A stretch of DNA of 57,948 nucleotides. Source: an uncultured archaeon. Its GTDB lineage: Archaea > Asgardarchaeota > Thorarchaeia > Thorarchaeales > Thorarchaeaceae. The position numbers and the translations under genes are program-made. Below the pieces are notes generated by a model, which was not told the DNA's origin, did no database searches, and saw nothing but the letters and a program-made list of their open reading frames with translations. Position 1 is the first letter of the stretch. Each line of letters begins with the position of its first letter. Shown here piece after piece: positions 1 through 57,948 of the stretch. The stretch spans positions 1-57,948 of the forward strand of contig CAYYQL010000015.1 of assembly GCA_964473825.1 (NCBI GenBank), written 5' to 3'.

Positions 1-633
1 TAGTCGAGAAGAGGGACCTTCTCCGACAGCAGACCAGGTATCTCACATCCAGAGTGACCCTGATGCGGAATAACTGGGAGAAGAAGCACGGTGAGGACCA
101 TCCACGACCCGGGCATCTGAGGAAGAAGGAGCGTCGTCTTGCAGCCATCTGGCGCAAGGTACGCAGGCTGGACAGGGAGATTGCCAGACAGATTGCATCA
201 GAGGCCGTGTGGTTCTGTGAGCGCCACGGCGTCAAGACCCTGTATCTGGAGAACCTGAAGAACTACCAGCCGCCCAGGGGCTATGGCACTCACTCGTGGA
301 GATTATCGAGCAATCTCTGGTCCAAGGTACTTGACACTATCCGGTACATGCGGCAGACCCTCGGGCACCGCTACGGCGGGATCTGGACGGTAAGCCCGGC
401 GTGGACTTCTCAGACCTGCCATGTCTGTGGGGAGCGGGGAGTCCGGGTAGAGAATCCGGACTCGATACTGGAGTACCGAGGTGGTGAGTACTTCTACTGT
501 GGGAGGTGCGATGAGCACTTCCATGCCGATGTGAATGCGGCACGAAACATCATTCACGTGCACAATCACCAGTCCAGTGCCATTGCTGGACGGACAGCTT
601 GATATCCAGGTTTGTCCAACTAACAATCAACGG
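1..633 (+). mobile_element. Right part of an IS200/IS605- or IS607-family element (tnpB plus structured right end), truncated by the window edge
   Basis: TnpB ORF, then two hairpins (GTCCAG 572-577 / CTGGAC 586-591; GGACA 592-596 / TGTCC 613-617) and ...AATCAACGG, then an abrupt switch at 634 to a glycyl-radical enzyme C-terminus. The exact end (630-633) is uncertain. Confidence 0.75.
3..602 (+). CDS. tnpB: TnpB RNA-guided endonuclease, C-terminal part (5' truncated; frame open from position 3)
   Basis: RuvC-II Glu (LYLENL), SPAWTSQTCHVCG...YCGRC zinc ribbon, RuvC-III HADVNAARNI. No stop codon upstream of 54 in this frame. Confidence 0.92.
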   Translation, partial: VEKRDLLRQQTRYLTSRVTLMRNNWEKKHGEDHPRPGHLRKKERRLAAIWRKVRRLDREIARQIASEAVWFCERHGVKTLYLENLKNYQPPRGYGTHSWRLSSNLWSKVLDTIRYMRQTLGHRYGGIWTVSPAWTSQTCHVCGERGVRVENPDSILEYRGGEYFYCGRCDEHFHADVNAARNIIHVHNHQSSAIAGRTA

Positions 634-708
634 TACAATGCCTTCTTCGCCCAGATTGGCAGGGAATTGCAGGAAGAAATCATAGCAAGAACGGAGCACA
701 GCATCTGA
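634..708 (+). pseudogene. 3' fragment (last 24 aa) of a glycyl-radical enzyme (PFL-like family) gene, separated from its 5' part by the TnpB element
   Basis: Manual translation gives YNAFFAQIGRELQEEIIARTEHSI*, matching the GRE C-terminal pattern (RVxG)Y-S/N-A-x-F-x-x-L-x-x-E-x-Q-x-E-I-I-x-R-T-E-H. Its TGA (706-708) overlaps the ATG of the activase gene. Confidence 0.85.
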
Positions 709-1688
709 TGACACTTGGAGGCTATATCACCAATATTCAGAGATGCTCTACAGAGGACGGGCCAGGTATTAGAACTACGCTGTTCCTCAAAGGATGTCCA
801 CTTCACTGCATCTGGTGCCACAACATAGAAACGATTGACAACACCCCTCAAGTGGTATGGAATGCAACCAAGTGCATCGGGGATCGAGCCTGCATCGAAG
901 CATGCACACAGAAGGCATTGGAGCTTACGGACGAAGGGATGCTTATAGATCACAGGGCCTGCAACCTCTGCGGAAACTGTGAAGAAGTCTGCCCCACAGG
1001 TGCAATAGAAGTCATGGGCAAGCTTCGCAATGTCGAAGACCTTGTCGATGAACTTGCTCGAGACGCCCCCTTCTTTGAAACATCTGAGGGAGGAGTTACA
1101 ATATCTGGAGGAGAACCGCTGCTGCAGCATGATTTCACTGTGGCCATCGCAAGCGGATTGAAGCAGCGCGGGATACATGTGGCACTTGATACGACAGGCT
1201 ATGCCAGCGAAGCTGTATGGAAGGAGACTGTCAGTATAACAGATCTGGTTCTCTTAGACATCAAGCTAATGGATGAATCTAGACACAGACAGTACACAGG
1301 TGTCGGACTGGAAACGATACTCCGAAATGCAAAGATGCTCGCAGATTTGGACATACCAACATGGATTCGTACCCCCGTCATTCCGGGTCATACTGACAAT
1401 GTCGAGAACATCCGAGCAATTGCCGGCTTCGTTGCAAAAAACATGCCCAACGTTCTCAGATACGACTTATTGGCATTCAACAAGATGTGTCAGGACAAAT
1501 ACAAGCTATTCGGACTGGAATATCCTCTGAAAGATCTTCCATTGATGAAGAAGCAAACAATGCTTAGACTTGTGCAGACAGCGGAGAGAGAGGGGATCAA
1601 GCAGGTAACTTGGTCAGGCATGACGGCTCGTGAAGCATCTGATATTCAAGAAGTGAAAACAGAAAGGAGGACGGCCCACTGTGGATGA
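708..1688 (+). CDS. Glycyl-radical enzyme activating protein (radical SAM, with 2x[4Fe-4S] ferredoxin insert)
   Basis: DGPGIRTTLFLKGCPLHCIWCHN (CxxxCxxC), CNLCGNCEEVCP ferredoxin motif, GGVTISGGEP, DTTG. Confidence 0.95.
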   Translation: MTLGGYITNIQRCSTEDGPGIRTTLFLKGCPLHCIWCHNIETIDNTPQVVWNATKCIGDRACIEACTQKALELTDEGMLIDHRACNLCGNCEEVCPTGAIEVMGKLRNVEDLVDELARDAPFFETSEGGVTISGGEPLLQHDFTVAIASGLKQRGIHVALDTTGYASEAVWKETVSITDLVLLDIKLMDESRHRQYTGVGLETILRNAKMLADLDIPTWIRTPVIPGHTDNVENIRAIAGFVAKNMPNVLRYDLLAFNKMCQDKYKLFGLEYPLKDLPLMKKQTMLRLVQTAEREGIKQVTWSGMTAREASDIQEVKTERRTAHCG

Positions 1689-2511
1689 GATACTCAGCAC
1701 TGAACTCGAAGAAGCACTTGGCGTGTTTGAAACTCCGAAGTTCATGATAACAAAGAACGAAGAGGAAGAACCAAACTCTGCCTTGGTCATGACCTGGACT
1801 GTATACGAAGGAAATCAGCTAGTCTACGGCGATTTCATGGGTCACAAAACAAGAAAGAACTTGGAGGCAGGCAATGAACAGATTGGGCTGTTGGTTCTCA
1901 AGATGAACCTTGATTACTGGAACATTGGTGCCAGATTCGATTCCTACCACGTTGCTGACGACATCTATGAGTTCATGGCGATGACTCCTCTATTCCGATA
2001 CAATCAGTATACGAACGTTCGTGGAGCAGGGCTTGCTGAAGCTGTCTGGGCAAGTGAGAAGAGGCACATCTCTAAGCTCTCAGTCTTGAAGACGTACCTC
2101 AAGTCTAGGCTTGGAAAGAGGAAGGTGGGTGACTTCTCCAGCGGTAAAGAGAAGATGCCCCCACCGGTCTTAGACCGGTTTGATACGATGACCTCTGTGA
2201 AGACTCTTGCATATGTCGATGAGTCTGGATTCCCTGGGGCGATTCCTGCTTTTGGCATTCTCCCCGTTTCTGAAAACCTCCTTGTCGTAGATAGGAGTGA
2301 AGAGAGGAATCGTAGGATAAACCTAGCTGACGGTCAGAGAGTTGCCGTTTCTCTGGTGACCCAAGAACCTGCGGCTTTCCAAGTGAAGGGCGAGTTCAAG
2401 CCAATAGACAACAGCACAGCCTGCATTGTTGTAGACCGAGTCTATACCTGTTCTCTTCCTCGACCGGGATTGCGCATCGATACGCCACTCCTAAATCGTG
2501 AGAAGCTATAG
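1681..2511 (+). CDS. Tandem pyridoxamine-5'-phosphate-oxidase-like (split-barrel) protein
   Basis: Two similar halves (KFMITKNEEEEPN... / KTLAYVDESGFP...) and a KTRKNL motif typical of PNPOx-like FMN-binding barrels. Overlaps the activase stop. Confidence 0.6.
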   Translation: MDEILSTELEEALGVFETPKFMITKNEEEEPNSALVMTWTVYEGNQLVYGDFMGHKTRKNLEAGNEQIGLLVLKMNLDYWNIGARFDSYHVADDIYEFMAMTPLFRYNQYTNVRGAGLAEAVWASEKRHISKLSVLKTYLKSRLGKRKVGDFSSGKEKMPPPVLDRFDTMTSVKTLAYVDESGFPGAIPAFGILPVSENLLVVDRSEERNRRINLADGQRVAVSLVTQEPAAFQVKGEFKPIDNSTACIVVDRVYTCSLPRPGLRIDTPLLNREKL

Positions 2512-2660
2512 ATCTCTTCCCATAAATGAAAGGCTTTGGTGACATCAATGAGGCAGAAGTAAGCTCAAGGGCACAACAGGTCCCGCGTACTCCGATACGG
2601 TTTTATAGTGCCTGATTTTATGCGAATTCGTTGAGAGATCATCCTAGTGAGGATTCACTT

Positions 2661-4643
2661 ATGGCAGAAACAATGTCAACCATGAAGTCTGCACTCACCC
2701 AGGAAACAGCCGAGGGGCAAAGCTTTGAGCCCGTGAGCACTAAGGCATCTCTGGGTGGGTTCTTAGGAGTAATAGCTGCTCTCTTGGGTCTTGTGGCTTT
2801 CTTGGCCACTGATTTGCTTCCTCTTGGTTCTGCTTTGCAGCTACCATTCCAAGGAGTACAGCTCATGAACAACCCGCTGTCTTATGCGCTTTCGACAGCA
2901 TTCGTCGCTCTCCTGGCAGTCAGTGTGCTTATCCAGACACGAGGCATAAGAGAACTGGGGACAAGACTTGAGTCTGCCCTCCCCAATCTGATGTATCTTG
3001 CCATTGTTGGCACTGCGTTTGCTGTGTATACGTACGGCGCAGGATTCAGTGTCAATCCTGAATCAGCATCTCAGGTCAGAATCTACGCTGCCGGCTTTGC
3101 TATTGCCGGACCGATTTTTGTGATCACATGGCAGTTGGCCAGCTCGGTCTACATGGACTCAACCAAGTCCTACCTAGGCATACTAGCCGGCCTAGGCAAT
3201 GGACTCTTTCTACCTGTTATGGCGATATCTTTCGCTCTTCCGGGTTTTTACGGTGTAGGCATTGTCCTGGCATTTGTTTTTCTACTACTTGGACAGATAG
3301 GGGTGATATTGTTCTGGAGAGCACCCTTTGGCCATGTTAGAGAGTTCGCTAGAAGCAGTGATGCCGGCAAGTTTGCCTTTGGCCTCACAGGGCTTCTCAC
3401 ATTTCTCATTGGGAGTGTTGCGGTCTTCTTCGGCCCTATCGGCTCGATGGAAGGAACAGCAGTGTGGTACCCATGGAATACTTCGGTGGTCGACACACTC
3501 GCTAAGACGCTGATTCTGGATACTCCACCTTGGGCTGTGCAGGCTCTGCTGTCTATGATGATCATCTGGGTAATGCTGGGTCCAAGACTCGGTTCCAAAG
3601 AACTCAAGGATACCGTGGTACGAGAAGATATCGTAGCTGGTGGCGAGAAGTACTTCATGCTGTTTCTTGCCATTTTCGGCGTCTGGGCGGCCTCACAGGC
3701 TAGCACCCTCACAAGCGGTGCGGCAGGATATACCATCTTCCTCACTATCTGTCCAGCCGCAATTGTCATCCTCATGGGAGCAGTCTATATGGGGGCTAAC
3801 GATGTCATCACCGGTCTGCCAATGGTAATCACTGGTGTTTTTCTGGTCCTTACACCACACTCTCTGGCATTCATGGTGACCATACCCTGGATCCTTGTGA
3901 TTATCACACAGACAGCCCTTACGATTGAAACCAAGGTTCGGGGACAGACTGCCTTCTCGCAAACACTTCTCACTGTTTTGGTCACGATAGGAGCATCACT
4001 GGCTTTCGTCCTGTTCATGCTGGGAGGCTTCGGCAGTGGGCCACCTGCCATCTGGCCCGCAAATCGTTGGTTCAATGTAACACTGTTCCAAGGAGTATCG
4101 ATTGCAGCACAGGCACCCACCATCATGGCAATTGTTGTTCTCACCCTCTTGGTGAGGAACTTTGCGGTTGCCGGTTATAGTTACGGGCAGCAATCTTCGA
4201 GCTCAGGAGTAATCAGAGGAATCACTGCCCTCTTCGCGCTCTTGTTGGTCATTATTGCCGGGAATTTTGATGTGACCCATCAAGCACTGACGGCAGCAGC
4301 AATCACTTTCGCACTCTACACGATAAGCTTCGTATTGGTAATATCGCTTAACCTGAATCTGGGCAACCGGATCTTGCAGGAAGGCCATGAACTCGAAGGC
4401 AACTTCATCAGGGTATCTGCCAGTGCTGGTCTTGTATTTGGCGCAGCCGTTGCCCTTGTGTCGTTTATCATATTCTCAGGATTCCCACCGGCGTCAGTTG
4501 TTGCCAGCGTCATCACAATACTGGTCACATTGATTGTTGGTCTTGAGATATGCCTTATGTTGGCCTGGTTCTCCGCAGGCATCAGACTGGGAATGATAAA
4601 AGGCGGTTTCAAGTACACAAAGCCAACTGATTTGGTGGAGTAG
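2661..4643 (+). CDS. Large polytopic membrane protein of unknown function
   Basis: Long ORF (track 2631-4643; ATG at 2661 preferred) made almost entirely of hydrophobic helices. Confidence 0.8.
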   Translation: MAETMSTMKSALTQETAEGQSFEPVSTKASLGGFLGVIAALLGLVAFLATDLLPLGSALQLPFQGVQLMNNPLSYALSTAFVALLAVSVLIQTRGIRELGTRLESALPNLMYLAIVGTAFAVYTYGAGFSVNPESASQVRIYAAGFAIAGPIFVITWQLASSVYMDSTKSYLGILAGLGNGLFLPVMAISFALPGFYGVGIVLAFVFLLLGQIGVILFWRAPFGHVREFARSSDAGKFAFGLTGLLTFLIGSVAVFFGPIGSMEGTAVWYPWNTSVVDTLAKTLILDTPPWAVQALLSMMIIWVMLGPRLGSKELKDTVVREDIVAGGEKYFMLFLAIFGVWAASQASTLTSGAAGYTIFLTICPAAIVILMGAVYMGANDVITGLPMVITGVFLVLTPHSLAFMVTIPWILVIITQTALTIETKVRGQTAFSQTLLTVLVTIGASLAFVLFMLGGFGSGPPAIWPANRWFNVTLFQGVSIAAQAPTIMAIVVLTLLVRNFAVAGYSYGQQSSSSGVIRGITALFALLLVIIAGNFDVTHQALTAAAITFALYTISFVLVISLNLNLGNRILQEGHELEGNFIRVSASAGLVFGAAVALVSFIIFSGFPPASVVASVITILVTLIVGLEICLMLAWFSAGIRLGMIKGGFKYTKPTDLVE

Positions 4644-4672
4644 CATCCTCACAAAGAGGCGGCGAAAAAAGC

Positions 4673-5431
4673 GTGGTTCCCTCGGGCTTTGAAAGAAGAC
4701 CGAAGGGAGCCCGCACTGCTTTTCTTCTCATTCATGGCTTTGGCGCACACGTAGACGAACTTGAAACATTGGGAGAATTTCTGGAGCAAAACAGCATTGC
4801 CTCTTTCTCCGTGAGCATTGCAGGACATGGCACCAGCCCTGAGGACTTAGCCGAGACAAACCGGCATGACTGGTATCATTCAGCAAAGGAAGGACTTGAG
4901 TATGTTCTAAGTTGGAAGAATGAAGTCACCTTTGTCTCAGGACTCTCTATGGGAGGACTTCTCACCCTTGCATTGGCAGCCAGAGAAGAAGGAATAGATG
5001 GTATCATTCCTATCTCGCCTGCAATCCTGTTCGGAGGTTTCTTGTCAAGATTAGTACCGATTGTCAAACACTTCATGCCGTATCGAAAAGTGGATCTCAA
5101 CAAGATGCCCGAGATGTATGATGTTATGAGGTTCAAGTATGATCGAGACCCCTTGGTTTCGATCGAAGAGCTTCTCGCCCTTGCCAAAGAAGTAAGAGAG
5201 GAACTGAATGAAATTGACTGTCCGGCTCTGATTCTGCAGTCAGGAGAAGACAAGACAGTAGACCCACGTGGAGCCGAACTCGTATTCAACAGAGTATCAT
5301 CAGAACACAAGCAACTCAGACTTGTCGCTGGGGCTGAACATGTGCTTACCTGCCATCCAACTAGACAACAAGCATACCCAATGATTCTCGATTTTGTCAG
5401 AGAAGTCGCTGGACAGATTAAACCCTCTTAG
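4673..5431 (+). CDS. Alpha/beta-hydrolase (carboxylesterase/monoacylglycerol lipase-like)
   Basis: LIHGF, GHG, nucleophile elbow GLSMGG, Asp in EDKTV, His in AEHVL. Confidence 0.92.
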   Translation: MVPSGFERRPKGARTAFLLIHGFGAHVDELETLGEFLEQNSIASFSVSIAGHGTSPEDLAETNRHDWYHSAKEGLEYVLSWKNEVTFVSGLSMGGLLTLALAAREEGIDGIIPISPAILFGGFLSRLVPIVKHFMPYRKVDLNKMPEMYDVMRFKYDRDPLVSIEELLALAKEVREELNEIDCPALILQSGEDKTVDPRGAELVFNRVSSEHKQLRLVAGAEHVLTCHPTRQQAYPMILDFVREVAGQIKPS

Positions 5432-6131
5432 TTAGAAACTGCTTCCGAGACTTAATCCCCAGGTCGGGGTAATCAGTAATCAGCCCATCGACATCCATTT
5501 CCCACAATCCAAGCATCATCTCAGGATCATTGACTGTCCACGGGAAAACCAGCAGACCCTCGCCGTGGGCCTCATCGATAAGATCTTGCTCAAGTATAAG
5601 GAACAGAGGGTGAAGACAGTTGGCTCCGAGCTCATTGGCATAAGATGCTACGTCATCCAGAGGTTCATTGAACAGCACCCCTGTTCGCGTAGTGTCGTCA
5701 ATCTCACGAAAACTTGCCAAGGTCTCGTGAAGAAACGAAGAAACGACAACATGTGAAGACATGCCAGAATCATCCAGTAGAACAGCGACCTCCGATTCTA
5801 TCTCCGGGACCTTAATCTCAATGTTCACTTTAGCCTTACCTTTCATCGCATTCAGCACATCTCGTAGCAGCGGTATTTGTTGTCCGTTTCCAAGATCGAA
5901 GGAAACAAGATCATCGTACTGCATCTCCGAAATGAGACCTTCACACTTGCAGAGTCGCGTCAAGTCGTAATCGTGGACGCACACTAACTGCCCGTCGGCC
6001 GTTCTCTGAACATCAAGCTCGACCATGTCAGCACCCATGTTTATTGCCGTCTGAAAGGAGAGAAGCGTATTCTCGGGAGCGTATGCTGCTGCCCCTCGGT
6101 GTCCAATGACCAGTTTCTTGTCCCACACCAT
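5418..6131 (-). CDS. Glycerophosphodiester phosphodiesterase
   Basis: IGHRGAAAYAPENT, VELDVQRTADG, HD, NIEIK, PWTVND, GLITDYP. Confidence 0.95.
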   Translation of the reverse strand: MVWDKKLVIGHRGAAAYAPENTLLSFQTAINMGADMVELDVQRTADGQLVCVHDYDLTRLCKCEGLISEMQYDDLVSFDLGNGQQIPLLRDVLNAMKGKAKVNIEIKVPEIESEVAVLLDDSGMSSHVVVSSFLHETLASFREIDDTTRTGVLFNEPLDDVASYANELGANCLHPLFLILEQDLIDEAHGEGLLVFPWTVNDPEMMLGLWEMDVDGLITDYPDLGIKSRKQFLTKRV

Positions 6132-6186
6132 ACCCTCACCAACTTTCTTGTCCTGCCCTGCCTCCCTTTCTGGTCATCAAGCGACC

Positions 6187-6540
6187 TCAGTCATCGGGTC
6201 GAGCCAAACCTGTACCGCCACATCTCGGACAGGTCTGATATCCATCAGGGCCTTCAATCCTACCCATTCCATTACAGTAGTAGCAGTCCTCTTCTGGTTG
6301 TTCAAGAGTGCTATCAAACTCCTTGACCATCGCGCCTCCGATTCCAATCAACACGACAGCGATAAACATGGTAATCAGAGCTTGGAGATATAGGCCGGGT
6401 ACGGGGAGGACAAATAAGACTGAGAGTGAAAGAACGAACACGCCTGCTGTTAACAGTATCAAACCCTTGCTTCTACGCTCCAATCTTATGCACTCCCTTG
6501 ATAGCGGATATCCATTGACACCCCTGTCTCCTTTATACAT
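6187..6540 (-). CDS. Small two-TM membrane protein with a C-terminal DnaJ-type zinc finger
   Basis: Two hydrophobic segments followed by CYYCNGMG and CPRCGGTG (two CxxCxGxG). Start codon uncertain. Confidence 0.75.
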   Translation of the reverse strand: MYKGDRGVNGYPLSRECIRLERRSKGLILLTAGVFVLSLSVLFVLPVPGLYLQALITMFIAVVLIGIGGAMVKEFDSTLEQPEEDCYYCNGMGRIEGPDGYQTCPRCGGTGLARPDD

Positions 6541-6650
6541 TGTGGACTGTACTCATTAATGACAAGGTTCAGGATGGAATCAATCCTTCAGACCTACCAC
6601 CCTAAGAGATAATAGAAACAGAAAACATCAGACCAAGGTAGGCGAATTCC

Positions 6651-7565
6651 ATGTCAAGGTCTGATTTGTTCTCAAAGTATACGGAGATCTATCGGAAGGC
6701 CCAAGCAAAAGAGATTGTACCAGAAGGTCAATTTGTCCGTCAATTCACCGATATTCCAGACGTGGGTCTGGACATCGGAGTCTTCTTCAAGTCTCGCACG
6801 GAGAAGGACCCGAAGCAAGTGCATATCGGTGACGCTATTATGCCTGAGATATCGAAACATGAAGGTCTACTTGAGGCACAGCAGAAGACCTATCTCAGCC
6901 GTACAATCATCTCGAACATCAAAGGTCTCCAGTACCTTAGAGTTGTCATCTCGGCAGGCGAACTATGCGAAACGGCCGAGGAGCGAACGAGATTCATGAA
7001 GAAAGCACAGAGGATTCTCGATGTTTTCATCAGGAAAGCGCGCAATGCAGTTCATTTTGGAGACTTCTCCGCTTTCAGATTTGACAAGAGAATCACCACG
7101 CTTAACGACTTTCTAAGCAAGACTCTCAAGATGGACGAAGTCTCAATTGAAGCCGCATCGATACCTTTCCTTATGGCAGAACCTGAATATGTTGTCCTCA
7201 CCGGCGGAAACCTCCTAATCATAGGAGAAGAACCGCGGGTTCAGCATGGTGTATTTCATCTCACTGGCGGCATCGGTTACACATTTGACAAGAAGATTGG
7301 AGCTGTAAGTGAGGAGAGGCTGTTCAAGGTAGGTGTCAACATGGAGAGCCTCGGAATCGATGAAACATTCATGGATGGAATGATGTCGCGTATAGGTGAA
7401 GACTTTCAGAATAGAGTCCATTCAGTTATGTTCTCAGATATCTGGAAACGCAGTGACGCAAAGCCGCTTGCTATCAATGTAGGAAACGACCTTTTGATTA
7501 AGATTGCGCCTGGCAGCGAGACCTGGTCCGGAGTGTTTGAGGTCTACGTAAGACCGCCTACATAA
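6651..7565 (+). CDS. Hypothetical soluble protein (304 aa)
   Basis: Long ORF with ATG start and normal composition; no motif recognised. Confidence 0.75.
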   Translation: MSRSDLFSKYTEIYRKAQAKEIVPEGQFVRQFTDIPDVGLDIGVFFKSRTEKDPKQVHIGDAIMPEISKHEGLLEAQQKTYLSRTIISNIKGLQYLRVVISAGELCETAEERTRFMKKAQRILDVFIRKARNAVHFGDFSAFRFDKRITTLNDFLSKTLKMDEVSIEAASIPFLMAEPEYVVLTGGNLLIIGEEPRVQHGVFHLTGGIGYTFDKKIGAVSEERLFKVGVNMESLGIDETFMDGMMSRIGEDFQNRVHSVMFSDIWKRSDAKPLAINVGNDLLIKIAPGSETWSGVFEVYVRPPT

Positions 7566-9210
7566 TCCGAAATGAATCGATGGCAAAGACTACCGCTCGG
7601 AACGCGTATATTCTGAATGTGTATGTCACTGATTGCTCGCCTACGTCAAGAATTGCATCCCTGAGATCTGCCACTGAATCACCGCCCTCGTTCCTCATAA
7701 GTGACTCAAGCGAACTGATGGCTACAGCGCTATTCACGTTGCTGGAACATATCACCACATCCTGAGCGATAGCCTCAACTGTTTGATACACAGGATTGAC
7801 ACGGTCGTGGATGTCCAAGACTTGCCCGACAATCCCTAGCCTACAGCCACATCCTATTCCAAAGTCTGCAAGAGCTCTTGCGCTTCTTGAGTACGAGTGT
7901 ACTAGATACTCACCAACATCCCCATCCATCTCCAGTGAGAACTTGCTCCTCATAATATCGATCTCAAGAAAGTCTACATCTCTGAGAATGGAGGGAGTAA
8001 CTCCATTGGTCAGCATCAAGGTTGCATCGTTATCCGCAAAATCATCAATCACAAAGGAATCCACAAGAAGACCAAATGACAGATCAGCGTGAGAGAATAC
8101 TTCTTTAAGACCCAAGAAGGAAACCTCAAGAGCACTCTGGTTAATGACGCTTATCGCATCTTCTGCCATGTGGCTGAATCCTCCGAGATTCAAAGACCGC
8201 ATCGGAGCAAGTAGTGTTGCCCACTCTATTCCTGACATGCGCACATCAGCCAGAACCTGAACCGATGAGTTCGCTATTCCAAGAGTCGAGATAGTTTCAA
8301 GAATTGTCTGTGCGCCCTGTTTCAAATCGGAGTATACCTGAGTGTGTGTATTCTGATCGCCAAGACTGTTGTTATCGAGAAGATACGACGATCGGTTGCT
8401 GTGTAAAGACACCCTTAGAGGTATAGTATTGTTGCTTGCCTCGATTAACCATGCTGTTGCTTGTTGAAGCGAATCGTTGTTACCAATAAGGTACTGAATA
8501 TCGATTCCAAATCCTGTATCGTGCAATGCTTGCAGCAAGTTCCCACTCGGGAGAACGGTTTCGGATGTGTACTCAATAGAGGCCGTTGGCACGGTCAGAT
8601 ATACTTCGGGCATCTGGTCCAAGGATGCAATGGCAATCGGTGTCTGGCCCATGATATACACCGAAGCGGGAAATACCAATCCGATAAGATTGAGTATAAC
8701 GATATAACCCACAGTTCTCTTTCCCAGTGAACGGATGCTTCCCTGAGGTCTTAGGCGTCCATCTATCAAGACAACCAGAATGGCAATCATGTTCAGTGCT
8801 GACATCAAATAGAACATAGACTGGATGGGCGCAATCAGTAGGAATATGGCCCCTGCAATGGTGAAGATAACAAGAGGTACAATCCCGTTACGAGAATCAT
8901 AGTATGCTTTCAGCATAGAAGGGAGGAACACGAGTAACGGCAAAGCATAGAATGCGAGGGGGAGTGAGTCTATCAATGATAATCCGAGGCTTGTGGCTCT
9001 GTACGTAACAGCCAGAAGAGCATAGACCATGAGAACTATGTCAATGAACATGACTAAGCAGACAAGAATCTTGAGAAGAGCAGAGAGGTTGGGTTTTCCC
9101 CTTATGACCTTCTGTAGACCCGCACGCTTTCTGCCATAGCGGGTAATCGATGTCTGAAGGCTTGCGACAATGGCCTCTGGTTCGTCGTCTTCTTGCAGGT
9201 CCTCTTTCAT
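7558..9210 (-). CDS. Membrane protein: ~5 N-terminal TM helices plus a large, probably extracytoplasmic domain
   Basis: Hydrophobic N-terminal third; soluble C-terminal part with N-x-S/T sequons. Confidence 0.75.
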   Translation of the reverse strand: MKEDLQEDDEPEAIVASLQTSITRYGRKRAGLQKVIRGKPNLSALLKILVCLVMFIDIVLMVYALLAVTYRATSLGLSLIDSLPLAFYALPLLVFLPSMLKAYYDSRNGIVPLVIFTIAGAIFLLIAPIQSMFYLMSALNMIAILVVLIDGRLRPQGSIRSLGKRTVGYIVILNLIGLVFPASVYIMGQTPIAIASLDQMPEVYLTVPTASIEYTSETVLPSGNLLQALHDTGFGIDIQYLIGNNDSLQQATAWLIEASNNTIPLRVSLHSNRSSYLLDNNSLGDQNTHTQVYSDLKQGAQTILETISTLGIANSSVQVLADVRMSGIEWATLLAPMRSLNLGGFSHMAEDAISVINQSALEVSFLGLKEVFSHADLSFGLLVDSFVIDDFADNDATLMLTNGVTPSILRDVDFLEIDIMRSKFSLEMDGDVGEYLVHSYSRSARALADFGIGCGCRLGIVGQVLDIHDRVNPVYQTVEAIAQDVVICSSNVNSAVAISSLESLMRNEGGDSVADLRDAILDVGEQSVTYTFRIYAFRAVVFAIDSFRIM

Positions 9211-9312
9211 AATCTCACAGCGTCCATTGGTTGCTTAATGGCTTTTGCGTGTCGGTTCTGCGTTTGAACCGATAAGAACAAGTTGACAAGATGACCGACC
9301 CACAGGTGTACT

Positions 9313-10509
9313 ATGATTCATGATTGTGCTGTCATCGGAGCTGGACCAGCAGGCTCAACCTGTGCCCGCTATCTTGCTAAGAAGGGATTCTCAGTCATAC
9401 TCCTGGATCGTTACGAATTCCCCCGCGACAAACCTTGTGGGGGCGGATTCGCGTACAAGCTTCTCGATGAGTTCCCTTACCTGAGAAAGCACGAACCAGA
9501 ACTCATTGAGGGTATCTGCAAGGTGGGTGTGGTCCACTCACCAAATCGGAGGGTCATACTTCGTGGTCGGGTCGAGATGGCTGTTACACGCCGTAGTGTC
9601 TTCGATAATACTCTTGTACAAGAGGCGATAGATGCGGGGGCTGAACCTGCATTTGGAAAGCAGGCCAAAGATGTGGTCATCAAGCATGATGGTGTAACTA
9701 TCGAGTTGTCTTCAGGGAATACAGTCAGGTCCAGAGTCGTGGTTGGTGCAGACGGAGTCAACAGCGTGACTGCAAGAACCACTGGATTACACAGGAGATG
9801 GGCACACAATAGCGTGACACCCTGTCGCGTAGCCGAGGTGCCCATGGCAACAGATGAAATCGACAGAATCTATGGGATCGAGAGAGAATATCATTTTTTC
9901 GCGAACCTGGAAGGGCGACCGGGGTATGCTTGGATTTTTCCAAAGAGGAGTACCGTGAATCTTGGACTAGGTGTTGTCGCCACACACGCTTCAGGCCTTC
10001 CTTCGCAGTTCAATCGTTTTGTTGGATATCTAACGAGTCGAGGGATGTTAGACAAAGCCTTCAATCCGTCTGCTGCAAAGGGGGCACTTGTGCCAACTGG
10101 CGGCACTCTCGATAGAACATACACAGATAGATGCATCCTCATAGGGGACTCAGCAGGTTTTGTCAATCCTCTAACTGGTGGGGGAATCTCCTATGCAATG
10201 CACGCAGCAAGATATGCTGCTCATGTGATTGGCAATGCTCTTGAGTCAAGTGATGTTTCAGCGGACAGGTTATCAGAATATCAAGACCTGTGGTGGGAGG
10301 ACTTCGGAGGATTGCTGAATCAAATGGTCAAGGTTCAGAAGATTCTGACAAGCCCGTATACAGACCTTTTCTTTGAGATAGGTAAGCGAGACGAGAAGAT
10401 CCAAGAGATAGTCACATTATCCATGGCCGAATCCACAGAATCACGGACTGACACCAAACGCCTAGTTGCACGGACTCTCTGGGTCTGCCTACGAGAAGCA
10501 CTAACGTGA
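9313..10509 (+). CDS. Geranylgeranyl reductase family FAD-dependent oxidoreductase
   Basis: VIGAGPAGS, FPRDKPCGGG, VGADG, GYAWIFPK, IGDSAGFVNPLTGGGI. Confidence 0.93.
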   Translation: MIHDCAVIGAGPAGSTCARYLAKKGFSVILLDRYEFPRDKPCGGGFAYKLLDEFPYLRKHEPELIEGICKVGVVHSPNRRVILRGRVEMAVTRRSVFDNTLVQEAIDAGAEPAFGKQAKDVVIKHDGVTIELSSGNTVRSRVVVGADGVNSVTARTTGLHRRWAHNSVTPCRVAEVPMATDEIDRIYGIEREYHFFANLEGRPGYAWIFPKRSTVNLGLGVVATHASGLPSQFNRFVGYLTSRGMLDKAFNPSAAKGALVPTGGTLDRTYTDRCILIGDSAGFVNPLTGGGISYAMHAARYAAHVIGNALESSDVSADRLSEYQDLWWEDFGGLLNQMVKVQKILTSPYTDLFFEIGKRDEKIQEIVTLSMAESTESRTDTKRLVARTLWVCLREALT

Positions 10510-10673
10510 TGGTGTCTGTCAGGTTCACGCATAGGGGGTGTTCTGACGTCTAATTCAGGACACTCTGATCCTGAGATATGTTTCCATTACTCTCATCCAA
10601 AAGGAATAAAACAACCTGCAACCAATACGTGGCTATTAAGGTATAGAACCTCTAGGATGAGGAGAGAAGCAAA

Positions 10674-12350
10674 GTGGAAGAAAGACCATGGCACAAACAC
10701 TACGTTGGAGGAACTCCAGCGGAGATTGAGATTGATGACAGACCACTCTGGTGTCAGCTTGATGACGCAGTAAGAGATTTTCCAGACAATGTGGCGCTGT
10801 ATTTTGAAGGACTCGAGATGACCTATCGCGAAATAGGTGAACTCGTGGATAGAGCCGCGAATGGCTTCACCAAACTTGGTGTCAAGAAAGGAGATGTTGT
10901 GGCAATCATGCTCCCAAACTGCCCCCAGTTCGTCATTGCGTACTTCGGTGCCCTGAAAACAGGGGCAACTGTGACGCCGGTGAACCCTTTGAGTATGCCC
11001 AAGGAGCTTAGGATATACCTCCAGGATACGGCAGCTAAGACGATTGTCACGTTCAACTACTTTTACAAGATTGTCAATGCTGTAAGAGAAGAGAGCAATC
11101 TGGACAATGTCATAGTCACCGCCGCATGGGATCACATGAGTCCTATCAAGAGATTTCTAGCAGCAAAGCTAGTATATCGAAAGCAAATGAAGGACGTACC
11201 ACCCCTTGTTGAAGGGGATGTTGAGTGGCTTGATTTCCTTGAGGACACAGAGCCTGTTTCGCCAAAAGTTGAAATTGACTCGTCCAAGCATATTGCAGTC
11301 TATCAGTTCACGGGAGGTACAACAGGAATTCCAAAGGCTGCAATGCTGACGCATGATAATTTGAAAGCGAACTGCGCGCAGTGTGGAGCATGGATGGATT
11401 GGATGGCGGAGCGAGGAAAGGAAGTGTTTGTTGCGGCTCTGCCGCTTCAGCACATCTTCGGACAGACCGTTTCCATGAATCTGGCCATGTCCTGGGGTTG
11501 CGGGATGATTCTTGTACCCGACCCGCGCGATATCAAACACCTGCTGGAGCTTATTGACAAGCTAAAACCCACCTTCTTCCCCATCGTTGCGACACTTGCT
11601 ATCGCAATCTACTCTAGCGAGCATGTGGAGAAGTACGATATCACATCGTTGAAGCTTTCAATTGCCGGGGCTATGGCCCTTCCTGCAGAGGTAACGCGGA
11701 AATTCGAGGCGGCGACAAATTCAATTATTGTTGAGGGATATGGACTATCCGAAGCCTCACCAGTTACACACGCCAATCCGCTAGACAAGGACCTGAGAAA
11801 GATAGGTTCTATCGGGTTGCCATTTCCGAGCACAGACAGCAGGATTGTTGACCTCGATGATCGAAGCAAGGTTCTCCCACCCGGGGAGGTAGGCGAGCTT
11901 TCGGTCAAGGGTCCACAAGTCATGCAGGGATATCACAACCGTCCTGATGAAACGGCTGATGTTCTGACTGACGATGGATGGCTGTTCACAGGTGACATCG
12001 CGAAGATGGATGAGGACGGCTGGACATACATAGTCGATCGGAAAAAGGATCTGATCAATGCGAGCGGTTACAAGGTCTGGCCAAGAGATGTCGAAGAAGT
12101 GCTCTTCGAACATCCGAAGATCAGAGAAGCCGCTGTCGTTGGCGTTCCTGATGAAGTGAGAGGAGAAACCGTCAAGGCGTTTGTAGTTCTCGAAGAGGAA
12201 CAAGACTTGACCCTTGAGGATCTCAGAACCTTCTGCAAAGAGAAGATGGCGGTCTACAAGGTTCCCACGGATCTGGAGATAGTTGATACGCTACCCAAGA
12301 CTGCTGTTGGAAAAGTGCTGAGAAGAGAACTCAGAGAACAGGAAGACTAG
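10674..12350 (+). CDS. Long-chain-fatty-acid--CoA ligase (FadD-like)
   Basis: QFTGGTTGIPK, EGYGLSEASP, TGDIAKMDEDG, IVDRKKDLI, LPKTAVGKVLRR. Confidence 0.95.
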   Translation: MEERPWHKHYVGGTPAEIEIDDRPLWCQLDDAVRDFPDNVALYFEGLEMTYREIGELVDRAANGFTKLGVKKGDVVAIMLPNCPQFVIAYFGALKTGATVTPVNPLSMPKELRIYLQDTAAKTIVTFNYFYKIVNAVREESNLDNVIVTAAWDHMSPIKRFLAAKLVYRKQMKDVPPLVEGDVEWLDFLEDTEPVSPKVEIDSSKHIAVYQFTGGTTGIPKAAMLTHDNLKANCAQCGAWMDWMAERGKEVFVAALPLQHIFGQTVSMNLAMSWGCGMILVPDPRDIKHLLELIDKLKPTFFPIVATLAIAIYSSEHVEKYDITSLKLSIAGAMALPAEVTRKFEAATNSIIVEGYGLSEASPVTHANPLDKDLRKIGSIGLPFPSTDSRIVDLDDRSKVLPPGEVGELSVKGPQVMQGYHNRPDETADVLTDDGWLFTGDIAKMDEDGWTYIVDRKKDLINASGYKVWPRDVEEVLFEHPKIREAAVVGVPDEVRGETVKAFVVLEEEQDLTLEDLRTFCKEKMAVYKVPTDLEIVDTLPKTAVGKVLRRELREQED

Positions 12351-12554
12351 GTCAGTATAAGAGCGGCCAATGAATCACAAATTTGATTCACAAGGTGAAC
12401 GATGGGTATCTCCTGTCAAATGGAGGTACCCATTCCAGTCTTCTTTCTTCTGTCGTCATTCAACACGTCAACGACAGTAAGAGGCTGCAATCATCCCGTC
12501 AACTGTATTGCGGCAGGCAAATAATCACACCCGAGTCATTCGGTATTTTCTATG

Positions 12555-15500
12555 CTATCCATTCCATTCTCCAGGCAGCGATAGAGAGGCAAGCCGTTTC
12601 TTGACCATAAAAGCTACAAGGCCCATAATCGCTACACCACTCATGACCGGTATTGTAGATGCATCCATTGGAATTCTAAAGGAGGGCGAGTTCACAACCA
12701 CAACAAACGCCCTGCTGATATTATAGAGAACCGGTAGCCCCTGCAACGTGATATTCAGGATGTGCTGACTTTCCGACTCAAACTGATACCAAAGGTCGAG
12801 TGTTGAAGATGAGCCCACTCGAGCAGTCCATTCTTTCAACCATCCTCCATCTGGGCCATACAGGGTCACTTTGAGGGTTCCCTTCCAACCGGGTGATGTA
12901 CCTTCGACAAGAGTAACTACTTCTCCACTCCAATTGTATCCAACATCAGGAGAATCGGTGTTCTGCAGAGCCATGGTGACAATGGGGTCTATTACAATGG
13001 TTCCTTTGAACTGGACGGGAGAGTTGCGGTCAGAGCCGCCGTAAAGAATCTCCACAGAGTAGTTTCCTGCAGGCAGAAGTTCTATGAGAACCTGTATCTG
13101 CCCTCTCCTGTTGGTCTCGAACGAACTGCTCCTGACTAGTGTGCTATCGCACAGGAACCTGACTGTCACCAGTTCGTTGGCTACGTCCTTCAGTCCTGCA
13201 CTCACGTGAACAGAAATAGTCCCTGCCTGTGTGTATGTTACACGTTGTGGCATAGCAACATCTAGGGAGCTTTCATGACGTACAAGCAAGTCACAAGAGA
13301 GTAATGCTCCACTTACAAGCTTCTCTCCTTCGTATTCCACCTGAATGGAGTAGTTTCCGACTGAGCGAGGCGTGAATGATAGGATGGCCTGACCATCGTT
13401 CAGCTCGATCCGTGTCCTTGTGCTCATGAAACCACCATAGACCTCATCACCATCTGGGTCGTACACGCTGACCCAGACAGATCCATTGATTGCTTTATGC
13501 ATCGTGTCTTCCAAGCGGATCCTGAGCGTCTGCAGGTTGTTCACAATTCCATTTGCATCTGTATCAATAAGTTGTAGGAGCGATTTCGAAGTGACTGTAA
13601 AGGTCAGTGAAGCGCTGTTCCCAACTCGAGTCAAAGAGTTGTGGACAACCACGCTCAATGTGTAGTTCCCAACGGGAAGCCCTTGGAGAGCAATAAGGAA
13701 TGAACCGTTAAGGGATAGAAGATCCTGCAGGCTCAATTCTCCATCTGGCCCAATCAGTTCTATGCTAGTATCGAAAACTGAGACATTGAGCTCATGGCCC
13801 ACCTCGTCCACAATCGTAATGGAGATGTTCTCATTCTCGGCACGGTCCATCGTCTGCGGTGCTTCGCAATGAGGAATGGCCTGACCTAGGACAAACAGGT
13901 CATCTATTCCGGTACTACTCGGATGATAGTGTTCTGTTCCTTCGAAGCGAAAAATGATCGTGTAGAGTCCCATTCTCTCAGGCAAGATAATTATGGTTTC
14001 AGCTTCAACTGAATGCTGAATCGCAGACCCCGAGTCCACCATGCCACTGGTCACATGGTATACCTCGTATCGAATAGTACGTCCCTCAAGCGGGTTGCCG
14101 CCAGAGTCGGAGAGAAGGACAGATACATTCAATGGAACGAGACCTGCTACAACCTCTGCCCCGTCCCACGTTACGGTAATCTCAGTACCGTAACGGACAT
14201 TCACATTGACCTCGGCGTCCGAGGAAAGATATACTCCGAGTCCGTCAAAACTGGCATCGAGCGTCCAGACTCCCTGGCTGGTTAACTGCTTGCTCCACGT
14301 AACATGCCCAGTCTCGTTTGTCGTGAGCACGACCAAGAAGCTCTTTTCCAACCCGCGTAATTCGGCGTCCACCTCTTTCCCCACGAGTGGATGTCCAGCA
14401 TAGTCAACGAGCTGGAGGGTTGTGTCAAAGACATCGCCTACTTCAAGCTCTGCTGAGTATTCAACTACGGTCAGTTGCGTCGCAGCGTAGATGATCAGGT
14501 CTCTGTCCTCGTTGAATGCATAGATGGTGCTGGAACCTTCATATGAAACCCCTATCTCATGGAGACCAGCGTGCTGCGGACTGAAAACAAAGGTGCCTCT
14601 TCCCTCACTTATTGGCACCGAAATCCAGTTGTAATAAGACCCCAACTTCAGCAATACTCCGTAGGGATCTGTAACTGTGACCCTTACGCTGATATCAGAG
14701 ACTGGCAACCCGAGCTCGTTCTCAATAGATATGGTCATGTTGACTTCGCTCGTCACAATCGGGGGTGGGCTTACAGTATCAACGGATAGACTACACTCTG
14801 TCACCACAGCGATGTTGGATTGGCTTGCTCCGCCAAGCATGAAATCGTCAGAGGGTGTAGCCCGAACCGTGAAGAAACCATGATTCTCTTGAGCCGTATA
14901 CGACACTTCAGCATAGCCCGTAGTATTTGTCATTGCATTCTCCGACCAGACGGGCACAAGGTCTGTACCCAGGACTTCGAAAGTGATACTGATACCCTCT
15001 GGAGCCTGAGCAGAAAGGATGTAGAACAGTGTGATGGTGTCGAAGATATCCATCGTCGATGCTGATGTGCCAAGAGAACCTGATACGGTCTCCATCACTG
15101 ATATACTAGAACTGGTGGAGTTGTAGAGGTAGTAGACATCGCCTGTGTGAGTGAGTGTGACGGTCGCACTGCCTCTGGCATCAGGAGTCCAAGATAAGGT
15201 CAACAGCCCATCGCTTGAAACTCGACCGGCCTGAAAGACAACCTCTCCGGCCACTGAGATACTGATTGCCAAGTCCCTCCCGGCGATATAAGACCCAGAG
15301 GGATCTAGAAGACCGACATGGATAGCAAAGGCTTCTCCGAGATGGGCTGTTGTGTCATGTAGTAGTAGAACGTCTGGAGTAACACGTACACGCTGAACGT
15401 TGGTAACCGCATCTGCTGCATTCAGTCCCTCTCCGGCATAGCAGGCGCCGACAAGATAGTCGCCCACCGATTCGAAGGTATGGGCAATGCTGCAAGTGCC

Positions 15501-18500
15501 ACCACTACCTGTGGTTCTTGTGGTGTTCCTAACGACTGTCCCGTTGGGATGGGTAACAGTGAATCGGACTGTTGCACCCAAGATGGGCTGACCGTTCCAG
15601 TCGAGCAGGGTTGCCTGAATGCCGAGACTCGAACATTGCGTTATCGGCGTCGGACTCGTGGCAAGAGTGAGGTCTGTCTGTCCCAGAACCGTGTCGTGCT
15701 CTTCGTGACTGAAACCAAGCAAGAATCCTTGATCATCAACAATAACAGCTATGGAGATATCACCGACATTGTCTAGCACAATGTCAAATGCTACCTGTCC
15801 ATTGATGTCTGTCGTGTTCGTGCTGTCAAGGATGGTATTCGATGCAAGGTTGATAATAATCTGGAACTGGACGGTAGGTACTCCAGTGTTGCTGGTGTCA
15901 GATATCGTCACAGTGAGAAGGTTGGGGGCTATCGCAAGCAAGCCAGACGCCCAACTCAGCGTCAGGGCGGTCTGTTCGAACACGCCGATAATTTCTGAAA
16001 CCTCTGCAGCTTCGTATACATCCTGTCGAGAGCTATTGACATGAATCTGATACTGCCCATGTGACAGAGGTGCCCAAAGCAATGAGAAAGTGCCGTTCTC
16101 TGTGATGTCTTCCACTACTAATTCTGGAGACCCTAGGGGGTCATAGAAGACGATGTGTATTGCGAGTCCCGATATCGGTTGGCTCTGATAGTCGACCGCG
16201 GTCACGGTCACAGTGCTCGACTCCCCAACTTCCGCATACGGTACATCAACCGCCAAACTCACAGACATGTAAGCATCTGTCGAAGTCACGTTGTAAGACG
16301 GAGCAAGGCTCTGCGTTCCGACGTACTCAGCCGATACTTCGTAGGTTCCTGGCGAAGGTGGTGACCAATACCACGATACCTGACCACTGGTATCGGTCAC
16401 CAGAGTCTCCTCCAGCAGTGTGGTCGATGGTAACAAGACGATTCGCAGGACGACGTCTTCTCCCTGTATTGGAGCCCCAATGGAGTCGCACAGAAGCAGA
16501 TCGATCTGCATGGGTTCCTCCACAAGACTCGCTGAGGGTATACCATCCAGAGAGAGGCGTGTGAGGCTGAAAGAGATGACCTCTGTCAGGGCAGAGGTGG
16601 ACCGCAGAAGGGGTGAACCTGGGAACAACGCATAGAGCGTATAATTTCCATTGAGATCAAGGTTCAAGTGAACCTCTGCGTGCCCAGTGGCGTTTGTGGT
16701 CAGCATGATGTCCATGACTCGACTCCCAAGCGGGTCATCGACTGTGAGATCTAGATCCATCTCTATGAGAGGTTCCCCGTTGTCAGTGGTGAGAAGGAGA
16801 ATGAGAGTAGCAGTTTCGTACTGAGTGTGGGTGTCGGAACCGATCCAGTAGAGCTCCGTGGCCTGTTCGACACGGATCTCACCTTGTGCTGAAGAGGACA
16901 TCAGAGTACCGTTTCTCTTGAAGCTTAGCACATAAGAGTAGTTGCCCCGTTCATCAGGTGTCCACAAGAACTGCTCCGTTCCAGAAGCAGTGGTAAGACC
17001 GTCTGTGTGGACAACTCCGTCCTCTGAGTCGGTAATCTCGATGGTAACCATCTGGCCTACAATCTCAGTGTCATTGGAAGAGAAACGTAGGTCAAATGAG
17101 ATAGAGATCTGTGTGCCAACCTCGCCGGTCTTGTGGTCAGAATGCTCGATGTAGGTCTCGATACCCTCTGCAACTGAAACGACCCTCTGAAACACAAGTT
17201 CAGCACAGAACTCTCTTCTCACGGTCACTGTGAGGTTGTGATTGCCAGCGCCGATGCCTGTGGTGGGAATCGAGAAGTCCATGGGGCTCACGCGCGTGTA
17301 AGTCCACTGCTCGTAGACAGGTGGATCTCCAAGCCTGATTATTACATCACACTGGCCAGCATCATCACCGGTAACCAATGTCCACGAAACGGTTCCATTG
17401 ATTGAGTCGCCAACTAGGTAGTCCGTTTCCGGTAAGGTCAACTGCCCCGACAGAGAACTCGTGACATTCACTGCTAGCCGAGCAAAATCGCGTGTAACAA
17501 ATTGATCCCACAGAGTCAGTGAGATATTCCAGATGCCGAGTGAACTAGCTTCAGACGGCACATTGATAGACAGGGTATCGATATCTTCCACAACATACTG
17601 ATTCATGCTACCGAAGGCATCAACAATGACTGTGTGGTCAGATGCTGTTGGCGAGATGGACACGGTGATCTCTAGATGATCCCCCAACTCGACTGTTGAA
17701 GGACAAGAAACGCTCAAAGAACCCCCAACGGGTTGCAGCCAACGGCTCCTAAGACCGAGTATGCTCACCATCTCCAGAACGTCTGCAGTAAATGCCGGTT
17801 GCCATTCAGTTGTACCATTCAACCATCCGCTTTCGAAGTTCGACGAGAGGGCTCCCAGCACCAGACCAGTGTCAAACACACTCAGGTCGGAGAAAGAGAG
17901 GAAACCAGATGTGACTAGGAGAGAAACACTTGCGACATCCCTGCTGAGAGCCCAGAGGTCCTCGTACTGTACTCGAGCACTAATGGTAGAATGAATCTCG
18001 GAAGCCATGGCCTCATCAACGAGCTGTAGTCGGAGTGCGGCTCGAATTGATAGATAATCGATAGCCTCCTGTTGCATCGCGAAAGGACGAAGACTCCATC
18101 CTGTTGTTGACCATGAGCCGGATTCGTATTCATCCATGATGGCATTTTCGAGGGCCGCGAGATATGTGACAGAATCAAGTGCGCCAATGATATGCAAAGC
18201 CTCAACTGCGGCAACAGAGTGCTCCATATGTGCCGTTCCTGAGAAGCTTGTCGGCCGAAAGTGACCTGAGAAGTGCTGGCAGTTCACAATGTAGTTCGCA
18301 ATCTCCGACTTCTCGGAACCTGAAAGTGGATAGCCGATGGCCTGTGCCGTTCCAGCCTTGAAGTAGTGGGTCCAGACACTCTGTTGGCGATATTGATAGA
18401 AATCATACTCGGGTGATGAGATGGCTGTGATGTTGTTCCAACCAGGATATATCTGCCCTGAGAGCAGCGATAGGTAGTCGTATAGTGCTGAGATGTTTGA

Positions 18501-20294
18501 CATCCCCGAGTCAATATGCATAAGACCACGGCTCGACCAATAAGACCACATACTGCTTGGAACGCGATCGAGGAGTTCGAATCCGTTTTCAGTTTCAATG
18601 GTCCCCAGATAGCCAGCGATTCGTGATGCTTTGTCAGAAGTTTCTTCTTCAAGCTGGTACAGACAGCTGGCTACCATAGCGGTTTCAGCGGACTTTCCGA
18701 TGATGTCGGTAGAGGCATCAGAGATTCCAAAACCACCACAATCCAGTTGATTGGTAGCTATCCAGTCAAGACCTTCGGTCTTGTTCTCAGTATCGAGTGT
18801 ATTCAGGATTGCCATCGCCGTCAGGGCAGAGGTAGTTCCCTTCAGTAGTTCGACGTCACCGCCGACCACATTACTATACGACCCATCACCTCGACTCATT
18901 CGGGTCTGAATCCAGTAAGTGAGTTTTACAGGATCATCATGAACCTCACCGAAGCAAGCCAATGAAAGGAGGTAAGCTCTTGCATATTCAGTCTTGGGAA
19001 CAGCGCTATCGGGGTTCAGCGCGACCCCTCCCCAATAGTCAGGATTGGATGTGTCAGAGCCTGATACCACACAGGCACGGAGCCATGTCTCGAGTGTCAC
19101 AGTATTGATGCTAGATAAGTGGCCAGACCAGTTCAATGCTTCCACTGCAAGATGCGTCTTGAGCACACTATCTTGGAATCCTCCACCAGCATCCTGTCTA
19201 CTGGTTATGTATGTCAAAATCTCAGGTATGTCGAATTGTGCCTCGATACCCATGGTTGAGATGACCCACAGTGCCATGCTAGTTGCACTGAGGGAAACCG
19301 CCTTATCGTACGAGTCGCAGAAACCCGTTTCAAGGTCATAGCTCTGTCTGAAGCGCTCCAGAATAGCACTCACCTTAGCTGCTCTCTCTGACGCCCAAAC
19401 TCCAAAAGTGGTGTTTAATCTGAATGCGGATCTCACAGCATAGTAAACACCAGAAACGGTGGGCTCGTGAGGATACCAGAGACCTCCAGTGACAGGTTCG
19501 TTGAGAACCTGCGTGGATGCCAAAGCCGAGGCTACTTCAGACTCTCCTAAGGAGAGAGCATAGGCAATAGTGTTAACCAGTAAACCAAAACCATCCTCTG
19601 TCCAGTGGTCAGGGTTCTCAGGGCCGAACAGGAACAGGTCTAAGGGGAATGACTCGTATCGAAGCGGGGCAATGCCGGAGCTAGTCCCTGCAGTAAGATT
19701 AACCACACGTCCTTGTGCTGCTTGCACATCAGGAACCGGAAGGGCCACGCTCTCCCAAGTCAAAATCGCTCCAATAGAAAGCGAGTCAGGGCTTGATAGG
19801 AAGACCGCGCTGCCATGATCGAAAGATGCCTCTAGAGTCGTATGGAGTGGTGCTGTCGCAGATGCATCTTCGGACTCTCTGATACGGGAATGAAGCCAAG
19901 CGGCTCTTCCAAGGGTTATACAAGGAACATGGAGCCTGCGAAGAAGGGTGATGAATGTGCCCGTAACCAGTGTTCCGTTCTCTGAACCGAGAGAACCGTC
20001 AAGAATGACAAGGGATCCGGTGAGAAGGGACGGGTCAGCAACGATGTCAGAGACTGTAGATTCAGCCACAATCATGCCCCGTTCTCTGAGTAGCTCCGTA
20101 ACCTCACTACCATGATTCGATATTGCACCATCGTTTAGAGATACCACCAAGATGAGTCCTGATCCCTCACCACTCTCCGATAGGGCCGGTTCTCTGAACC
20201 GAGGAGAGGAGCCCACTTCACTCAACCCTTCATCTGGGTTGGAAAATGGAATCAAGAACAGCAGAAGAACAAGGCAGAGTACTATGCGTTTCAC
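12555..20294 (-). CDS. Giant (2579 aa) cell-surface protein: signal peptide, prenyltransferase/squalene-cyclase-type alpha/alpha-barrel repeats, long run of Ig-like beta domains, C-terminal TM anchor
   Basis: N-terminal MKRIVLCLVLLLFLIP; repeats YITSRQDAGGGF, WIATNQLDCGGFG, YIVNCQHFSGHF; many ~100-aa units with D..G.PI.G, TTN.TG and G.Y.....Y.G; C-terminal VMSGVAIMGLVAFMVKKR. Confidence 0.88.
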   Translation of the reverse strand: MKRIVLCLVLLLFLIPFSNPDEGLSEVGSSPRFREPALSESGEGSGLILVVSLNDGAISNHGSEVTELLRERGMIVAESTVSDIVADPSLLTGSLVILDGSLGSENGTLVTGTFITLLRRLHVPCITLGRAAWLHSRIRESEDASATAPLHTTLEASFDHGSAVFLSSPDSLSIGAILTWESVALPVPDVQAAQGRVVNLTAGTSSGIAPLRYESFPLDLFLFGPENPDHWTEDGFGLLVNTIAYALSLGESEVASALASTQVLNEPVTGGLWYPHEPTVSGVYYAVRSAFRLNTTFGVWASERAAKVSAILERFRQSYDLETGFCDSYDKAVSLSATSMALWVISTMGIEAQFDIPEILTYITSRQDAGGGFQDSVLKTHLAVEALNWSGHLSSINTVTLETWLRACVVSGSDTSNPDYWGGVALNPDSAVPKTEYARAYLLSLACFGEVHDDPVKLTYWIQTRMSRGDGSYSNVVGGDVELLKGTTSALTAMAILNTLDTENKTEGLDWIATNQLDCGGFGISDASTDIIGKSAETAMVASCLYQLEEETSDKASRIAGYLGTIETENGFELLDRVPSSMWSYWSSRGLMHIDSGMSNISALYDYLSLLSGQIYPGWNNITAISSPEYDFYQYRQQSVWTHYFKAGTAQAIGYPLSGSEKSEIANYIVNCQHFSGHFRPTSFSGTAHMEHSVAAVEALHIIGALDSVTYLAALENAIMDEYESGSWSTTGWSLRPFAMQQEAIDYLSIRAALRLQLVDEAMASEIHSTISARVQYEDLWALSRDVASVSLLVTSGFLSFSDLSVFDTGLVLGALSSNFESGWLNGTTEWQPAFTADVLEMVSILGLRSRWLQPVGGSLSVSCPSTVELGDHLEITVSISPTASDHTVIVDAFGSMNQYVVEDIDTLSINVPSEASSLGIWNISLTLWDQFVTRDFARLAVNVTSSLSGQLTLPETDYLVGDSINGTVSWTLVTGDDAGQCDVIIRLGDPPVYEQWTYTRVSPMDFSIPTTGIGAGNHNLTVTVRREFCAELVFQRVVSVAEGIETYIEHSDHKTGEVGTQISISFDLRFSSNDTEIVGQMVTIEITDSEDGVVHTDGLTTASGTEQFLWTPDERGNYSYVLSFKRNGTLMSSSAQGEIRVEQATELYWIGSDTHTQYETATLILLLTTDNGEPLIEMDLDLTVDDPLGSRVMDIMLTTNATGHAEVHLNLDLNGNYTLYALFPGSPLLRSTSALTEVISFSLTRLSLDGIPSASLVEEPMQIDLLLCDSIGAPIQGEDVVLRIVLLPSTTLLEETLVTDTSGQVSWYWSPPSPGTYEVSAEYVGTQSLAPSYNVTSTDAYMSVSLAVDVPYAEVGESSTVTVTAVDYQSQPISGLAIHIVFYDPLGSPELVVEDITENGTFSLLWAPLSHGQYQIHVNSSRQDVYEAAEVSEIIGVFEQTALTLSWASGLLAIAPNLLTVTISDTSNTGVPTVQFQIIINLASNTILDSTNTTDINGQVAFDIVLDNVGDISIAVIVDDQGFLLGFSHEEHDTVLGQTDLTLATSPTPITQCSSLGIQATLLDWNGQPILGATVRFTVTHPNGTVVRNTTRTTGSGGTCSIAHTFESVGDYLVGACYAGEGLNAADAVTNVQRVRVTPDVLLLHDTTAHLGEAFAIHVGLLDPSGSYIAGRDLAISISVAGEVVFQAGRVSSDGLLTLSWTPDARGSATVTLTHTGDVYYLYNSTSSSISVMETVSGSLGTSASTMDIFDTITLFYILSAQAPEGISITFEVLGTDLVPVWSENAMTNTTGYAEVSYTAQENHGFFTVRATPSDDFMLGGASQSNIAVVTECSLSVDTVSPPPIVTSEVNMTISIENELGLPVSDISVRVTVTDPYGVLLKLGSYYNWISVPISEGRGTFVFSPQHAGLHEIGVSYEGSSTIYAFNEDRDLIIYAATQLTVVEYSAELEVGDVFDTTLQLVDYAGHPLVGKEVDAELRGLEKSFLVVLTTNETGHVTWSKQLTSQGVWTLDASFDGLGVYLSSDAEVNVNVRYGTEITVTWDGAEVVAGLVPLNVSVLLSDSGGNPLEGRTIRYEVYHVTSGMVDSGSAIQHSVEAETIIILPERMGLYTIIFRFEGTEHYHPSSTGIDDLFVLGQAIPHCEAPQTMDRAENENISITIVDEVGHELNVSVFDTSIELIGPDGELSLQDLLSLNGSFLIALQGLPVGNYTLSVVVHNSLTRVGNSASLTFTVTSKSLLQLIDTDANGIVNNLQTLRIRLEDTMHKAINGSVWVSVYDPDGDEVYGGFMSTRTRIELNDGQAILSFTPRSVGNYSIQVEYEGEKLVSGALLSCDLLVRHESSLDVAMPQRVTYTQAGTISVHVSAGLKDVANELVTVRFLCDSTLVRSSSFETNRRGQIQVLIELLPAGNYSVEILYGGSDRNSPVQFKGTIVIDPIVTMALQNTDSPDVGYNWSGEVVTLVEGTSPGWKGTLKVTLYGPDGGWLKEWTARVGSSSTLDLWYQFESESQHILNITLQGLPVLYNISRAFVVVVNSPSFRIPMDASTIPVMSGVAIMGLVAFMVKKRLASLSLPGEWNG

Positions 20295-20887
20295 ACAATC
20301 ACCCCAAATACCTGTGTGTAGAGTATGACAAGGACACTCACAACAACAATGAGTTCTACAGCGCCTGAACGGGGATGCCGCTTAAGCGATGCTACTACTA
20401 TGGAGATATCCCCACTTCGGACACTAGTATTGAACAAGATGCTCACAGCCACATACCAGCAGATGATGACAAGCGGGGGTTCTGAGATTAGATACACAAC
20501 GGGAATTGTGATGAGTGCCATTGCTGTGAAGACGCTGGCAACGATGGTCATGTACAGGGCAGTTAGCACAAGACCAACTCGTGGTGGCTTCTCAATCCGG
20601 AGAAAGAGATCCAACTCACCATAGGTCGCGGATCCACTAACATCCTCGACATCGATCCCTCCAATCTTAGCGATGATGTATCTGAGTGTCACAAACACAA
20701 TGCTGCCTGGCAAGAATACTATACTCAAGATAGTAAGCAAAGGATTTCGGGTCCAATCCTCGAATTCCCGTTTCTGTCCGGTCAGAAGCACCACACCTCG
20801 CAATATGCCGACTATCAGGACTACGGTGGGAGTAATCATAACCGAGAATAGGAGATTGCCAACGATGAGCGATGTTAGGTCATCCAT
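20291..20887 (-). CDS. Membrane protein resembling an M50-like zincin peptidase with the HExxH motif lost
   Basis: ~5 TM segments. FLPGSIVFVTLRYIIAKIGG aligns by eye to the ..PG..IHELSH...AK..G pattern. GTGA overlap with the giant protein gene. Confidence 0.55.
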   Translation of the reverse strand: MDDLTSLIVGNLLFSVMITPTVVLIVGILRGVVLLTGQKREFEDWTRNPLLTILSIVFLPGSIVFVTLRYIIAKIGGIDVEDVSGSATYGELDLFLRIEKPPRVGLVLTALYMTIVASVFTAMALITIPVVYLISEPPLVIICWYVAVSILFNTSVRSGDISIVVASLKRHPRSGAVELIVVVSVLVILYTQVFGVIV

Positions 20888-21022
20888 TTGTTGTTCGCCA
20901 TCCTCACACCTATGTTGGTGTACGGTATGAGTAGAGCTGCAAAATAGATAAGATATCGGTCAGACATCAATCAAGCATTTGACGCCTTCTCTGGTCAGTA
21001 TGGAGATTTAGAAGACGTTATG

Positions 21023-21112
21023 GTAACTGTTAAGCCATCAAACATTCCTACGATGGACAATGACCATTATCAACACCCCTTATGATCACGGATTGGACAA
21101 ATGTATATACAA
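21023..21112 (+). promoter_or_regulatory. Conserved intergenic module copy C (upstream box + BRE/TATA-like box), upstream of 21141
   Basis: GTAACTGTTAAGCCATCAAA (21023-21042) starts 70 nt before TTGGACAAATGTATATACAA (21093-21112), the same spacing as in copies A and B. Confidence 0.65.
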
Positions 21113-21140
21113 GAAGGGCGATTAAGACGGGTGTGAGAGA

Positions 21141-22877
21141 ATGGATCTTACAAGAGTGCGCTGGACCGAGAATATGCGGAGAGAGATTCCCGACTACAGA
21201 GTAGTTGCTCAGCTTGCCGAGCGTACCGACCCATCATTTACCTACGAGAGGTTTGAAGCCTCAGCAGGATTGGACCCCCTCTCAGATGAACCTGTAGACT
21301 GGGATACTATAGTAGGAGACCTTGGACAGACCGAGGAGTACGAGAGAGTCCTTACAGCACCAAATCTATGGCTTCAGATGTGTGGCATTCTTCCTCTGGA
21401 CCGGTTCGTCTTGGATCCACTCCTCGTAGAATCGCGGCTACTCTATGCGGATAGGACCTTGAGAGAGGCAAAGGAGAGCTTCTTGCCAACAGTTCATATG
21501 TACCTCCAGTCCATTGATTCAGCCGCGTCAATCTCGGACGACGAGGAATCACTCGTCTTGGATGAGACCAGACTCAGAAGGTCTCTCTGCTACACAATGG
21601 CAAGAACTGTCATGGGCCTACCCCACCACGTTCAGAAGATAATCGATGCAAAAGGTCTTGATCCGTTGACCCGCTCATTGATCAACGTTGTACTCATGGC
21701 CCGTGCGACTGGTAGGCGCATTAGCTGGAGTTCGCTGTTAACATCCGCGAGGAATGCTAATAGCTGGGCCGCAAGAGACCCTGTAGCCTTCTATCCTGTG
21801 TCGGGATTGATCGACTGGGAGAATGACTTTGTGGTGGGCATTGCCTCACGCTCGTTGAAGGGACTTCTGATGCAGGGACTTGCCAAGTTCTGCGCATATG
21901 TCAATAGACTCGGGGGGATTGTCAACCTGACCACTGGCCTGGTAGAAGAAGCCCTTGACCAGAGCCGTACTATGGCACATCGAAAGTTGCGAGAAATGGA
22001 AACCTTCATCTCCGAGACCTTCATGCTGAACCTACAAACACTCGGACTCAGATATCGTGTCGTGTTCTCGGAGGCAGCACGACCAATCATATGGAACACG
22101 GGACTTGCTGAACTCATCGAGCTTGCTGACAGTGACTACCTCATTGCACAGCTCTATCTGGAAACTATGGACTGTGACCCGCCCGACCTGCCTGACAATA
22201 CCTTCACTGTTGCTGCTCGGGGTGAAACATGTTCCATGCACATGGGCATGTTCAAGCCCCAGACCTCAGAGGGAAAAGAAGGCGGCGCCTGGGATTTCAC
22301 CCCTTGGGAACCTGAAGGTGCAATCTCAAGCCCACTCTGGATCCGTAGGAGGACTCCACAGAAGCCTCCGGGTCGCACGCCGTCTCAGACTGACCTGACC
22401 CTCCTCGGACTCCTTGTCGGACACAATGGCTGTTCGCGGAGTAGATACGAACTGATGAATCGTTCGGGAATGCCCAATAGCACCATCTATCAGTCACTGA
22501 GGAACATAGAAGAATATCAGTACGTAACCCAGTTTCTGCACCCCGCCCCTGAATCCTGCTATCTTGGAGATCGAATCATGCTCGCAGTTCGCTGTAATTC
22601 AGCGAGCAGCCTTGAAAACCTGAACTCATGGCTTCTCAGCATCATGCCCTTCGCCCGCATAGTGGCGGACGATAACAATTCATGCCTCCTTGCTCGAGTA
22701 AATGTGCCGCTCTATCGTGGTCCTCTATCGGCCGCCTTGATATCAGAACGCTTGAGTGATGAATTCCATCCGGACGACTTCGCTATAGGAACTGTGAGAT
22801 CCGAAAGATCGTACTGGTTCAGTGTCCTCAAGTCGCTCTATGGTGATGACAGGATTCCCTCTAGTCCATGGAACTAA
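21141..22877 (+). CDS. Large putative regulator with tandem winged-HTH / Lrp-AsnC-like modules
   Basis: HTH-like ALDQSRTMAHRKLREM followed by the Lrp-like linker NLQTLGL. Second wHTH DLTLLGLL...YELMNRSGMPNSTIYQSLRNIEE, then a beta-alpha-beta (RAM-like) region. Recognised by eye only. Confidence 0.55.
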   Translation: MDLTRVRWTENMRREIPDYRVVAQLAERTDPSFTYERFEASAGLDPLSDEPVDWDTIVGDLGQTEEYERVLTAPNLWLQMCGILPLDRFVLDPLLVESRLLYADRTLREAKESFLPTVHMYLQSIDSAASISDDEESLVLDETRLRRSLCYTMARTVMGLPHHVQKIIDAKGLDPLTRSLINVVLMARATGRRISWSSLLTSARNANSWAARDPVAFYPVSGLIDWENDFVVGIASRSLKGLLMQGLAKFCAYVNRLGGIVNLTTGLVEEALDQSRTMAHRKLREMETFISETFMLNLQTLGLRYRVVFSEAARPIIWNTGLAELIELADSDYLIAQLYLETMDCDPPDLPDNTFTVAARGETCSMHMGMFKPQTSEGKEGGAWDFTPWEPEGAISSPLWIRRRTPQKPPGRTPSQTDLTLLGLLVGHNGCSRSRYELMNRSGMPNSTIYQSLRNIEEYQYVTQFLHPAPESCYLGDRIMLAVRCNSASSLENLNSWLLSIMPFARIVADDNNSCLLARVNVPLYRGPLSAALISERLSDEFHPDDFAIGTVRSERSYWFSVLKSLYGDDRIPSSPWN

Positions 22878-22962
22878 GTATTCATCATTTTCAGAATCAG
22901 CATTCCAAGCGGAGTGGAAGCAAGGTCATGGACTATTAGAAGGGGACCTCATTGCAGGTCTA

Positions 22963-23955
22963 TCATCGAACAAAGCTCTCAAGCGTGGATTGGGTGTTTC
23001 CAAAGTCCTTCCAGGACCAAACGAGGTCTCGTGTTATCTTCTCGGCCCTATCCTCATTCATTGTCAGACTGAGCATCTTCACCAGACGAGATGGTAGTGG
23101 CGGAGACAGAGTGAAATTGGTATTCCCGACATGAATTGATATCTCGCCCTCATCAAAGACCTCTCTTGCGCGCATCAACCCATCCCTCTCTTCGAAAGAA
23201 ACACCAAGATGTCTTAGAACCGATTGTAGGTCACCATGCCTGCGCAACAAGACTGTACCCTTCCTCGGACCGATACCTTTCACTCCAGAGTGGAAATCAC
23301 ATCCAGATAGGACTGCAAGGTCACGCAACTGTGAGGGGGTCAGGGTTGTTTCACTGATCAATGATGCCAGTGTGGTGCTCTCGATACGACCCTGTGTGAG
23401 TTCCAAAGCTCTGGTTGCATGAGGCGAACCAAAAAGGATCGTATCGGCGTCGTTGCTGACCACCGTGCCCACCTTTCTCTCACGGCATAACACGGCAGCG
23501 AAAAGCTCTGCCTCTGATGGCGCAGTGATCCCAGGAATGCCACAAAGACTGCATAAGTCCTTGACATGTTCAGCAGCAAAGTAGAGTCGAAGGGCAGGGC
23601 TGGTACGTAGATCATAGGCAATATCTTCATCGTACGCAGTCCCATTGCCACAGAATCGCCGATACAAACGATGTGCGTTCAAGACAAGCTCAGGGTTGGC
23701 ACGGCGCTTCAAGGCCTCAGGTGGCCCGTCAAATACGAATACGGGAAAAACATTGGCTCGAAGCGAGGCACGCACGATGCCAACAAGGATAGACACATGC
23801 TCTGTGGGAATCCGCTCTGGATTCCTCGGGTTTGAAAACACACTGAGCCTCCTTGACATGTAATTCGGAAAGTCGATAGCAAGTATCGGTACGCTAATGT
23901 CCTCCAAGGACTGCCAGCTCCAGTGCAACAGACCCTTCCAGTTACGCACGCCCAT
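22963..23955 (-). CDS. FEN1/XPG-family structure-specific 5' nuclease (paralog)
   Basis: MGV start, LAID, FVFDGPP..LK, APSEAE, SNDADTILFG, SGCDF...VKGIGPRKG (H3TH), C-terminal PIP-like QSTLESF. Confidence 0.92.
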   Translation of the reverse strand: MGVRNWKGLLHWSWQSLEDISVPILAIDFPNYMSRRLSVFSNPRNPERIPTEHVSILVGIVRASLRANVFPVFVFDGPPEALKRRANPELVLNAHRLYRRFCGNGTAYDEDIAYDLRTSPALRLYFAAEHVKDLCSLCGIPGITAPSEAELFAAVLCRERKVGTVVSNDADTILFGSPHATRALELTQGRIESTTLASLISETTLTPSQLRDLAVLSGCDFHSGVKGIGPRKGTVLLRRHGDLQSVLRHLGVSFEERDGLMRAREVFDEGEISIHVGNTNFTLSPPLPSRLVKMLSLTMNEDRAEKITRDLVWSWKDFGNTQSTLESFVR

Positions 23956-24684
23956 TCACGTTTCGCTCCTTATCGACCTAATACCCCCCGGACCGAGTCG
24001 TATGATCACTGCATCATAATCGACCTCGGATGGTGCACGTTCAATATGCACCTTGACATATTCGTTCATCTCTTCGCCCGCAACACTTGCAATATATACC
24101 ACGCTATCTACTGCATGGGCCAAAATGTTCCCGCCTGCAGGTCGACGAGTCCCATCACTCCACCTTTTAGTCGAATGATCAGTGAACACTACGGTCGAAT
24201 CGTTGTCATTTACAAAGCAGCGCAGGGCGTCAAGTGCTGCGAAGAATCTCCGGTTTGACTCCTTGCTATAAGGGCCACCACTAAGATTCAGGGCTCCGGT
24301 GAGACTGTCAATAATCACAAGTCTCGGTCCGAGAACAGCCATATCATCGATGAGGTCTACCAATGATTCCAACCCGAGAATCCTAGCAACATGGATTCTC
24401 GCCAGCACTTCCAGTTCCGACCCCGAGGAGAGTGCCCGAACTGAAGCAGAGGAGTAGTTAGTCCCCGAGTCTATGAAGGCTACTTCTGTATCAGACTTGG
24501 CGGCTGAAACTGCCAAGAGATGAGCAAACCATGTTAGAGGGGCTCGCTCACCGCTGTATACTACTGACATGAGCCGAGGCTGAAACGAGGACCCTAGCAC
24601 TGTATGCAGTACGTCAGGCTGTAACTGAATCTCTACGCCTGAATAGCCATTCTGCAAAGGGACTTCTCTAGGCAAGATTATCAC
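23956..24684 (-). CDS. RecA/Rad51-fold paralog, probably inactive (Walker A lost)
   Basis: LHTVLGSSFQPRLMSVVYSGERAPLTW replaces LD..LGGG...G....GKT. VAFIDS, LVIIDSL (Walker B) and PAGGNILAHAVD are retained. Confidence 0.8.
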   Translation of the reverse strand: MIILPREVPLQNGYSGVEIQLQPDVLHTVLGSSFQPRLMSVVYSGERAPLTWFAHLLAVSAAKSDTEVAFIDSGTNYSSASVRALSSGSELEVLARIHVARILGLESLVDLIDDMAVLGPRLVIIDSLTGALNLSGGPYSKESNRRFFAALDALRCFVNDNDSTVVFTDHSTKRWSDGTRRPAGGNILAHAVDSVVYIASVAGEEMNEYVKVHIERAPSEVDYDAVIIRLGPGGIRSIRSET

Positions 24685-25552
24685 CTGTTACCAGCTCATG
24701 GCAGACCAGTGCACGGTATGCTTGACCAGAAGAGAGTGGTTCAGTAGGTATTCCAGGCACTATGCTGCGAGGAACGAGAACTGAAACTCCCTCTGGAGAG
24801 GGGAAAAGCATCATGCGTACAGGCCATCTCTCGATAACTCTTTCTTTCGATGATGGAACGAGACTCACATAGTCTTTAGGCCGAACGCTGTCACTCAGCG
24901 GAAGGGCCAGCACAATGGACTCGAGCAGCATGTCCATTCGACTATATCGGAGACCATACTCATCTAGCACGCGACAAACACTCTCCAACTGACGAATTGG
25001 AAAAATTATAGTGTCAAGGTCTTGAAGTATCCAGATACTGACTCGAAGGACGCTTCTTTCATCCAGCATTCGAAGAACGGATTCACGCTGACCCTTTTCA
25101 AGCTCGAAGACCCGGAGATTCAAGGTAGAGATATCGTGTTGAAATACCGAGGAATAGGGCATTGACAGGACCATGGATATTTTCTTGGGATCCCGGACTA
25201 AAGCCATCAGAACGCAGACACCTCCTACCGAGCCAAGCAGCATTACTATCCCGGAAGGCAGCACGATGAAGAAGATTGCCAGACAGAGCATTCCCCCGAG
25301 AACAAGAGACATCGCATCAAGTATCGTCTTTGCGAGGTTCAACTTCTGACCCTCTTCTGACTTCACTGACTTCACCTGTCCGGACTTGTAGATCATCCCA
25401 AACGTCAAGACAGCCAACAAGATTAGGGGGGTTATGTTTCCCAGTCTAACCATAACGACAATAGAAGTTATCAAGGCCAACAATTCGGCCCCTATTGCCA
25501 AGACTACAGCTGCTGCAACAACATGCTTGGCAATGCGAAGTATGCCTATCAC
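24668..25552 (-). CDS. Membrane protein (4 N-terminal TM plus soluble domain), unknown function
   Basis: Hydrophobic N-terminal ~120 aa; overlaps both neighbouring genes. Confidence 0.75.
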   Translation of the reverse strand: MIGILRIAKHVVAAAVVLAIGAELLALITSIVVMVRLGNITPLILLAVLTFGMIYKSGQVKSVKSEEGQKLNLAKTILDAMSLVLGGMLCLAIFFIVLPSGIVMLLGSVGGVCVLMALVRDPKKISMVLSMPYSSVFQHDISTLNLRVFELEKGQRESVLRMLDERSVLRVSIWILQDLDTIIFPIRQLESVCRVLDEYGLRYSRMDMLLESIVLALPLSDSVRPKDYVSLVPSSKERVIERWPVRMMLFPSPEGVSVLVPRSIVPGIPTEPLSSGQAYRALVCHELVTGDNLA

Positions 25553-26175
25553 AGAACTACGCCCTCCTCCTCAAAGCTCAGCCTGTTGTTCGCGACTCTG
25601 AATCTCCAACATCGATCCCTTTCATTATCGTGGAGAGAGAAGGCGTCTGGGGAACCATCAGTATTAAGCTGCAGGTCAATATCAGCCCATTTCTTAATCG
25701 CCGCATGATGTACTGGCAACTGGTTTCCATCCAGTTCTCGAATTTGATTGGTGGCAACAATCGTAATACCCCTTGACAGCGACAAAGACACAATTGTAGG
25801 TAGCACCTCCTCGATGAGCTCTCGTCCCCAAGGGGAACCATCTCGCCGGCCCATATGAAGCACTCTCGTGATAGGATCAATGACAATGGTTTTCGTGTCA
25901 TCACGCAGTCTCTCCCGTAGTGTCAGGAGAGTCTGAATTGCGTCAGCCGGGTCTTGCGTGACGAGTATAGTTAGATTGTCCTTGAAACCTCCGTATGCGT
26001 CAAACATATTCCTCAGAGTCTTCATGAAGACGTATTTCCCGTCAAGGCATAACCATAGGACATGCCCCTCACGAGAACGTTTTGCGGCAATTGCGGAGCA
26101 AAGGAGTGTCTTCCCGGACCCTCCAATTCCCCAGATGTGCACGAGGCCGTTCAGGATACCAACGTCTGACACCAA
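25549..26175 (-). CDS. RadB-like RecA-fold ATPase
   Basis: HIWGIGGSGKT (Walker A), WLCLDG, IVIDPIT (Walker B), VATNQIRE. No N-terminal HhH domain. Confidence 0.85.
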   Translation of the reverse strand: MVSDVGILNGLVHIWGIGGSGKTLLCSAIAAKRSREGHVLWLCLDGKYVFMKTLRNMFDAYGGFKDNLTILVTQDPADAIQTLLTLRERLRDDTKTIVIDPITRVLHMGRRDGSPWGRELIEEVLPTIVSLSLSRGITIVATNQIRELDGNQLPVHHAAIKKWADIDLQLNTDGSPDAFSLHDNERDRCWRFRVANNRLSFEEEGVVL

Positions 26176-27810
26176 TTAGTCCTCCGTCTTCTTTAGGGCG
26201 GCACTCGTTGTTGACCCGTCCTCGTGGTTGATCCGTTCGTCCACAAGGCTATTCCTACGACCCACGATTTCAAGGCCCGTGAGAATCGGCTCGTGTGTAG
26301 CACAATCATCCGCGTCTGGCGCGATATCGGAGCCGGCACGTCTTGGCTCTTCTTGATCGGAGACGTCGGTCACCGAGCAAGCCGGGTCTTTGACCACTAT
26401 CTCCTCATCGGAAATCGCATCATGTACGCCCGCCTCCTCACCGCTCTTGTTAATGTCAGAGACCAGTTTGTCCTCTTCGGTTCTCCCAGTTAGTTCGGAG
26501 TCTGTATTATGGAGTTCTTCGTCAAATGTCTGAGCAGCCTTACCCAGACAATGATAGTTGATTGTGTCATCGACTATGCTCTTGGCCTCTGAACGCAGAA
26601 GTCCAGCTTGGAACAGAACGTCATTGAGAAGCGTGATATGCTTGATGAACTCCTCTTCTGAGAGAGGATTCGTTACATGTCCGGTCAGTGCAGCATATGA
26701 GAGGGCAATGCCTTCTTTCTGCTTTTCAATGCCTGGAACTCCCAGTCCTTCGAATAGGCCGATGAACTTGGCAAGACCCTTATCTCCAGAATAGTCATTG
26801 TCAACAGAACTAGATCTGAGAATGCACTCGCTGAAGACTTGGTCACAACGCTCCACAGCACTATCCAGGTCGTCCTCAGCGAGGGAGCGCGCGGCAAGAG
26901 ATAACATTGGAGAAATGACGAAATTCAGTTCGGCCATTTTCTCAATATCTTGCTTATTCTCGTCCAAGCTTCTCTTGAACCGTGACATATCGCCGATGCT
27001 CTTCGTAGCCTCCCGTTCAACCTGGCATACGGAACGAAAGTCATTCACAGCTTTCCGTGTCACCACAAGAAAGCACATCATGAAGAGGATGTCACCCAAG
27101 AGCAGAAGCAGAGGGATGAGAGATGCTACGGAGAGCAGAGCTAGAATGTTCGCAGCTGCAAAGATCAGTGCCGCGACCATATACCAACCTCTCACTCCCT
27201 TTTTCAGATGGTCCCATTTCTTCGAGTCTATACTCTTGGACAGCTCGGTGACACGCATCCGTCGGTCGCTACTAACGGAGATTGAGAACTCATCCAAGCC
27301 TATGATTTGGTTCTCATCGGTGAACCAACCCAGGTCGGATGAAGGGCGAGCACCATCAACAATAACGTACGCAGATCTCGACTCGAAGACCTCTGACCCG
27401 TTATCGTCATTCTCAGGTAGCAGCACAGGGATTTCAAGGGTCCCGCAGATAGTAGGAACTCTTCGTAGCTGCAGACGCTCACCAGAGTTCACGATGTTCA
27501 ACAACCGTTCCAATGGCTGAGTTGCAATCTCCAAGACCTCACTCTTGATGGCAAGGGGACTTCTCCCAAAGCTACTATTTCGAAGGTCGAGAACAATCAA
27601 TGTATCAACCAAGACCGAGTTTGTACCTTTGATTCCAATGTAGTTAGTACCAGCCAAGAGTCCATTCGCAAACTGGTGAGTGGTGTAGCCCATCTTATGC
27701 AATATACGCGCTATGTCACTCTCAGTTTCTGTAGGAGTTTCCTTAGACTCGGTCTCAGGATGTTCTTCAGTCGTTTCCTCTATCACTCTCTTCTCTGTCG
27801 CTTCCATCAT
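26176..27810 (-). CDS. Two-TM membrane protein with a helical domain and acidic low-complexity termini
   Basis: Track ORF 26176-27849; ATG at 27810 follows an SD-like GAGGAGG. Central TM hairpin WYMVAALIF...FMMCFLVV. Confidence 0.78.
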   Translation of the reverse strand: MMEATEKRVIEETTEEHPETESKETPTETESDIARILHKMGYTTHQFANGLLAGTNYIGIKGTNSVLVDTLIVLDLRNSSFGRSPLAIKSEVLEIATQPLERLLNIVNSGERLQLRRVPTICGTLEIPVLLPENDDNGSEVFESRSAYVIVDGARPSSDLGWFTDENQIIGLDEFSISVSSDRRMRVTELSKSIDSKKWDHLKKGVRGWYMVAALIFAAANILALLSVASLIPLLLLLGDILFMMCFLVVTRKAVNDFRSVCQVEREATKSIGDMSRFKRSLDENKQDIEKMAELNFVISPMLSLAARSLAEDDLDSAVERCDQVFSECILRSSSVDNDYSGDKGLAKFIGLFEGLGVPGIEKQKEGIALSYAALTGHVTNPLSEEEFIKHITLLNDVLFQAGLLRSEAKSIVDDTINYHCLGKAAQTFDEELHNTDSELTGRTEEDKLVSDINKSGEEAGVHDAISDEEIVVKDPACSVTDVSDQEEPRRAGSDIAPDADDCATHEPILTGLEIVGRRNSLVDERINHEDGSTTSAALKKTED

Positions 27811-29938
27811 ACTTTCCTCCTCGTCGTTCCTCAATTCGCCGGTAGACATCCCATGCCATCTCTGCGACTCGCTTCATGTTTCCAGCCTCAGCAATAGCCG
27901 CGATGCCATAGAGCAGCCAAATAGTTAAGTCCAGTAGAGCATGGATATCCCCGATATTCAAGTCACATCTTTCAGCTATCTCCTCTACGGACATAGAAGT
28001 GGAAACTATTGTGCCCACGATGAATTCCAGATCAATGCCTGCTTGCCCACCCTCACACCTTACGGCTATCTTCAATAGGTCTAGCAGGTCGATACTGCTT
28101 TCTGTAAGCGGCAGCAACGGCAACATCTCTCGCACTGTTCCCGGACTCAAGTAGAGCCTTGAGACTATCTTCCCAAGATGTGTTGCTCGTAAACCATCTC
28201 GCCCACCCTCGACCAGTCCCATCCGAACAAGCATCCGAACAGGACTTGACTCACTCAGTGACAAGGGAATGACATAGTCGGCAATCTCCTGATGCGTCCG
28301 GGCAGCATATACACCGAGATTCACAAGATGTGGGCACAGTACTCCCGATTCGCCAAGAGGCCGTCCACAACTACACATCGCACCCTCAGACATACCGCTT
28401 TGGTCTCGTCTGATTGAGAACCGGCAGGATGCATTAGTACCACCATCTGATATAAGAGCACCAACAACTGAATCAGAAATCTCTCGTAAGTCCACGGTGC
28501 CCAACACATTTTGCCTAGCCGCTCGAACAGTGCCGCTAAGCGCGTGCTTTTCGATTGCAGCGTCTGCTGAGACCTCTTCGAAGATGAAGCTCCTCATGGG
28601 GGCCATAGTGTCACGGACAGCCACAAACTGCAGGTAACTATCTGCAAAATAGTCATGTTCAATGGTCTCCAGATTGGCCCCTCCAAGAAAGTCAACGGCG
28701 ACTAAGAGCTGCTCGGTTAGGGCTGCAGAGTTATTTAGTGAGCTGTCTATCCGTAAGAACTTCGGCTCGAGACTACCAGCTCCCTCAAGGAAGTATCTAG
28801 ACTTCACCATCTCCGCCTCTCCACGGCTCTCAGTTATCACCACACCGAAACCTTTCGCGTCCTTTCCTGGCCGTCCAGCACGTCCGAGCATTTGATGTAG
28901 TCTGTTTGTATCGATGTAGTCTGTATGATTACCGGGACTTCGCACGCTGCTTACGATAACGGTACGAGCAGGGAGATCCATACCAGAGCCGAGGGTTGTG
29001 GTAGAACAAACCAACCTCACCATACCCTTCTGAAACATTGTTTCCACAAGACGCCTTGTTGGGGCGTCGAGCCCAGCGTGATGGTAGGCAACACCAGACT
29101 CGAGAAGGGTCTGAAGTGTTAATGGAACGGTGGTTCCGTAATGCTCAATGCTCTGGCGTTCAGACACTATTGCGTCCCTCTCCCGTGAGGTGAGCTGCCT
29201 AGTCACACTAGGTGCTAGTCTTTCGGCGATGGACTCTGTTGATGCCCTTGTCCTCAAGAATACAAGCACCTGCCCATTGCTTCTCACCGTTGACATCACC
29301 ACCCTCTTGATGGTCTCTCGACGATCATCGGTTTCCAGAACCGCACATTGGAGCGGCACAGGGCGTTCGTTCGACTCTACAAGCCTGCATCCAAGCCACT
29401 CAGCCAATTCGTCAGGTGCACCCACGGTGGCGGAGAGCGCAATAATCTGCAGGTTTTCAGGAATACTCCGTCGCATACGCATGATCACAGTTTCGAGGCG
29501 AGGTCCGCGGTTCAAGTCGCCCAAGTTCTGTATCTCATCGATGACCAATGTTCCGATGTCATTAATCCAACCTGTGCGGTGGCGCAAGAGAGAATCAGCA
29601 CGTTCGTAAGTCGTTACGATGATGTCATTCTCACTTAGCTCGTCTCCCACATGCTGGTAGTCACCAGTACTGAGACCCACCGACAGGCCCGTCAGATTCT
29701 GGTATCGTCCTCGCAGAGTGGTTGCGACCTGTCGAGCGAGAGCACGCAGAGGAACGATGTAGAGCCCCTTACGACCCTCAAAGACTGCCCGCAGCAGAGC
29801 CATCTCTCCTATCAGTGTCTTCCCCGACCCCGTTGGAGAAGAAACCATGATACTTGTTCCTTCCAAGAGACCGTTCTCAATCGCATCAATCTGAACACCC
29901 TTCGGCTTCAATCCCACGCGTGTCAAGAGAGCCTGCAC
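27767..29938 (-). CDS. Hel308/Ski2-like SF2 helicase with an inserted SWIM zinc finger
   Basis: SPTGSGKT, DEIQ, ALSAT, RPVPL, YHHAGL, TTTLGSGMDLPA, QMLGRAGRPG; CSC-x9-CPH SWIM motif. Confidence 0.92.
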   Translation of the reverse strand: MQALLTRVGLKPKGVQIDAIENGLLEGTSIMVSSPTGSGKTLIGEMALLRAVFEGRKGLYIVPLRALARQVATTLRGRYQNLTGLSVGLSTGDYQHVGDELSENDIIVTTYERADSLLRHRTGWINDIGTLVIDEIQNLGDLNRGPRLETVIMRMRRSIPENLQIIALSATVGAPDELAEWLGCRLVESNERPVPLQCAVLETDDRRETIKRVVMSTVRSNGQVLVFLRTRASTESIAERLAPSVTRQLTSRERDAIVSERQSIEHYGTTVPLTLQTLLESGVAYHHAGLDAPTRRLVETMFQKGMVRLVCSTTTLGSGMDLPARTVIVSSVRSPGNHTDYIDTNRLHQMLGRAGRPGKDAKGFGVVITESRGEAEMVKSRYFLEGAGSLEPKFLRIDSSLNNSAALTEQLLVAVDFLGGANLETIEHDYFADSYLQFVAVRDTMAPMRSFIFEEVSADAAIEKHALSGTVRAARQNVLGTVDLREISDSVVGALISDGGTNASCRFSIRRDQSGMSEGAMCSCGRPLGESGVLCPHLVNLGVYAARTHQEIADYVIPLSLSESSPVRMLVRMGLVEGGRDGLRATHLGKIVSRLYLSPGTVREMLPLLPLTESSIDLLDLLKIAVRCEGGQAGIDLEFIVGTIVSTSMSVEEIAERCDLNIGDIHALLDLTIWLLYGIAAIAEAGNMKRVAEMAWDVYRRIEERRGGKYDGSDREESDRGND

Positions 29939-29976
29939 ATCGGTACGTACACTATTCTCCGAGGAAGTCGTTGATG

Positions 29977-32307
29977 TCAGGACACATCACCTCCTTGGGG
30001 TTCACTCTGTTTCAGAGCCATCCGCCCCTTCATAGTCAGCCTGAAGTTCTTGTACGATACTCCCGCGTGTTGTTCGTGTCCTGGGAGAATCATATTGGCT
30101 TCTTCAAGACGCATCAACACAGCCTTGACATCTACATTCTCCTCATCTTGTGCCGAGATAAACTTCGAAATTGCCTCCTCTGTAAGGGGCTCATACTGGT
30201 CCAAGAGTTCAAGCACTCTCATGTTGATACCAGCGTCATCTTCGATTTGGTCCACCAACCTCTTAGAATGGAAAGTATGAGATCCTCTCGACTTGGTGAG
30301 AGACCTGCTCCGTTCCCTCAGAGATCGTAAATCCTCTACGATGAGGTCGGGCTCTTCGAAGAGACGCATGGGTCGGCAGGTCTCAGAGCCGTTAACTATG
30401 AGCACAGTGTCATCATCCATCACTCGTAAGAACGAGCTCTCTCTAGCAGACCACCGTGCCTTGCTATGCATGCCAGTCTCAATCACCTTCAACCCAAGGA
30501 GTTCTGACACAACTGCTACGTTGTCCCCACCCTTTGTCCGCCCGGCAATAACAGTCTCAATGCTGTTGGTGATACGCGCGGGGATCTCGTTCGGGTGCTC
30601 AACTGAAAGCACCACCCCGAAACGTTGGAGTAGTTCTCGAACCAGTCGTTGGGCAAAGAGACTTCGCTTCCGGTACTTCATGTTATCAACAAGGAAATTC
30701 TCGGCGTCATCAAAGAATACAACCAGATTCTCATCTTCTAGTGTGAGAAGCTTCAGTGCCAGCAGGTCAAGTGCAAAGATGTCCAGAGGTTCCGAACCGA
30801 GTCCGACTTTTACGATGGTCAGTTCATGCTCGCCCAGAGCAGACATGGGTACGGTCTGATGTCCATAGAAGGCCCGAGCGGCGCTGCCCTCTAGGAGTGT
30901 CTGGATAGCAGCCATCCCGGCCCGTGAAGCATCATTCTGCTCCCTGTCTTCACGGCTGCTGACTGAGGGATCTCCACCCATGGGGTCATCGCTCTGAATC
31001 CGCACATCTGCAATGGTCGTATCATTGAGAGCTACAGCTCGTGAAAGCGCGCCTTCGAACATCGGAGCATTACTCAAGTCTTTTCCTGCAACAATCTCAA
31101 GAGCTGTGATGAGTCTGGGCAAGTATGTGGTACGGTCTATTCCGTCTGAGTCGACCGGGTTAAGTATCAGATCCGAACCGAGGCGTAGAATAACTCCACT
31201 GTCGCTGAGAGCGACCAGCTCATCAGCTAGGGGATTTGTGCTTACCAGAATTATCCGCTTCCCATCTCCGAGAAGGGCCTGTATCGTCAAGGCCTCTATG
31301 CGCCTGCGCAGGGCATAATCACTTCCGCAGATGATCGTCCCGGTCCGGATGTTATCGTAAGTCGGCCCTGTTCGAGGACCTAACTCCAAGGTGTCAGGAT
31401 TGAGTATTCTACCAAGATAGTATTGGTCGGGTTGTTCTCTGATAGGTGCAACAAACTGCCCTGGTACCGACTCACCTACTTCAGCTGCAAGCTCGGTCCT
31501 CATCTGGACAAGCCATTCACTTAGTTCGATTCCCAGAGCATAAAACGCATCACTACTGAGTGCCAATCGTCGCACCTCGAGCCTCTTCTTCTGAACCCAT
31601 GTCAGATCCTTCCAGTTTCGCGATGGAATCGCACCCTTGACTGAGTTACGACATCTGGCAAGCGTTGATAGCTCGCTAGATTGCAGAATTACCTGCACTG
31701 AACTCTGCCAGAGCCCCCCACGTTTCTGGAAATAACCATACAAAGCGTCGTGTTCCAGATGATCCAGATATGCTTCGTGAGCACCGGAGATCGTGTTGTC
31801 GTTTACAATGGCACGTAGCTTAGCTGGGGCCATTCGTACACTTACAAATAGTGCGGCGGATGTTGGAACGCCTCTGACGAGCCGACTCATGTCGCCACTA
31901 AGGATAGCACCTGGAGCATCTAATCTTAGTCCAGTCAAGTACACTGAGGGATTGCTGCTGGTCTTGCGAAGATATCCGAGAGAACCATTACCTGTACCAG
32001 GTCTGGAGAGATCTAGATTGCGCTCCTTAACCCTCATGAGTCCAGTCCGCTCTAACATCCTGATAGGCCTGAAATAGTAGAAGTACACAAGGAACAAGAA
32101 GAGTACTCCTGACCCTCCAATAACCCAATACGGTGCAACCATGCTTGTCACGAGTGAAGCCAAGCTGCAGAGGGCCACGACTTCCCACGGTCTACTCACG
32201 CTACGGTCTACCCACTTGATGTCTACGCTTTCTTGTACTGCGTATCTTGCACCCTTGACTTCTTCGAGGGGGTCCTTCGTAGGCTTTGAACCGAGAACAT
32301 GACTCAT
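29977..32307 (-). CDS. Membrane-anchored VirB4/HerA-like P-loop protein with a degenerate Walker A and a C-terminal winged helix
   Basis: Two N-terminal TMs; GTIICGSDYALRR at the Walker A position; ILNPVD; VVFFDDAENF (Walker B); VLSVEHPNEIPARITNSIETVIAGR resembling the HerA/VirB4 Q.P..l......n..T...fR motif; C-terminal wHTH. Confidence 0.68.
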   Translation of the reverse strand: MSHVLGSKPTKDPLEEVKGARYAVQESVDIKWVDRSVSRPWEVVALCSLASLVTSMVAPYWVIGGSGVLFLFLVYFYYFRPIRMLERTGLMRVKERNLDLSRPGTGNGSLGYLRKTSSNPSVYLTGLRLDAPGAILSGDMSRLVRGVPTSAALFVSVRMAPAKLRAIVNDNTISGAHEAYLDHLEHDALYGYFQKRGGLWQSSVQVILQSSELSTLARCRNSVKGAIPSRNWKDLTWVQKKRLEVRRLALSSDAFYALGIELSEWLVQMRTELAAEVGESVPGQFVAPIREQPDQYYLGRILNPDTLELGPRTGPTYDNIRTGTIICGSDYALRRRIEALTIQALLGDGKRIILVSTNPLADELVALSDSGVILRLGSDLILNPVDSDGIDRTTYLPRLITALEIVAGKDLSNAPMFEGALSRAVALNDTTIADVRIQSDDPMGGDPSVSSREDREQNDASRAGMAAIQTLLEGSAARAFYGHQTVPMSALGEHELTIVKVGLGSEPLDIFALDLLALKLLTLEDENLVVFFDDAENFLVDNMKYRKRSLFAQRLVRELLQRFGVVLSVEHPNEIPARITNSIETVIAGRTKGGDNVAVVSELLGLKVIETGMHSKARWSARESSFLRVMDDDTVLIVNGSETCRPMRLFEEPDLIVEDLRSLRERSRSLTKSRGSHTFHSKRLVDQIEDDAGINMRVLELLDQYEPLTEEAISKFISAQDEENVDVKAVLMRLEEANMILPGHEQHAGVSYKNFRLTMKGRMALKQSEPQGGDVS

Positions 32308-32591
32308 GGCGACACACCACGCTTAGTGTGCATTCGCTCCGCTGATAGTGAGCTCATAGCACGAAGAAGTCCTCTCACTCGTTCAATGGTGCGGGTTTCG
32401 TCCTGTTGGATGAGAACGCGGTCATGCATCAGAGCCACAGGCGGGTAGATCTTGGAATGTCCCACTGCATTGAGTGGGTCATTCAGCAACACAGTCCATG
32501 AATAGGACAGCCCTTTCATGGCGTCCATCACATCTCCCGAATTGACTCCAGCAGGAATCTCAATGGTCTCAAACTGCTTCAATCTCTTCAA
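32304..32591 (-). CDS. Small hypothetical protein (95 aa), operon member
   Basis: Overlaps the upstream gene by 23 nt and is ATGA-coupled to the downstream gene. Confidence 0.65.
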   Translation of the reverse strand: MKRLKQFETIEIPAGVNSGDVMDAMKGLSYSWTVLLNDPLNAVGHSKIYPPVALMHDRVLIQQDETRTIERVRGLLRAMSSLSAERMHTKRGVSP

Positions 32592-33162
32592 TGCCTCCTG
32601 AATCCGCTAGAACGGAGTCGGCCAAGTTACCCATGGCAATAGCAACATGAGGGTAAGCTGCATTCATGGCAGCACGCAGGATATGAGCATCTTCGATTAC
32701 CCGGTCCCTCAATCGCTCGAAGGTGTCAATAAACGGAATGCGAAGTCCCTGTCGAATCACTTTGAAACCAAGTCGAGTCCGCGAGTTTCCCAACGGCCGC
32801 GCGAGGATGAATGTGACCTCTCCCCCTCTCGAATGATGATAATGATCATGCATTGCCAGTAAAACACGCTTGGCTGAGTGAGACAGGGTGATTCCGATTG
32901 GAATCCTATCAAACAGAACCAGACTTGATACTTCCACCGTAAAGGGTCGCGTATCCACAAGTACGTTGTTCTCCCCATCCCAGTATCGTGAATGGTTGGG
33001 TGAATGCAACAGCAGAACGATGCCTATCACTACGATACCCAATCCACTGAGTGACAGAAGCACTGAGTGCAACGATTTATCGAAGGCCAAACGCAACACC
33101 CAGCCTAAGGCCAGTGCAATGGGTATACCGATAGTAGCCAACCAGCTTAGTTGCTCTCTCAA
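32569..33162 (-). CDS. Two-TM membrane protein with an alpha/beta soluble domain
   Basis: Two N-terminal hydrophobic helices; TTGA overlap with the XPD stop. Confidence 0.72.
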   Translation of the reverse strand: MREQLSWLATIGIPIALALGWVLRLAFDKSLHSVLLSLSGLGIVVIGIVLLLHSPNHSRYWDGENNVLVDTRPFTVEVSSLVLFDRIPIGITLSHSAKRVLLAMHDHYHHSRGGEVTFILARPLGNSRTRLGFKVIRQGLRIPFIDTFERLRDRVIEDAHILRAAMNAAYPHVAIAMGNLADSVLADSGGIEEIEAV

Positions 33163-35111
33163 GTAGCATTCCTCCAGAACATCTCGATTGCCTCGATAAG
33201 CTCGTCCTCAGTGGAATAGGGCCAAGTATCAGCAGCTGCACGGGAGCCCAGCATGGTAACATGCCGCAGGAACCTGTTGTCAAGCAATACCACCACACCA
33301 CGGTCTGCAGGAGAACGCCTCAGACGCCCCACTAGTTGAACCACCCTTCGAAGGGCGGGCATCACCGCTGCGTAATAGTAACCTCGACCCTCTCCGAGTC
33401 GTCGGTCGTACCATGATTGTAACGCAAGCTGATACGAAGTGGGCGGGGCGAACGGAATTCCAACACCAACAACAAGGTCCAAGAGACTCGCACCCCTATC
33501 TACTAGGTCGACTCCTTCCGAGAACTTGCCACCATAGACAGAGTACAGCACAGAAGGCTCTTCCAGAAGCATCTCCCGTATATCGTCAACTCGTGCATTG
33601 CGCTCTTCCACTACTCGCCTGCGAAAACCGTCCTCAACGCCATAGCTCAGGACATCATTCATGATGGCATAGCTAGAGAAAGCAACAACCGCACTCTTGT
33701 TTGCAGGACTATGCGTGAGCACCAGTGAGAGATTCTGAGCAAGAGCCCCATACAGCGAGGCAGAACGATTCTTGTAGGCGGTATTCAGCTTCTTGTCTAT
33801 CAGTACGAGTCGCGAGCCGACCGGATAGGGACTGGCTATGTCACAAACTTCAGCGTCCCGTACGCCAAGGATTGTTGCATAGTGGCTGGTTGGCCGAAGC
33901 GTACCACTCATCAGGACAGCAGACCGCGTACTGTGTACGAGATAGGAGCATAATCCTGCAGTATTCAGGGGGCGGATACAGAGCCTCGTATGGGAAAGGC
34001 GAGGATTCTCGTCCCACGTTCTGCCAGTCTCAAAGGTGATGTGCCAGTCATCCTGGTCACTCGACTCCGAAGCTAAGGTCGCCGCGTACAAGAAATCCAA
34101 GAGGCGGTCAGCAGGTGTTTCGGCCCCGATTACATCATCGCCTCTCTGCACATATCCAGTCTTGGTAAGCAGCAACGATATGTCGGCCTCAACTGCAAAC
34201 CTCGGAAGTACCTCCCAGATGTTGAGCTCTCGTTCGCCGCCATTATGCAGCCGACCTGTGTTCAAGGTGAATGTGTCCCAAAGGAATTCTATGACATCTT
34301 CTAACCATTCGTAGCCGGTCTCTCGCGAGAGGTCTTTTTTATGCTCCCTCAACCACTGGATATCTTGCCCGCTGATTGACGCCGACTCAGATTCAGCCAT
34401 CTGTTCGGGAAGGTTATGGGCCTCATCTACTAACAGGTCAATCTCATCGATTGAGAGATCCAATGATGAGAGGAATGCCTGTTGCACACGACTCTTCAAC
34501 AAGTAGGCGTAGGGTCCTATGATCACTTGGCTTCTCTTCGCACACCACCGCAGGAGTTCGTAGGGGCATATCCCCCAATCCCTCGAAACGGCCTCTGCTG
34601 TGCTGCGGTCAACAACTGACTGTGCGACTGCTTCCTCTATTGCAGCACGGGCGTTCTCCCGCACTTGGCCTCTATCACCTCGTGCATCGTAGAAACTATG
34701 ATAGTATGGGCACTTCCCAGTCCTGACAAGATATGCACAACCCCGAATAAAGCCGAAATCGCTCATCTTGTTAATCTCTCCGACATTGGGGCAGACATGA
34801 ACTCTACTTACCATGCTTGTGGCGATGATCGGGAATCGGTCAGCAAGGGTAAGACACTCTTCCTCAAACACGCTCGATTGACTATGAGTCCGGGTGAGCA
34901 CAACTAGTCGAGTCTTCTCATGGTTCGACCTTGCCCCCACAAAGGCACTGAGAACTGCTATTGTCTTTCCCACTCCGCAGTCTGCGGAGAGTAACCCTAT
35001 CTTACCACTCCTGAAAATGTCTGCAGCGTACTCTATGGCGGTCTCCTGCCCATCCCGTAATCTGTACGGAAACACATCGTGGACCGGGTCGAGGTACGTT
35101 CCTGAACTCAT
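33159..35111 (-). CDS. XPD/Rad3/DinG-family Fe-S SF2 helicase
   Basis: RDGQ Q-motif, ADCGVGKT, TRTHSQ, four Fe-S Cys (VCP, GC, KCPY, ICPY), DEAH, SGT, EGVD, QLVGRLRR, LDNRF. Confidence 0.93.
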   Translation of the reverse strand: MSSGTYLDPVHDVFPYRLRDGQETAIEYAADIFRSGKIGLLSADCGVGKTIAVLSAFVGARSNHEKTRLVVLTRTHSQSSVFEEECLTLADRFPIIATSMVSRVHVCPNVGEINKMSDFGFIRGCAYLVRTGKCPYYHSFYDARGDRGQVRENARAAIEEAVAQSVVDRSTAEAVSRDWGICPYELLRWCAKRSQVIIGPYAYLLKSRVQQAFLSSLDLSIDEIDLLVDEAHNLPEQMAESESASISGQDIQWLREHKKDLSRETGYEWLEDVIEFLWDTFTLNTGRLHNGGERELNIWEVLPRFAVEADISLLLTKTGYVQRGDDVIGAETPADRLLDFLYAATLASESSDQDDWHITFETGRTWDENPRLSHTRLCIRPLNTAGLCSYLVHSTRSAVLMSGTLRPTSHYATILGVRDAEVCDIASPYPVGSRLVLIDKKLNTAYKNRSASLYGALAQNLSLVLTHSPANKSAVVAFSSYAIMNDVLSYGVEDGFRRRVVEERNARVDDIREMLLEEPSVLYSVYGGKFSEGVDLVDRGASLLDLVVGVGIPFAPPTSYQLALQSWYDRRLGEGRGYYYAAVMPALRRVVQLVGRLRRSPADRGVVVLLDNRFLRHVTMLGSRAAADTWPYSTEDELIEAIEMFWRNAT

Positions 35112-35112
35112 C

Positions 35113-35703
35113 TTATCGCTCCCACCTGAGCTTTGACTCGGATTTCTGAACCATGAACTTCACGGAGAAGTATGCATGCAGCAACTCCTCGAATTGCTTC
35201 AGCTGAAATGGAGAAGTAAAGCCCTGTTCCTTGCGGCCCATTCGTTCGACGATGCGTCGGCTGAACCCCCGTTGTCTTGCGGCCTTCCAGAAGTAAGCGA
35301 CCACTTCATCCACAGTCTCATAGAAAAACTGGGCAGTGTCCTGCATGAGCCTCACCAGAAAACTAATGCTCCTGCCCCGGTCTTCCGGAATATCCGAGAG
35401 GCGAACACCTGTGGGGATATGAACCATGACGCCCTCCAGTGACTCCAAGTTTACCTCTGTGGGCACTGCGTTAGAACCACGAGCACTCTCGATGATAGCA
35501 AGAAGTCTGGGAAGATAAGGCAGTATCGGGGATTCGAAATCTTCAGAGCGCCAGGTCACCCGAGTAATGAGATAAATCTCAGGGTCGAGTTCTACATATC
35601 CTGGAAGCCTGATCAGCGCAAGTCGTTCCTTACCATTGCGGCGTGAGAAGTTCACGAGGCGGATTAGGTTCTGTGCAGGAGAAGTATCTGAAACAGCTGT
35701 CAT
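35113..35703 (-). CDS. Hypothetical protein (~196 aa), operon member
   Basis: Track ORF 35113-35772; ATG at 35703 forms an ATGA overlap with the upstream stop. Confidence 0.72.
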   Translation of the reverse strand: MTAVSDTSPAQNLIRLVNFSRRNGKERLALIRLPGYVELDPEIYLITRVTWRSEDFESPILPYLPRLLAIIESARGSNAVPTEVNLESLEGVMVHIPTGVRLSDIPEDRGRSISFLVRLMQDTAQFFYETVDEVVAYFWKAARQRGFSRRIVERMGRKEQGFTSPFQLKQFEELLHAYFSVKFMVQKSESKLRWER

Positions 35704-36104
35704 AGCAAAGTGACCTCCTTTCCTACCAGACGAATCCGTTCTATGGCCTCTAACCGATTCAGGAAATGCCAAGCGCGTTCTGTGGAAATATCTGCATCAC
35801 TGCACTCGTTGAGCACGTCTGAAACTTGTACGGGTCGGCCCCGATTTCCATCGACCAGACATTCAACGATGTCCAACACACGTGCCTGCACACCTCGCCC
35901 GCGACTGATGCTTCGGGTTGGGCGCACTCTCTCTTGTGACATCGATGCCATGATGACCCTCGCCTGCTCTATGGTGTCTACTGACTGGTAATTCCCTATT
36001 TCTTGACCACAGACACTACAAGTCAGAGTGTCACTAACGTCTTCGATTTTCTGAAACCCAAGCTGGTGACAGCCGTCACAGCGATACATGTAGAAGACCG
36101 TCAC
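35700..36104 (-). CDS. Zinc-ribbon plus C-terminal winged-helix protein
   Basis: CDGC...CSVC, then VLDIVECL...PVQVSDVLNECSDADISTERAWHFLNRLEAIERI (wHTH pattern). Coupled on both sides. Confidence 0.78.
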   Translation of the reverse strand: MTVFYMYRCDGCHQLGFQKIEDVSDTLTCSVCGQEIGNYQSVDTIEQARVIMASMSQERVRPTRSISRGRGVQARVLDIVECLVDGNRGRPVQVSDVLNECSDADISTERAWHFLNRLEAIERIRLVGKEVTLL

Positions 36105-37159
36105 TCCTTCCCGTCCTCCTGCCCTCCGTCCTCCACCACTGTTCCGTCAGGCATCAGACGAGCATTCCAGCCCTGCTTCTTGATGAACTTGTCAATCTTC
36201 TTCTTCGCGGCCGTCTTCATATCTTTGTCCTCATAGAAGCCACCCCAGCCAAGCTCAACCTTGGCCTCGAACTCAGGAATTCCAGCATTGTCCTTGAGCT
36301 GAATTCTCCGTTCGGTACCCTTTGCTGGTCTTGTGTAGAAACGATAGTCACAGCCATGGGCCAGAATGTGCCCGCCAATGGGAGCAGTGCCGCTGTAGTA
36401 GGAGCCAATGTTTGTTAGTACCTGATTTGTATAGAGGAAGATTGTTCCGGTTGCTACACCGGTACGGCGCATCGAGTTCAGAAGGGAGTTCATGTCCTTC
36501 TGTCGCACACTGAGGTTGTTCAGGGCAGTGTATTCTGCTCTGAACAGACCACTGAAGGAGTCGATAACCACAAGCTTGTAGTTCTCCTCCGCACAGAGTC
36601 GGGGTATAGTTTCGAAGGTGTCAATAATCTGACTTGAGAGGATCATCTGCGATATCCCTATGTTCCCTAAGACCACCTCAGGGTCAAGACCGAATCGGAT
36701 GGCTGTGGCACGAATCACCCATGGCTTGAAACTGCTCTCACTGTCCATCCACAAGACTCTCCCACCTAGTCCACCCTCGTCCACTGGGAGCTGTGCTCTC
36801 ACTGCCAAGTGGCAAGACCACTGTGTCTTTCCGCCCCGAGCAGCACCATAAATCTCCACAATGGAGGATTCCTCGATGCCACCAAGGAGCTGATCATCGA
36901 TGTCGGGAATGCCGAAGGTGAGACGATTCTTTGCGGCCATCTTCTTCTCAAACTCAAGGCCACTCTGGAACCCGTGCATGCCGATCATCTGGCGGGCGTT
37001 CCGTACAATTTTCGCAGCGGTTCCCTCGCCTAATTTCGTCTTCTCCTGCAGTTCGACAGGGTTCTGTACAGCCAGTAGTTCAGCTGTGGTCACAAATATT
37101 CCATTCAGTTTTTTTGCTGTTCCAGGGCCTACGCCCGGGACTGCCTCTAATTCTGTCAT
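36101..37159 (-). CDS. RadA/Rad51-like recombinase paralog with N-terminal HhH domain
   Basis: LEAVPGVGPGTAKKL, IDDQLLGGIE, EIYGAARGGKTQ, WMDSESSFKP, LVVIDS, FRAEY, TNQV, PIGGHILAH. Confidence 0.92.
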   Translation of the reverse strand: MTELEAVPGVGPGTAKKLNGIFVTTAELLAVQNPVELQEKTKLGEGTAAKIVRNARQMIGMHGFQSGLEFEKKMAAKNRLTFGIPDIDDQLLGGIEESSIVEIYGAARGGKTQWSCHLAVRAQLPVDEGGLGGRVLWMDSESSFKPWVIRATAIRFGLDPEVVLGNIGISQMILSSQIIDTFETIPRLCAEENYKLVVIDSFSGLFRAEYTALNNLSVRQKDMNSLLNSMRRTGVATGTIFLYTNQVLTNIGSYYSGTAPIGGHILAHGCDYRFYTRPAKGTERRIQLKDNAGIPEFEAKVELGWGGFYEDKDMKTAAKKKIDKFIKKQGWNARLMPDGTVVEDGGQEDGKE

Positions 37160-38154
37160 GTTGATTCCTCCATAATCAGTCGTAGACTCTCGGAGGACTC
37201 GTAGACGGTCCTCCAGAGTTCAATGTCTCTTGCTTCATCCGATTCGTCGTAGAATCCCCCGTAGCCCATGTACGCCGATACGTCGCGTATCGAGTCGTTC
37301 CCCACTCCTCCCTTCTTGACAGTGATGCGGTACTCGTTACGCCTCCTCTTTCGCATGCTCAGCACGGTAGTGGATAGAGAGTTGACAACGAACTCGGCAT
37401 CCGGCTCGTATTGATCGTGGCAGTACAAACCCCCGATGCTCTCATGGACGCCATTCGTGAATACAACACAGAGATCGTGGGCCAACGCTATTTCGAGGAG
37501 GCGGCGAAGAAAGCGACCAAGGTCACGCTTCGCAGCCAGACTGTAAGTGAGCCCGAGGTACTCCGTCTGGAATATGCTGGACAGCGAGTCTATGACCAGG
37601 AGTGCGTACTCTCGCTCGCTATCAGAGAGGAGGGAGTACATCTGCTGGACAATCTCTTCAAGATCGAACTGTGTGATGGCCAAAGCGTGGTCGATCATGT
37701 CCAGAACTGAGTCAGGATTCCATCCGCATCTTGTGGCAATGGTTCTCGTAAGATAGGGCTTGAATGTGGCCCCGCTGTCTATCCAGAGGACTCGTCCATG
37801 GGCACTTGCCCGCACCGCCAGCTGACAACACAGCGTTGTCTTCCCAGATGACGATTTCCCATGGATATGCGTCACCGTCCCCGTACGAACCCCTCCCACT
37901 AGGACCTTGTCAAGACCCCTAACAGCAGTTCGAATGTGACGACCTGAATCAAATTCTTGAGAAGGCATTAGCTCAGATGGGAAGATGAGCCTACGAGCAT
38001 GCCGCTGAAGCTCCTCAAACCTCTCAGATCCAAGCTCATCTAAGACAGGGAGTGTTTCGATCATGGCAAGATGCTCCGCGCTATGTATTCCAGCATTCTT
38101 GAGGCGCTTGGCCGTGGCCGGCCCGATATCTCTGACCTTCTCAAGTGCCGTCAC
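37156..38154 (-). CDS. Second RadA/Rad51-like paralog with N-terminal HhH domain
   Basis: Track ORF 37156-38268; GTG at 38154 (GTGA overlap) preferred. LEKVRDIGPATAKRLKNAGI, LDKVLVGGV, HGKSSSGKT, WIDSGATFKP, LLVIDSL, FTNGV. Confidence 0.88.
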   Translation of the reverse strand: MTALEKVRDIGPATAKRLKNAGIHSAEHLAMIETLPVLDELGSERFEELQRHARRLIFPSELMPSQEFDSGRHIRTAVRGLDKVLVGGVRTGTVTHIHGKSSSGKTTLCCQLAVRASAHGRVLWIDSGATFKPYLTRTIATRCGWNPDSVLDMIDHALAITQFDLEEIVQQMYSLLSDSEREYALLVIDSLSSIFQTEYLGLTYSLAAKRDLGRFLRRLLEIALAHDLCVVFTNGVHESIGGLYCHDQYEPDAEFVVNSLSTTVLSMRKRRRNEYRITVKKGGVGNDSIRDVSAYMGYGGFYDESDEARDIELWRTVYESSESLRLIMEEST

Positions 38155-38816
38155 GCCGTGACACCCCCTGCGGTCTGATGCGCCTGGTATGCCTGTTCTG
38201 TGTGCAGGAAATTGACCACTGAAGATAGCAGGGGGTCTCGAAGACGCTCCCGACTGAAAGCAGAACATAGCATAGTATCAGCAGTCTTCACTAGAATCCG
38301 TAGTGCAGTAGACCGATGTGTATTCGTCGACCAACCGTCTGATCCCGAGATCAAGCCCGAGGCAGAGGAGAGAAAAGACATCCATCGCCTGCGCGTGACT
38401 TCGGGAAGCAAGTCCTCTGACTCCTTCAAGAGGCAGTCGTAGAATAGCTCACAATGGCGGTCCCACATGGCAAGAACCTGTGATGCAGTGCGCAAGGTGT
38501 GTATGGGGCTTCTATCATCAAAGCTCATGTAGACCTTAGTGGTGTCGTTTCGCACGATTGCTCCACCCTGTATTCCTGGTTGAGTTATGGCAACAAGAGC
38601 AGGTACTAGTGCAGGTACATCACAAAGGAAGAAGCGCCGCGGCTGTTGAACGAACGGGCTGAGAATAGTGCTCCGCAACCCCCAGAGCATAGTAAGAAAG
38701 GACCTGTGGCTCAGTGAACTCACGAGTACTCTGTCTGCGGTATTGAACCTGCTTATGGACTTCCGCAGGTCAACAGTCTGACTCGAGCACATCTCTGGAA
38801 GAAGACTAAGTAACAT
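38151..38816 (-). CDS. Hypothetical protein, first gene of the recombination operon
   Basis: 221-aa ORF with ATG preceded by AGGTGA; coupled to the next gene by GTGA. Confidence 0.68.
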   Translation of the reverse strand: MLLSLLPEMCSSQTVDLRKSISRFNTADRVLVSSLSHRSFLTMLWGLRSTILSPFVQQPRRFFLCDVPALVPALVAITQPGIQGGAIVRNDTTKVYMSFDDRSPIHTLRTASQVLAMWDRHCELFYDCLLKESEDLLPEVTRRRWMSFLSSASGLISGSDGWSTNTHRSTALRILVKTADTMLCSAFSRERLRDPLLSSVVNFLHTEQAYQAHQTAGGVTA

Positions 38817-38898
38817 CCATTTTCACCTATGGAGATATTCTAACCAGAGAAGTATTCAGTCTTCGCTAGCATGTCGATACGGATTATGCTTTCCGTAT

Positions 38899-39020
38899 AG
38901 GTATCTTTAGGCCGTTCATAATGCCTCCTTATTACTATTATATCATCATAAGCGTTTTTCGTAGTTTCGGGGGCAGCATAATACCTATCCATTCTCCTCT
39001 TTGGACAGATGTATACAAAC
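38899..39020 (+). promoter_or_regulatory. Conserved intergenic module copy B
   Basis: AGGTATCTTTAGGC; CATAA at 38917, 38947 and 38977; ATTACTATTATATCATCATA (38931-38950); TTGGACAGATGTATACAAAC (39001-39020). Confidence 0.7.
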
Positions 39021-39179
39021 AAGTGACAGAATGTGAGATTCAGAGGATGCCACAGCTTGTACTAGTGAGATGTCAGTGACCAGAGAAACACATGACTGGA
39101 GGTTCTTGAGACTGACAAAGGCAACCGATATCCACAAAGATAGGCAGGTCAGGCAGTCTAATTCTTTTGCGTCTGGCTG

Positions 39180-41174
39180 CTACTCGGAGAATGACCGAAT
39201 CTGTGAGAGTAACCCGCTAATATCGCTATTCCACCCAGTCTCATGGTCATATATCCGCTTATGGAGAGAACGGGTCTGGTTCCACCTACTCAAAAACTCA
39301 AATAGTCGCAAATCTATCTCCCGACTGTAGGCAACCTTCTGGAGCTCACCTCCAAGGAAGAGCTTGTCCTGATTACGAACCCGTATCACTGCAAAGACCT
39401 CGCATAGACTCCTCTCTGGATGTGACACGTAGACTGTACCATAGTATGCATATTGTATCAATGCGTCTATCACTGAGAGTATGTTTTCCGCATCGCCGCC
39501 CATGGTCACATTACTCATCCACAGTAGGACTACCGAGCCCGCCCTGTGGTTCGGCCCATATGAGAGATGGAGGATCTCTCTCTCAATCAAACTCGCTCCA
39601 ATCTGCTCAATCTCCGCTCTTGTGATATCGGAGGGGAAGATACCACGCTCAAGGCTATTACCACTACTAGACGTGAGTAGATCCAATACTTCCAGTTCCT
39701 TCTCAGACAGGGTATAGACCTCGTCGTTATGGGGCCCGTATTTTTTCCGCAAATCCGATAGAGATGTTTTCTCGGTGATTGTCTCACCTATGAACTCGAT
39801 GCTGGCCTTCTCACGCAGGTTGGTGAATCGGTAGCTCCAGTCAACCACTCTTGCAGACCGTTTCAGGACATGCGTCAGTTGCTCGCATGATCTAAGTGGC
39901 ATCAGCAACAGGTTTAACCTAGGTTCTCGAATTGCTGGGGATGTGAATCCCTCGCGACTCACGTCTTTCATCTCCGCGCTCCATACAAGGTGACGATGCG
40001 GCCAGCCATGAGCTCGACCGATGTGTACTACCTTTCGCAGCCCTATCTTCGGATGGTGTATTCCTCCACGAACGGCTACAACATCGAGACAGAGCATCTC
40101 ACCCCGAAGACCCCACATCTTTGAGTCACTAAGGGCGTCTTCAGGAGTGATCGGCATACACGTGTACACCCTACGGGACTTGTTCATTCTCTCATACAGG
40201 TCGAGTAGTTCTGGCGAGTTGGGGGATTCTAGCAGGCGTGCATATGGCATGTAGCTTCTTCCCATCTCCGAAGATATGAGGCTAGGATTGCCCTTTCCCT
40301 CATGAAGAAGACGTACGTAATCTGGAGTCGTTCGTCCAAGTGCTTTTCGCACAAGGTGCTCAATCTCATATCTGCAGTAGAGCGGTGCAGCACTGTATCG
40401 ATTTGCATAGTATTCCAGTGGCTCAATTCTGGGAATCTCCAGAGACTCCATATTAGCAAAGAACGCCATGAGTTCTTCTCGCCATTGCTCCGGAATGTGT
40501 TTAGGAACAATCTGATTGATAGTTTCGCGTGCTGTCTTACCCATCTGAAAATCTGTGACTGGATGACCTCGTGTCAACTGAAATAGTGTCCTGAAGCTCG
40601 GCGATTCTCCATCAAGCACCGCAAGCAAATGTTGACGAACTCTTTCGTCTTCTGGCCCTCTCTCGCGGTATGGGGTCGCTTCTGCCACTAGACGTTCGTA
40701 TTCCATCAGTCGAAAAGCCTCCAGCTCGTAGGGCTTGATGGTGTGCATGTGAAGCACTTCTCCATTCTGGATGATGGTTAGAAGTGAGTCCTCACCAGCG
40801 GTCTTCTGAAAGATGTAGGTGGCCAAAGATCTGCCCTCCAGCAAGCGACAGAACCAGGGGTACTTTGATGGCGGGTAAAAGCGGCTGGTGACTCCAGTCA
40901 TGTCACCTGGGTCATATGCCTCAGTGAATACCTCTTCTGCCCTGTTGACTATCAGCCTCTTATTGAGACGTTCCTCACAGAATTCACCGCCCATGGTTCT
41001 GAATATCGCTATATCAAGACTGTAGCTGTGGTAGTCGGCCGGAAGTCCTTTTCCTGAATTGGGATCCTTGAGATCGATTCCCACATCTGATACGGTCAGG
41101 ATAGCGTCTACTGCGTCATCAGAGCTATAGGCGACGACTTCTTTCTCAAACATGTCGGAATCATCTGACTTCAC
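39180..41174 (-). CDS. Large putative regulator with C-terminal winged-HTH / Lrp-AsnC-like modules
   Basis: Linker-like HHPKIGLRKVV, wHTH-like LSEKELEVLDLL...ITRAEIEQIGASLIEREIL, then a beta-alpha-beta region. Architecture parallels 21141-22877. By eye only. Confidence 0.5.
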   Translation of the reverse strand: MKSDDSDMFEKEVVAYSSDDAVDAILTVSDVGIDLKDPNSGKGLPADYHSYSLDIAIFRTMGGEFCEERLNKRLIVNRAEEVFTEAYDPGDMTGVTSRFYPPSKYPWFCRLLEGRSLATYIFQKTAGEDSLLTIIQNGEVLHMHTIKPYELEAFRLMEYERLVAEATPYRERGPEDERVRQHLLAVLDGESPSFRTLFQLTRGHPVTDFQMGKTARETINQIVPKHIPEQWREELMAFFANMESLEIPRIEPLEYYANRYSAAPLYCRYEIEHLVRKALGRTTPDYVRLLHEGKGNPSLISSEMGRSYMPYARLLESPNSPELLDLYERMNKSRRVYTCMPITPEDALSDSKMWGLRGEMLCLDVVAVRGGIHHPKIGLRKVVHIGRAHGWPHRHLVWSAEMKDVSREGFTSPAIREPRLNLLLMPLRSCEQLTHVLKRSARVVDWSYRFTNLREKASIEFIGETITEKTSLSDLRKKYGPHNDEVYTLSEKELEVLDLLTSSSGNSLERGIFPSDITRAEIEQIGASLIEREILHLSYGPNHRAGSVVLLWMSNVTMGGDAENILSVIDALIQYAYYGTVYVSHPERSLCEVFAVIRVRNQDKLFLGGELQKVAYSREIDLRLFEFLSRWNQTRSLHKRIYDHETGWNSDISGLLSQIRSFSE

Positions 41175-41200
41175 ATCTTCGTCAGGCGGATTTGACTGTT

Positions 41201-41330
41201 TTGTGTATACTTTTGTCCAATGTCAATGATTACGAGGCTTTATGGTCCTATTTCAGTTGCTTTACGTACTTTTAATGTTATTATAGTTATAACATAGCGT
41301 TATGGCGGCTTTTCCAGCCTAAAGAGACCT
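41201..41330 (-). promoter_or_regulatory. Conserved intergenic module copy A, upstream of 41174
   Basis: Reverse complement reads AGGTCTCTTTAGGC...CATAA...ATAACTATAATAACATTAAA...CATAA...TTGGACAAAAGTATACACAA. Ungapped match to copy B of 60/104 nt by hand count. Confidence 0.7.
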
Positions 41331-41430
41331 CAAGGCGACTCTGGAGTGTTCTAGGTACAACTTATGATAGTTCTAGCGACCCATACCTACGGGTTGGAAT
41401 CTGAGTTCCAACCATTGGAGTTGAAAAGAG

Positions 41431-42972
41431 TTGACGATTCTGACTAAGCTCGTCTCGGCCATGGCATCACGCAAGGTGAGGAAGCTGAACAATATCATTT
41501 CTCATCCTGTTGAGTCCACAGAGGCGTTGCTGGATGACATAATCAGACTCCACCGTGATACAGTATTCGGTAAGGAGTTTGAGATTGGAACACTGAACAC
41601 ACCTGAGGAGTTTGCAGAGGAGGTCCCCCTCATGGACTATCACTCATACAGGCCCTATCTTGAGCGGGTATACGAGAATCCCGAGGGGAAGATCCTGAGT
41701 CCTGATCCTGTGGTCTGGTACGTCCAGACATCGGGGTCAACAGGCCATCCGAAAGTGCTGCCGATTACAAAACGAGGCATGAGCAGCTGGATGGCGGGCT
41801 CGACTGCGACACAGATGACGTTCATCGATGCACACAAGGACAATGCGTCCATCTTCGACGGATCCATAATCATGTTCGGAGCCCCTGCAGAGCTGAAGAA
41901 GCACCACGGCCTGCCGCTGGGCTACATGACTGGAATAGCCCCAAAACTCGGGGCAAATTTTCTGTTCAGACGCATGATAAAGCCTGGGCCCGATATATTC
42001 AATGAGACTGACCTAGAGCGTAAGATGCGGATGTACGCACGTGTAGCTGTCGAGCAGGACATCTCGGTCTTTGCAGGCATCACTACCCTGAGCTTGGCGT
42101 TCTTCAGACGGATGCAGAACGAGTATGGTCCGTGGCTTCTTGAAGAGTACAGAGGAACCAAGTATGAGCAGCGAGTACGTGAGGCCCTCAATGATGATGG
42201 CACGCTAGACATCTCGGTGCTCTGGCCTAAGCTCAGGCAGCTGGTTGTAACGGGAATCGACACCGACCCTTACCGGGAGTGGATTCGTAAGACGCTACCG
42301 AACACCTGGATGTGGGAAGCCTATGCCGGCTCTGAGGGATACTATGGCTGTCAATTTTGGCCCGAGGAAGGGGTCGTCTTGCTACCGCATACTAACTACT
42401 TAGAATTCATCCCCGAAGCCGAAATAGACAAAGAGCAACCAGAGGTTGTACCGCTGGCCGAGTTGAGGAAGAACCACAGATACGAAGTGGTCATCACAAA
42501 CACCATGGGTTATGTACGGTATCGCATCGGGGACTTGGTCACAGTCACTACCACTGACCCATACATGGTGAGCTCCATCGGTCGCAAAGGTCGCGTAGTG
42601 AGTCTTGCGGGTGAGAAGATCAGCGACAAGCATGTTTCAAAGGCCATGGGTTATGCGTGTAAGGTTACAGGCGCAGAGGTACAGGACTACACTGTTGTTG
42701 GTGTAATAGAAGATGGGATAGCATCGTACAAAGTAGCCGCGATGTTCAATCACGACGAAGTTGAGAGTGTGGACTTCATTCGTGCGTTCGAGCACTCTCT
42801 CTGCGAGCAGAACTACGAGTTCGAGTATGTGCGGACCGTGGGTGCTCTCAATCCCACAACTTTGCTAAAGATGCAGAGCTCCTATCATCAGCGAACAGCT
42901 AAGCATATCCAAGCCAAACCAGTGACCCTGACAACAGACACTTCGGTGTTTGGCATTTGCACAGAGGTCTAG
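41431..42972 (+). CDS. GH3 family acyl-acid amido synthetase-like adenylating enzyme
   Basis: DTVFGK, VPLMDY, QTSGSTGHPKVLPIT, EAYAGSEG, YLEFIP, VVITNTMGYVRYRIGD, GEK. Confidence 0.9.
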   Translation: MTILTKLVSAMASRKVRKLNNIISHPVESTEALLDDIIRLHRDTVFGKEFEIGTLNTPEEFAEEVPLMDYHSYRPYLERVYENPEGKILSPDPVVWYVQTSGSTGHPKVLPITKRGMSSWMAGSTATQMTFIDAHKDNASIFDGSIIMFGAPAELKKHHGLPLGYMTGIAPKLGANFLFRRMIKPGPDIFNETDLERKMRMYARVAVEQDISVFAGITTLSLAFFRRMQNEYGPWLLEEYRGTKYEQRVREALNDDGTLDISVLWPKLRQLVVTGIDTDPYREWIRKTLPNTWMWEAYAGSEGYYGCQFWPEEGVVLLPHTNYLEFIPEAEIDKEQPEVVPLAELRKNHRYEVVITNTMGYVRYRIGDLVTVTTTDPYMVSSIGRKGRVVSLAGEKISDKHVSKAMGYACKVTGAEVQDYTVVGVIEDGIASYKVAAMFNHDEVESVDFIRAFEHSLCEQNYEFEYVRTVGALNPTTLLKMQSSYHQRTAKHIQAKPVTLTTDTSVFGICTEV

Positions 42973-43057
42973 GTCTCATTACGCCAGGTCGTGAAGGAAC
43001 AGTATAGCTCAGTCGCTTTCGGGCTCTACATGAAGAACACGAAGCAGACACGAGAGT

Positions 43058-43372
43058 TCACCAGACACCTGTGACGATAGCTTGCGCCAAGATCTCCAGT
43101 GCGACTCCCTGAGGATAGGTGACCACGGTGACCTCGTGTCTCTTATTCTTGAAGGTAATGGTGACATTCTCCGCTCTGCCAAGAATCAGTGCGTCCATCA
43201 CGGCCGCCTCAGACCAAGCTTCTACGTCCAACATGCCCGGTCTCAGAAAATCAGCTAGCAGACTTCTGAAGGACTCATGCTCGATTTCTAAGTGATGTGC
43301 AAGCTGTCGGAGTATCTCCACCTTCTGTGACCTGTCGGCCTCATTCCACCCCTGTTTTGGCACGCCGCTCAT
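43058..43372 (-). CDS. Small hypothetical protein (104 aa)
   Basis: Isolated ATG-start ORF filling an otherwise empty gap, with an AT-rich upstream region. Confidence 0.65.
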   Translation of the reverse strand: MSGVPKQGWNEADRSQKVEILRQLAHHLEIEHESFRSLLADFLRPGMLDVEAWSEAAVMDALILGRAENVTITFKNKRHEVTVVTYPQGVALEILAQAIVTGVW

Positions 43373-43598
43373 AGTTCAAGAAAAGTATCTTTATCGCAAT
43401 AAGCTTTCTTCCGTTTATCTGATTTTGCCGGATGATGGTCAATATGCAGTACAGATATGCTTGTCTCTCATACGGCTTGCAGGAGGGCTACATGGGACAC
43501 CTATAACCGCTCAATTACTCAATTAACGACCAACACTAATCGCCAATCATCCGATGAAGCGGATGCGGTATGTGGACTCAGCTAATCCTCCGCTTGGT

Positions 43599-44207
43599 TC
43601 AATCGACAGGGTTCAGAATATCGGCCTGCAGATTACGGATCAACTCAAATACCTCTGGGCGGCCTAGTAGCTTCAGCCTTGTCTCAGAGAGATTGTTGAT
43701 TACACATGAAATGCCGACGACTGTAGCTCCGAGCTTCTCCTCAAGAAGCTTCGTGACTGCCAATACGGTTGTGCCTTGAACCAGCCAATCATCAACAATT
43801 GCGACTCTATCGCCTTCATCGATCGACTCGGATACGAGGGCAAGTCTTCGATCGGCAAACATACTCGAGGGGAGAAATTCAACCGGTCGTTTGTAGTCGT
43901 CAGGCACATATGCAATTGAACGCGCGGGCACGATGCCGCAACCCAGGTAGTATGCAATTGCGCTTCCAAGTGCGAGGCCTCTCTGTTCGATTCCCAGAAC
44001 CTTGTTAGGTTGGAGCTCAAGAAGTGGCCTTGCTAAAGCCACCACAGCTTCATGGAAGACTGTCGGGTGCTCAAGAAGTCGACTGATGTCACAGACAGCC
44101 TTACCTGGTTCAGGCCAATCGGTAATCACGTCAACATAGTCGCGGAAATCTGTTTCTTCGTCGGTCATGGTCTTTTCCCAGAACAAATCAGAGTGTGTAT
44201 CAGACAT
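43599..44207 (-). CDS. apt: Adenine phosphoribosyltransferase-like type I PRTase
   Basis: DWPEPGKAVCDISRLL, GIEQRG, PRPP loop VAIVDDWLVQGTT (diverged from DDLLATGGT). Confidence 0.75.
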   Translation of the reverse strand: MSDTHSDLFWEKTMTDEETDFRDYVDVITDWPEPGKAVCDISRLLEHPTVFHEAVVALARPLLELQPNKVLGIEQRGLALGSAIAYYLGCGIVPARSIAYVPDDYKRPVEFLPSSMFADRRLALVSESIDEGDRVAIVDDWLVQGTTVLAVTKLLEEKLGATVVGISCVINNLSETRLKLLGRPEVFELIRNLQADILNPVD

Positions 44208-44328
44208 ATCTCTTTCTATCTAGAGCATCTACATGAGAAAAACTGGGCTTCGGCACACAACTCTGCGAAACAGTTAAGACTTTGGTGAGGGAATCTCACC
44301 ACAGAACTCGTTGTGGAGTAGCTGACAC

Positions 44329-45606
44329 ATGATAATCCCTGGGACAACAGTTTCGGTCACTCTTCTCTCGACATACGTTGAGCTCAGGGATAAAGGGATT
44401 ATCAAGAAGAAAATCAAGATCAAGAATAGGTCGTTCGAAGATGTCTTGGATGACTTGAATCTCTACTTTAGAGCTCGCGGCAAGCTGATTGCACACCGCA
44501 TTCTTCGGGATACCTTAGAGAAAATAGGCGTTCCCGTAGCCAAGTCGATAATGGTGGAAGAAGAAATCGAACCGACTTCGGACCAAGAGGCGAGAGAGGA
44601 ACAAGAAGAGCAGATGGCTTCTTCTTTCATCCAAAGCAAGAGTGTCAAGGTAAAGACCGAACCATCTGCAGATGAAACCAGGATCGAGGAAGAGGTCGCG
44701 GCAAGATTTGTAGCTAAGGAAGAAGCAGAACCTAATCGAAGCAAGTTGCAGGAGAATTATGACGGGATAACAGAAGCACTCACAGCTGTAGAGCGTATGT
44801 CTGATACCTTCATGTCGCCTCGTGGACGCGCGAAGGAGGAGAAGAGTCCGAGAATCAGGATAGATCTTGCCGGGGAAATGGAGATCAGGGCTTCAGCAAG
44901 AACCAGAGCGTCTGAAACCTTAGTATCAGAGGTGGTAGAACACACAACAGCCACTCCTCTTGAAACCACTGAGCCGGAGCTCGATGAAGGAGATGAACCG
45001 GTTTCAGGAGTGTCACGACATCAAATCAAACCATTATCCGAGGCCAAGGTACTCATTCTTGGTGAGAAGTCTGTTGGCAAAAGATCCCTAATGGCCAAGG
45101 CCAACCTCTGCCCTCAGTGCATGGACGACGATACGGATGAAGTATCGAAGTACATCTATGAGCGTGTCTTCGATACGGCAAATCATAGGGTAAGCATCCA
45201 CGTCTGGTGTTTCGACTATGCGGTTGAATCTAGAATAGATCGAAAGACCTACTACTTAAGTCCTGATGTCCTGCTCATTGTCTATTCAGCGTCCGATAGA
45301 TGGAGCTTCGAAAGCGTTGACTTCTGGATTCGTGAGGTCACTATGACATCTGAGAAGATCCCCCCAATCGTACTTGTCGCAAACAAGATAGATGAACGAT
45401 CGGGGCTTGATGAAGAATGGGAGGAACCACCAGTCTCTTACGAAGAAGGTTTCAAGGCAGCCGAAGCAATCGCAGAGCGCCTAGGGGATGAAGATAGTCT
45501 TCATCCTGTGGCGTTCATTGAAACCTCATGTCTTACCAATCAGGGCGTAGAAGACGCATTTCAGACTGCTGCAGACCTCTACGATGTCAAAATCTCAAAC
45601 ACATAA
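44329..45606 (+). CDS. Ras/Rab-like small-GTPase domain (degenerate G1/G3) with a long acidic N-terminal extension
   Basis: KVLILGEKSVGKRSL, VWCFD in place of WDxxG, LIVYSASDRWSFESVDFW, VLVANKID (G4), FIETSC (G5). Confidence 0.85.
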   Translation: MIIPGTTVSVTLLSTYVELRDKGIIKKKIKIKNRSFEDVLDDLNLYFRARGKLIAHRILRDTLEKIGVPVAKSIMVEEEIEPTSDQEAREEQEEQMASSFIQSKSVKVKTEPSADETRIEEEVAARFVAKEEAEPNRSKLQENYDGITEALTAVERMSDTFMSPRGRAKEEKSPRIRIDLAGEMEIRASARTRASETLVSEVVEHTTATPLETTEPELDEGDEPVSGVSRHQIKPLSEAKVLILGEKSVGKRSLMAKANLCPQCMDDDTDEVSKYIYERVFDTANHRVSIHVWCFDYAVESRIDRKTYYLSPDVLLIVYSASDRWSFESVDFWIREVTMTSEKIPPIVLVANKIDERSGLDEEWEEPPVSYEEGFKAAEAIAERLGDEDSLHPVAFIETSCLTNQGVEDAFQTAADLYDVKISNT

Positions 45607-45716
45607 CACATTAGCTTATTTGGATGATATGTCCTAATCCAACCACGAGAGTCAAATAGTCGAATGCATTGATACTGCAATGACAACAACCCCTTTGGTC
45701 TTGGACGTCAACACGG

Positions 45717-46031
45717 GTGATAAGGATACCTGAGCGTTGCGAAAGCTGTGGCAAAGAGATGGAACCATATGCCCCAGCGAAGACGCTCGAACAGACTTTT
45801 ATCAATGACGAACGTAAGAGAACTGGCATCTGTCAGGAATGCTTTGAAAAACGCTTCAAGGTTGAAACCAAGAGACGATCCGGATATGGCGGGACAATCT
45901 ACGAGCTCGTAGAGAAACCTCCACCAAGATTCGGCTTGGGAAGCAAGAAATTCACATGCCTGAAATGCAACTGGTACGCATGGACCGAAGAGGGGCTTAG
46001 GGTCCACATGAAAAAGCGGCATAGCGATTAG
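45717..46031 (+). CDS. Small zinc-finger protein (CxxC...CxxC plus C2H2)
   Basis: CESC, CQEC and FTCLKCNWYAWTEEGLRVHMKKRH. Confidence 0.8.
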   Translation: MIRIPERCESCGKEMEPYAPAKTLEQTFINDERKRTGICQECFEKRFKVETKRRSGYGGTIYELVEKPPPRFGLGSKKFTCLKCNWYAWTEEGLRVHMKKRHSD

Positions 46032-46780
46032 CTCTCAATGCTCTCTTGTTTTGTCACCATGCCTTCGCGGACTATCTCGTGGCCGACAACACGAAGATTC
46101 TCAATCCTTGAGGCAGCGCTTTCGAGCATTCCCATCCGATATGTCGCTGTGCGCGGTCCAAGCCCGTGCAGCCACTCGAGAGAAACCATATTGAGCCGGT
46201 CGTGCTCCTGAAAGTAGATCCGCAGGTCGTGAGCAATCCTCTTCTGTCGGTCGAACATAGCGGCAGCAAAACCCGCGCTGGGCGCTCCGAATCCTGCAAG
46301 TATCCAGATAGGAATGAGAGGATCGGAACCGAAGTACTGATAGAAGAGTATGAAGCCCGAGAACATGGGTTGGATGAGAGCGAGTATTACAAGAAAGAGC
46401 GATATGCTCTGAGGTAAGTCGTCGCTCCCAAGGCCAGCCAATCCGATGACATCCTGATTCGGAGGGATGAGGTATACGAGAACTGCTCCCGAGGAGAATC
46501 CCACAACGATTGCAGATATGAGTATGAAACTACCGAAGCGTACAGGCTCATTGAACCAAATCGATGGAAAGGATATGAGCGACTGTAAAGCGAGGAGTGC
46601 CGAGATTGTTACAGCTCCAACCATAAACCCCTTCACGCTGAAGAACTCATATCTCATTTCTGGGGTGTCGTCCATGGCTGCCCACCAACTCTCTCTTTGC
46701 CTTGTAGGGATAGCAGGAGTTTCTTTTGATAAAGCTTCGTCTTCATAGCGAAAAACGCGGGATGTATTGCTGAGGAGCAA
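46028..46780 (-). CDS. Membrane protein (~4 TM) of unknown function
   Basis: Hydrophobic helices and a soluble C-terminus. The true start is probably downstream of 46780. Confidence 0.72.
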   Translation of the reverse strand: MLLSNTSRVFRYEDEALSKETPAIPTRQRESWWAAMDDTPEMRYEFFSVKGFMVGAVTISALLALQSLISFPSIWFNEPVRFGSFILISAIVVGFSSGAVLVYLIPPNQDVIGLAGLGSDDLPQSISLFLVILALIQPMFSGFILFYQYFGSDPLIPIWILAGFGAPSAGFAAAMFDRQKRIAHDLRIYFQEHDRLNMVSLEWLHGLGPRTATYRMGMLESAASRIENLRVVGHEIVREGMVTKQESIES

Positions 46781-46807
46781 GCGCTTATCTTATTAGAACA
46801 TGATTAA

Positions 46808-47539
46808 GTGTATTCAGCAAGTCTGGAGTGGGAACCCCTGAACGATAACTATCTCATCTCGGTTGATGAAGTTTCCAGAGTGTACAGAGTTGGCAAAGTG
46901 AGTGTCGAAGCCCTTCGGGGCGTTTCCCTCAACGTGGAGAAGGGGGAAGCAATAGCTATCATGGGTCCTTCGGGATCAGGGAAGACTACACTTTTGAATC
47001 TCATAGGAGCCCTTGATAGACCATCTTCTGGTACTGTCAGAATTGATGGGATGGATATAACTCAGATGAGTGAGAGGGATTTAACAGCCATCCGAAGAGA
47101 CAAAATCTCATTTGTCTTTCAATTCTTCAATCTATTGCCGGTTCTTTCAGCATATGAGAACATTGAGTTGCCCCTTCTCATCGGGGGAGTCGAGGAAGAT
47201 GAACGGAAAGAGCGAGTTGACCATCTCTTGGAGCTTGTTGGTCTCACAGAGAGAGCTGAGCATCGCCCTGATGAGCTATCAGGAGGAGAACAACAACGGG
47301 TTGCGATTGCCAGAGCTCTGGCCAAGCCTCAAGGTGCGTCTAGATCGGTAATAGTACTTGCAGACGAACCGACCGGGGATCTGGACACGAGAACTGGCGA
47401 GGAGATAATGCAGGTGCTACAGAACCTCACCAAGAAAGAGGGTGGCACCCTTGTCGTTGTCACACATGACCCTGAAGTTGGTCAAGAGATGGAGAAGCTG
47501 TACACTATGAGAGATGGAAGAATCATAGATACGTCTTAG
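46808..47539 (+). CDS. ABC transporter ATP-binding protein (LolD/MacB type)
   Basis: GPSGSGKT, FQFFNL, LSGGEQQR, LADEPTGDLD, VTHD. Confidence 0.95.
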   Translation: MYSASLEWEPLNDNYLISVDEVSRVYRVGKVSVEALRGVSLNVEKGEAIAIMGPSGSGKTTLLNLIGALDRPSSGTVRIDGMDITQMSERDLTAIRRDKISFVFQFFNLLPVLSAYENIELPLLIGGVEEDERKERVDHLLELVGLTERAEHRPDELSGGEQQRVAIARALAKPQGASRSVIVLADEPTGDLDTRTGEEIMQVLQNLTKKEGGTLVVVTHDPEVGQEMEKLYTMRDGRIIDTS

Positions 47540-47545
47540 AAGGTT

Positions 47546-50338
47546 GTGTGGATGACTGCCTTGCAAGTAGGATACGGTGCATCGGGTAGCTCGCGGAGAA
47601 GGGCTGTCACATTTATTTGCCTGATGCTCTCGGCCTCTCTTGCAACGGCAATCACAGTCTACGTAGACTCCTATTCTGTGCACAAGTGGGAAGAGCTCCT
47701 TAGTATCGGTCCAGTCGCGATGGAAGTCGGCGGAGTGGGTGTTCAAGATATTCAGGACGAAATCTCTCAAATCCCGGGAGTCTTGAAGACTGCCACGTTT
47801 GTGATAGCTCATGGGGCTCTTTCTCCTGTTTCATGGAGTCAGTATGAGGGTAGTTTCGGGGGAGGTATCATAGAGTACAATCATGCACTGGTTGATGCAT
47901 TCAGTGAGTTATTCATCTTGGAATCTGGCTCGTTTCCCGAGGAGGTTGATGAGATAGTCCTCAGTGTCGAAGTAGCAGACAATATCGATGTTGGCATAGG
48001 TGACCTTGTCAACTACACACAGGAAGTCCATGGAGACACTGGTTCGTACATTATGAAGGTTGTAGGCCTCTGGAATCCGCAGGGTTCAAACGTAGATTAC
48101 TCCAACTACGGATGGTCAATCGCAATCGTAATGCCTCCAATGATAGGGCTGACCAGTGCTGATGTCTATGTCTGGGTCGACGTAGACAGATCGCACATCT
48201 CGCCATTCAACGTCCAAGCAAGTCTTGACTACTTAACCCGAATTGAAGAGTCAATCAGGCAGTTGGACCCCACATACAATCCACAATATGGCGGAGGCAG
48301 ATACTGGATTAGTGATGGACTCTTCTATGGGATCACACGTTACGCTATGTGGCAGCAGTATAAACGGATGACTCAGCTACTAAGAGCAGGGGGCGCAATC
48401 ATACTAGTGATTTTGACTCTCTTCCTTGCCGTGAGACACAATATGAACGAGAGAAGGTACGAGTCAAACATCCTCATCTCACGAGGTGCTGACAAGAACA
48501 CTGTCTATAACATGGTCTACAAGGAGATTATGGTCATTGCGGTTCTCTCGACGATAGTTGGCCTGGGGCTCGGCACTGTTCTAAGCCGAGTGGGGATTAT
48601 ATCAACTGACTACTTCGCACTGGACTGGCCTAGATTCTTTAGTGAACCTCTGCTGATAAGCCTCGAGTCACTGATCATGTCTGCTCTCATTGGGGCTTTC
48701 GTTCCCGTGGGAGCAATAGTCGCCTACGATATTGTCTACAAGACCAAACGTGCAGCTGATGAAAGCACAGGCAAGCTGGCGAAACTCACTCGTGGTCTAG
48801 TATTCATAAAGTGGGATGTGCTCCTCGTATCGTTGACAGGTGCAGCAATAATCGCCATGTTGAGTTTAGGATCCTCCATGCAGCTCAACCTCTTCTTGAG
48901 ATTCTTCTCGAACATCATACTTAGCTTTGCACCCTTCGCGCTGTTTCTGGGAGCGGCAAGTCTATTCATCAAAGCACTTAGAGCGGGAGCTAGTAAAGTT
49001 TCTTCTAGACTCAAGGGGGTCTTTGGCGTCATTCCTTCATCCGTCGGGATTAGGCGCATTGGAAAGGCAGCCTCTTCTGCCGGCCCAGTTGCCATGGTCT
49101 TTGTTCTCACAATCAGCCTCGCTTGGAGCAACGCAGTTGTGAGTGATTCACTACCTCTTACAAAGACCAACCAAGCCAAATTCGCGTTCGGAGCAGACAT
49201 TCGTTTCGATTTGGATTCCCTTCAGAGTTTCGCTTCTGTGAACCGAACTGGGTTCATCGAGAACTGCACCCAGCATGGAGCCTACGTAGCTGGAGCAGAG
49301 CTGTCTATTGCTGAATTGATGCTATCTACCGGACAGTACGACTCTGCAGATTTGGTGGCCATGAATCCAGCCGACTTCTTGGACGTTGGATATGACTACA
49401 CAGGTCAACCACTCAATGAGTCGCCTCTCAGGAGCATGCTATTAGACCTGGATAAGAACCCTATTGGAGCCCTAGTTTCTCAGGACATTGCCCAGGACTA
49501 CGAACTGTCAGTGGGCGACTCGCTGCGTTCGTATGGAACCGAAATGGGCAATATCTCGGTTTTCACATTCACAATTATCGGTATCTATCAATCTCTGACC
49601 AATGCACTCCCATTTGATACCCAGTCAGCCGGATACTATAGCCGGGCATTTGGCCAGCGCACTGTGTGGGTCAATCGGGGATACCTGTCACAGTTCATGA
49701 ACTTCACCATGGAATCTCGTAATATGTACGCGATGAGGGTTGACGACCACAGAAACACAACTGAAGTAGCTCTGGATCTTCTTGATGCTGCAGGATATGA
49801 GCCACCCGACCCAAGTGGCCCTATCAGTGCCCGTGACTATGTCGATGTTGACTCCGAGGTCCGGGCATTTGTCGAGACTACTGAGTACACCATGGACCGA
49901 GCAGTAGACACAATGCTGACAGTTGCTAGCACCCTTGTCATTTTCGGGGCCATAGCCATCTATGCTGCTGAGGGGTTGAGTGCGCGAAGAAGAGAGATTG
50001 CCTTGATGAGAGCAATGGGGGCTGACAAGAAGATCATTGTAAAGACGCAGGCAGCGGAACTCATCGTCATAGTGGGGGCCAGCGTACTTCTACTACTTGT
50101 CTTCGCACCACTGTTCAGCATAATTACAATGCTAGCTCAGCACACTAGCTACATGATCTATCCCATCAGAGTCTTCTTCTCAATTCCATATCTGACCCTT
50201 GCTCTTGTGTTGAGCTTCTTCCTCGGCGTGGTAACGCTCTTCATTATCGGGGTCTCCACGCTTGCGGCAAGGATTCAACTTGCACAATCATTGAATGCAT
50301 CATGGTCCGAAGGCGGACCAATGGGAGGGGATGTCTAG
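47546..50338 (+). CDS. FtsX/MacB-type ABC permease (duplicated, large extracytoplasmic domains)
   Basis: ERRYESNILISRGA and RRREIALMRAMGA FtsX motifs; multiple TMs. Confidence 0.88.
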   Translation: MWMTALQVGYGASGSSRRRAVTFICLMLSASLATAITVYVDSYSVHKWEELLSIGPVAMEVGGVGVQDIQDEISQIPGVLKTATFVIAHGALSPVSWSQYEGSFGGGIIEYNHALVDAFSELFILESGSFPEEVDEIVLSVEVADNIDVGIGDLVNYTQEVHGDTGSYIMKVVGLWNPQGSNVDYSNYGWSIAIVMPPMIGLTSADVYVWVDVDRSHISPFNVQASLDYLTRIEESIRQLDPTYNPQYGGGRYWISDGLFYGITRYAMWQQYKRMTQLLRAGGAIILVILTLFLAVRHNMNERRYESNILISRGADKNTVYNMVYKEIMVIAVLSTIVGLGLGTVLSRVGIISTDYFALDWPRFFSEPLLISLESLIMSALIGAFVPVGAIVAYDIVYKTKRAADESTGKLAKLTRGLVFIKWDVLLVSLTGAAIIAMLSLGSSMQLNLFLRFFSNIILSFAPFALFLGAASLFIKALRAGASKVSSRLKGVFGVIPSSVGIRRIGKAASSAGPVAMVFVLTISLAWSNAVVSDSLPLTKTNQAKFAFGADIRFDLDSLQSFASVNRTGFIENCTQHGAYVAGAELSIAELMLSTGQYDSADLVAMNPADFLDVGYDYTGQPLNESPLRSMLLDLDKNPIGALVSQDIAQDYELSVGDSLRSYGTEMGNISVFTFTIIGIYQSLTNALPFDTQSAGYYSRAFGQRTVWVNRGYLSQFMNFTMESRNMYAMRVDDHRNTTEVALDLLDAAGYEPPDPSGPISARDYVDVDSEVRAFVETTEYTMDRAVDTMLTVASTLVIFGAIAIYAAEGLSARRREIALMRAMGADKKIIVKTQAAELIVIVGASVLLLLVFAPLFSIITMLAQHTSYMIYPIRVFFSIPYLTLALVLSFFLGVVTLFIIGVSTLAARIQLAQSLNASWSEGGPMGGDV

Positions 50339-53154
50339 TGTTCTTGTTCGCAAGACTGATGTCTCGTGTACCTCAAGTGCTTGTGACCCTTGTGGTATTC
50401 TCGCTTTCTTCAGGAGTACTTGGAGGCGTTTTGCTGTACATGGATGCTGTCGGACCCGAAGTCCTCGAAGATTTCACAGAGGATGTTCCGGTTGACATGA
50501 AGGTCCAAGTTCAAAGAATCTTTCAGTACCAGAATGAAACAACACTGGCCGATATCATCGAAACGATAGAGAATCAAACCCATGTACTCAGAACCGAATC
50601 GGTTACCTATGTTGAGTCATACGACTGGAATCAAGCAGACCACCGATATTTCGAGAATACGTATCTTGGTGTAGATTCCACGTTCCTCCAGACTTTTCCA
50701 GATGCCCTGCAAAACACCGAGGAAAACCTCCAATTCAATGACACGACCTGCTGGCTTGAGGCTGAAACGATGGATCATCTCGATCTGGCACTGGGGGATA
50801 ACTATACGGTAAAGATACGGAGATACGATGACTATGGACAAGAAACAGTAGAGAAAGAGAACTTCACAATTGTAGGAACCTTCACGTCAAGGCTGTTCAT
50901 GAGGAGCTACTACTGGGAAGGACAGGATACGTTTACCTCCCTGAGGATGGTGACCACTAAGGGAGGGCTAATCGACAGGATATCTCCACTCTTTCCAAGC
51001 AATGAAGTTAGATACGGAATCTGGACAAAGATTGACCGTGGACTCGTGGTATTTTCAGACCCCGCACAGACCATCGACGAACTCGATAATATCCGCCGAC
51101 GAATTGAGCAGCGGCTCTTGCCATATGCGGCAGTACCCTATGACGGGTTTGATCTTCGCGATGCCGTGTCAGAGTACGTAAGCTGGGTATTTGTCATTCG
51201 GGCGATTAGCGTTGCATTCTGTCTCCCCACAATACTCATGGGAATCTTGCTTGTGTACTACAACTCCAATCTGCTTGCAGATGAGCAGCGGCGTGATGTT
51301 GGCACCCTCAAGACACGGGGTGCATCGGGCAGACAGGCATTTAGATGGATAATGGGCTCAGCGATGTTCACGGCCATAATAGGAAGTCTTGGGGCTATCG
51401 GAACAGGAATTGTAGGTGCCATCGTGTCAAGCACGGTAAGAACTTTCATGGACTTCAATCTTGACCAGTTAGGTCAGTTCTCGTTCTTCTTCACGCATCA
51501 ATCTTTTGTCTTCATCTTTGCTTTTTCTTTCGCAGTAGGAGCCTTGTTTGCGCTCCCTGCTGCAATGAAGGCGCTCACTATCACGGCCACAGAGGCACAC
51601 AGCATCGTGCAGCGTGAAAACCTGCTCGAGAGAGAAGACATCGGCAATCCTTTCTTCGACATAATCGGATTCGCGTTCTCAGCCTACTTGCTCGTGCCTT
51701 TACTGATGATTCTCGGATATGGATTCAATCTCATCGCAGTTGCATCCATAATGTTGCTGGTGACTCCATTACTAGCCATTACACTATTCACATTCATCCG
51801 CGGTACAGCACGAATGAGTCCATCATTCAAATCAGCCATTCTTGAACGAATAAAGAAACCACAACTGGCTGCGGCTTCGAGGGTGTTTTCACGGGCTTCT
51901 ACTGTTTTCAAGAAGAGTGAAGTCATCGGAACTATGTTCATCGCATTGGTTTTTACCGCAGGAGTCTTCTCGTCGGTTTCAGCAACAAGTGGATACACAC
52001 ACATGGAGCACCTATTCTGGTTTGAGAACGGAGCAGACATCAAGGTTGAGCTGAATCCTGTATTTGGCAATATGACTGCAGCGTTTGTGAACAACTTGAC
52101 TGCCATCGAGGGGGTGTCATCAGCATCTGCGATTCTTGAGGCAAAGGGTCACGCCACGTATCGCACCTTGGACATCCAAGGAATACCGCATGACAATAAT
52201 GTCTCTATTGACATCATAGGTGTACAACCAGAGGAGTACGAAAGCACGGGGTTCTGGCTGCCATATTTCGCCTACAAATCCACACCACAACAGGCTCTGC
52301 AAGCAATGCAGCTAGCCAACTCGAATGTCTTGAGTTCCTTTAGACCCCTTAGTCACTTCACAGGCCAGTATCCTAACCGTAGACCAGTCTATGCTGATGA
52401 ATTCAGACTGGAGCTCAGCGGACCAGATGAAAAACACTATCTTGACTGTCACATCATTGATACCCTCACACAAGGAGAGGCAGGTGGGACCACATACCTT
52501 CCTGGCTTCAACACGAATAGTTTCGTTCTCGTGAATCTTGACTACGTTCAAATGGCACTTAACACCAGTAGAGTTAGTCGCTATTTTGTGAGTATCGAGA
52601 AACAAGCTAACTACACACAAATCGTTCGGGATATCTATGAGTTTGCACCAAACAACATTGTCTCAATTGAGAGCTCACATCAACGCCTCGATCAGGCCCT
52701 CGATGCGAAGGCTGGACAATCAGTGTTCGGCATTTATACCCTGAACGTGGTCTTCGCATTGGTCTATCTAACAGCGGGAATGACTGTGGTGTCGGTTATT
52801 CGTGTTCGGAAACTGCGTCGAGAATTCTCAATCATGCGGGCGCTAGGAAGCGAAACCAGAGATATCATGTTGGTAGCAGGAGTTGATGTGATTGCCAGTG
52901 TTCTATTAGCTACCGCCATTGGTAGTCTTTTTGGGATAGTCTTAGCCAGCCTGGTCAGTCAGATTCCACTCGTCTTTATGGATAGTTCAGCAGTATACCT
53001 ATGGAGCCGTCTTCCGGTCATGATTGCCATTCCTGTGGAGTTGTTGATTGGAATCATTATCACAGCCTTTGCCTTCTCACTAGTTGCGGCGCTCATGGTA
53101 ACGTGGAGATGCCTACAAGCAAACATCGCGGAGGAGATTCAGTATGCGGAGTGA
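50338..53154 (+). CDS. FtsX/MacB-type ABC permease (second paralog)
   Basis: QRRDVGTLKTRGAS and RREFSIMRALGS motifs. GTG at 50338 overlaps the upstream TAG (track start 50302). Confidence 0.88.
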   Translation: MFLFARLMSRVPQVLVTLVVFSLSSGVLGGVLLYMDAVGPEVLEDFTEDVPVDMKVQVQRIFQYQNETTLADIIETIENQTHVLRTESVTYVESYDWNQADHRYFENTYLGVDSTFLQTFPDALQNTEENLQFNDTTCWLEAETMDHLDLALGDNYTVKIRRYDDYGQETVEKENFTIVGTFTSRLFMRSYYWEGQDTFTSLRMVTTKGGLIDRISPLFPSNEVRYGIWTKIDRGLVVFSDPAQTIDELDNIRRRIEQRLLPYAAVPYDGFDLRDAVSEYVSWVFVIRAISVAFCLPTILMGILLVYYNSNLLADEQRRDVGTLKTRGASGRQAFRWIMGSAMFTAIIGSLGAIGTGIVGAIVSSTVRTFMDFNLDQLGQFSFFFTHQSFVFIFAFSFAVGALFALPAAMKALTITATEAHSIVQRENLLEREDIGNPFFDIIGFAFSAYLLVPLLMILGYGFNLIAVASIMLLVTPLLAITLFTFIRGTARMSPSFKSAILERIKKPQLAAASRVFSRASTVFKKSEVIGTMFIALVFTAGVFSSVSATSGYTHMEHLFWFENGADIKVELNPVFGNMTAAFVNNLTAIEGVSSASAILEAKGHATYRTLDIQGIPHDNNVSIDIIGVQPEEYESTGFWLPYFAYKSTPQQALQAMQLANSNVLSSFRPLSHFTGQYPNRRPVYADEFRLELSGPDEKHYLDCHIIDTLTQGEAGGTTYLPGFNTNSFVLVNLDYVQMALNTSRVSRYFVSIEKQANYTQIVRDIYEFAPNNIVSIESSHQRLDQALDAKAGQSVFGIYTLNVVFALVYLTAGMTVVSVIRVRKLRREFSIMRALGSETRDIMLVAGVDVIASVLLATAIGSLFGIVLASLVSQIPLVFMDSSAVYLWSRLPVMIAIPVELLIGIIITAFAFSLVAALMVTWRCLQANIAEEIQYAE

Positions 53155-53159
53155 TTGTC

Positions 53160-54047
53160 ATGAATGAGAATCTGGAAGAAATCGCACAGAAGTACAAGCT
53201 CGTAGTACGTGACCTCATGAAAGTCTACAAGAGAGGAATGAAGGAGGTCATCGCTCTAAGAGGCATCGACTTTGAAGTGTCTGAGGGAGAGTTCATCACC
53301 ATAGTCGGCCCATCAGGTAGCGGTAAGTCGACTCTACTGAAGCTACTGGGGGCCTTGGACAGACCTACAGCTGGAAGTGTTCTTTTTGATGGCCATAGTG
53401 TTACCCTGCTTGATGACTATCGGGCGATGATGTATCGAAGAAGGAAGGTTGGCTTTGTATGGCAAAGTGGAAACCTTGTTCCTGGACTCAGCGCCCTGAA
53501 GAACGTAATGCTGCCTATGAAGCTCGCAGGGGCTCCAAAGGACAAGTCAAGAGAGAGAGCCGAAATGCTACTCACAACGCTTGGCCTCTCCAAGAGAATC
53601 GAGCACAAACCTAACCAGCTCTCAGGCGGTGAGAACCAACGGGTGGCAATCTGTGTAGCACTTGCAAACAACCCAGAACTGCTGCTTGCGGATGAGATCA
53701 CTGGAGAGCTGGATACAGAAACAACAGATATGGTCATGCAGTCGATCAAGAAGATTAACTCTGAGTTCGGCACAACAGTTGTCAATGTCACTCACAATCC
53801 CCGCGTCGCAGAGAAGGCAGATAGAGTACTCCGGATCAGAGACGGCCTCATCGAAGGGCAAAAGCACATGGTCTACGGAGAGATGACCGAGGTTGACGCT
53901 AAAGGAAGAGTTGTCATTCCCGAGAGCGTCAGGAAACTTGCAAATATCGGAAAAAGAGTAGTCCTTGAGGTCACAGACAAGGGTCTCCTCATGCGGCCGC
54001 TTGACACAAGTCTAGAAGATGATGAGAGTTCAGAGAACAAGAACTGA
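53160..54047 (+). CDS. ABC ATP-binding protein with a C-terminal AbrB/SpoVT-like domain
   Basis: GPSGSGKS, LSGGENQR, LADEITGELD; C-terminal VDAKGRVVIPESVRK. ATG at 53160 preferred over track start 53001. Confidence 0.9.
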   Translation: MNENLEEIAQKYKLVVRDLMKVYKRGMKEVIALRGIDFEVSEGEFITIVGPSGSGKSTLLKLLGALDRPTAGSVLFDGHSVTLLDDYRAMMYRRRKVGFVWQSGNLVPGLSALKNVMLPMKLAGAPKDKSRERAEMLLTTLGLSKRIEHKPNQLSGGENQRVAICVALANNPELLLADEITGELDTETTDMVMQSIKKINSEFGTTVVNVTHNPRVAEKADRVLRIRDGLIEGQKHMVYGEMTEVDAKGRVVIPESVRKLANIGKRVVLEVTDKGLLMRPLDTSLEDDESSENKN

Positions 54048-54356
54048 TTTCTTCAGCCAGTCACTTCAAGACTTCTTTCTGTGCCATATGCCAACTAGCT
54101 AATCCTTCGCGAGTCTATTCTCGGATCACAAGGCATCTCCGCCGCAGATTACTATCTACGTGAAATGAGTCTATCAACGTCGAATCAGCACTGATGACTG
54201 CTCGATCAAAACAACGGCAGTATTACCTTGAGCAAATCACTACACCGAAAAACGAGGAAGCGATGAGAGTCACTCACCGCTGCATTAGACTTGGCAACCA
54301 CCTGTGTGATACAGGAATGCACCACTCAAGTATTCAGTCTAGACTCGCCAATGGGA

Positions 54357-55652
54357 TTACGGGTAGACTCTCGTTACAGTTCTGGGGAAGGGAACGCAGT
54401 CGCGTATGTGTTCGAGTTTCAGCATCCATGTTATGAGTCTATCCAAGCCAACTCCGAATCCAGAATGCTCAACACTCCCATAGCGGCGAATGTCGAGGTA
54501 CCACTCGTATTTCTTGGGATCGTCGCCTATCCGGTTCAGATTCTCAATTATCCTTTCAACATCATCTTCTCGTTGGCTTCCCCCTATGATTTCTCCAAAA
54601 CCCTCAGGAGCCAAGACATCGTTGTTGAGATAGGTCCGAGGATCGTCAGGGTTATGCTTCATGTAGAAGCTCTTGATCTCCTTCGGATAACACTCGATTA
54701 CTAGGAAGTCCTCGCGATTCTTCGTAAGAATCTCTTCGGCCTCTGTTCGAATGTCCTCGCCCCAGGAGGTATCAAGACCTTCCAACTGGCACTGTTCGAT
54801 GGCCCTGGTATAGGTCATGCGCTCAAAGGGTGGCTCGATTCTTAGAAGACGGTCAGGACTAATCTCTAGTTCTCTGAGTGCAGACACACAGTTGTTGGCC
54901 ACGCCTCTACAAATGTGAGAGATGAGCTCTTCCTGCCTCTTGATGTTGCATTCATGGTTACACCAAGCCTCTTCGGCCTCCAAGTGCCAGAATTCAGTCA
55001 GGTGCTTACGTGTCCTAGATTTCTCTCCGCGGAACGATGGTGCTAAAGTGAAGACACGCTCCAAGGCGAATAGTTGTGGTTCCAAATGCATCTGGGAAGT
55101 CTGAGTCAAGTACATCTTCTTGCCAAAGTACTCGACTGTGAACAGCTCAGCACCTTCTTCGCCCATTGTGCCAACAAACATGGGAGAGGTGGTTTCATAG
55201 AATCCATTCTCTCGAAGGTATTCTCTTGCAGAACGGAAGACCTCATCGCGAACTTTCAGAACATTGGTCATGGCCCGAGAACGCATCCACAGATGGCGGT
55301 TGTCATTGAGAAACTCGACACTCTGGTCCTCAGTAATCGGGAACTCTTCTGCGAAATGTAAGACCTCGAGCTCCTCCACTTGGACCTCATATCCCCCCTC
55401 AGCGCGTTCATCAGATTTCACTGTTCCTTTCACAGACACCAAGGATTCGATGAGCATCCTTTCCGCATCAGCATACTCATCAGCACTGACAATCTTCTCC
55501 TTGATAACAGTCTGGACAACCCCTGACGGATCACGCAGCAGCGCAAAAACCATCTTTTTCTGTTTCCGGATGCGATGCACCCAGCCGCGTACCTTGATTG
55601 TCTTGCCTTCGTGTTTGCCTTCTAGTATTTCGCCAATAGGAACATATGACAT
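54357..55652 (-). CDS. asnS: Asparagine--tRNA ligase
   Basis: OB-fold RGWVHRIR, NRHLWMR, YLTQTSQMHLE, FRGEKSRTRKHLTEFWHLEAE, GEIIGGSQRE, YEWYLDIRRYGSVEHSGFGVG. Confidence 0.93.
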   Translation of the reverse strand: MSYVPIGEILEGKHEGKTIKVRGWVHRIRKQKKMVFALLRDPSGVVQTVIKEKIVSADEYADAERMLIESLVSVKGTVKSDERAEGGYEVQVEELEVLHFAEEFPITEDQSVEFLNDNRHLWMRSRAMTNVLKVRDEVFRSAREYLRENGFYETTSPMFVGTMGEEGAELFTVEYFGKKMYLTQTSQMHLEPQLFALERVFTLAPSFRGEKSRTRKHLTEFWHLEAEEAWCNHECNIKRQEELISHICRGVANNCVSALRELEISPDRLLRIEPPFERMTYTRAIEQCQLEGLDTSWGEDIRTEAEEILTKNREDFLVIECYPKEIKSFYMKHNPDDPRTYLNNDVLAPEGFGEIIGGSQREDDVERIIENLNRIGDDPKKYEWYLDIRRYGSVEHSGFGVGLDRLITWMLKLEHIRDCVPFPRTVTRVYP

Positions 55653-55757
55653 CGAGTTCACTCTCAGATGAACGGTCTGAAGTCTGGACGATAGACCAGT
55701 CTTCGCCTGAGCCGGGGAGAATAAAAGGATGACGGCCTTTGGCCCAGGGGAATATCA

Positions 55758-57656
55758 TCAACGACGTCTTAGGTACCATACCACGAAGTAGATGACAACT
55801 GCAAGGGCAATCATTCCGCCAAACAATGACACAACAATGAACATTGCGGGAGGTGACACGACAACCTTTACAGCGGCTGAGGCACTGTTGCCGCCTATGT
55901 CATACACGGTCAAAACAAGCCAGTGCTCGCCTTGAGCCAGACCCGAAAAGTCAAACTCGATGGATTCAGTTGTCCAACCATCTTGTTCCACAACGAAGCC
56001 ATTGACTTCGATAGTGTAGTAGTCCTTGTATTCGTCTCTTGCTGTCCAATTTCGGATTACCCTCAAGTCACCTTGATAGTAATAGATGGTCTCCGGATTG
56101 AATATTATCCGGGGAGGAACGGTATCAGATTCAACAGTTACAAGCACTTCATCAGTGGCTTCGTTACCGCTTGTGTCATTGACCCTGAGCACATAGATAT
56201 GAAGACCTATGCTGAGACCATCCAGAGATACTTCGACGAATGGCTGTAAGGGATCGACCTCACCAGTTTCAATTTCTGTTCCGTTTCGTTCGATGACATA
56301 CATGGAGGGGTTCTCTTCTGTGATATTCCAGCGAAGAGAGTAGCCCGTATCTGTGAAGAAGAATTCGAGATCATCAGGTCCCGATATTGAGGGAGTGACA
56401 TTCTCGTAAATCCGAAGAGTGATCACATCTTCAATGCTATTCTCATTCTGATCAGTAGCAACGAGACGAAGCTCATACGTCCCGAGCTCAAAGCCCGTAA
56501 CATTGTACGTGTACACGTACGAGGTGTTTGTCCAATCAACTTCCTCGTCTAAATCGCTGTCGAGATACAGAGCAATCTCTGATGGATACTCGTCCTCAAG
56601 ATGCCAACTTATTGTGATGTTTTCAGAGCCAACAAGGAACTCCTGGTCGCCGGGTGAAACTAGGTACGGCGCCCTTACGTCAGTATCAGGCGTTGTTAGA
56701 TTCTTGAAGTAAGTTCCGGCCCCCAAGAATTCTCCCTCATGCGTGACAGTCCAGTTCACGAAGGCAATGGGTAAGTCAAGAAACTGCACGGTTCCGTTCG
56801 AACCTGTGGTCTTTGAATCGATTTCTGTTCCATTCTTGAATGTCACATTGACAAGAGCCCCCGAGAAGGGAGCTTTGGTTGTTTCGTAGTATACGTAGAC
56901 TTCTAGGTCGTAATAGTCCGGGTCCCCAGCAAAAGGTCCGATGAACTGATGCACCTTTATGGACGTGCCGTCAGCAGTGAAATTGCTCTGTTCGAGGATA
57001 GAACCAGCATATTCATACTGAGCTACAATCAGCTGCCAGGTGTAGTTACCCACCGGGATGTTGGTGACGTTGACAACGCCATCAGTACCGAGCAACGTCT
57101 GATAGTAGATAGAAACGTTTTCGGCGAAGAGTATTGTGAAGTTGAGTCCCTCAGCAGGATCTCCTTCTATGTCAGTAATCGTAGCGTAAAGGTCATCGTC
57201 ATCATTCTGGCCATCGAGATTGCCAATTTCGAGCTCAACAAAAGCCTCGGGGCCATCAGAAACAACAATGCCGGATTCTGACACATCTGGTGCAGCATCC
57301 CAAGTAACCTCCCAAACATAGGTTCCCTGTGGAACGTCCTCGAAGATAGCATAGCCAAGCCCATCTGTGAGAGAGGAATCATAGAGAGAACCGTTTCCGG
57401 AGAAATAGAGACTGACATTTGCCAAGTCAACAGGAGATGAGTAGTTTAGGACCCTGAACTCGAAGTCATCGTCATTGAACTTCTTTCCTAGGTTCAGAGT
57501 TATGTTGGTGATTGTCAAATCAGAGTCACTCGGAGTGAAACCGTCAAACATGACAATCTGCGCACCATCATGTCCAACGAACATAGAGGGAGCTATCATA
57601 CTCACAAGTACTGTAGCCAATAGAATCGATGCAATCCCACGTCTGAATTCAATCAT
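55758..57656 (-). CDS. Cell-surface glycoprotein with repeated Ig-like beta domains and a C-terminal TM anchor
   Basis: Signal peptide, many N-x-S/T sequons, repeats of G.Y...L.V.D..GN, C-terminal hydrophobic helix followed by RRR. Confidence 0.85.
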   Translation of the reverse strand: MIEFRRGIASILLATVLVSMIAPSMFVGHDGAQIVMFDGFTPSDSDLTITNITLNLGKKFNDDDFEFRVLNYSSPVDLANVSLYFSGNGSLYDSSLTDGLGYAIFEDVPQGTYVWEVTWDAAPDVSESGIVVSDGPEAFVELEIGNLDGQNDDDDLYATITDIEGDPAEGLNFTILFAENVSIYYQTLLGTDGVVNVTNIPVGNYTWQLIVAQYEYAGSILEQSNFTADGTSIKVHQFIGPFAGDPDYYDLEVYVYYETTKAPFSGALVNVTFKNGTEIDSKTTGSNGTVQFLDLPIAFVNWTVTHEGEFLGAGTYFKNLTTPDTDVRAPYLVSPGDQEFLVGSENITISWHLEDEYPSEIALYLDSDLDEEVDWTNTSYVYTYNVTGFELGTYELRLVATDQNENSIEDVITLRIYENVTPSISGPDDLEFFFTDTGYSLRWNITEENPSMYVIERNGTEIETGEVDPLQPFVEVSLDGLSIGLHIYVLRVNDTSGNEATDEVLVTVESDTVPPRIIFNPETIYYYQGDLRVIRNWTARDEYKDYYTIEVNGFVVEQDGWTTESIEFDFSGLAQGEHWLVLTVYDIGGNSASAAVKVVVSPPAMFIVVSLFGGMIALAVVIYFVVWYLRRR

Positions 57657-57948
57657 CCATTGTCACTCTCTAATGATGCAAGATATACTAGGCCGTCGCT
57701 TGGCTAGAGGGCTCGGAACTTCGAGAGGCATAAAAGGGTTTTGACTGCTACGGCTCTGTAGAAAAAGTCAACGGGACTAGGGTCGCGATGACCATGATCA
57801 TCATCAGTTTGCTAGCATAATGTTCACATCCGGACATTCTGGAACGAGGACAGGACTCGCTCCCACACCTGATGTGAATTATTCTACAGAGCCGACTGCT
57901 ACGCTCCTGTACTAAGTCCTGCCTGAAGGGAACGTGGAATCTGTCTAG

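Follow-up and report, generated by a model that had tools for sequence, protein, structure and literature searches.

The window analysed here, a stretch of 57,948 nucleotides, is the entire contig C15 of the host assembly G000, a bin of 103 contigs with 95.7% completeness, 4.4% contamination and a smallest contig of 1,582 nt. TnpB homologues from public genomes mark its source as a Thorarchaeota (Asgard) MAG. Its first part carries the 3' end of a tnpB gene together with the right end (RE) of the corresponding mobile element, the last codons of a glycyl-radical enzyme (GRE) gene and the gene for the GRE activase, followed by an ORF of unknown family:

3 to 602, plus strand: TnpB-like RNA-guided nuclease gene, C-terminal 199 codons and stop (of 720 aa), from PF07282 and similarity to the copy on contig C26.
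232 to 633, plus strand: probable scaffold of the guide RNA (omega-RNA), in overlap with the 3' end of tnpB; the extent is estimated from TnpB-less remnant copies and the 3' hairpins.
569 to 633, plus strand: conserved RE module, hairpins CCAG...CTGG and GGAC...GTCC and then single-stranded ...ACTAACAATCAACGG, from copy alignment and predicted fold.
632 to 634, plus strand: crossover core GG(T), which the end of the element has in common with the GRE target (GGG/TAC), the breakpoint being ambiguous within it, from junction alignment.
634 to 708, plus strand: GRE gene remnant, codons 776-799 (YNAFFAQIGRELQEEIIARTEHSI) and TGA, from orthologue and paralogue alignment.
708 to 1688, plus strand: GRE activase, intact (radical SAM and two ferredoxin-type clusters), from TIGR02494 and Pfam.
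1681 to 2511, plus strand: ORF of unknown family, 276 aa, overlapping the activase stop and syntenic in relatives.

The 199 amino acid product of window 3-602 matches the Pfam model Cas12f1-like_TNB (PF07282, 1.8e-12) and is 96.5% identical to residues 522-720 of the full 720 amino acid copy on C26, whose C-terminal half is matched by Cas12f/Cas12u profiles. It retains the RuvC-II Glu region (LENL), the Zn ribbon (CHVCG...CGRC) and RuvC-III (HADVNAARNI). Since the window is a whole contig, the truncation of tnpB at its start is the end of a contig at a repeat, the usual assembly break, and not a biological one; TnpB residues 1-521 and everything up to the left end (LE) of this copy are missing from the assembly. 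Similarity to the other element copies ends at 633/634, at ...AATCAACGG(T). The 65 nt RE module is found in about 18 copies in G000, all with the end AAT[G/C]AACGG and mostly with a T next, which follows directly in 12 of 15 aligned copies. The predicted fold of the RE contains 19 pairs, five of which show compensatory changes, arranged in two conserved hairpins and a single-stranded tail, and TnpB-less remnant copies (C1 and the C78 fragment) start at the equivalent of window 219-232. The hairpins and the tail would fit a guide-RNA scaffold, in which case the guide would be the flanking DNA, here the GRE tail, and the first 20 nt or so of the GRE remnant would be the built-in guide of the omega-RNA of the C15 copy. 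A 57-codon ORF (window 535-708) starts with an ATG within the 3' end of tnpB, is open across the whole RE into the GRE tail and stops at the TGATG in which the activase begins. The same frame is open through the RE of the C26 copy (98 aa), which may be chance or a translational coupling device.

Bases 634-705 encode YNAFFAQIGRELQEEIIARTEHSI, and the stop codon (TGA, 706-708) shares a base with the start codon of the activase (ATG, 708-710). Same-genus and same-family genomes were compared, among which G001, G002 and G009 are relatives with an intact GRE. The tail is 96%, 92% and 88% identical, respectively, to the last 24 residues of their orthologous GRE and 64% identical to a paralogous GRE on contig C17, which ends in ...RVAG/YSDYFVDVGRELQDEIIARTLHDRI and a stop; judging from these alignments the homology is far beyond chance. 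In relatives of this type an intact 799 amino acid GRE (...RVTG/YNA...) lies directly before the orthologous activase. The intact orthologues read ...GTG ACA GGG/TAY AAT GC... versus ...CAACGG/TAC AAT GCC in the window, which places the break exactly at Gly775/Tyr776, with an ambiguity of 2-3 nt (GG, GGT) common to element and target. A preliminary description of this DNA had placed the end of the TnpB element, in the sense direction, immediately before the Tyr codon adjoining the radical Gly, with the stop of the GRE tail coupled to an intact activase gene. All of this holds, tnpB and the GRE tail being on the same strand, and the empty-site alleles which it proposed to look for in related genomes exist, an uninterrupted RVTG/Y being found in nine out of nine relatives. 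The disrupted enzyme belongs to the PFL2/glycerol-dehydratase family with 549.9 bits, which is below the family cut-off of 678. A functional GRE has the barrel and the RVxGY...IIxRT motif in one polypeptide, and only Y...IIARTEHSI is left on C15.

The activase next to this remnant has the features of a GRE-activating enzyme, namely CxxxCxxC and ferredoxin-type clusters, with a TIGR02494 score of 318.8 bits against a cut-off of 174.35 and additional matches to the Pfam models Radical_SAM, Fer4_12 and Fer4. It is the only gene of the PFL-AE type, and the only strong homologue, in G000, and it is under purifying selection (dN/dS 0.20 versus G002). The paralogous GRE on C17 (C17:51791-54262; 2792-5263 of locus L008) is an intact HypD equivalog, that is a trans-4-hydroxy-L-proline dehydratase, with 1216 bits against a cut-off of 1100; it is followed by rpl3 and rpl4 and has no adjoining activase. 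The window activase was probably kept to serve this activase-less HypD-type GRE. Downstream of the activase (window 1681-4643) are found the 276 amino acid ORF, which has no family, and a 670 amino acid multi-pass membrane protein. Both are syntenic in relatives, where dN/dS values of 0.08-0.11 show strong purifying selection. The overlap of the 276 amino acid ORF with the end of the activase gene, together with its synteny, assigns it to the old GRE operon, of which the two genes are probably the rest, perhaps a substrate transporter.

The way in which the element family selects its sites is evident from eight gene-less mini-elements of about 190 bp, in which both ends are visible as ...GG(G)T/ACACCAACAGC...TTGGACA......AATGAACGG/T..., and from one larger insertion in locus L044 (MAG CAZLEV010000005, similar to G002):

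C1:168905-169091, C3:119519-119707, C3:20043-20231 and C29:6812-7000: mini-elements (G000) with shared LE and RE.
C40:21265-21456, C48:14103-14292, C74:2152-2335 and C81:2866-3052: mini-elements (G000) with shared LE and RE.
L044:1503-6400, versus empty C64:7648 in G000: element whose two ends are present, with 3.1 kb of cargo and what remains of a TnpB gene.

Each mini-element is bracketed by GGT, and the LE side reads GGGT/ACACCAACAGC...TTGGACA, followed by the TATA-like GAGTTTATATCC; the minimal mobile unit is about 190 bp, of which about 110 nt are the LE with its TATA-like box. Three independent pairs of sites, occupied in G002 and empty in G000, read CCAGGGG/TTATG, GCAAGGG/TTGTG and AAGAGGG/TGCTC, and in the comparison of L044 with C64 of G000 a 4.9 kb insertion shows both junctions and no loss of target. 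The 3.1 kb cargo of L044 is 91% identical to C13:18254-21374 of G000. The target of the element family is RGGG^T, its core being GG, as for IS607 elements. The GRE site itself fits the rule, the intact gene reading ACAGGG/TAT. The involvement of a GG core of the IS607 type, suggested in the preliminary description, is supported by the mini-elements, the three occupied/empty pairs and the GRE.

The junction lies at the radical Gly because the RGGG^T target coincides with the GGG-TAY codons of this lineage. Of the nine uninterrupted relatives, G002, G001 and G009 alone use GGG for the radical Gly, the others having GGA, GGC or GGT. The GRE gene contains six sense and six antisense GGGT sites, of which Gly775-Tyr776 is one in 12. 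This is a simpler cause than the preference of a self-splicing element for a conserved motif, which had been suggested previously, and it replaces it. Other copies of the element are intergenic or located at tRNA and other sites, and none is in-frame in a gene. A canonical LE directly upstream of tnpB is absent in 10 full copies. Two TnpB copies without the giant ORF described below, C78:1801-2110 (L005) and L032, keep its first 10 codons or so, and a short string common to both partners (GCAATCTCGG) marks the point where these codons join part of a different TnpB copy (aa 594-626); C78 and L032 are deletion derivatives, conserved between G000 and G002.

The closest experimental parallel to these ends is in the IS607 family. 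In the CboIStron of Clostridium botulinum TnpA_S has been shown experimentally to integrate at TGGG with strict requirement for GG, the TAM of its TnpB is TGGG and the scaffold ends in UCGG (PMC10690162). The Thorarchaeota family shares with IS607 and CboIStron the GG core at both junctions, a G-rich target (RGGG as compared to TGGG), a scaffold ending in ...CGG directly before the guide and the position of TnpB on the right arm. It differs from CboIStron by the lack of a group I intron, by a TnpB of about 720 instead of about 400 amino acids, by the conserved T after the core and by the size of its units, the smallest being of 190 bp and the largest, with cargo, above 8 kb. As to the tnpA gene that the preliminary description proposed to look for, a serine recombinase (PF00239) is absent from G000, G001 and G002, whereas a relative, G021, carries one together with the same type of LE and a TnpB of the family. 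That locus (L062, corresponding to G021:C7:58000-67500, reverse strand) is composed of GAGGGT/LE, a 227 amino acid serine recombinase with a MerR-HTH, cargo of about 5.7 kb that bears no annotation, and a large TnpB in the same orientation, which is 53% identical to the C26 copy and continues past the end of this stretch; the LE is of the type found in the mini-elements. As no recombinase is present in G000, G001 or G002, a serine recombinase as the enzyme making the junctions is inferred from this relative and from the chemistry of the ends.

Sister TnpB copies (C26, C2, L031, L034, L036, L043 and L038) have as their divergent partner a giant ORF of about 1,555-1,880 amino acids, which is present in G000 and in other Thorarchaeota MAGs. 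TnpB loci associated with aCas1 in Asgard archaea have been described (Altae-Tran et al. 2023; Makarova et al. 2020). The pairing of an oversized TnpB with a giant ORF has been catalogued as aCas1-TnpB, groups Cas1H-Asgard-1/-2 (Altae-Tran et al. 2023, PMC10691335); in these loci a conserved T is reported after the scaffold, and the hypervariable DNA beyond it is said to end with GTTCACTCA. The Thorarchaeota host, the divergent giant ORF in sister copies and the single T after the scaffold agree with this description. No motif resembling GTTCACTCA was found within 150 nt in 26 copies, and the empty sites show the "hypervariable" DNA after the scaffold to be host flank. In distinction to aCas1-TnpB, the GG core and the absence of a long target duplication make the junction look like that of a serine recombinase rather than of Cas1. 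No Cas1 domain was detected in the giant ORF by Pfam, PADLOC, NCBIfam or PDB profile search, the Pfam Cas1 model matching only the CRISPR cas1 on C19; the AF2 model of the giant protein (pLDDT 49.5) is too poor for a fold search. Past the stop of the giant ORF, at the far end of the element, there is no conserved sequence. Contig C39 starts within an 85% copy of the giant ORF, which may be the partner of the tnpB copy on C15; the partnership is only tentative, since G002 has that element at the same site.

With the GRE protein of G002 as query the only matches in G000 are aa 1-414 on C25 (91.5%), aa 776-799 on C15 and, at 36%, the paralogue on C17. Codons 1-414 lie mid-contig on C25 (13901 to 12660, minus strand). 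By whole-locus blastn, positions 1-7061 of the G002 locus match C15:7706-632 and positions 8173-14000 match C25:12690-18517, and the 1,111 nt of the G002 GRE between the two have no match; this collinearity shows that C15 and C25 derive from either side of a single ancestral locus. Codons 415-775 (about 361 codons) have no trace on any of the 103 contigs in tblastn and blastn searches at E<=10, the absence of 1.1 kb from a 95.7% complete bin being weaker than absence from the genome. On C25 the GRE homology is lost between 12690 and 12660, the frame staying open for about 30 unrelated codons to a stop, past which is found the antisense strand of a small Zn-ribbon-like ORF and of a wHTH gene. 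This breakpoint has neither an LE motif (ACAGC...TTGGACA) nor a clean GGG^T; a second GGG^T site was considered and rejected, since in the alignment with three orthologues weak homology runs about 20 nt further. The preliminary description had anticipated a 5' part of the GRE upstream of the element: it exists, but only as codons 1-414, on another contig and fused to a defence island, and without codons 415-775 or thereabouts. The 5' remnant shows no relaxed selection, and given its dN/dS of 0.10 it appears that either the disruption must be recent or pairwise dN/dS must be insensitive to it.

The island adjoining the GRE 5' half (C25:1-10000, L027) contains genes for a D12-class Dam methyltransferase, a MORC-like HATPase_c_3 ATPase, a RiboL-PSP HEPN protein, GmrSD_N (DUF262) and an N4/N6 methyltransferase. 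The first 830 nt of C25 are repeated (97%) at the end of C65. As for the missing left junction, a 17 nt match at C1:205288 is due to chance and lies within a ferredoxin-type gene. A degenerate pattern of the junction between RE and tail had 0 matches in a search of metagenome contigs, and the same locus was not found on a longer public contig, the exact activase having no public record.

Both junctions, the rule for the target, the conserved gene order and the failure to find a ribozyme are direct observations, and on this basis we favour, with a probability of about 0.8, an ordinary transposon knockout by an IS607-type element together with a later or linked rearrangement of the GRE gene. An IS607-type Thorarchaeota element, whose right arm would be the 720 amino acid TnpB gene and the guide-RNA scaffold, would have integrated into the GRE at the RGGG^T formed by the GGG of Gly775 and the TAY of Tyr776. 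The insertion would have cut off the last 24 codons, which stayed fused to the RE and overlapping the activase start. The GRE would now be a pseudogene in pieces, with codons 1-414 on C25 joined at a non-canonical breakpoint to the defence island and codons 415-775 or thereabouts lost, most simply by a second deletion or rearrangement in the dead gene, and nothing would splice it back together. The order of events, insertion and then second rearrangement, would follow from this reading, as would a guide in the RE flank directed against uninterrupted GRE alleles and the transcription of the activase by read-through from tnpB. A gene in pieces, a secondary breakpoint with no transposon signature and an intact neighbour are all as in ordinary IS inactivation with erosion of the pseudogene; what differs is that the insertion point is the catalytic glycine, through the codon choice GGG-TAY.

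The alternative put forward in the preliminary description, an IStron-like or otherwise splicing-competent element which restores the GRE mRNA, predicts a spliced junction made of ...ACAGG(G) of GRE codon 775 and TACAATGCC. It has in its favour the sense insertion of a tnpB-bearing element into a protein-coding gene, at a codon boundary of a conserved motif, with IS607-type ends as in the group B IStrons and with a preserved tail and intact activase. IStrons, however, in which a group I intron is combined with an IS200/605 or IS607 element, are defined by an intron of class IA2 and have been found only in Firmicutes and Fusobacteria, with none known in Archaea (Tourasse et al. 2014, PMC4227781), and no group I or II intron was found by Rfam cmscan (E<=10 or E<=5) in window 1-3000, C26, C78, C2, C1, L031, L044 or the C25 junction, a set which comprises the 3' part of the C15 copy, the nearest full copy and, with L031 and L044, two complete elements of relatives, the 5' part of the C15 copy itself being absent from the assembly. 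The mobile copies of about 190 bp leave no room for a ribozyme core, and the other copies are not in-frame gene insertions. The upstream "exon" ends at codon 414 and is joined to antisense genes on C25, and because it is truncated and misjoined splicing cannot restore the enzyme. This alternative is thus extremely improbable, the ribozyme core that had been proposed for the element having no match in the sequences searched. Erroneous assembly is also highly improbable: a metagenome bin with 4.4% contamination, in which contigs break at repeats, could contain a chimeric or mixed-strain join between RE and tail on C15 or between GRE and island on C25, but the former is a canonical RE end on a canonical target, as at three verified sites, and the latter lies mid-contig in unique sequence and shares no repeat of k-mer length with the orthologous GRE.

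The remaining alternatives accept the knockout and differ in how the middle of the gene was lost. A single event, in which a large composite IS607-type element integrated and replaced 1.1 kb of the GRE, its left part consisting of the defence island and further cargo and its right part of giant ORF and TnpB, would make sense of the island next to the GRE 5' half and of the cargo carried in the family, which is 4.9 kb in L044 and 5.7 kb between tnpA and tnpB in G021. It is unlikely, given that the C25 breakpoint has no end of the element and no clean target, that the insertion in L044 left its target entire, and that parts of the island are located elsewhere in G002, whose GRE is intact. Two independent insertions, of the island at about codon 414 and of the TnpB element at 775, would need no deletion if the 1.1 kb in between were unassembled or unbinned. 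Repeats or variable DNA would lie on both sides of such a piece, in a bin with no contig below 1,582 nt and from which the 5' half of the C15 element is itself absent. Against this, codons 415-775 are without trace, and a contig carrying them should extend into unique island DNA and be long enough to be binned, so that we regard this possibility, too, as doubtful.

The knockout by an IS607-type element, as an overall result, will not surprise specialists. It closes the lead of an archaeal IStron in a protein-coding gene, which was attractive and wrong, and it provides a checkable rule for the large-TnpB elements of Thorarchaeota, namely RGGG^T, a GG core and a scaffold ending in CGG, which ties them mechanistically to IS607 and not to integration of the Cas1 type. 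A wider reading, which is rather unlikely in its entirety, would see in the RE at 633 the right-hand limit of a large IS607-type element that carries cargo, comprises island, giant ORF and TnpB, and integrated at the radical Gly codon; its guide would match the GRE tail, TnpB with an RGGG TAM would cut uninterrupted alleles at the catalytic site, and transcription running on from tnpB would maintain expression of the activase on behalf of the HypD paralogue. The locus also documents an orphan GRE activase, the survival of which is probably due to the dependence on it of a second, HypD-type GRE, and illustrates how a synonymous codon choice, GGG for the radical Gly, can turn a catalytic motif into the target of a site-specific transposon.

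Follow-up and report, generated by a model that had tools for sequence, protein, structure and literature searches.

Results

Genes at the locus

The window, that is, the whole stretch of DNA analyzed here, comprises 57,948 nucleotides from an uncultured archaeon (GCA_964473825.1, CAYYQL010000015.1:1-57948) and carries the following genes:

12555..20887, minus strand, pair of genes encoding proteins of 198 and 2579 aa (ORFs), proposed target of module C
21141..22877, plus strand, 578-aa gene, candidate regulator with a predicted C-terminal winged helix-turn-helix and RAM (Lrp/AsnC-like) fold
22963..38816, minus strand, 15-gene operon (Pfam), proposed target of module B
39180..41153, minus strand, 664-aa gene (657 aa if translated from ATG 41153), distantly paralogous to the 578-aa gene and sharing its predicted C-terminal fold
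41431..42972, plus strand, GH3-family gene (Pfam GH3), proposed target of module A

The operon includes RadA paralogues, XPD-like and Hel308-like helicases, a FEN1-like nuclease and unknown membrane proteins (Pfam), and the 198-aa/2579-aa pair is linked to the locus in 16 genomes. The first-pass annotation had labelled the two large flanking genes as Lrp-like, and the AlphaFold2 models (pLDDT 76 for the 578-aa and 83 for the 664-aa protein) bear this label out; in both, a C-terminal winged helix-turn-helix with a beta-alpha-beta-beta-alpha-beta RAM unit is predicted at residues about 416-557 and about 484-625, respectively, with pLDDT mostly above 85. Neither protein matched Pfam or NCBIfam models at E values up to 0.01, and a PADLOC search of the 578-aa protein gave no match; profile matches to solved Lrp/AsnC chains were marginal (E 0.1-0.8), Atlas leads for this assignment reached 0.86 only, and the assignment of both proteins to Lrp/AsnC is made from the predicted fold only. 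As judged by hhalign, which aligned the 664-aa protein with the 578-aa family (98.5%, E 1.7e-15), the two are distant paralogues. Their families occur in 21-22 of the 24 genomes of the host's family and in none of 16 from other families, and their sequences diverge between genera along with the boxes described below.

The best Foldseek match of both models was the siroheme decarboxylase NirDL/AhbAB (PDB 4ch7, 4czc; E 1.4e-4 for the 578-aa and 4.8e-5 for the 664-aa protein), which is formed by tandem Lrp/AsnC-like units; AsnC, LrpC and PH1519 were also matched, at TMt 0.45-0.51. NirDL is a haem d1 synthesis enzyme of about 300 aa, unlike the 578-aa and 664-aa proteins, with which it shares an identity of ~10% and a TM-score over the query of only 0.24-0.31; in the gene neighbourhood at the locus nothing points to tetrapyrrole metabolism. 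Given that NirDL is an enzyme, the shared fold is no proof of DNA binding.

Two-box modules in the intergenic regions

Three intergenic modules, named A, B and C, are present at the locus, each formed by a box I and a box II:

21093..21112, plus strand, box I of module C, TTGGACAAATGTATATACAA, between the 578-aa gene and the 198-aa/2579-aa pair; 20/20 identical in the sister species G002
21023..21032, plus strand, box II core of module C, GTAACTGTTA, exactly 70 nt before box I; 10/10 in G002
39001..39020, plus strand, box I of module B, TTGGACAGATGTATACAAAC, 185 nt 5' of the operon start; 19/20 in G002
38931..38940, plus strand, box II core of module B, ATTACTATTA; 10/10 in G002
41201..41220, minus strand, box I of module A, TTGGACAAAAGTATACACAA, between the 664-aa gene and the GH3 gene; 20/20 in G002
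41281..41290, minus strand, box II core of module A, ATAACTATAA; 10/10 in G002
38899..38912, plus strand, third similarity between B and A, AGGTATCTTTAGGC, with its counterpart AGGTCTCTTTAGGC at 41331-41318 of the minus strand; without conservation in G002

The three 20-mers had previously been placed at 21093 (+), 39001 (+) and 41220 (-), and these coordinates are correct, as is the observation that a second element, RTWACTRTWA-nnn-CATYAWA, starts exactly 70 nt upstream of the 20-mer in all three copies. Box I contains a palindromic core (TGTATATACA in C, TGTATACA in B and GTATAC in A), and its sequence differs from that of box II. In the 3.27-Mb genome, TTGGACAnAnGTATA occurs four times, three of them at the locus, and exact matches to TTGGACANANGTATA are found three times at the locus and once on another contig (C4:46871), against a chance expectation of ~0.1 matches per genome (13 specified bases). 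A fifth copy, with one mismatch, lies on contig C10, 238 nt 5' of a HerA-like gene, and a profile search of the genome with nhmmer recovered these five box I sites and no others. The pattern RTWACTRTWA-nnn-CATYAWA, which had been fitted to the three copies, is absent from the rest of the genome; in the C10 copy the spacing between box II and box I is 71 nt. The shorter motif STTATNNCTAT occurs 38 times in the genome, and in four cases it lies at -73/-74 relative to one of the five box I sites. The first-pass annotation described the copies as framing the system; this geometry is true, but the description is incomplete, given the C10 and C4 copies elsewhere in the genome.

The earlier alignment of B with A (60/104 identical) was reproduced, and AGGT(A/C)TCTTTAGGC was found in both. 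Over the 84 nt upstream of the 20-mer, B and A share 44 positions (52%; shuffles, 22 +/- 3.8), and C shares 32 with A and 30 with B (p about 0.02-0.03). The similarity of AGGTATCTTTAGGC to AGGTCTCTTTAGGC is probably a trace of common origin and no functional box.

Conservation in a sister species

The identity of the locus between this genome and G002 is 87%. The boxes (box I plus RTWACTRTWA) are identical at 89 of 90 positions versus 143 of 180 in the 60-nt spacers, with no indels (Fisher p 1.5e-6); spacer identity is close to that of third codon positions (79-82%) and amounts to 52/60 in C (21033-21092), 45/60 in B and 46/60 in A. In G002, the three orthologous copies keep the 70-nt spacing, as do two additional sites. 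Conservation of the CATYAWA half and of AGGTMTCTTTAGGC was looked for in G002 and none was found.

These results bear on the view that the similarity among modules is a neutral leftover of an intergenic duplication, with no present function. The resemblance of B and A upstream of box I agrees with it, and so does the AGGTMTCTTTAGGC stretch that both share, whose lack of conservation in G002 fits a common origin of the two modules; nonetheless, we consider this view very improbable, for it is opposed by the contrast between boxes and spacers and by the exact preservation of spacer length. Furthermore, C has only the boxes and their spacing in common with A and B, and the layout recurs, though its sequences differ, in three further genera and also at orthologous genes that are unlinked to the locus, as described in the next section.

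Position of the modules in this and other genera

The A/B/C layout is kept in three other genera (G003, G008 and G009), each with its own box sequences and its own fixed spacing; the genomes compared are kin and counts across them are non-independent, and gene starts in other genera were taken from ORFs and homology (about +/-30 nt). In G003, CATCATCGCAAACGGCACAACAAATATCTACTTTT is present three times, once at each of the positions of A, B and C. The three G009 copies have CATTTGCACAGCCGTAACACC as box I, and AACTGCTAC lies exactly 77 nt upstream in 3/3, a spacing unchanged even in the copy with a different spacer sequence. In G008, CACCTCAAAGTTTAAC is accompanied by TATTTGCAAAAA/TATTATCAAAAA at -75 in 4/4 sites, and reversed-pattern controls gave 0 matches. 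Equivalents of module B box I are present in G003, G008 and G009. Across genera the spacing between box II and box I ranges from 68 to 77 nt, which is a non-constant number of helical turns. Outside the locus, the HerA-like orthologues of this genome (G000), G002, G003, G008 and G009 are each preceded, at about 150-255 nt, by the box of their genus, and boxes were also found at sites with homologous flanking genes: TTGGACAAAGGTATACACAA in G002, and CATCGCAACCGGCACAAC in both G003 and G018. In several genera with another gene order a shared box was searched for and none was detected at the sensitivity used.

The distances from box I to the genes on its far side are, in the four genera, 185, 183, 180 and 178 nt to the operon start, 206, 186, 202 and 193 nt to the 198-aa gene, and 211, 216, 177 and 364 nt to the GH3 gene, the last value being that of G008. 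In this genome, the 198-aa gene starts with ATG 20887 (206 nt from box I of module C) and the GH3 gene at 41431 (211 nt from box I of module A). The distance to the 578-aa and 664-aa genes is variable, from 46 to about 400 nt. Since box I lies 177-216 nt from the far-side genes, with one exception, the module is positioned relative to these and not to the Lrp-like genes; the copies that precede the HerA-like gene lack any nearby gene behind box I. The offsets given previously, 48 nt from module C to ATG 21141 and 46 nt from module A to GTG 41174, are correct; GTG 41174 reads GGG in G002, and for this reason the 664-aa gene probably has its conserved start at ATG 41153, 67 nt from box I.

Box I of module B points toward the 3' end of the 664-aa gene. 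In G005, G010, G021 and G024 the GH3 gene and the operon are direct divergent neighbours, and in G005 and G021 their shared intergenic region has two inward-facing boxes ~300 nt apart; a third copy in G005 lies 5' of the HerA-like gene. Given that directly neighbouring GH3 and operon carry two facing modules, copy B is best seen as the operon's own upstream module.

The same comparisons can be confronted with the proposal that the copies are site-specific recombination or inversion sites, C and A around the locus and B and A around the 664-aa gene, or relic ends of an element. C/A and B/A are in fact inverted pairs, the content between inward-facing copies differs among genera, and a 3.1-kb segment of G009, with a gene content unlike that of other genera, is flanked by an inverted pair of copies (94.6% identity over 112 nt). 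Yet the locus is collinear with that of G002 over 24 kb without inversion, an inversion between A and C or A and B does not account for the different gene orders of the genera, and the 19 ORFs scanned (20291 to 42972) include no recombinase, integrase or transposase family. In five genomes a single unlinked copy precedes the orthologous HerA-like gene, each genome has few copies (5-8), and neither target-site duplications nor terminal repeats were seen. We therefore abandon this proposal, which the first-pass annotation had offered as its alternative, as highly unlikely. Mobile-element ends or a MITE were likewise rejected: the copies are few and, in different genera, always before the same orthologous genes.

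Comparison with archaeal core promoters

The first-pass annotation read box I as an atypical BRE/TATA promoter firing at the 578-aa and 664-aa genes (at B, it would produce a small or antisense RNA), and box II as a phased activator site 70 nt upstream. Like an archaeal BRE/TATA, box I combines an A-rich stretch with an A/T-rich GTATA(TA)C behind it, and in this genome its distance from both Lrp-like genes is normal for a promoter; the box resembles some tRNA promoters of this organism, e.g. CCAAAATGCCTATATACC, and is BRE/TATA-like in three of four genera. Its distance from ATG 21141 (48 nt) and from ATG 41153 (67 nt) falls inside the usual A/T-rich zone, -38 to -74, and the TATA stretch, which starts at -37 and -56 of these codons, is compatible with this genome-wide zone. 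The regions upstream of 19 tRNA genes of this genome were used to train a BRE/TATA matrix (consensus CGAAAtGgTTATAT); with it, box I of C is the best-scoring, though weak, promoter candidate in the 253 nt before the 578-aa gene. Its score is 4.0 bits and those of A and B are lower, in contrast to the 8-15 bits of most tRNA promoters, and box I of A and of B is outside the top six matrix matches of its region.

Unlike a BRE/TATA, box I is a near-identical sequence of 13-20 nt found at five sites only. In G009 its positional equivalent is G+C-rich, without a TATA-like stretch, and box I is far from the start of the 578-aa gene in G003 (about 211 nt) and G009 (about 400 nt). In the BRE-to-TATA direction a gene follows C and A, but none lies within 150 nt of the other three copies, B, C10 and C4, and in G005 the ~300 nt between the two facing boxes are free of genes. 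The 44 nt that follow copy B are conserved in G002 at 42 positions (hand count), a point in favour of the promoter reading; the short ORF after B has 10 codons here and 20 in G002, no conserved ORF was found behind B, C10 or C4, and neither an Rfam match nor an RNA fold signal was detected. Taken together, we regard the core-promoter reading as unlikely. What stands of the earlier interpretation is a regulatory, regulon-specific element of two boxes, rigidly spaced and above background; a convincing BRE/TATA and the anchoring to the Lrp-like genes do not.

Discussion

Archaeal Lrp-type regulators, of which Ss-LrpB of Sulfolobus solfataricus, Ptr2 of Methanocaldococcus jannaschii and LrpA of Pyrococcus furiosus are reviewed examples, commonly recognize several regularly spaced sites, wrap ~100 bp, regulate their own expression and are encoded divergently beside their targets (PMC2995911). 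The modules described here resemble Lrp/AsnC operators in having several short boxes at fixed spacing within a control region of ~100 bp. As in Lrp/AsnC systems, a candidate regulator gene is divergent beside the targets and shares the control region with them, a box lies near the candidate's own start, which suggests autoregulation, and a small regulon has a few additional sites in other parts of the genome. The candidates themselves are like these regulators in their predicted winged helix-turn-helix and RAM fold. In contrast to classical Lrp (~150 aa), they form a paralogous pair of 578-664 aa, their N-terminal regions are large and of unknown family, and they escape all sequence models for Lrp/AsnC proteins; also, classical Lrp operators have one 13-15-bp palindrome every 2-3 helical turns, whereas the boxes of the modules differ from each other and are 68-77 bp apart.

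On balance, we consider it reasonably probable that the modules are a lineage-specific composite operator, i.e. a set of putative binding sites, of a small regulon in this Thorarchaeota-type Asgard archaeon, conserved throughout its family. Each would consist of two short putative protein-binding boxes at a rigid distance, box I (TTGGACAnAnGTATAYA) and box II (RTWACTRTWA), 70 nt apart, and the regulon would include at least five sites in this genome, serving the recombination/membrane operon (B), the 198-aa/2579-aa surface-protein pair (C), the GH3 gene (A), a HerA-like ATPase gene (C10) and, at C4, a position upstream of a DUF2695 gene remnant. The module may act mainly on the gene at the box II side: box II is ~115-166 nt and box I ~185-240 nt before its start codon (369 nt at the C4 remnant), so that both boxes would be upstream of the core promoter, like an upstream activating site. 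The 664-aa gene would occupy the variable gap between the facing operon and GH3 modules, and copy B would be no orphan. The binder is likely to be one or both of the Lrp/AsnC-fold paralogues of 578 and 664 aa encoded at the locus; in this genus box I lies 46-67 nt before both regulator genes, where it probably overlaps weak core promoters, and the regulators of this small regulon may in this way control their own expression.

Module copies in the genome

In the draft genome G000 (3.27-Mb, 49% G+C), contig C15, whose 57,948 bp are the entire window, carries three copies of a two-box module (C, B and A) placed among the genes listed here in window order; a literature search gave no paper on this gene cluster.

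minus strand: 2579-aa and 198-aa genes
21093, plus strand: box I of module C
21141-22877, plus strand: 578-aa gene, Lrp-like candidate regulator
38816 down to 22963, minus strand: 15-gene operon (RadA paralogues, XPD-like and Hel308-like helicases, a FEN1-like nuclease, unknown proteins)
39001, plus strand: box I of module B
39180-41153, minus strand: 664-aa gene, Lrp-like candidate regulator
41220, minus strand: box I of module A
plus strand: GH3-family gene

The three 20-mers described in the first-pass annotation (here box I) are found at these positions, and an exact search of the genome with TTGGACANANGTATA gives four matches, three in the window and one on contig C4. Box II, RTWACTRTWA-nnn-CATYAWA, lies exactly 70 nt upstream of all three copies; this pattern occurs nowhere else in the genome, a count that is partly circular because the pattern was fitted to the same three copies. 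The annotation's 60/104 identities between B and A were also obtained here, and over the 84 nt that precede the 20-mer these two copies agree at 44/84 positions versus 22 +/- 3.8 in shuffles. Copy C matches the other two at 30-32/84 positions and has little in common with them beyond both boxes and their spacing.

A genome scan with the module profile returned only five sites and one doubtful match. The fourth site, on C4, is 369 nt from a DUF2695 gene remnant. The fifth (C10:8333, minus strand, in the region C10:8310-12113) reads TTGGACAGATGTCTA / TTGGACAGATGTCTACAATG with one mismatch, has GTTATTACTAT 71 nt before it, and is located 238 nt upstream of a 1180-aa HerA-like (DUF87) gene on the opposite strand. 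The genome has 38 occurrences of the motif STTATNNCTAT, four of which are placed at -73/-74 relative to the five box I sites. A sixth site at C1:219624 (ATGGACAGAAGTATA) was kept as doubtful, given its nhmmer E value of 0.09 and the lack of a clear box II and of a fitting neighbour.

Around the C4 copy, a stretch of ~680 bp (C4:46382-47061) recurs at two places in G002, a sister genome in the same genus, at 85-86% identity and with flanks that are unrelated. On the left of this stretch the DUF2695 gene is reduced to its first 50 codons; it is intact in G002 and in G003, a relative from another genus. Copies A (41191-41198, minus strand) and C4 (46898-46905) share CAAATCCG, 22 and 27 nt after the first base of box I, a register that differs by 5 nt, and copy A of G002 reads CAAATTCT; this could reflect a third short box or coincidence.

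Conservation of the boxes in a sister genome

The whole locus is collinear in G002, with 87.4% identity. Across the three modules, the two boxes are identical at 89/90 positions, whereas the three 60-nt spacers, which show no insertions or deletions, are identical at 143/180 (79%), a value that equals the third-codon-position identity of the flanking genes (79-82%). This contrast (Fisher p 1.5e-6) excludes neutral duplication as the source of the similarity between the copies. Apart from the three copies of the locus, G002 has four further exact ones and one with a single mismatch. The CATYAWA half, which had been included in box II, and the AGGTMTCTTTAGGC stretch are not kept in G002; on the sequence comparison, both read as traces of a shared origin of B and A, and the part of the proposed box II that stands is its RTWACTRTWA core.

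The comparison also bears on gene starts. The listed start of the 664-aa ORF, GTG 41174 (minus strand, 41153-41174), reads GGG in G002, so that the conserved start is probably ATG 41153, which is kept, is located 67 nt from box I and marks the residue from which the protein model is well folded. Within module B and upstream of the operon, the minus strand at 38884-38932 carries AAGGAGG and, 6 nt further on, an ORF of 11 codons (MNGLKIPIRKA, ATG 38919), whose ribosome-binding site, ATG and length are kept in G002 with 5/11 residues different; it could be an upstream ORF or have arisen by chance. A small protein after copy B (ORF 39047-39079) was rejected because the ORF has 10 codons here and 20 in G002.

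Equivalent modules in other genera

Searches found both large genes in 21-22 of the 24 genomes that belong to this family and in 0/16 genomes from other families. For the relatives, the loci were retrieved and the intergenic regions were compared inside each genome. In G003, a 35-nt box, CATCATCGCAAACGGCACAACAAATATCTACTTTT, occurs in three copies whose places and orientations match A, B and C. G009 has three copies of a ~112-nt module in which box I is CATTTGCACAGCCGTAACACC and AACTGCTAC is found exactly 77 nt before it in 3/3, a spacing that holds even in the copy with an unrelated spacer. G008 has four sites with CACCTCAAAGTTTAAC and either TATTTGCAAAAA or TATTATCAAAAA at -75. Each of these boxes has a few further occurrences in the genome it comes from, and reversed-pattern controls gave 0. 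The HerA-like orthologues of G000, G002, G003, G008 and G009 all carry the box of their own genus ~150-255 nt upstream. The different boxes can be taken as positional equivalents because one extra site with homologous flanking genes carries TTGGACAAAGGTATACACAA in G002 and CATCGCAACCGGCACAAC in G003 and G018.

Gapless-segment or short-word searches over part of each locus found no shared box in G007, G010, G022, G011, G019, G006 and G024. G001, from the same genus as G000, has a very divergent 664-like gene, on a contig of only 3 kb, and no exact box. In G009, two inverted copies (L066 6448-6559 and 9656-9767) are 94.6% identical over 112 nt, which suggests recent duplication or gene conversion; between them lie two genes, one of 494 aa from an unknown family and one of 484 aa with leucine-rich repeats, and the third copy shares only the boxes with the inverted pair.

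Gene order and the probable direction of action

The distances from box I to the far-side genes, that is, those on the side of box II, are shown together with those to the 578-aa gene.

Distance from box I to the gene start, in nt
Gene: G000, G003, G009, G008
Operon: 185, 183, 180, 178
198-aa gene: 206, 186, 202, 193
GH3: 211, 216, 177, 364
578-aa gene: 48, ~211, ~400, ~63

Two gene orders were observed in the family (loci L050-L068 and L091-L094). In the first (G000, G002 and G003, the only genomes in which the 664-aa gene adjoins a module) this gene is placed between GH3 and the operon. In the second, it follows the 2579-aa gene in convergent orientation, and GH3 adjoins the operon as its direct divergent neighbour (G005, G010, G021 and G024). 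The 664-aa gene is also behind the 2579-aa gene in G006, G007, G011, G019, G020 and G022, and GH3 is convergent with it in G008 and G009. In G005, the HerA-like gene adjoins the cluster on the side of the 664-aa gene.

G005 has two boxes of its own genus facing each other, ~300 nt apart and each ~217 nt from its own gene; a comparable pair in G021 is closer in, ~120-130 nt from each gene. What lies between the inward-facing boxes varies across genera, from ~300 nt (G005, G021) or ~510 nt (G008) to the 664-aa gene (G000, G003) or two other genes, one of them leucine-rich-repeat (G009), and for this reason copy B is the operon's own upstream module and not an orphan promoter.

The alternative raised in the first-pass annotation, that the copies are inversion or excision sites or relics of element ends, is unlikely: the locus is collinear with G002, neither an A/C nor an A/B inversion accounts for the change of gene order between genera, no recombinase was found among the 19 ORFs scanned (20291-42972), and unlinked single copies are located upstream of orthologous genes. 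An RNA element was not supported either, as Rfam gave 0 matches at the modules and folding energies were not below those of shuffles (nine modules, both strands, z between -1.6 and +1.6, with the exception of one G009 strand at -3.6).

Box I as a possible promoter element

Box I had been proposed to be an atypical BRE/TATA promoter. The G000 consensus obtained from tRNA upstream regions is CGAAAtGgTTATAT, and it starts ~38-45 nt ahead of the end of the mature tRNA. With this matrix most tRNA promoters reach 8-15 bits; box I reaches 4.0 bits at C and lower values at A and B, and its G009 equivalent is without an A/T-rich stretch. Nonetheless, no promoter candidate ahead of the 578-aa gene is better than box I, whose distance to both regulator genes is normal for G000. 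The promoter reading is only partly right: we infer that box I serves mainly as a protein-binding site, which in this genus probably overlaps weak promoters of both regulator genes. No core promoter was assigned to the far-side genes because matches to the tRNA-derived matrix are scattered and contradictory in A/T-rich stretches.

The candidate regulators

The 578-aa and 664-aa proteins gave no matches in Pfam, NCBIfam or PADLOC; PADLOC assigned the unknown proteins to no defence system, and the matches it returned were generic helicase ones only. BLASTP between the two found nothing, and tblastn detected 0 further paralogues in G000. Their kinship is visible only by profile comparison (hhalign 98.5%, E 1.7e-15, 447 columns), by which they are distant paralogues. 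The AlphaFold2 models, built from 15-sequence alignments, have pLDDT values of 76 (578-aa) and 83 (664-aa), and in both the C-terminal part consists of three helices, a hairpin and then a beta-alpha-beta-beta-alpha-beta domain. With Foldseek, the tandem Lrp/AsnC-fold protein NirDL ranks first for both, ahead of AsnC, LrpC and related regulators (TMt 0.45-0.51); from sequence, membership of Lrp/AsnC is marginal. Archaeal Lrp-type regulators bind regularly spaced sites, wrap ~100 bp, autoregulate and sit divergent beside their targets (PMC2995911).

Biological meaning

The shared module noticed in the first-pass annotation was confirmed and extended by further copies, by the conservation of the boxes in G002 and by equivalents in other genera. 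Judged from these comparisons, the module is predicted to be a two-box operator that is lineage-specific and serves a small conserved regulon, with a putative binder. A bolder and rather doubtful proposal is that the paired large paralogous Lrp-fold proteins, together with their rigid two-box operator, make up a switch that is self-contained, co-evolves fast and would co-regulate the membrane-linked recombination operon of Thorarchaeota, a giant surface protein, a GH3 ligase and a second HerA-like ATPase, as an Asgard regulon of competence-like or DNA-exchange type whose operator is re-written in each genus.

A selected common control element links the 15-gene operon, without known function, to four other units, namely the 2579-aa surface protein with its 198-aa partner, the GH3-family ligase, the HerA-like ATPase and the DUF2695 gene, and it also singles out two candidate regulators, which gives a testable regulon instead of an isolated operon. 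The boxes of the other genera would be natural specificity controls for binding by the C-terminal domains, and the pattern, in which position and spacing are kept and the sequence is replaced in each genus, would make a clean natural case of operator and regulator co-evolution.

Follow-up and report, generated by a model that had tools for sequence, protein, structure and literature searches.

A Thorarchaeotal operon that combines spare recombination enzymes with membrane proteins and a VirB4-like protein

In the Ced and Ted systems, a VirB4-like protein and membrane proteins are coupled to the import of DNA that serves repair, and HerA/Rad50 are found alongside Ted loci (PMC9905601). A first-pass annotation of a 57,948-nucleotide stretch of Thorarchaeota DNA (Asgard archaea), referred to here as the window, had proposed that positions 22963-38816 hold a tightly packed 15-gene operon in which recombination enzymes are joined to a VirB4/HerA-like membrane apparatus. 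The operon itself is borne out. All 15 co-oriented ORFs are present on the minus strand, with seven start/stop overlaps of 4 nt, at 38154 (GTGA), 37159 (ATGA), 36104 (GTGA), 35703 (ATGA), 33162 (TTGA), 32307 (ATGA) and 25552 (GTGA). The remaining junctions abut or overlap, the widest gap being 38 nt between g9 and g10, and GGAGG-like motifs lie upstream of many of the gene starts.

Recombination enzymes of the operon

The likely recombinase of the system is g3 (36101..37159, minus strand), a RadA paralogue with an HhH N-domain (Rad51 Pfam match, 2e-48) and intact Walker A (GAARGGKT) and Walker B motifs. On the RadA equivalog it reaches 235 bits, under the cut-off of 259, and between genera its identity is 56-60%, compared with 82-91% for canonical RadA. 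In the tree, the RadA proteins of the operon group in a clade of their own. The suggested link to the origins of meiotic machinery and Rad51 paralogues finds no support here, as archaeal RadA models outscore RAD51/DMC1 models on the operon RadA, which evolves fast within one archaeal family.

A second RadA-like protein, g2 (37156..38154, minus strand), matches Rad51 (Pfam, 4e-33) with an HhH N-domain, has an intact Walker A (GKSSSGKT) and shares 28% identity with g3. It is 332 aa long if translation begins at the start codon within the GTGA overlap; the longest ORF begins at 38268. Close relatives number three proteins among 5.8 billion, and g2 is confined to its own genus, with an unrelated gene of ~150 aa in its place at 11 of 14 other Thorarchaeota loci. 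The small RecA-fold ATPase g12 (25549..26175, minus strand) is RadB-like (a weak RadB match of 32 bits and an AAA_25 match), and its Walker A (GIGGSGKT) is intact, with the GK invariant across the family. The Walker A of g14 (23956..24684, minus strand), a RecA/Rad51-fold protein with a weak Rad51 match (25 bits), is dead, this position reading SGERAPLT (family consensus HGxERAPLT).

The XPD/Rad3-type 5'-3' helicase paralogue g6 (33159..35111, minus strand; DEAD_2 and Helicase_C_2 matches) retains four FeS cysteines, GKT and DEAH, and by these motifs is catalytically intact. The Hel308/Ski2-type 3'-5' helicase paralogue g10 (27767..29938, minus strand; DEAD and Helicase_C matches) has an inserted SWIM zinc finger and lacks the C-terminal HhH domain 5, and scores 373 bits on the Hel308-type model against a cut-off of 887; the CxC...CxH insert is also retained in distant Asgard homologues. 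The last gene, g15 (22963..23955, minus strand), encodes a FEN1-like flap nuclease paralogue (XPG_I/XPG_N; fen_arch 115 bits, cut-off 352) in which every acidic active-site position is kept, and which ends in a PIP-like tail, QSTLESFV. Across the operon, motifs are intact in g2, g3, g12, XPD, Hel308 and FEN1 and dead in g9 and g14. The first-pass domain calls (two RadA-like proteins, a RadB-like protein, a Walker-dead RecA fold, XPD, SWIM-Hel308, a FEN1-like nuclease, and 2-TM and 4-TM proteins) were correct.

All recognisable operon enzymes are extra copies relative to the housekeeping set. Because canonical radA, fen1 (G000:C33), hel308, xpd (G000:C2:101250) and the herA-nurA pair each sit on other contigs of the same genome, the operon genes are dedicated, diverged paralogues, as first proposed.

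The VirB4-like protein and the other membrane and unassigned genes

The 776-aa protein g9 (29977..32307, minus strand), a putative membrane-anchored pseudo-ATPase, has no match in Pfam, NCBIfam, PADLOC or PHROGs. Hydropathy shows a TM hairpin (~41-88), and the AlphaFold2 model (pLDDT 75) a VirB4-like N-domain, a RecA-like ATPase fold (286-656) and a C-terminal winged helix (~690-770). Structure comparison of the model upheld the predicted VirB4/HerA-like fold, with matches to the VirB4 C-domain 4ag5 (Z 28.5, rmsd 2.8, 325 residues) and to HerA (Z 24.7), and with full-length TrwK alignable to residues 95-666. As the VirB4, HerA and DndH folds lie close in score (Z 28.5 vs about 25), the model makes a T4SS origin likely, not certain. 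In all lineages Walker A reads GxxxxxR, the invariant R334 replacing the Walker lysine, and Walker B is without the Glu-after-Asp (DE) pair. Since both the lysine and the DE pair are absent in every lineage, g9 is probably ATP-dead and cannot be the Ced-type motor.

Further membrane proteins surround g9. By hydropathy, the 197-aa g7 (32569..33162, minus strand) has two N-terminal TM helices followed by a ~140-aa domain; it is conserved at every locus, and PDB and profile searches returned no match. The acidic g11 (26176..27849, minus strand; ~545-557 aa), with two central TM helices by hydropathy, is conserved at every locus and in the sister family, again without a match in any library searched. 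For the 294-aa g13 (24668..25552, minus strand), hydropathy gives 4-5 TM segments and the AlphaFold2 model (pLDDT 81) four long TM helices with a C-terminal double ferredoxin/ACT-like domain. Structure searches with this model gave nothing clear, the best Foldseek E being 0.01 and the highest VIA Z 8.0. Profile and structure searches of g7, g11 and g13 recognised neither a channel of the VirB6/CedA kind nor a pilin of the VirB2/CedA1 kind. The ~95-aa g8 (32304..32591, minus strand) keeps its position but barely its sequence, a small ORF occupying the g7-g9 gap at other loci.

The operon opens with g1 (38151..38816, minus strand), a 221-aa soluble protein unmatched in Pfam, NCBIfam, PADLOC and PHROGs; an orthologue of 22-30% identity occupies this position in 10 of 14 Thorarchaeota loci. 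The product of g4 (35700..36104, minus strand) combines a zinc ribbon of four invariant cysteines (C9, C12, C29 and C32; weak Zn-ribbon matches) with a C-terminal winged-helix-like domain, whose similarity to MCM winged-helix domains is non-significant (E 0.02-0.12). The ~197-aa soluble protein g5 (35113..35703, minus strand), with an ATGA-coupled start at 35703, is present in 14/14 loci and the sister family; searches of family libraries and the PDB gave no match.

Conservation and neighbouring genes

Conserved synteny, on which the first-pass proposal depended, was found: the gene order, membrane genes included, is retained in 14 Thorarchaeota genomes (~13 genera). Among 85 family genomes g9 occurs in 53 and the SWIM part of g10 in 58; in at least one genome, G332, the seeming absence comes from the contig ending there. 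Two observations argue for vertical inheritance: the branching of the g9 tree matches the genera, and in two different genera the operon lies 78-79 kb from canonical radA. Identity within one family is 33-43% for g9 and 22-29% for g13, a rate of divergence that a defence system could show as well. Parts of this modular operon can be lost, as one locus retains g10-g15 only (G369), one is without g1-g3 (G320) and one without g12-g15 (G311). A smaller core of g9 and SWIM-Hel308, at most 10 kb apart and in varying gene order, is found in seven other Asgard families, often near genes for small 2-3-TM, large secreted, RadB-like, RadA-like and FEN1-like proteins.

The extent and content first given to the operon need correction, as g2 is a genus-level feature and the conserved block exceeds 22963-38816, taking in a giant surface protein, a 5-TM protein and two genes of uncharacterised families. 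The giant protein (12555..20294, minus strand; 2579 aa), as seen from Pfam matches and its TM ends, has a signal-like N-terminus, a prenyltransferase-type alpha/alpha toroid, an MG2 domain, many Ig-like repeats and a C-terminal TM anchor. In at least 28 Thorarchaeota genomes its gene shares contig and strand with g9 and lies ~10 kb past it; in the sister family (G311) the gene and the operon stand directly in line, and on a distant Asgard contig a 1337-aa counterpart adjoins the core. GTGA-coupled to it is the gene for a 198-aa protein with five TM segments by hydropathy (20291..20887, minus strand), which is also beside the giant gene in G313, G363, G389 and G311. A 578-aa soluble protein (21141..22877, plus strand), without a match in family and PDB searches, is encoded convergently with g15; the two genes are neighbours at no fewer than 9 of 14 loci, as well as in G332. 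The gene for a 664-aa soluble protein (39180..41174, minus strand; no family match, PDB matches insignificant) is upstream of g1 here and follows the giant gene in other genera.

Possible functions of the operon

Our tentative first choice is an Asgard-specific chromosomal machine, mostly vertically inherited, which would handle DNA at the envelope and pass it to homologous recombination, most likely moving DNA between cells (import being likelier than export) and integrating it. Judged by gene content, DNA uptake, mating or fusion are plausible. With its ATPase site lost, g9 would form a membrane-anchored ring or scaffold with g7, g8, g11, g13, the 198-aa protein and the giant surface protein, the latter making contact with the outside. 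The motor and unwinding work would fall, in place of the dead ring, to the intact SWIM-Hel308 (3'-5') and XPD (5'-3'), which have opposite polarity. The incoming strand would be paired with the chromosome by g3 (plus g2 in this genus), with RadB-like g12 and Walker-dead g14 as mediators assisting the RadA paralogue, and flaps would be trimmed by g15, which its PIP-like tail would dock on PCNA. We infer the physical contacts, the crossing of the membrane by DNA and the direction of transfer.

It appears somewhat unlikely that the locus transfers no DNA and is a membrane-tethered repair and recombination factory, in which the dead VirB4-like ring and the TM proteins merely anchor a second toolkit. 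Such a factory might serve membrane-attached chromosome regions, recombination-dependent replication restart or the equalising of genome copies; the neighbouring giant surface protein would then either be unrelated or have a regulatory role. The recognisable enzymes are all of repair or recombination types with intact sites, the PIP-like motif of g15 points to PCNA-coupled synthesis, and inheritance is vertical and chromosomal; the usual ATP hydrolysis would be impossible for g9, and a channel or pilin was not recognised in structure and profile searches. However, a process confined to the cell interior would hardly account for the linkage of giant secreted and 5-TM proteins across two families and a distant lineage. 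A complete housekeeping set is already present in the genome, and the combination of a VirB4-type N-domain and a TM hairpin is one typically seen in envelope-spanning machines.

Defence against viruses or plasmids, in which entering DNA is noticed by a sensor at the surface or membrane and the invader is unwound and destroyed by the helicases and the flap nuclease, is unlikely. It would liken the operon to Zorya (membrane complex with helicase/nuclease), Hachiman (Hel308-like HamB) and HerA-scaffold systems. PADLOC matches g10 to HamB models and g6 to type IV DinG models, but these are matches to a generic helicase core, and the proteins of unknown family have no defence-family match. Several defence systems are scaffolded by HerA-type rings (the g9 fold matches include SIR2-HerA, DUF4297-HerA, TdpAB and DndH), every component diverges faster than the housekeeping copies, and content is modular with partial losses; yet the operon is single-copy, fixed in position and genus-following in its tree, not a shuffled island. 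Known defence effectors do not include recombinases with intact ATPase sites, mediator-like RecA folds or a PCNA-docking FEN1, and domain searches recognised no toxin-like effector. It is very improbable that the locus is what remains of an integrated conjugative element or virus, with its transfer and replication-recombination genes. As the first-pass annotation had noted, no integrase, relaxase or capsid gene was found, and family and tRNA searches of the window likewise gave no viral family, PHROGs match or tRNA, nor were direct repeats found flanking the operon. Conjugative elements have VirB4-like proteins as a hallmark, VirB4/HerA-like proteins that match the g9 model are encoded by large phages, and the GC content of the operon (0.51-0.53) is slightly above that of its flanks (~0.49), but order and chromosomal position are constant across genera, the tree matches the genera, and the catalytic motifs of the VirB4-like protein are degenerate in every lineage.

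A paper describing the 15-gene operon was not found in the literature, and a machine of such make-up, with spare recombination enzymes, membrane proteins, a VirB4-like protein and a giant surface protein, has not previously been described. Set against a T4SS, the sole similar part shown in the operon is the VirB4 fold. That fold is without a working ATPase site in g9; Ced and Ted remain the precedent for coupling a VirB4-like protein and membrane proteins to the import of DNA for repair.

Layout of the operon and its recombination enzymes

The operon is carried by contig C15 of a Thorarchaeaceae genome of 3.27 Mb that is 95.7% complete. Fifteen minus-strand open reading frames had been reported by the first-pass annotation to fill positions 22963-38816, and all of them were confirmed (denoted g1 to g15 in order of transcription), as were the seven 4-nt start/stop overlaps at 38154, 37159, 36104, 35703, 33162, 32307 and 25552. 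The remaining junctions abut or overlap, the widest gap being 38 nt. GGAGG-like motifs are found ahead of many of the starts, and the GC content of the operon is barely higher than that of its flanks. Upstream of g1, the interval 38817-39180 is AT-rich and contains a TATA-like stretch (gatataatagtaataagg) approximately 110 nt before the ATG, together with an 11-codon mini-ORF; this interval is probably the promoter region of the operon.

The enzyme domain assignments were borne out by Pfam and NCBIfam, and the recognisable enzymes each score well under their NCBIfam equivalog cut-off. Catalytic sites were judged intact or dead by alignment against the canonical (housekeeping) copies from the same genome. 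Both g2 and g3 are RadA-like with a HhH N-terminal domain (Pfam/NCBIfam), while g12 is a weak match to RadB and g14 a weak match to Rad51. The architecture of RadA is present in g3, with HHH_5 and Rad51 matches, a Walker A of GAARGGKT and a Walker B of LVVIDS; its 235 bits against the NCBIfam RadA cut-off of 259 place it below a housekeeping orthologue. The canonical RadA, encoded on contig C38, scores 315 bits on Pfam Rad51 and falls in a clade separate from g3. Walker A is also intact in g2 (GKSSSGKT) and g12 (GIGGSGKT), and is dead in g14 (SGERAPLT, HGxERAPLT family-wide).

Alignment of g6 with the canonical XPD showed the features of an XPD/Rad3 helicase, namely four FeS cysteines, a Walker A GKT and a DEAH box, and the protein matches DEAD_2 and Helicase_C_2. 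The helicase core is retained in g10 (373 bits on a Hel308-type model with a cut-off of 887), which lacks the C-terminal HhH domain 5 of the full five-domain Hel308/Hjm architecture. In place of this domain is a CxC...CxH SWIM insert, seen also in distant homologues. The acidic active-site positions of FEN1 all align between g15 and the canonical copy, and g15 ends in a PIP-like tail (QSTLESFV, compared with the canonical QSTLTDFL); because it scores 115 bits, below the equivalog cut-off of 352, it is a FEN1 paralogue. A four-cysteine zinc ribbon with a winged-helix-like tail is encoded by g4.

The VirB4-like protein and the other membrane proteins

The 776-aa product of g9 has no sequence-family match, including in Pfam. 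A model folded from an alignment of 26 orthologues (pLDDT 75) has a VirB4/CedB-type fold, residues 286-656 matching the VirB4 C-domain 4ag5 with Z 28.5 and rmsd 2.8 over 325 residues; the next-best matches are DndH-C and HerA (Z about 25). Full-length TrwK/VirB4 of R388 aligns with residues 95-666. A TM hairpin (~41-88) precedes the N-domain, and the ATPase-fold domain is followed by a winged helix. Where a VirB4-type ATPase able to power translocation has a Walker A of GxxGxGK[ST] and a Walker B of hhhhDE, the Walker A of g9 keeps its length and reads GxxxxxR, with an invariant Arg334 replacing the lysine, and Walker B reads hhhhD[D/G/S]xE, without the DE pair. This degeneration is common to the 26 Thorarchaeota sequences and to the most distant Asgard homologues. 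Because the Walker A lysine has become arginine and the Walker B DE pair is missing, we infer from these motifs that g9 is a pseudo-ATPase scaffold. It does not have the DUF87 signature of HerA-NurA systems, and a DUF87 search of its own genome misses contig C15. The family is scarce, with 196 representatives among 1.84 billion, and comparison of the model with BFVD returned only generic VirB4/HerA/FtsK-like phage proteins.

Hydropathy indicates two TM helices in g7, the hairpin in g9, two central TM helices in g11 and four to five in g13. The confident model of g13 (pLDDT 81) has four long helices and a double ferredoxin/ACT-like domain, and this protein is the best channel candidate. Searched against the PDB, it gave Foldseek E values of at least 0.01 and VIA Z scores of at most 8, with no clear relative, and it drew no match in profile searches against PDB or Pfam. 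The structural rows that g13 did return, among them the TrwK N-domain and the ESX-system protein EccE at Z 6-7, are at background level and were set aside. The g7 protein is 197 aa long with both TM helices N-terminal, and has no match in a PDB profile search. No match to g1, g5, g7, g8, g11 or g13 was found in Pfam, NCBIfam, PADLOC, PHROGs or PDB sequences, and PDB profile searches gave nothing significant for g4, g5, g7, g11, g13 or the flanking 578-aa and 664-aa proteins. HMM matches in distant loci had hinted at kinship between the TM proteins and the g9 N-domain; the idea that they are paralogues was dropped, profile-profile comparison being null for g7 with the g9 N-terminus, g13 with the g9 N-terminus, and g13 with g7. 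Complex prediction for g12, g14 and the g13 C-domain (residues 125-294) gave a score of 0.00, which counts neither for nor against binding.

Conservation and extent of the locus

The first-pass annotation had proposed that the operon holds a dedicated set of diverged paralogues, and this was upheld in several ways. Canonical copies exist outside the operon (radA on C38, fen1 on C33, hel308 and xpd on C2), and C2 also carries an adjacent herA-nurA pair (257813/258990). The related claim that such housekeeping genes are scattered stood in part: they lie on several contigs, but not all are scattered, as the canonical xpd and a RadB-like gene are only ~2 kb apart on C2 (101250-104431). In FastTree trees of modest size, the Thorarchaeota g3 copies are monophyletic (SH-like support 0.999) and apart from the canonical Asgard RadA clade. 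A second RadA clade has been reported in some Asgard lineages, without gene context (PMC12722695).

Gene order is conserved in relatives, with g1 and g3-g15 identically arranged in 14 genomes from ~13 genera. Among the 85 genomes of the family, which as related genomes are non-independent samples, g9 is present in 53, and 58 have the SWIM part of g10; at least one absence is false, the contig of genome G332 ending within g11. The g9 tree mostly tracks genera, and the distance from canonical radA to the operon is 78-79 kb in two different genera. The operon proteins have evolved several times faster than housekeeping proteins; g3 is 56-60% identical between genome pairs in which canonical RadA is 82-91% identical. 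A g9 fragment 42% identical to that of the window was also found on a 2.1-kb contig (L105, MAXT01000013.1) binned as 'Desulfuromonadales bacterium'; this contig most likely belongs to Thorarchaeota and was mis-binned.

One position in the operon differs. Of the 14 other Thorarchaeota loci, 11 have a conserved gene of ~150 aa in the slot between g1 and g3 (e.g. L046:2601-3044, L053:2545-3012), which is unrelated to g2 and encodes the motifs WLAGAxAG and LGGYIS. In the window this slot is occupied by g2 (37156-38154), and a six-frame HMM search found no remnant of the ~150-aa gene there. Apart from one metagenomic relative (56% identical), g2 is limited to this genus. Partial operons also occur: G369 (L159, G369:C1:1480000-1499999) has only g10-g15, with an N-terminally extended g10 of 975 aa, g1-g3 are missing from G320 (L050, closed chromosome CP070761), where g4 is short, and the sister-family genome G311 (L059) lacks g12-g15.

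The system is bigger than 22963-38816. A giant gene on the minus strand (12555-20294) encodes a 2579-aa protein with a signal-like N-terminus, a prenyltransferase-type toroid, MG2, many Ig-like repeats and a C-terminal anchor, and in at least 28 Thorarchaeota genomes it is found ~10 kb past g9 on the same contig and strand. Recurrent neighbours also include the 198-aa 5-TM gene coupled to the giant gene (20291-20887), the convergent 578-aa gene (21141-22877), the 664-aa gene (39180-41174) and a GH3-family (acyl-adenylate-forming) gene (41431-42972). In G313, G363 and G311 the operon has the GH3 gene as its immediate upstream neighbour, and in the window the 664-aa gene stands between the GH3 gene and g1. 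In G311 the order on one strand is g3, g4, g5, g6, two small TM genes, g9, g10, g11, and then genes resembling the 198-aa and the giant gene. Further along the window, 44329-45606 encodes a 425-aa protein with a Ras/Roc small-GTPase domain at its C-terminus, a type of protein typical of Asgard genomes.

Beyond Thorarchaeota, distant homologues of the g9 C-domain are ~480-535 aa long and are preceded by a 280-357-aa TM protein matching the g9 N-terminus. Such a homologue lies within 10 kb of a SWIM-Hel308 gene in G005, G006, G095, G117-G120, G122, G123 and G128, genomes that represent six additional Asgard families; in G311 the g9 homologue is full-length and likewise within 10 kb of SWIM-Hel308, bringing the total to seven families. 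Gene order varies among these loci, and nearby genes encode small 2-3-TM proteins, large secreted or anchored proteins, and RadB-like, RadA-like and FEN1-like proteins. One metagenomic contig carries on a single strand a 1337-aa Prenyltrans and Ig protein, a RadB-like protein, a 3-TM protein, SWIM-Hel308, small TM proteins and a split g9. What these loci conserve is thus a core of VirB4-like pseudo-ATPase and SWIM-Hel308 in a membrane setting, with the richest version of the system in Thorarchaeota. At L156:6535-11752 (ENA ERZ23499107 scaffold_343), small membrane proteins precede an 850-aa g9-like pseudo-ATPase, next comes an 873-aa DUF87 protein whose Walker A is intact (GGTNMGKS), and recombination genes are absent. 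This arrangement may be ancestral, or an alternative one, with a live ATPase as the partner of the dead one.

Possible functions and comparison with known systems

We take the operon to encode an envelope-anchored machine for DNA handling and recombination. Our tentative preference is that it transfers DNA from cell to cell and couples this transfer to homologous recombination. In such a process the giant surface protein would make cell contact, and the dead VirB4-like ring and the TM proteins would form a scaffold. SWIM-Hel308 (3'-5') and XPD (5'-3'), whose polarities are established for their families, would act as motors, g3 would be the recombinase with g12 and g14 assisting as mediators, and PCNA-docked FEN1 would trim flaps. 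Repair tethered to the membrane, without transfer, is a rather unlikely alternative. Even with repair as its only role, the operon shows a second, fast-evolving recombination toolkit beside the housekeeping one, a conserved pseudo-ATPase of secretion-motor descent, and a SWIM-Hel308 and pseudo-ATPase pairing that recurs in at least eight Asgard families.

A defence system would be in keeping with the HerA-type ring fold and Hel308-like core that the operon shares with SIR2-HerA, DUF4297-HerA, TdpAB/DndH and Hachiman HamAB, but the g9 ring is membrane-anchored and predicted to be ATP-dead, and recombinases are present. In PADLOC 2.0 only the g6 and g10 helicase cores match, to generic DinG and HamB models; g1, g4, g5, g7, g9, g11, g13 and g15 have no match, and the partners HamA, SIR2, DUF4297, Zor and Dnd were not found among the proteins of no known family. 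We regard defence as unlikely, slightly more so than repair. A relic mobile element is very improbable. Pfam and PHROGs searches of the window found no integrase, relaxase or viral hallmark genes, the window has no tRNA and no Rfam RNA family, and a repeat search found no flanking repeats or element boundaries around the block; the locus thus has neither the att repeats nor the tRNA target of an integrated element or provirus, and its chromosomal position is conserved.

The fullest form of the transfer reading is an ancient, Asgard-wide exchange of chromosomal DNA between cells, with a giant adhesin, a conduit scaffold of dead, T4SS-derived VirB4, SWIM-Hel308/XPD motors, and a private RadA/RadB/dead-RecA set and PCNA-docked FEN1 integrating the DNA. 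This remains doubtful. Should the operon indeed carry DNA from one cell to another, Asgard archaea would have in it their first known DNA-exchange apparatus. Gene flow in this lineage has a bearing on gene acquisition by the ancestor of eukaryotes and on the origin of recombination-based sex.

Literature searches found no paper describing the operon, and we know of no described system that unites recombinase paralogues, two helicases of opposed polarity and a flap nuclease with a giant surface protein and a VirB4-like scaffold anchored in the membrane. The nearest known systems are Ced of Sulfolobales and Ted of Thermoproteales, DNA-import systems of domesticated type IV secretion (PMC9905601). 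As in these, the locus is chromosomal and archaeal, with a VirB4-fold protein and small membrane proteins and without relaxase or integrase, and Ted loci adjoin the recombination genes HerA and Rad50. However, CedB and TedB are working ATPases, whereas g9 has arginine for the Walker lysine and no DE pair, and neither a VirB6/CedA/TedA-like 6-7-TM channel nor a VirB2/CedA1/TedC-like 2-TM pilin was recognised in the operon. Ced and Ted in turn have no RadA, RadB, XPD, Hel308 or FEN1 paralogues and no giant surface protein. The operon is not a member of the Ced/Ted family; its ATPase site is degenerate, and VirB6- and VirB2-like parts could not be made out.

The best structural match of g9 is to bacterial T4SS VirB3-VirB4 (TrwM/TrwK of R388; VirB4 of Thermoanaerobacter), and the N-terminal TM hairpin of VirB3-VirB4 fusions is also found in g9. 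Sequence identity is only 8-12%, however, with no Pfam VirB4 match, degenerate ATPase motifs and an extra C-terminal winged helix, and nothing else of a T4SS was recognised. The end-resection machinery HerA-NurA(-Mre11-Rad50) has in common with the operon a ring fold of the HerA/FtsK superfamily (Z about 24.7) and a link to a nuclease and recombination proteins, but g9 is membrane-anchored, predicted to be ATP-dead and without DUF87, and the nuclease is FEN1-like rather than NurA. Bacterial natural transformation, with its ComEC channel, ComFA helicase, DprA, RecA and RadA/Sms, would resemble the operon in inferred logic only (membrane apparatus, helicase motor pulling DNA, mediator, recombinase, trimming); no component is homologous except the RecA fold, making this an analogy.

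Eukaryotic Rad51-paralogue assemblies include the Shu complex, with the SWIM protein SWS1/Shu2, and HELQ with BCDX2. In the operon, too, a SWIM finger is encoded alongside a helicase of Hel308/HELQ type and RecA-fold paralogues, some ATPase-active and some ATPase-dead. To our knowledge the eukaryotic complexes have no membrane part, and the operon RadA falls with archaeal RadA and not with RAD51/DMC1. If the operon is indeed an exchange machine, it would offer a prokaryotic precedent for a SWIM protein and a HELQ-type helicase paired with Rad51-paralogue-like mediators.
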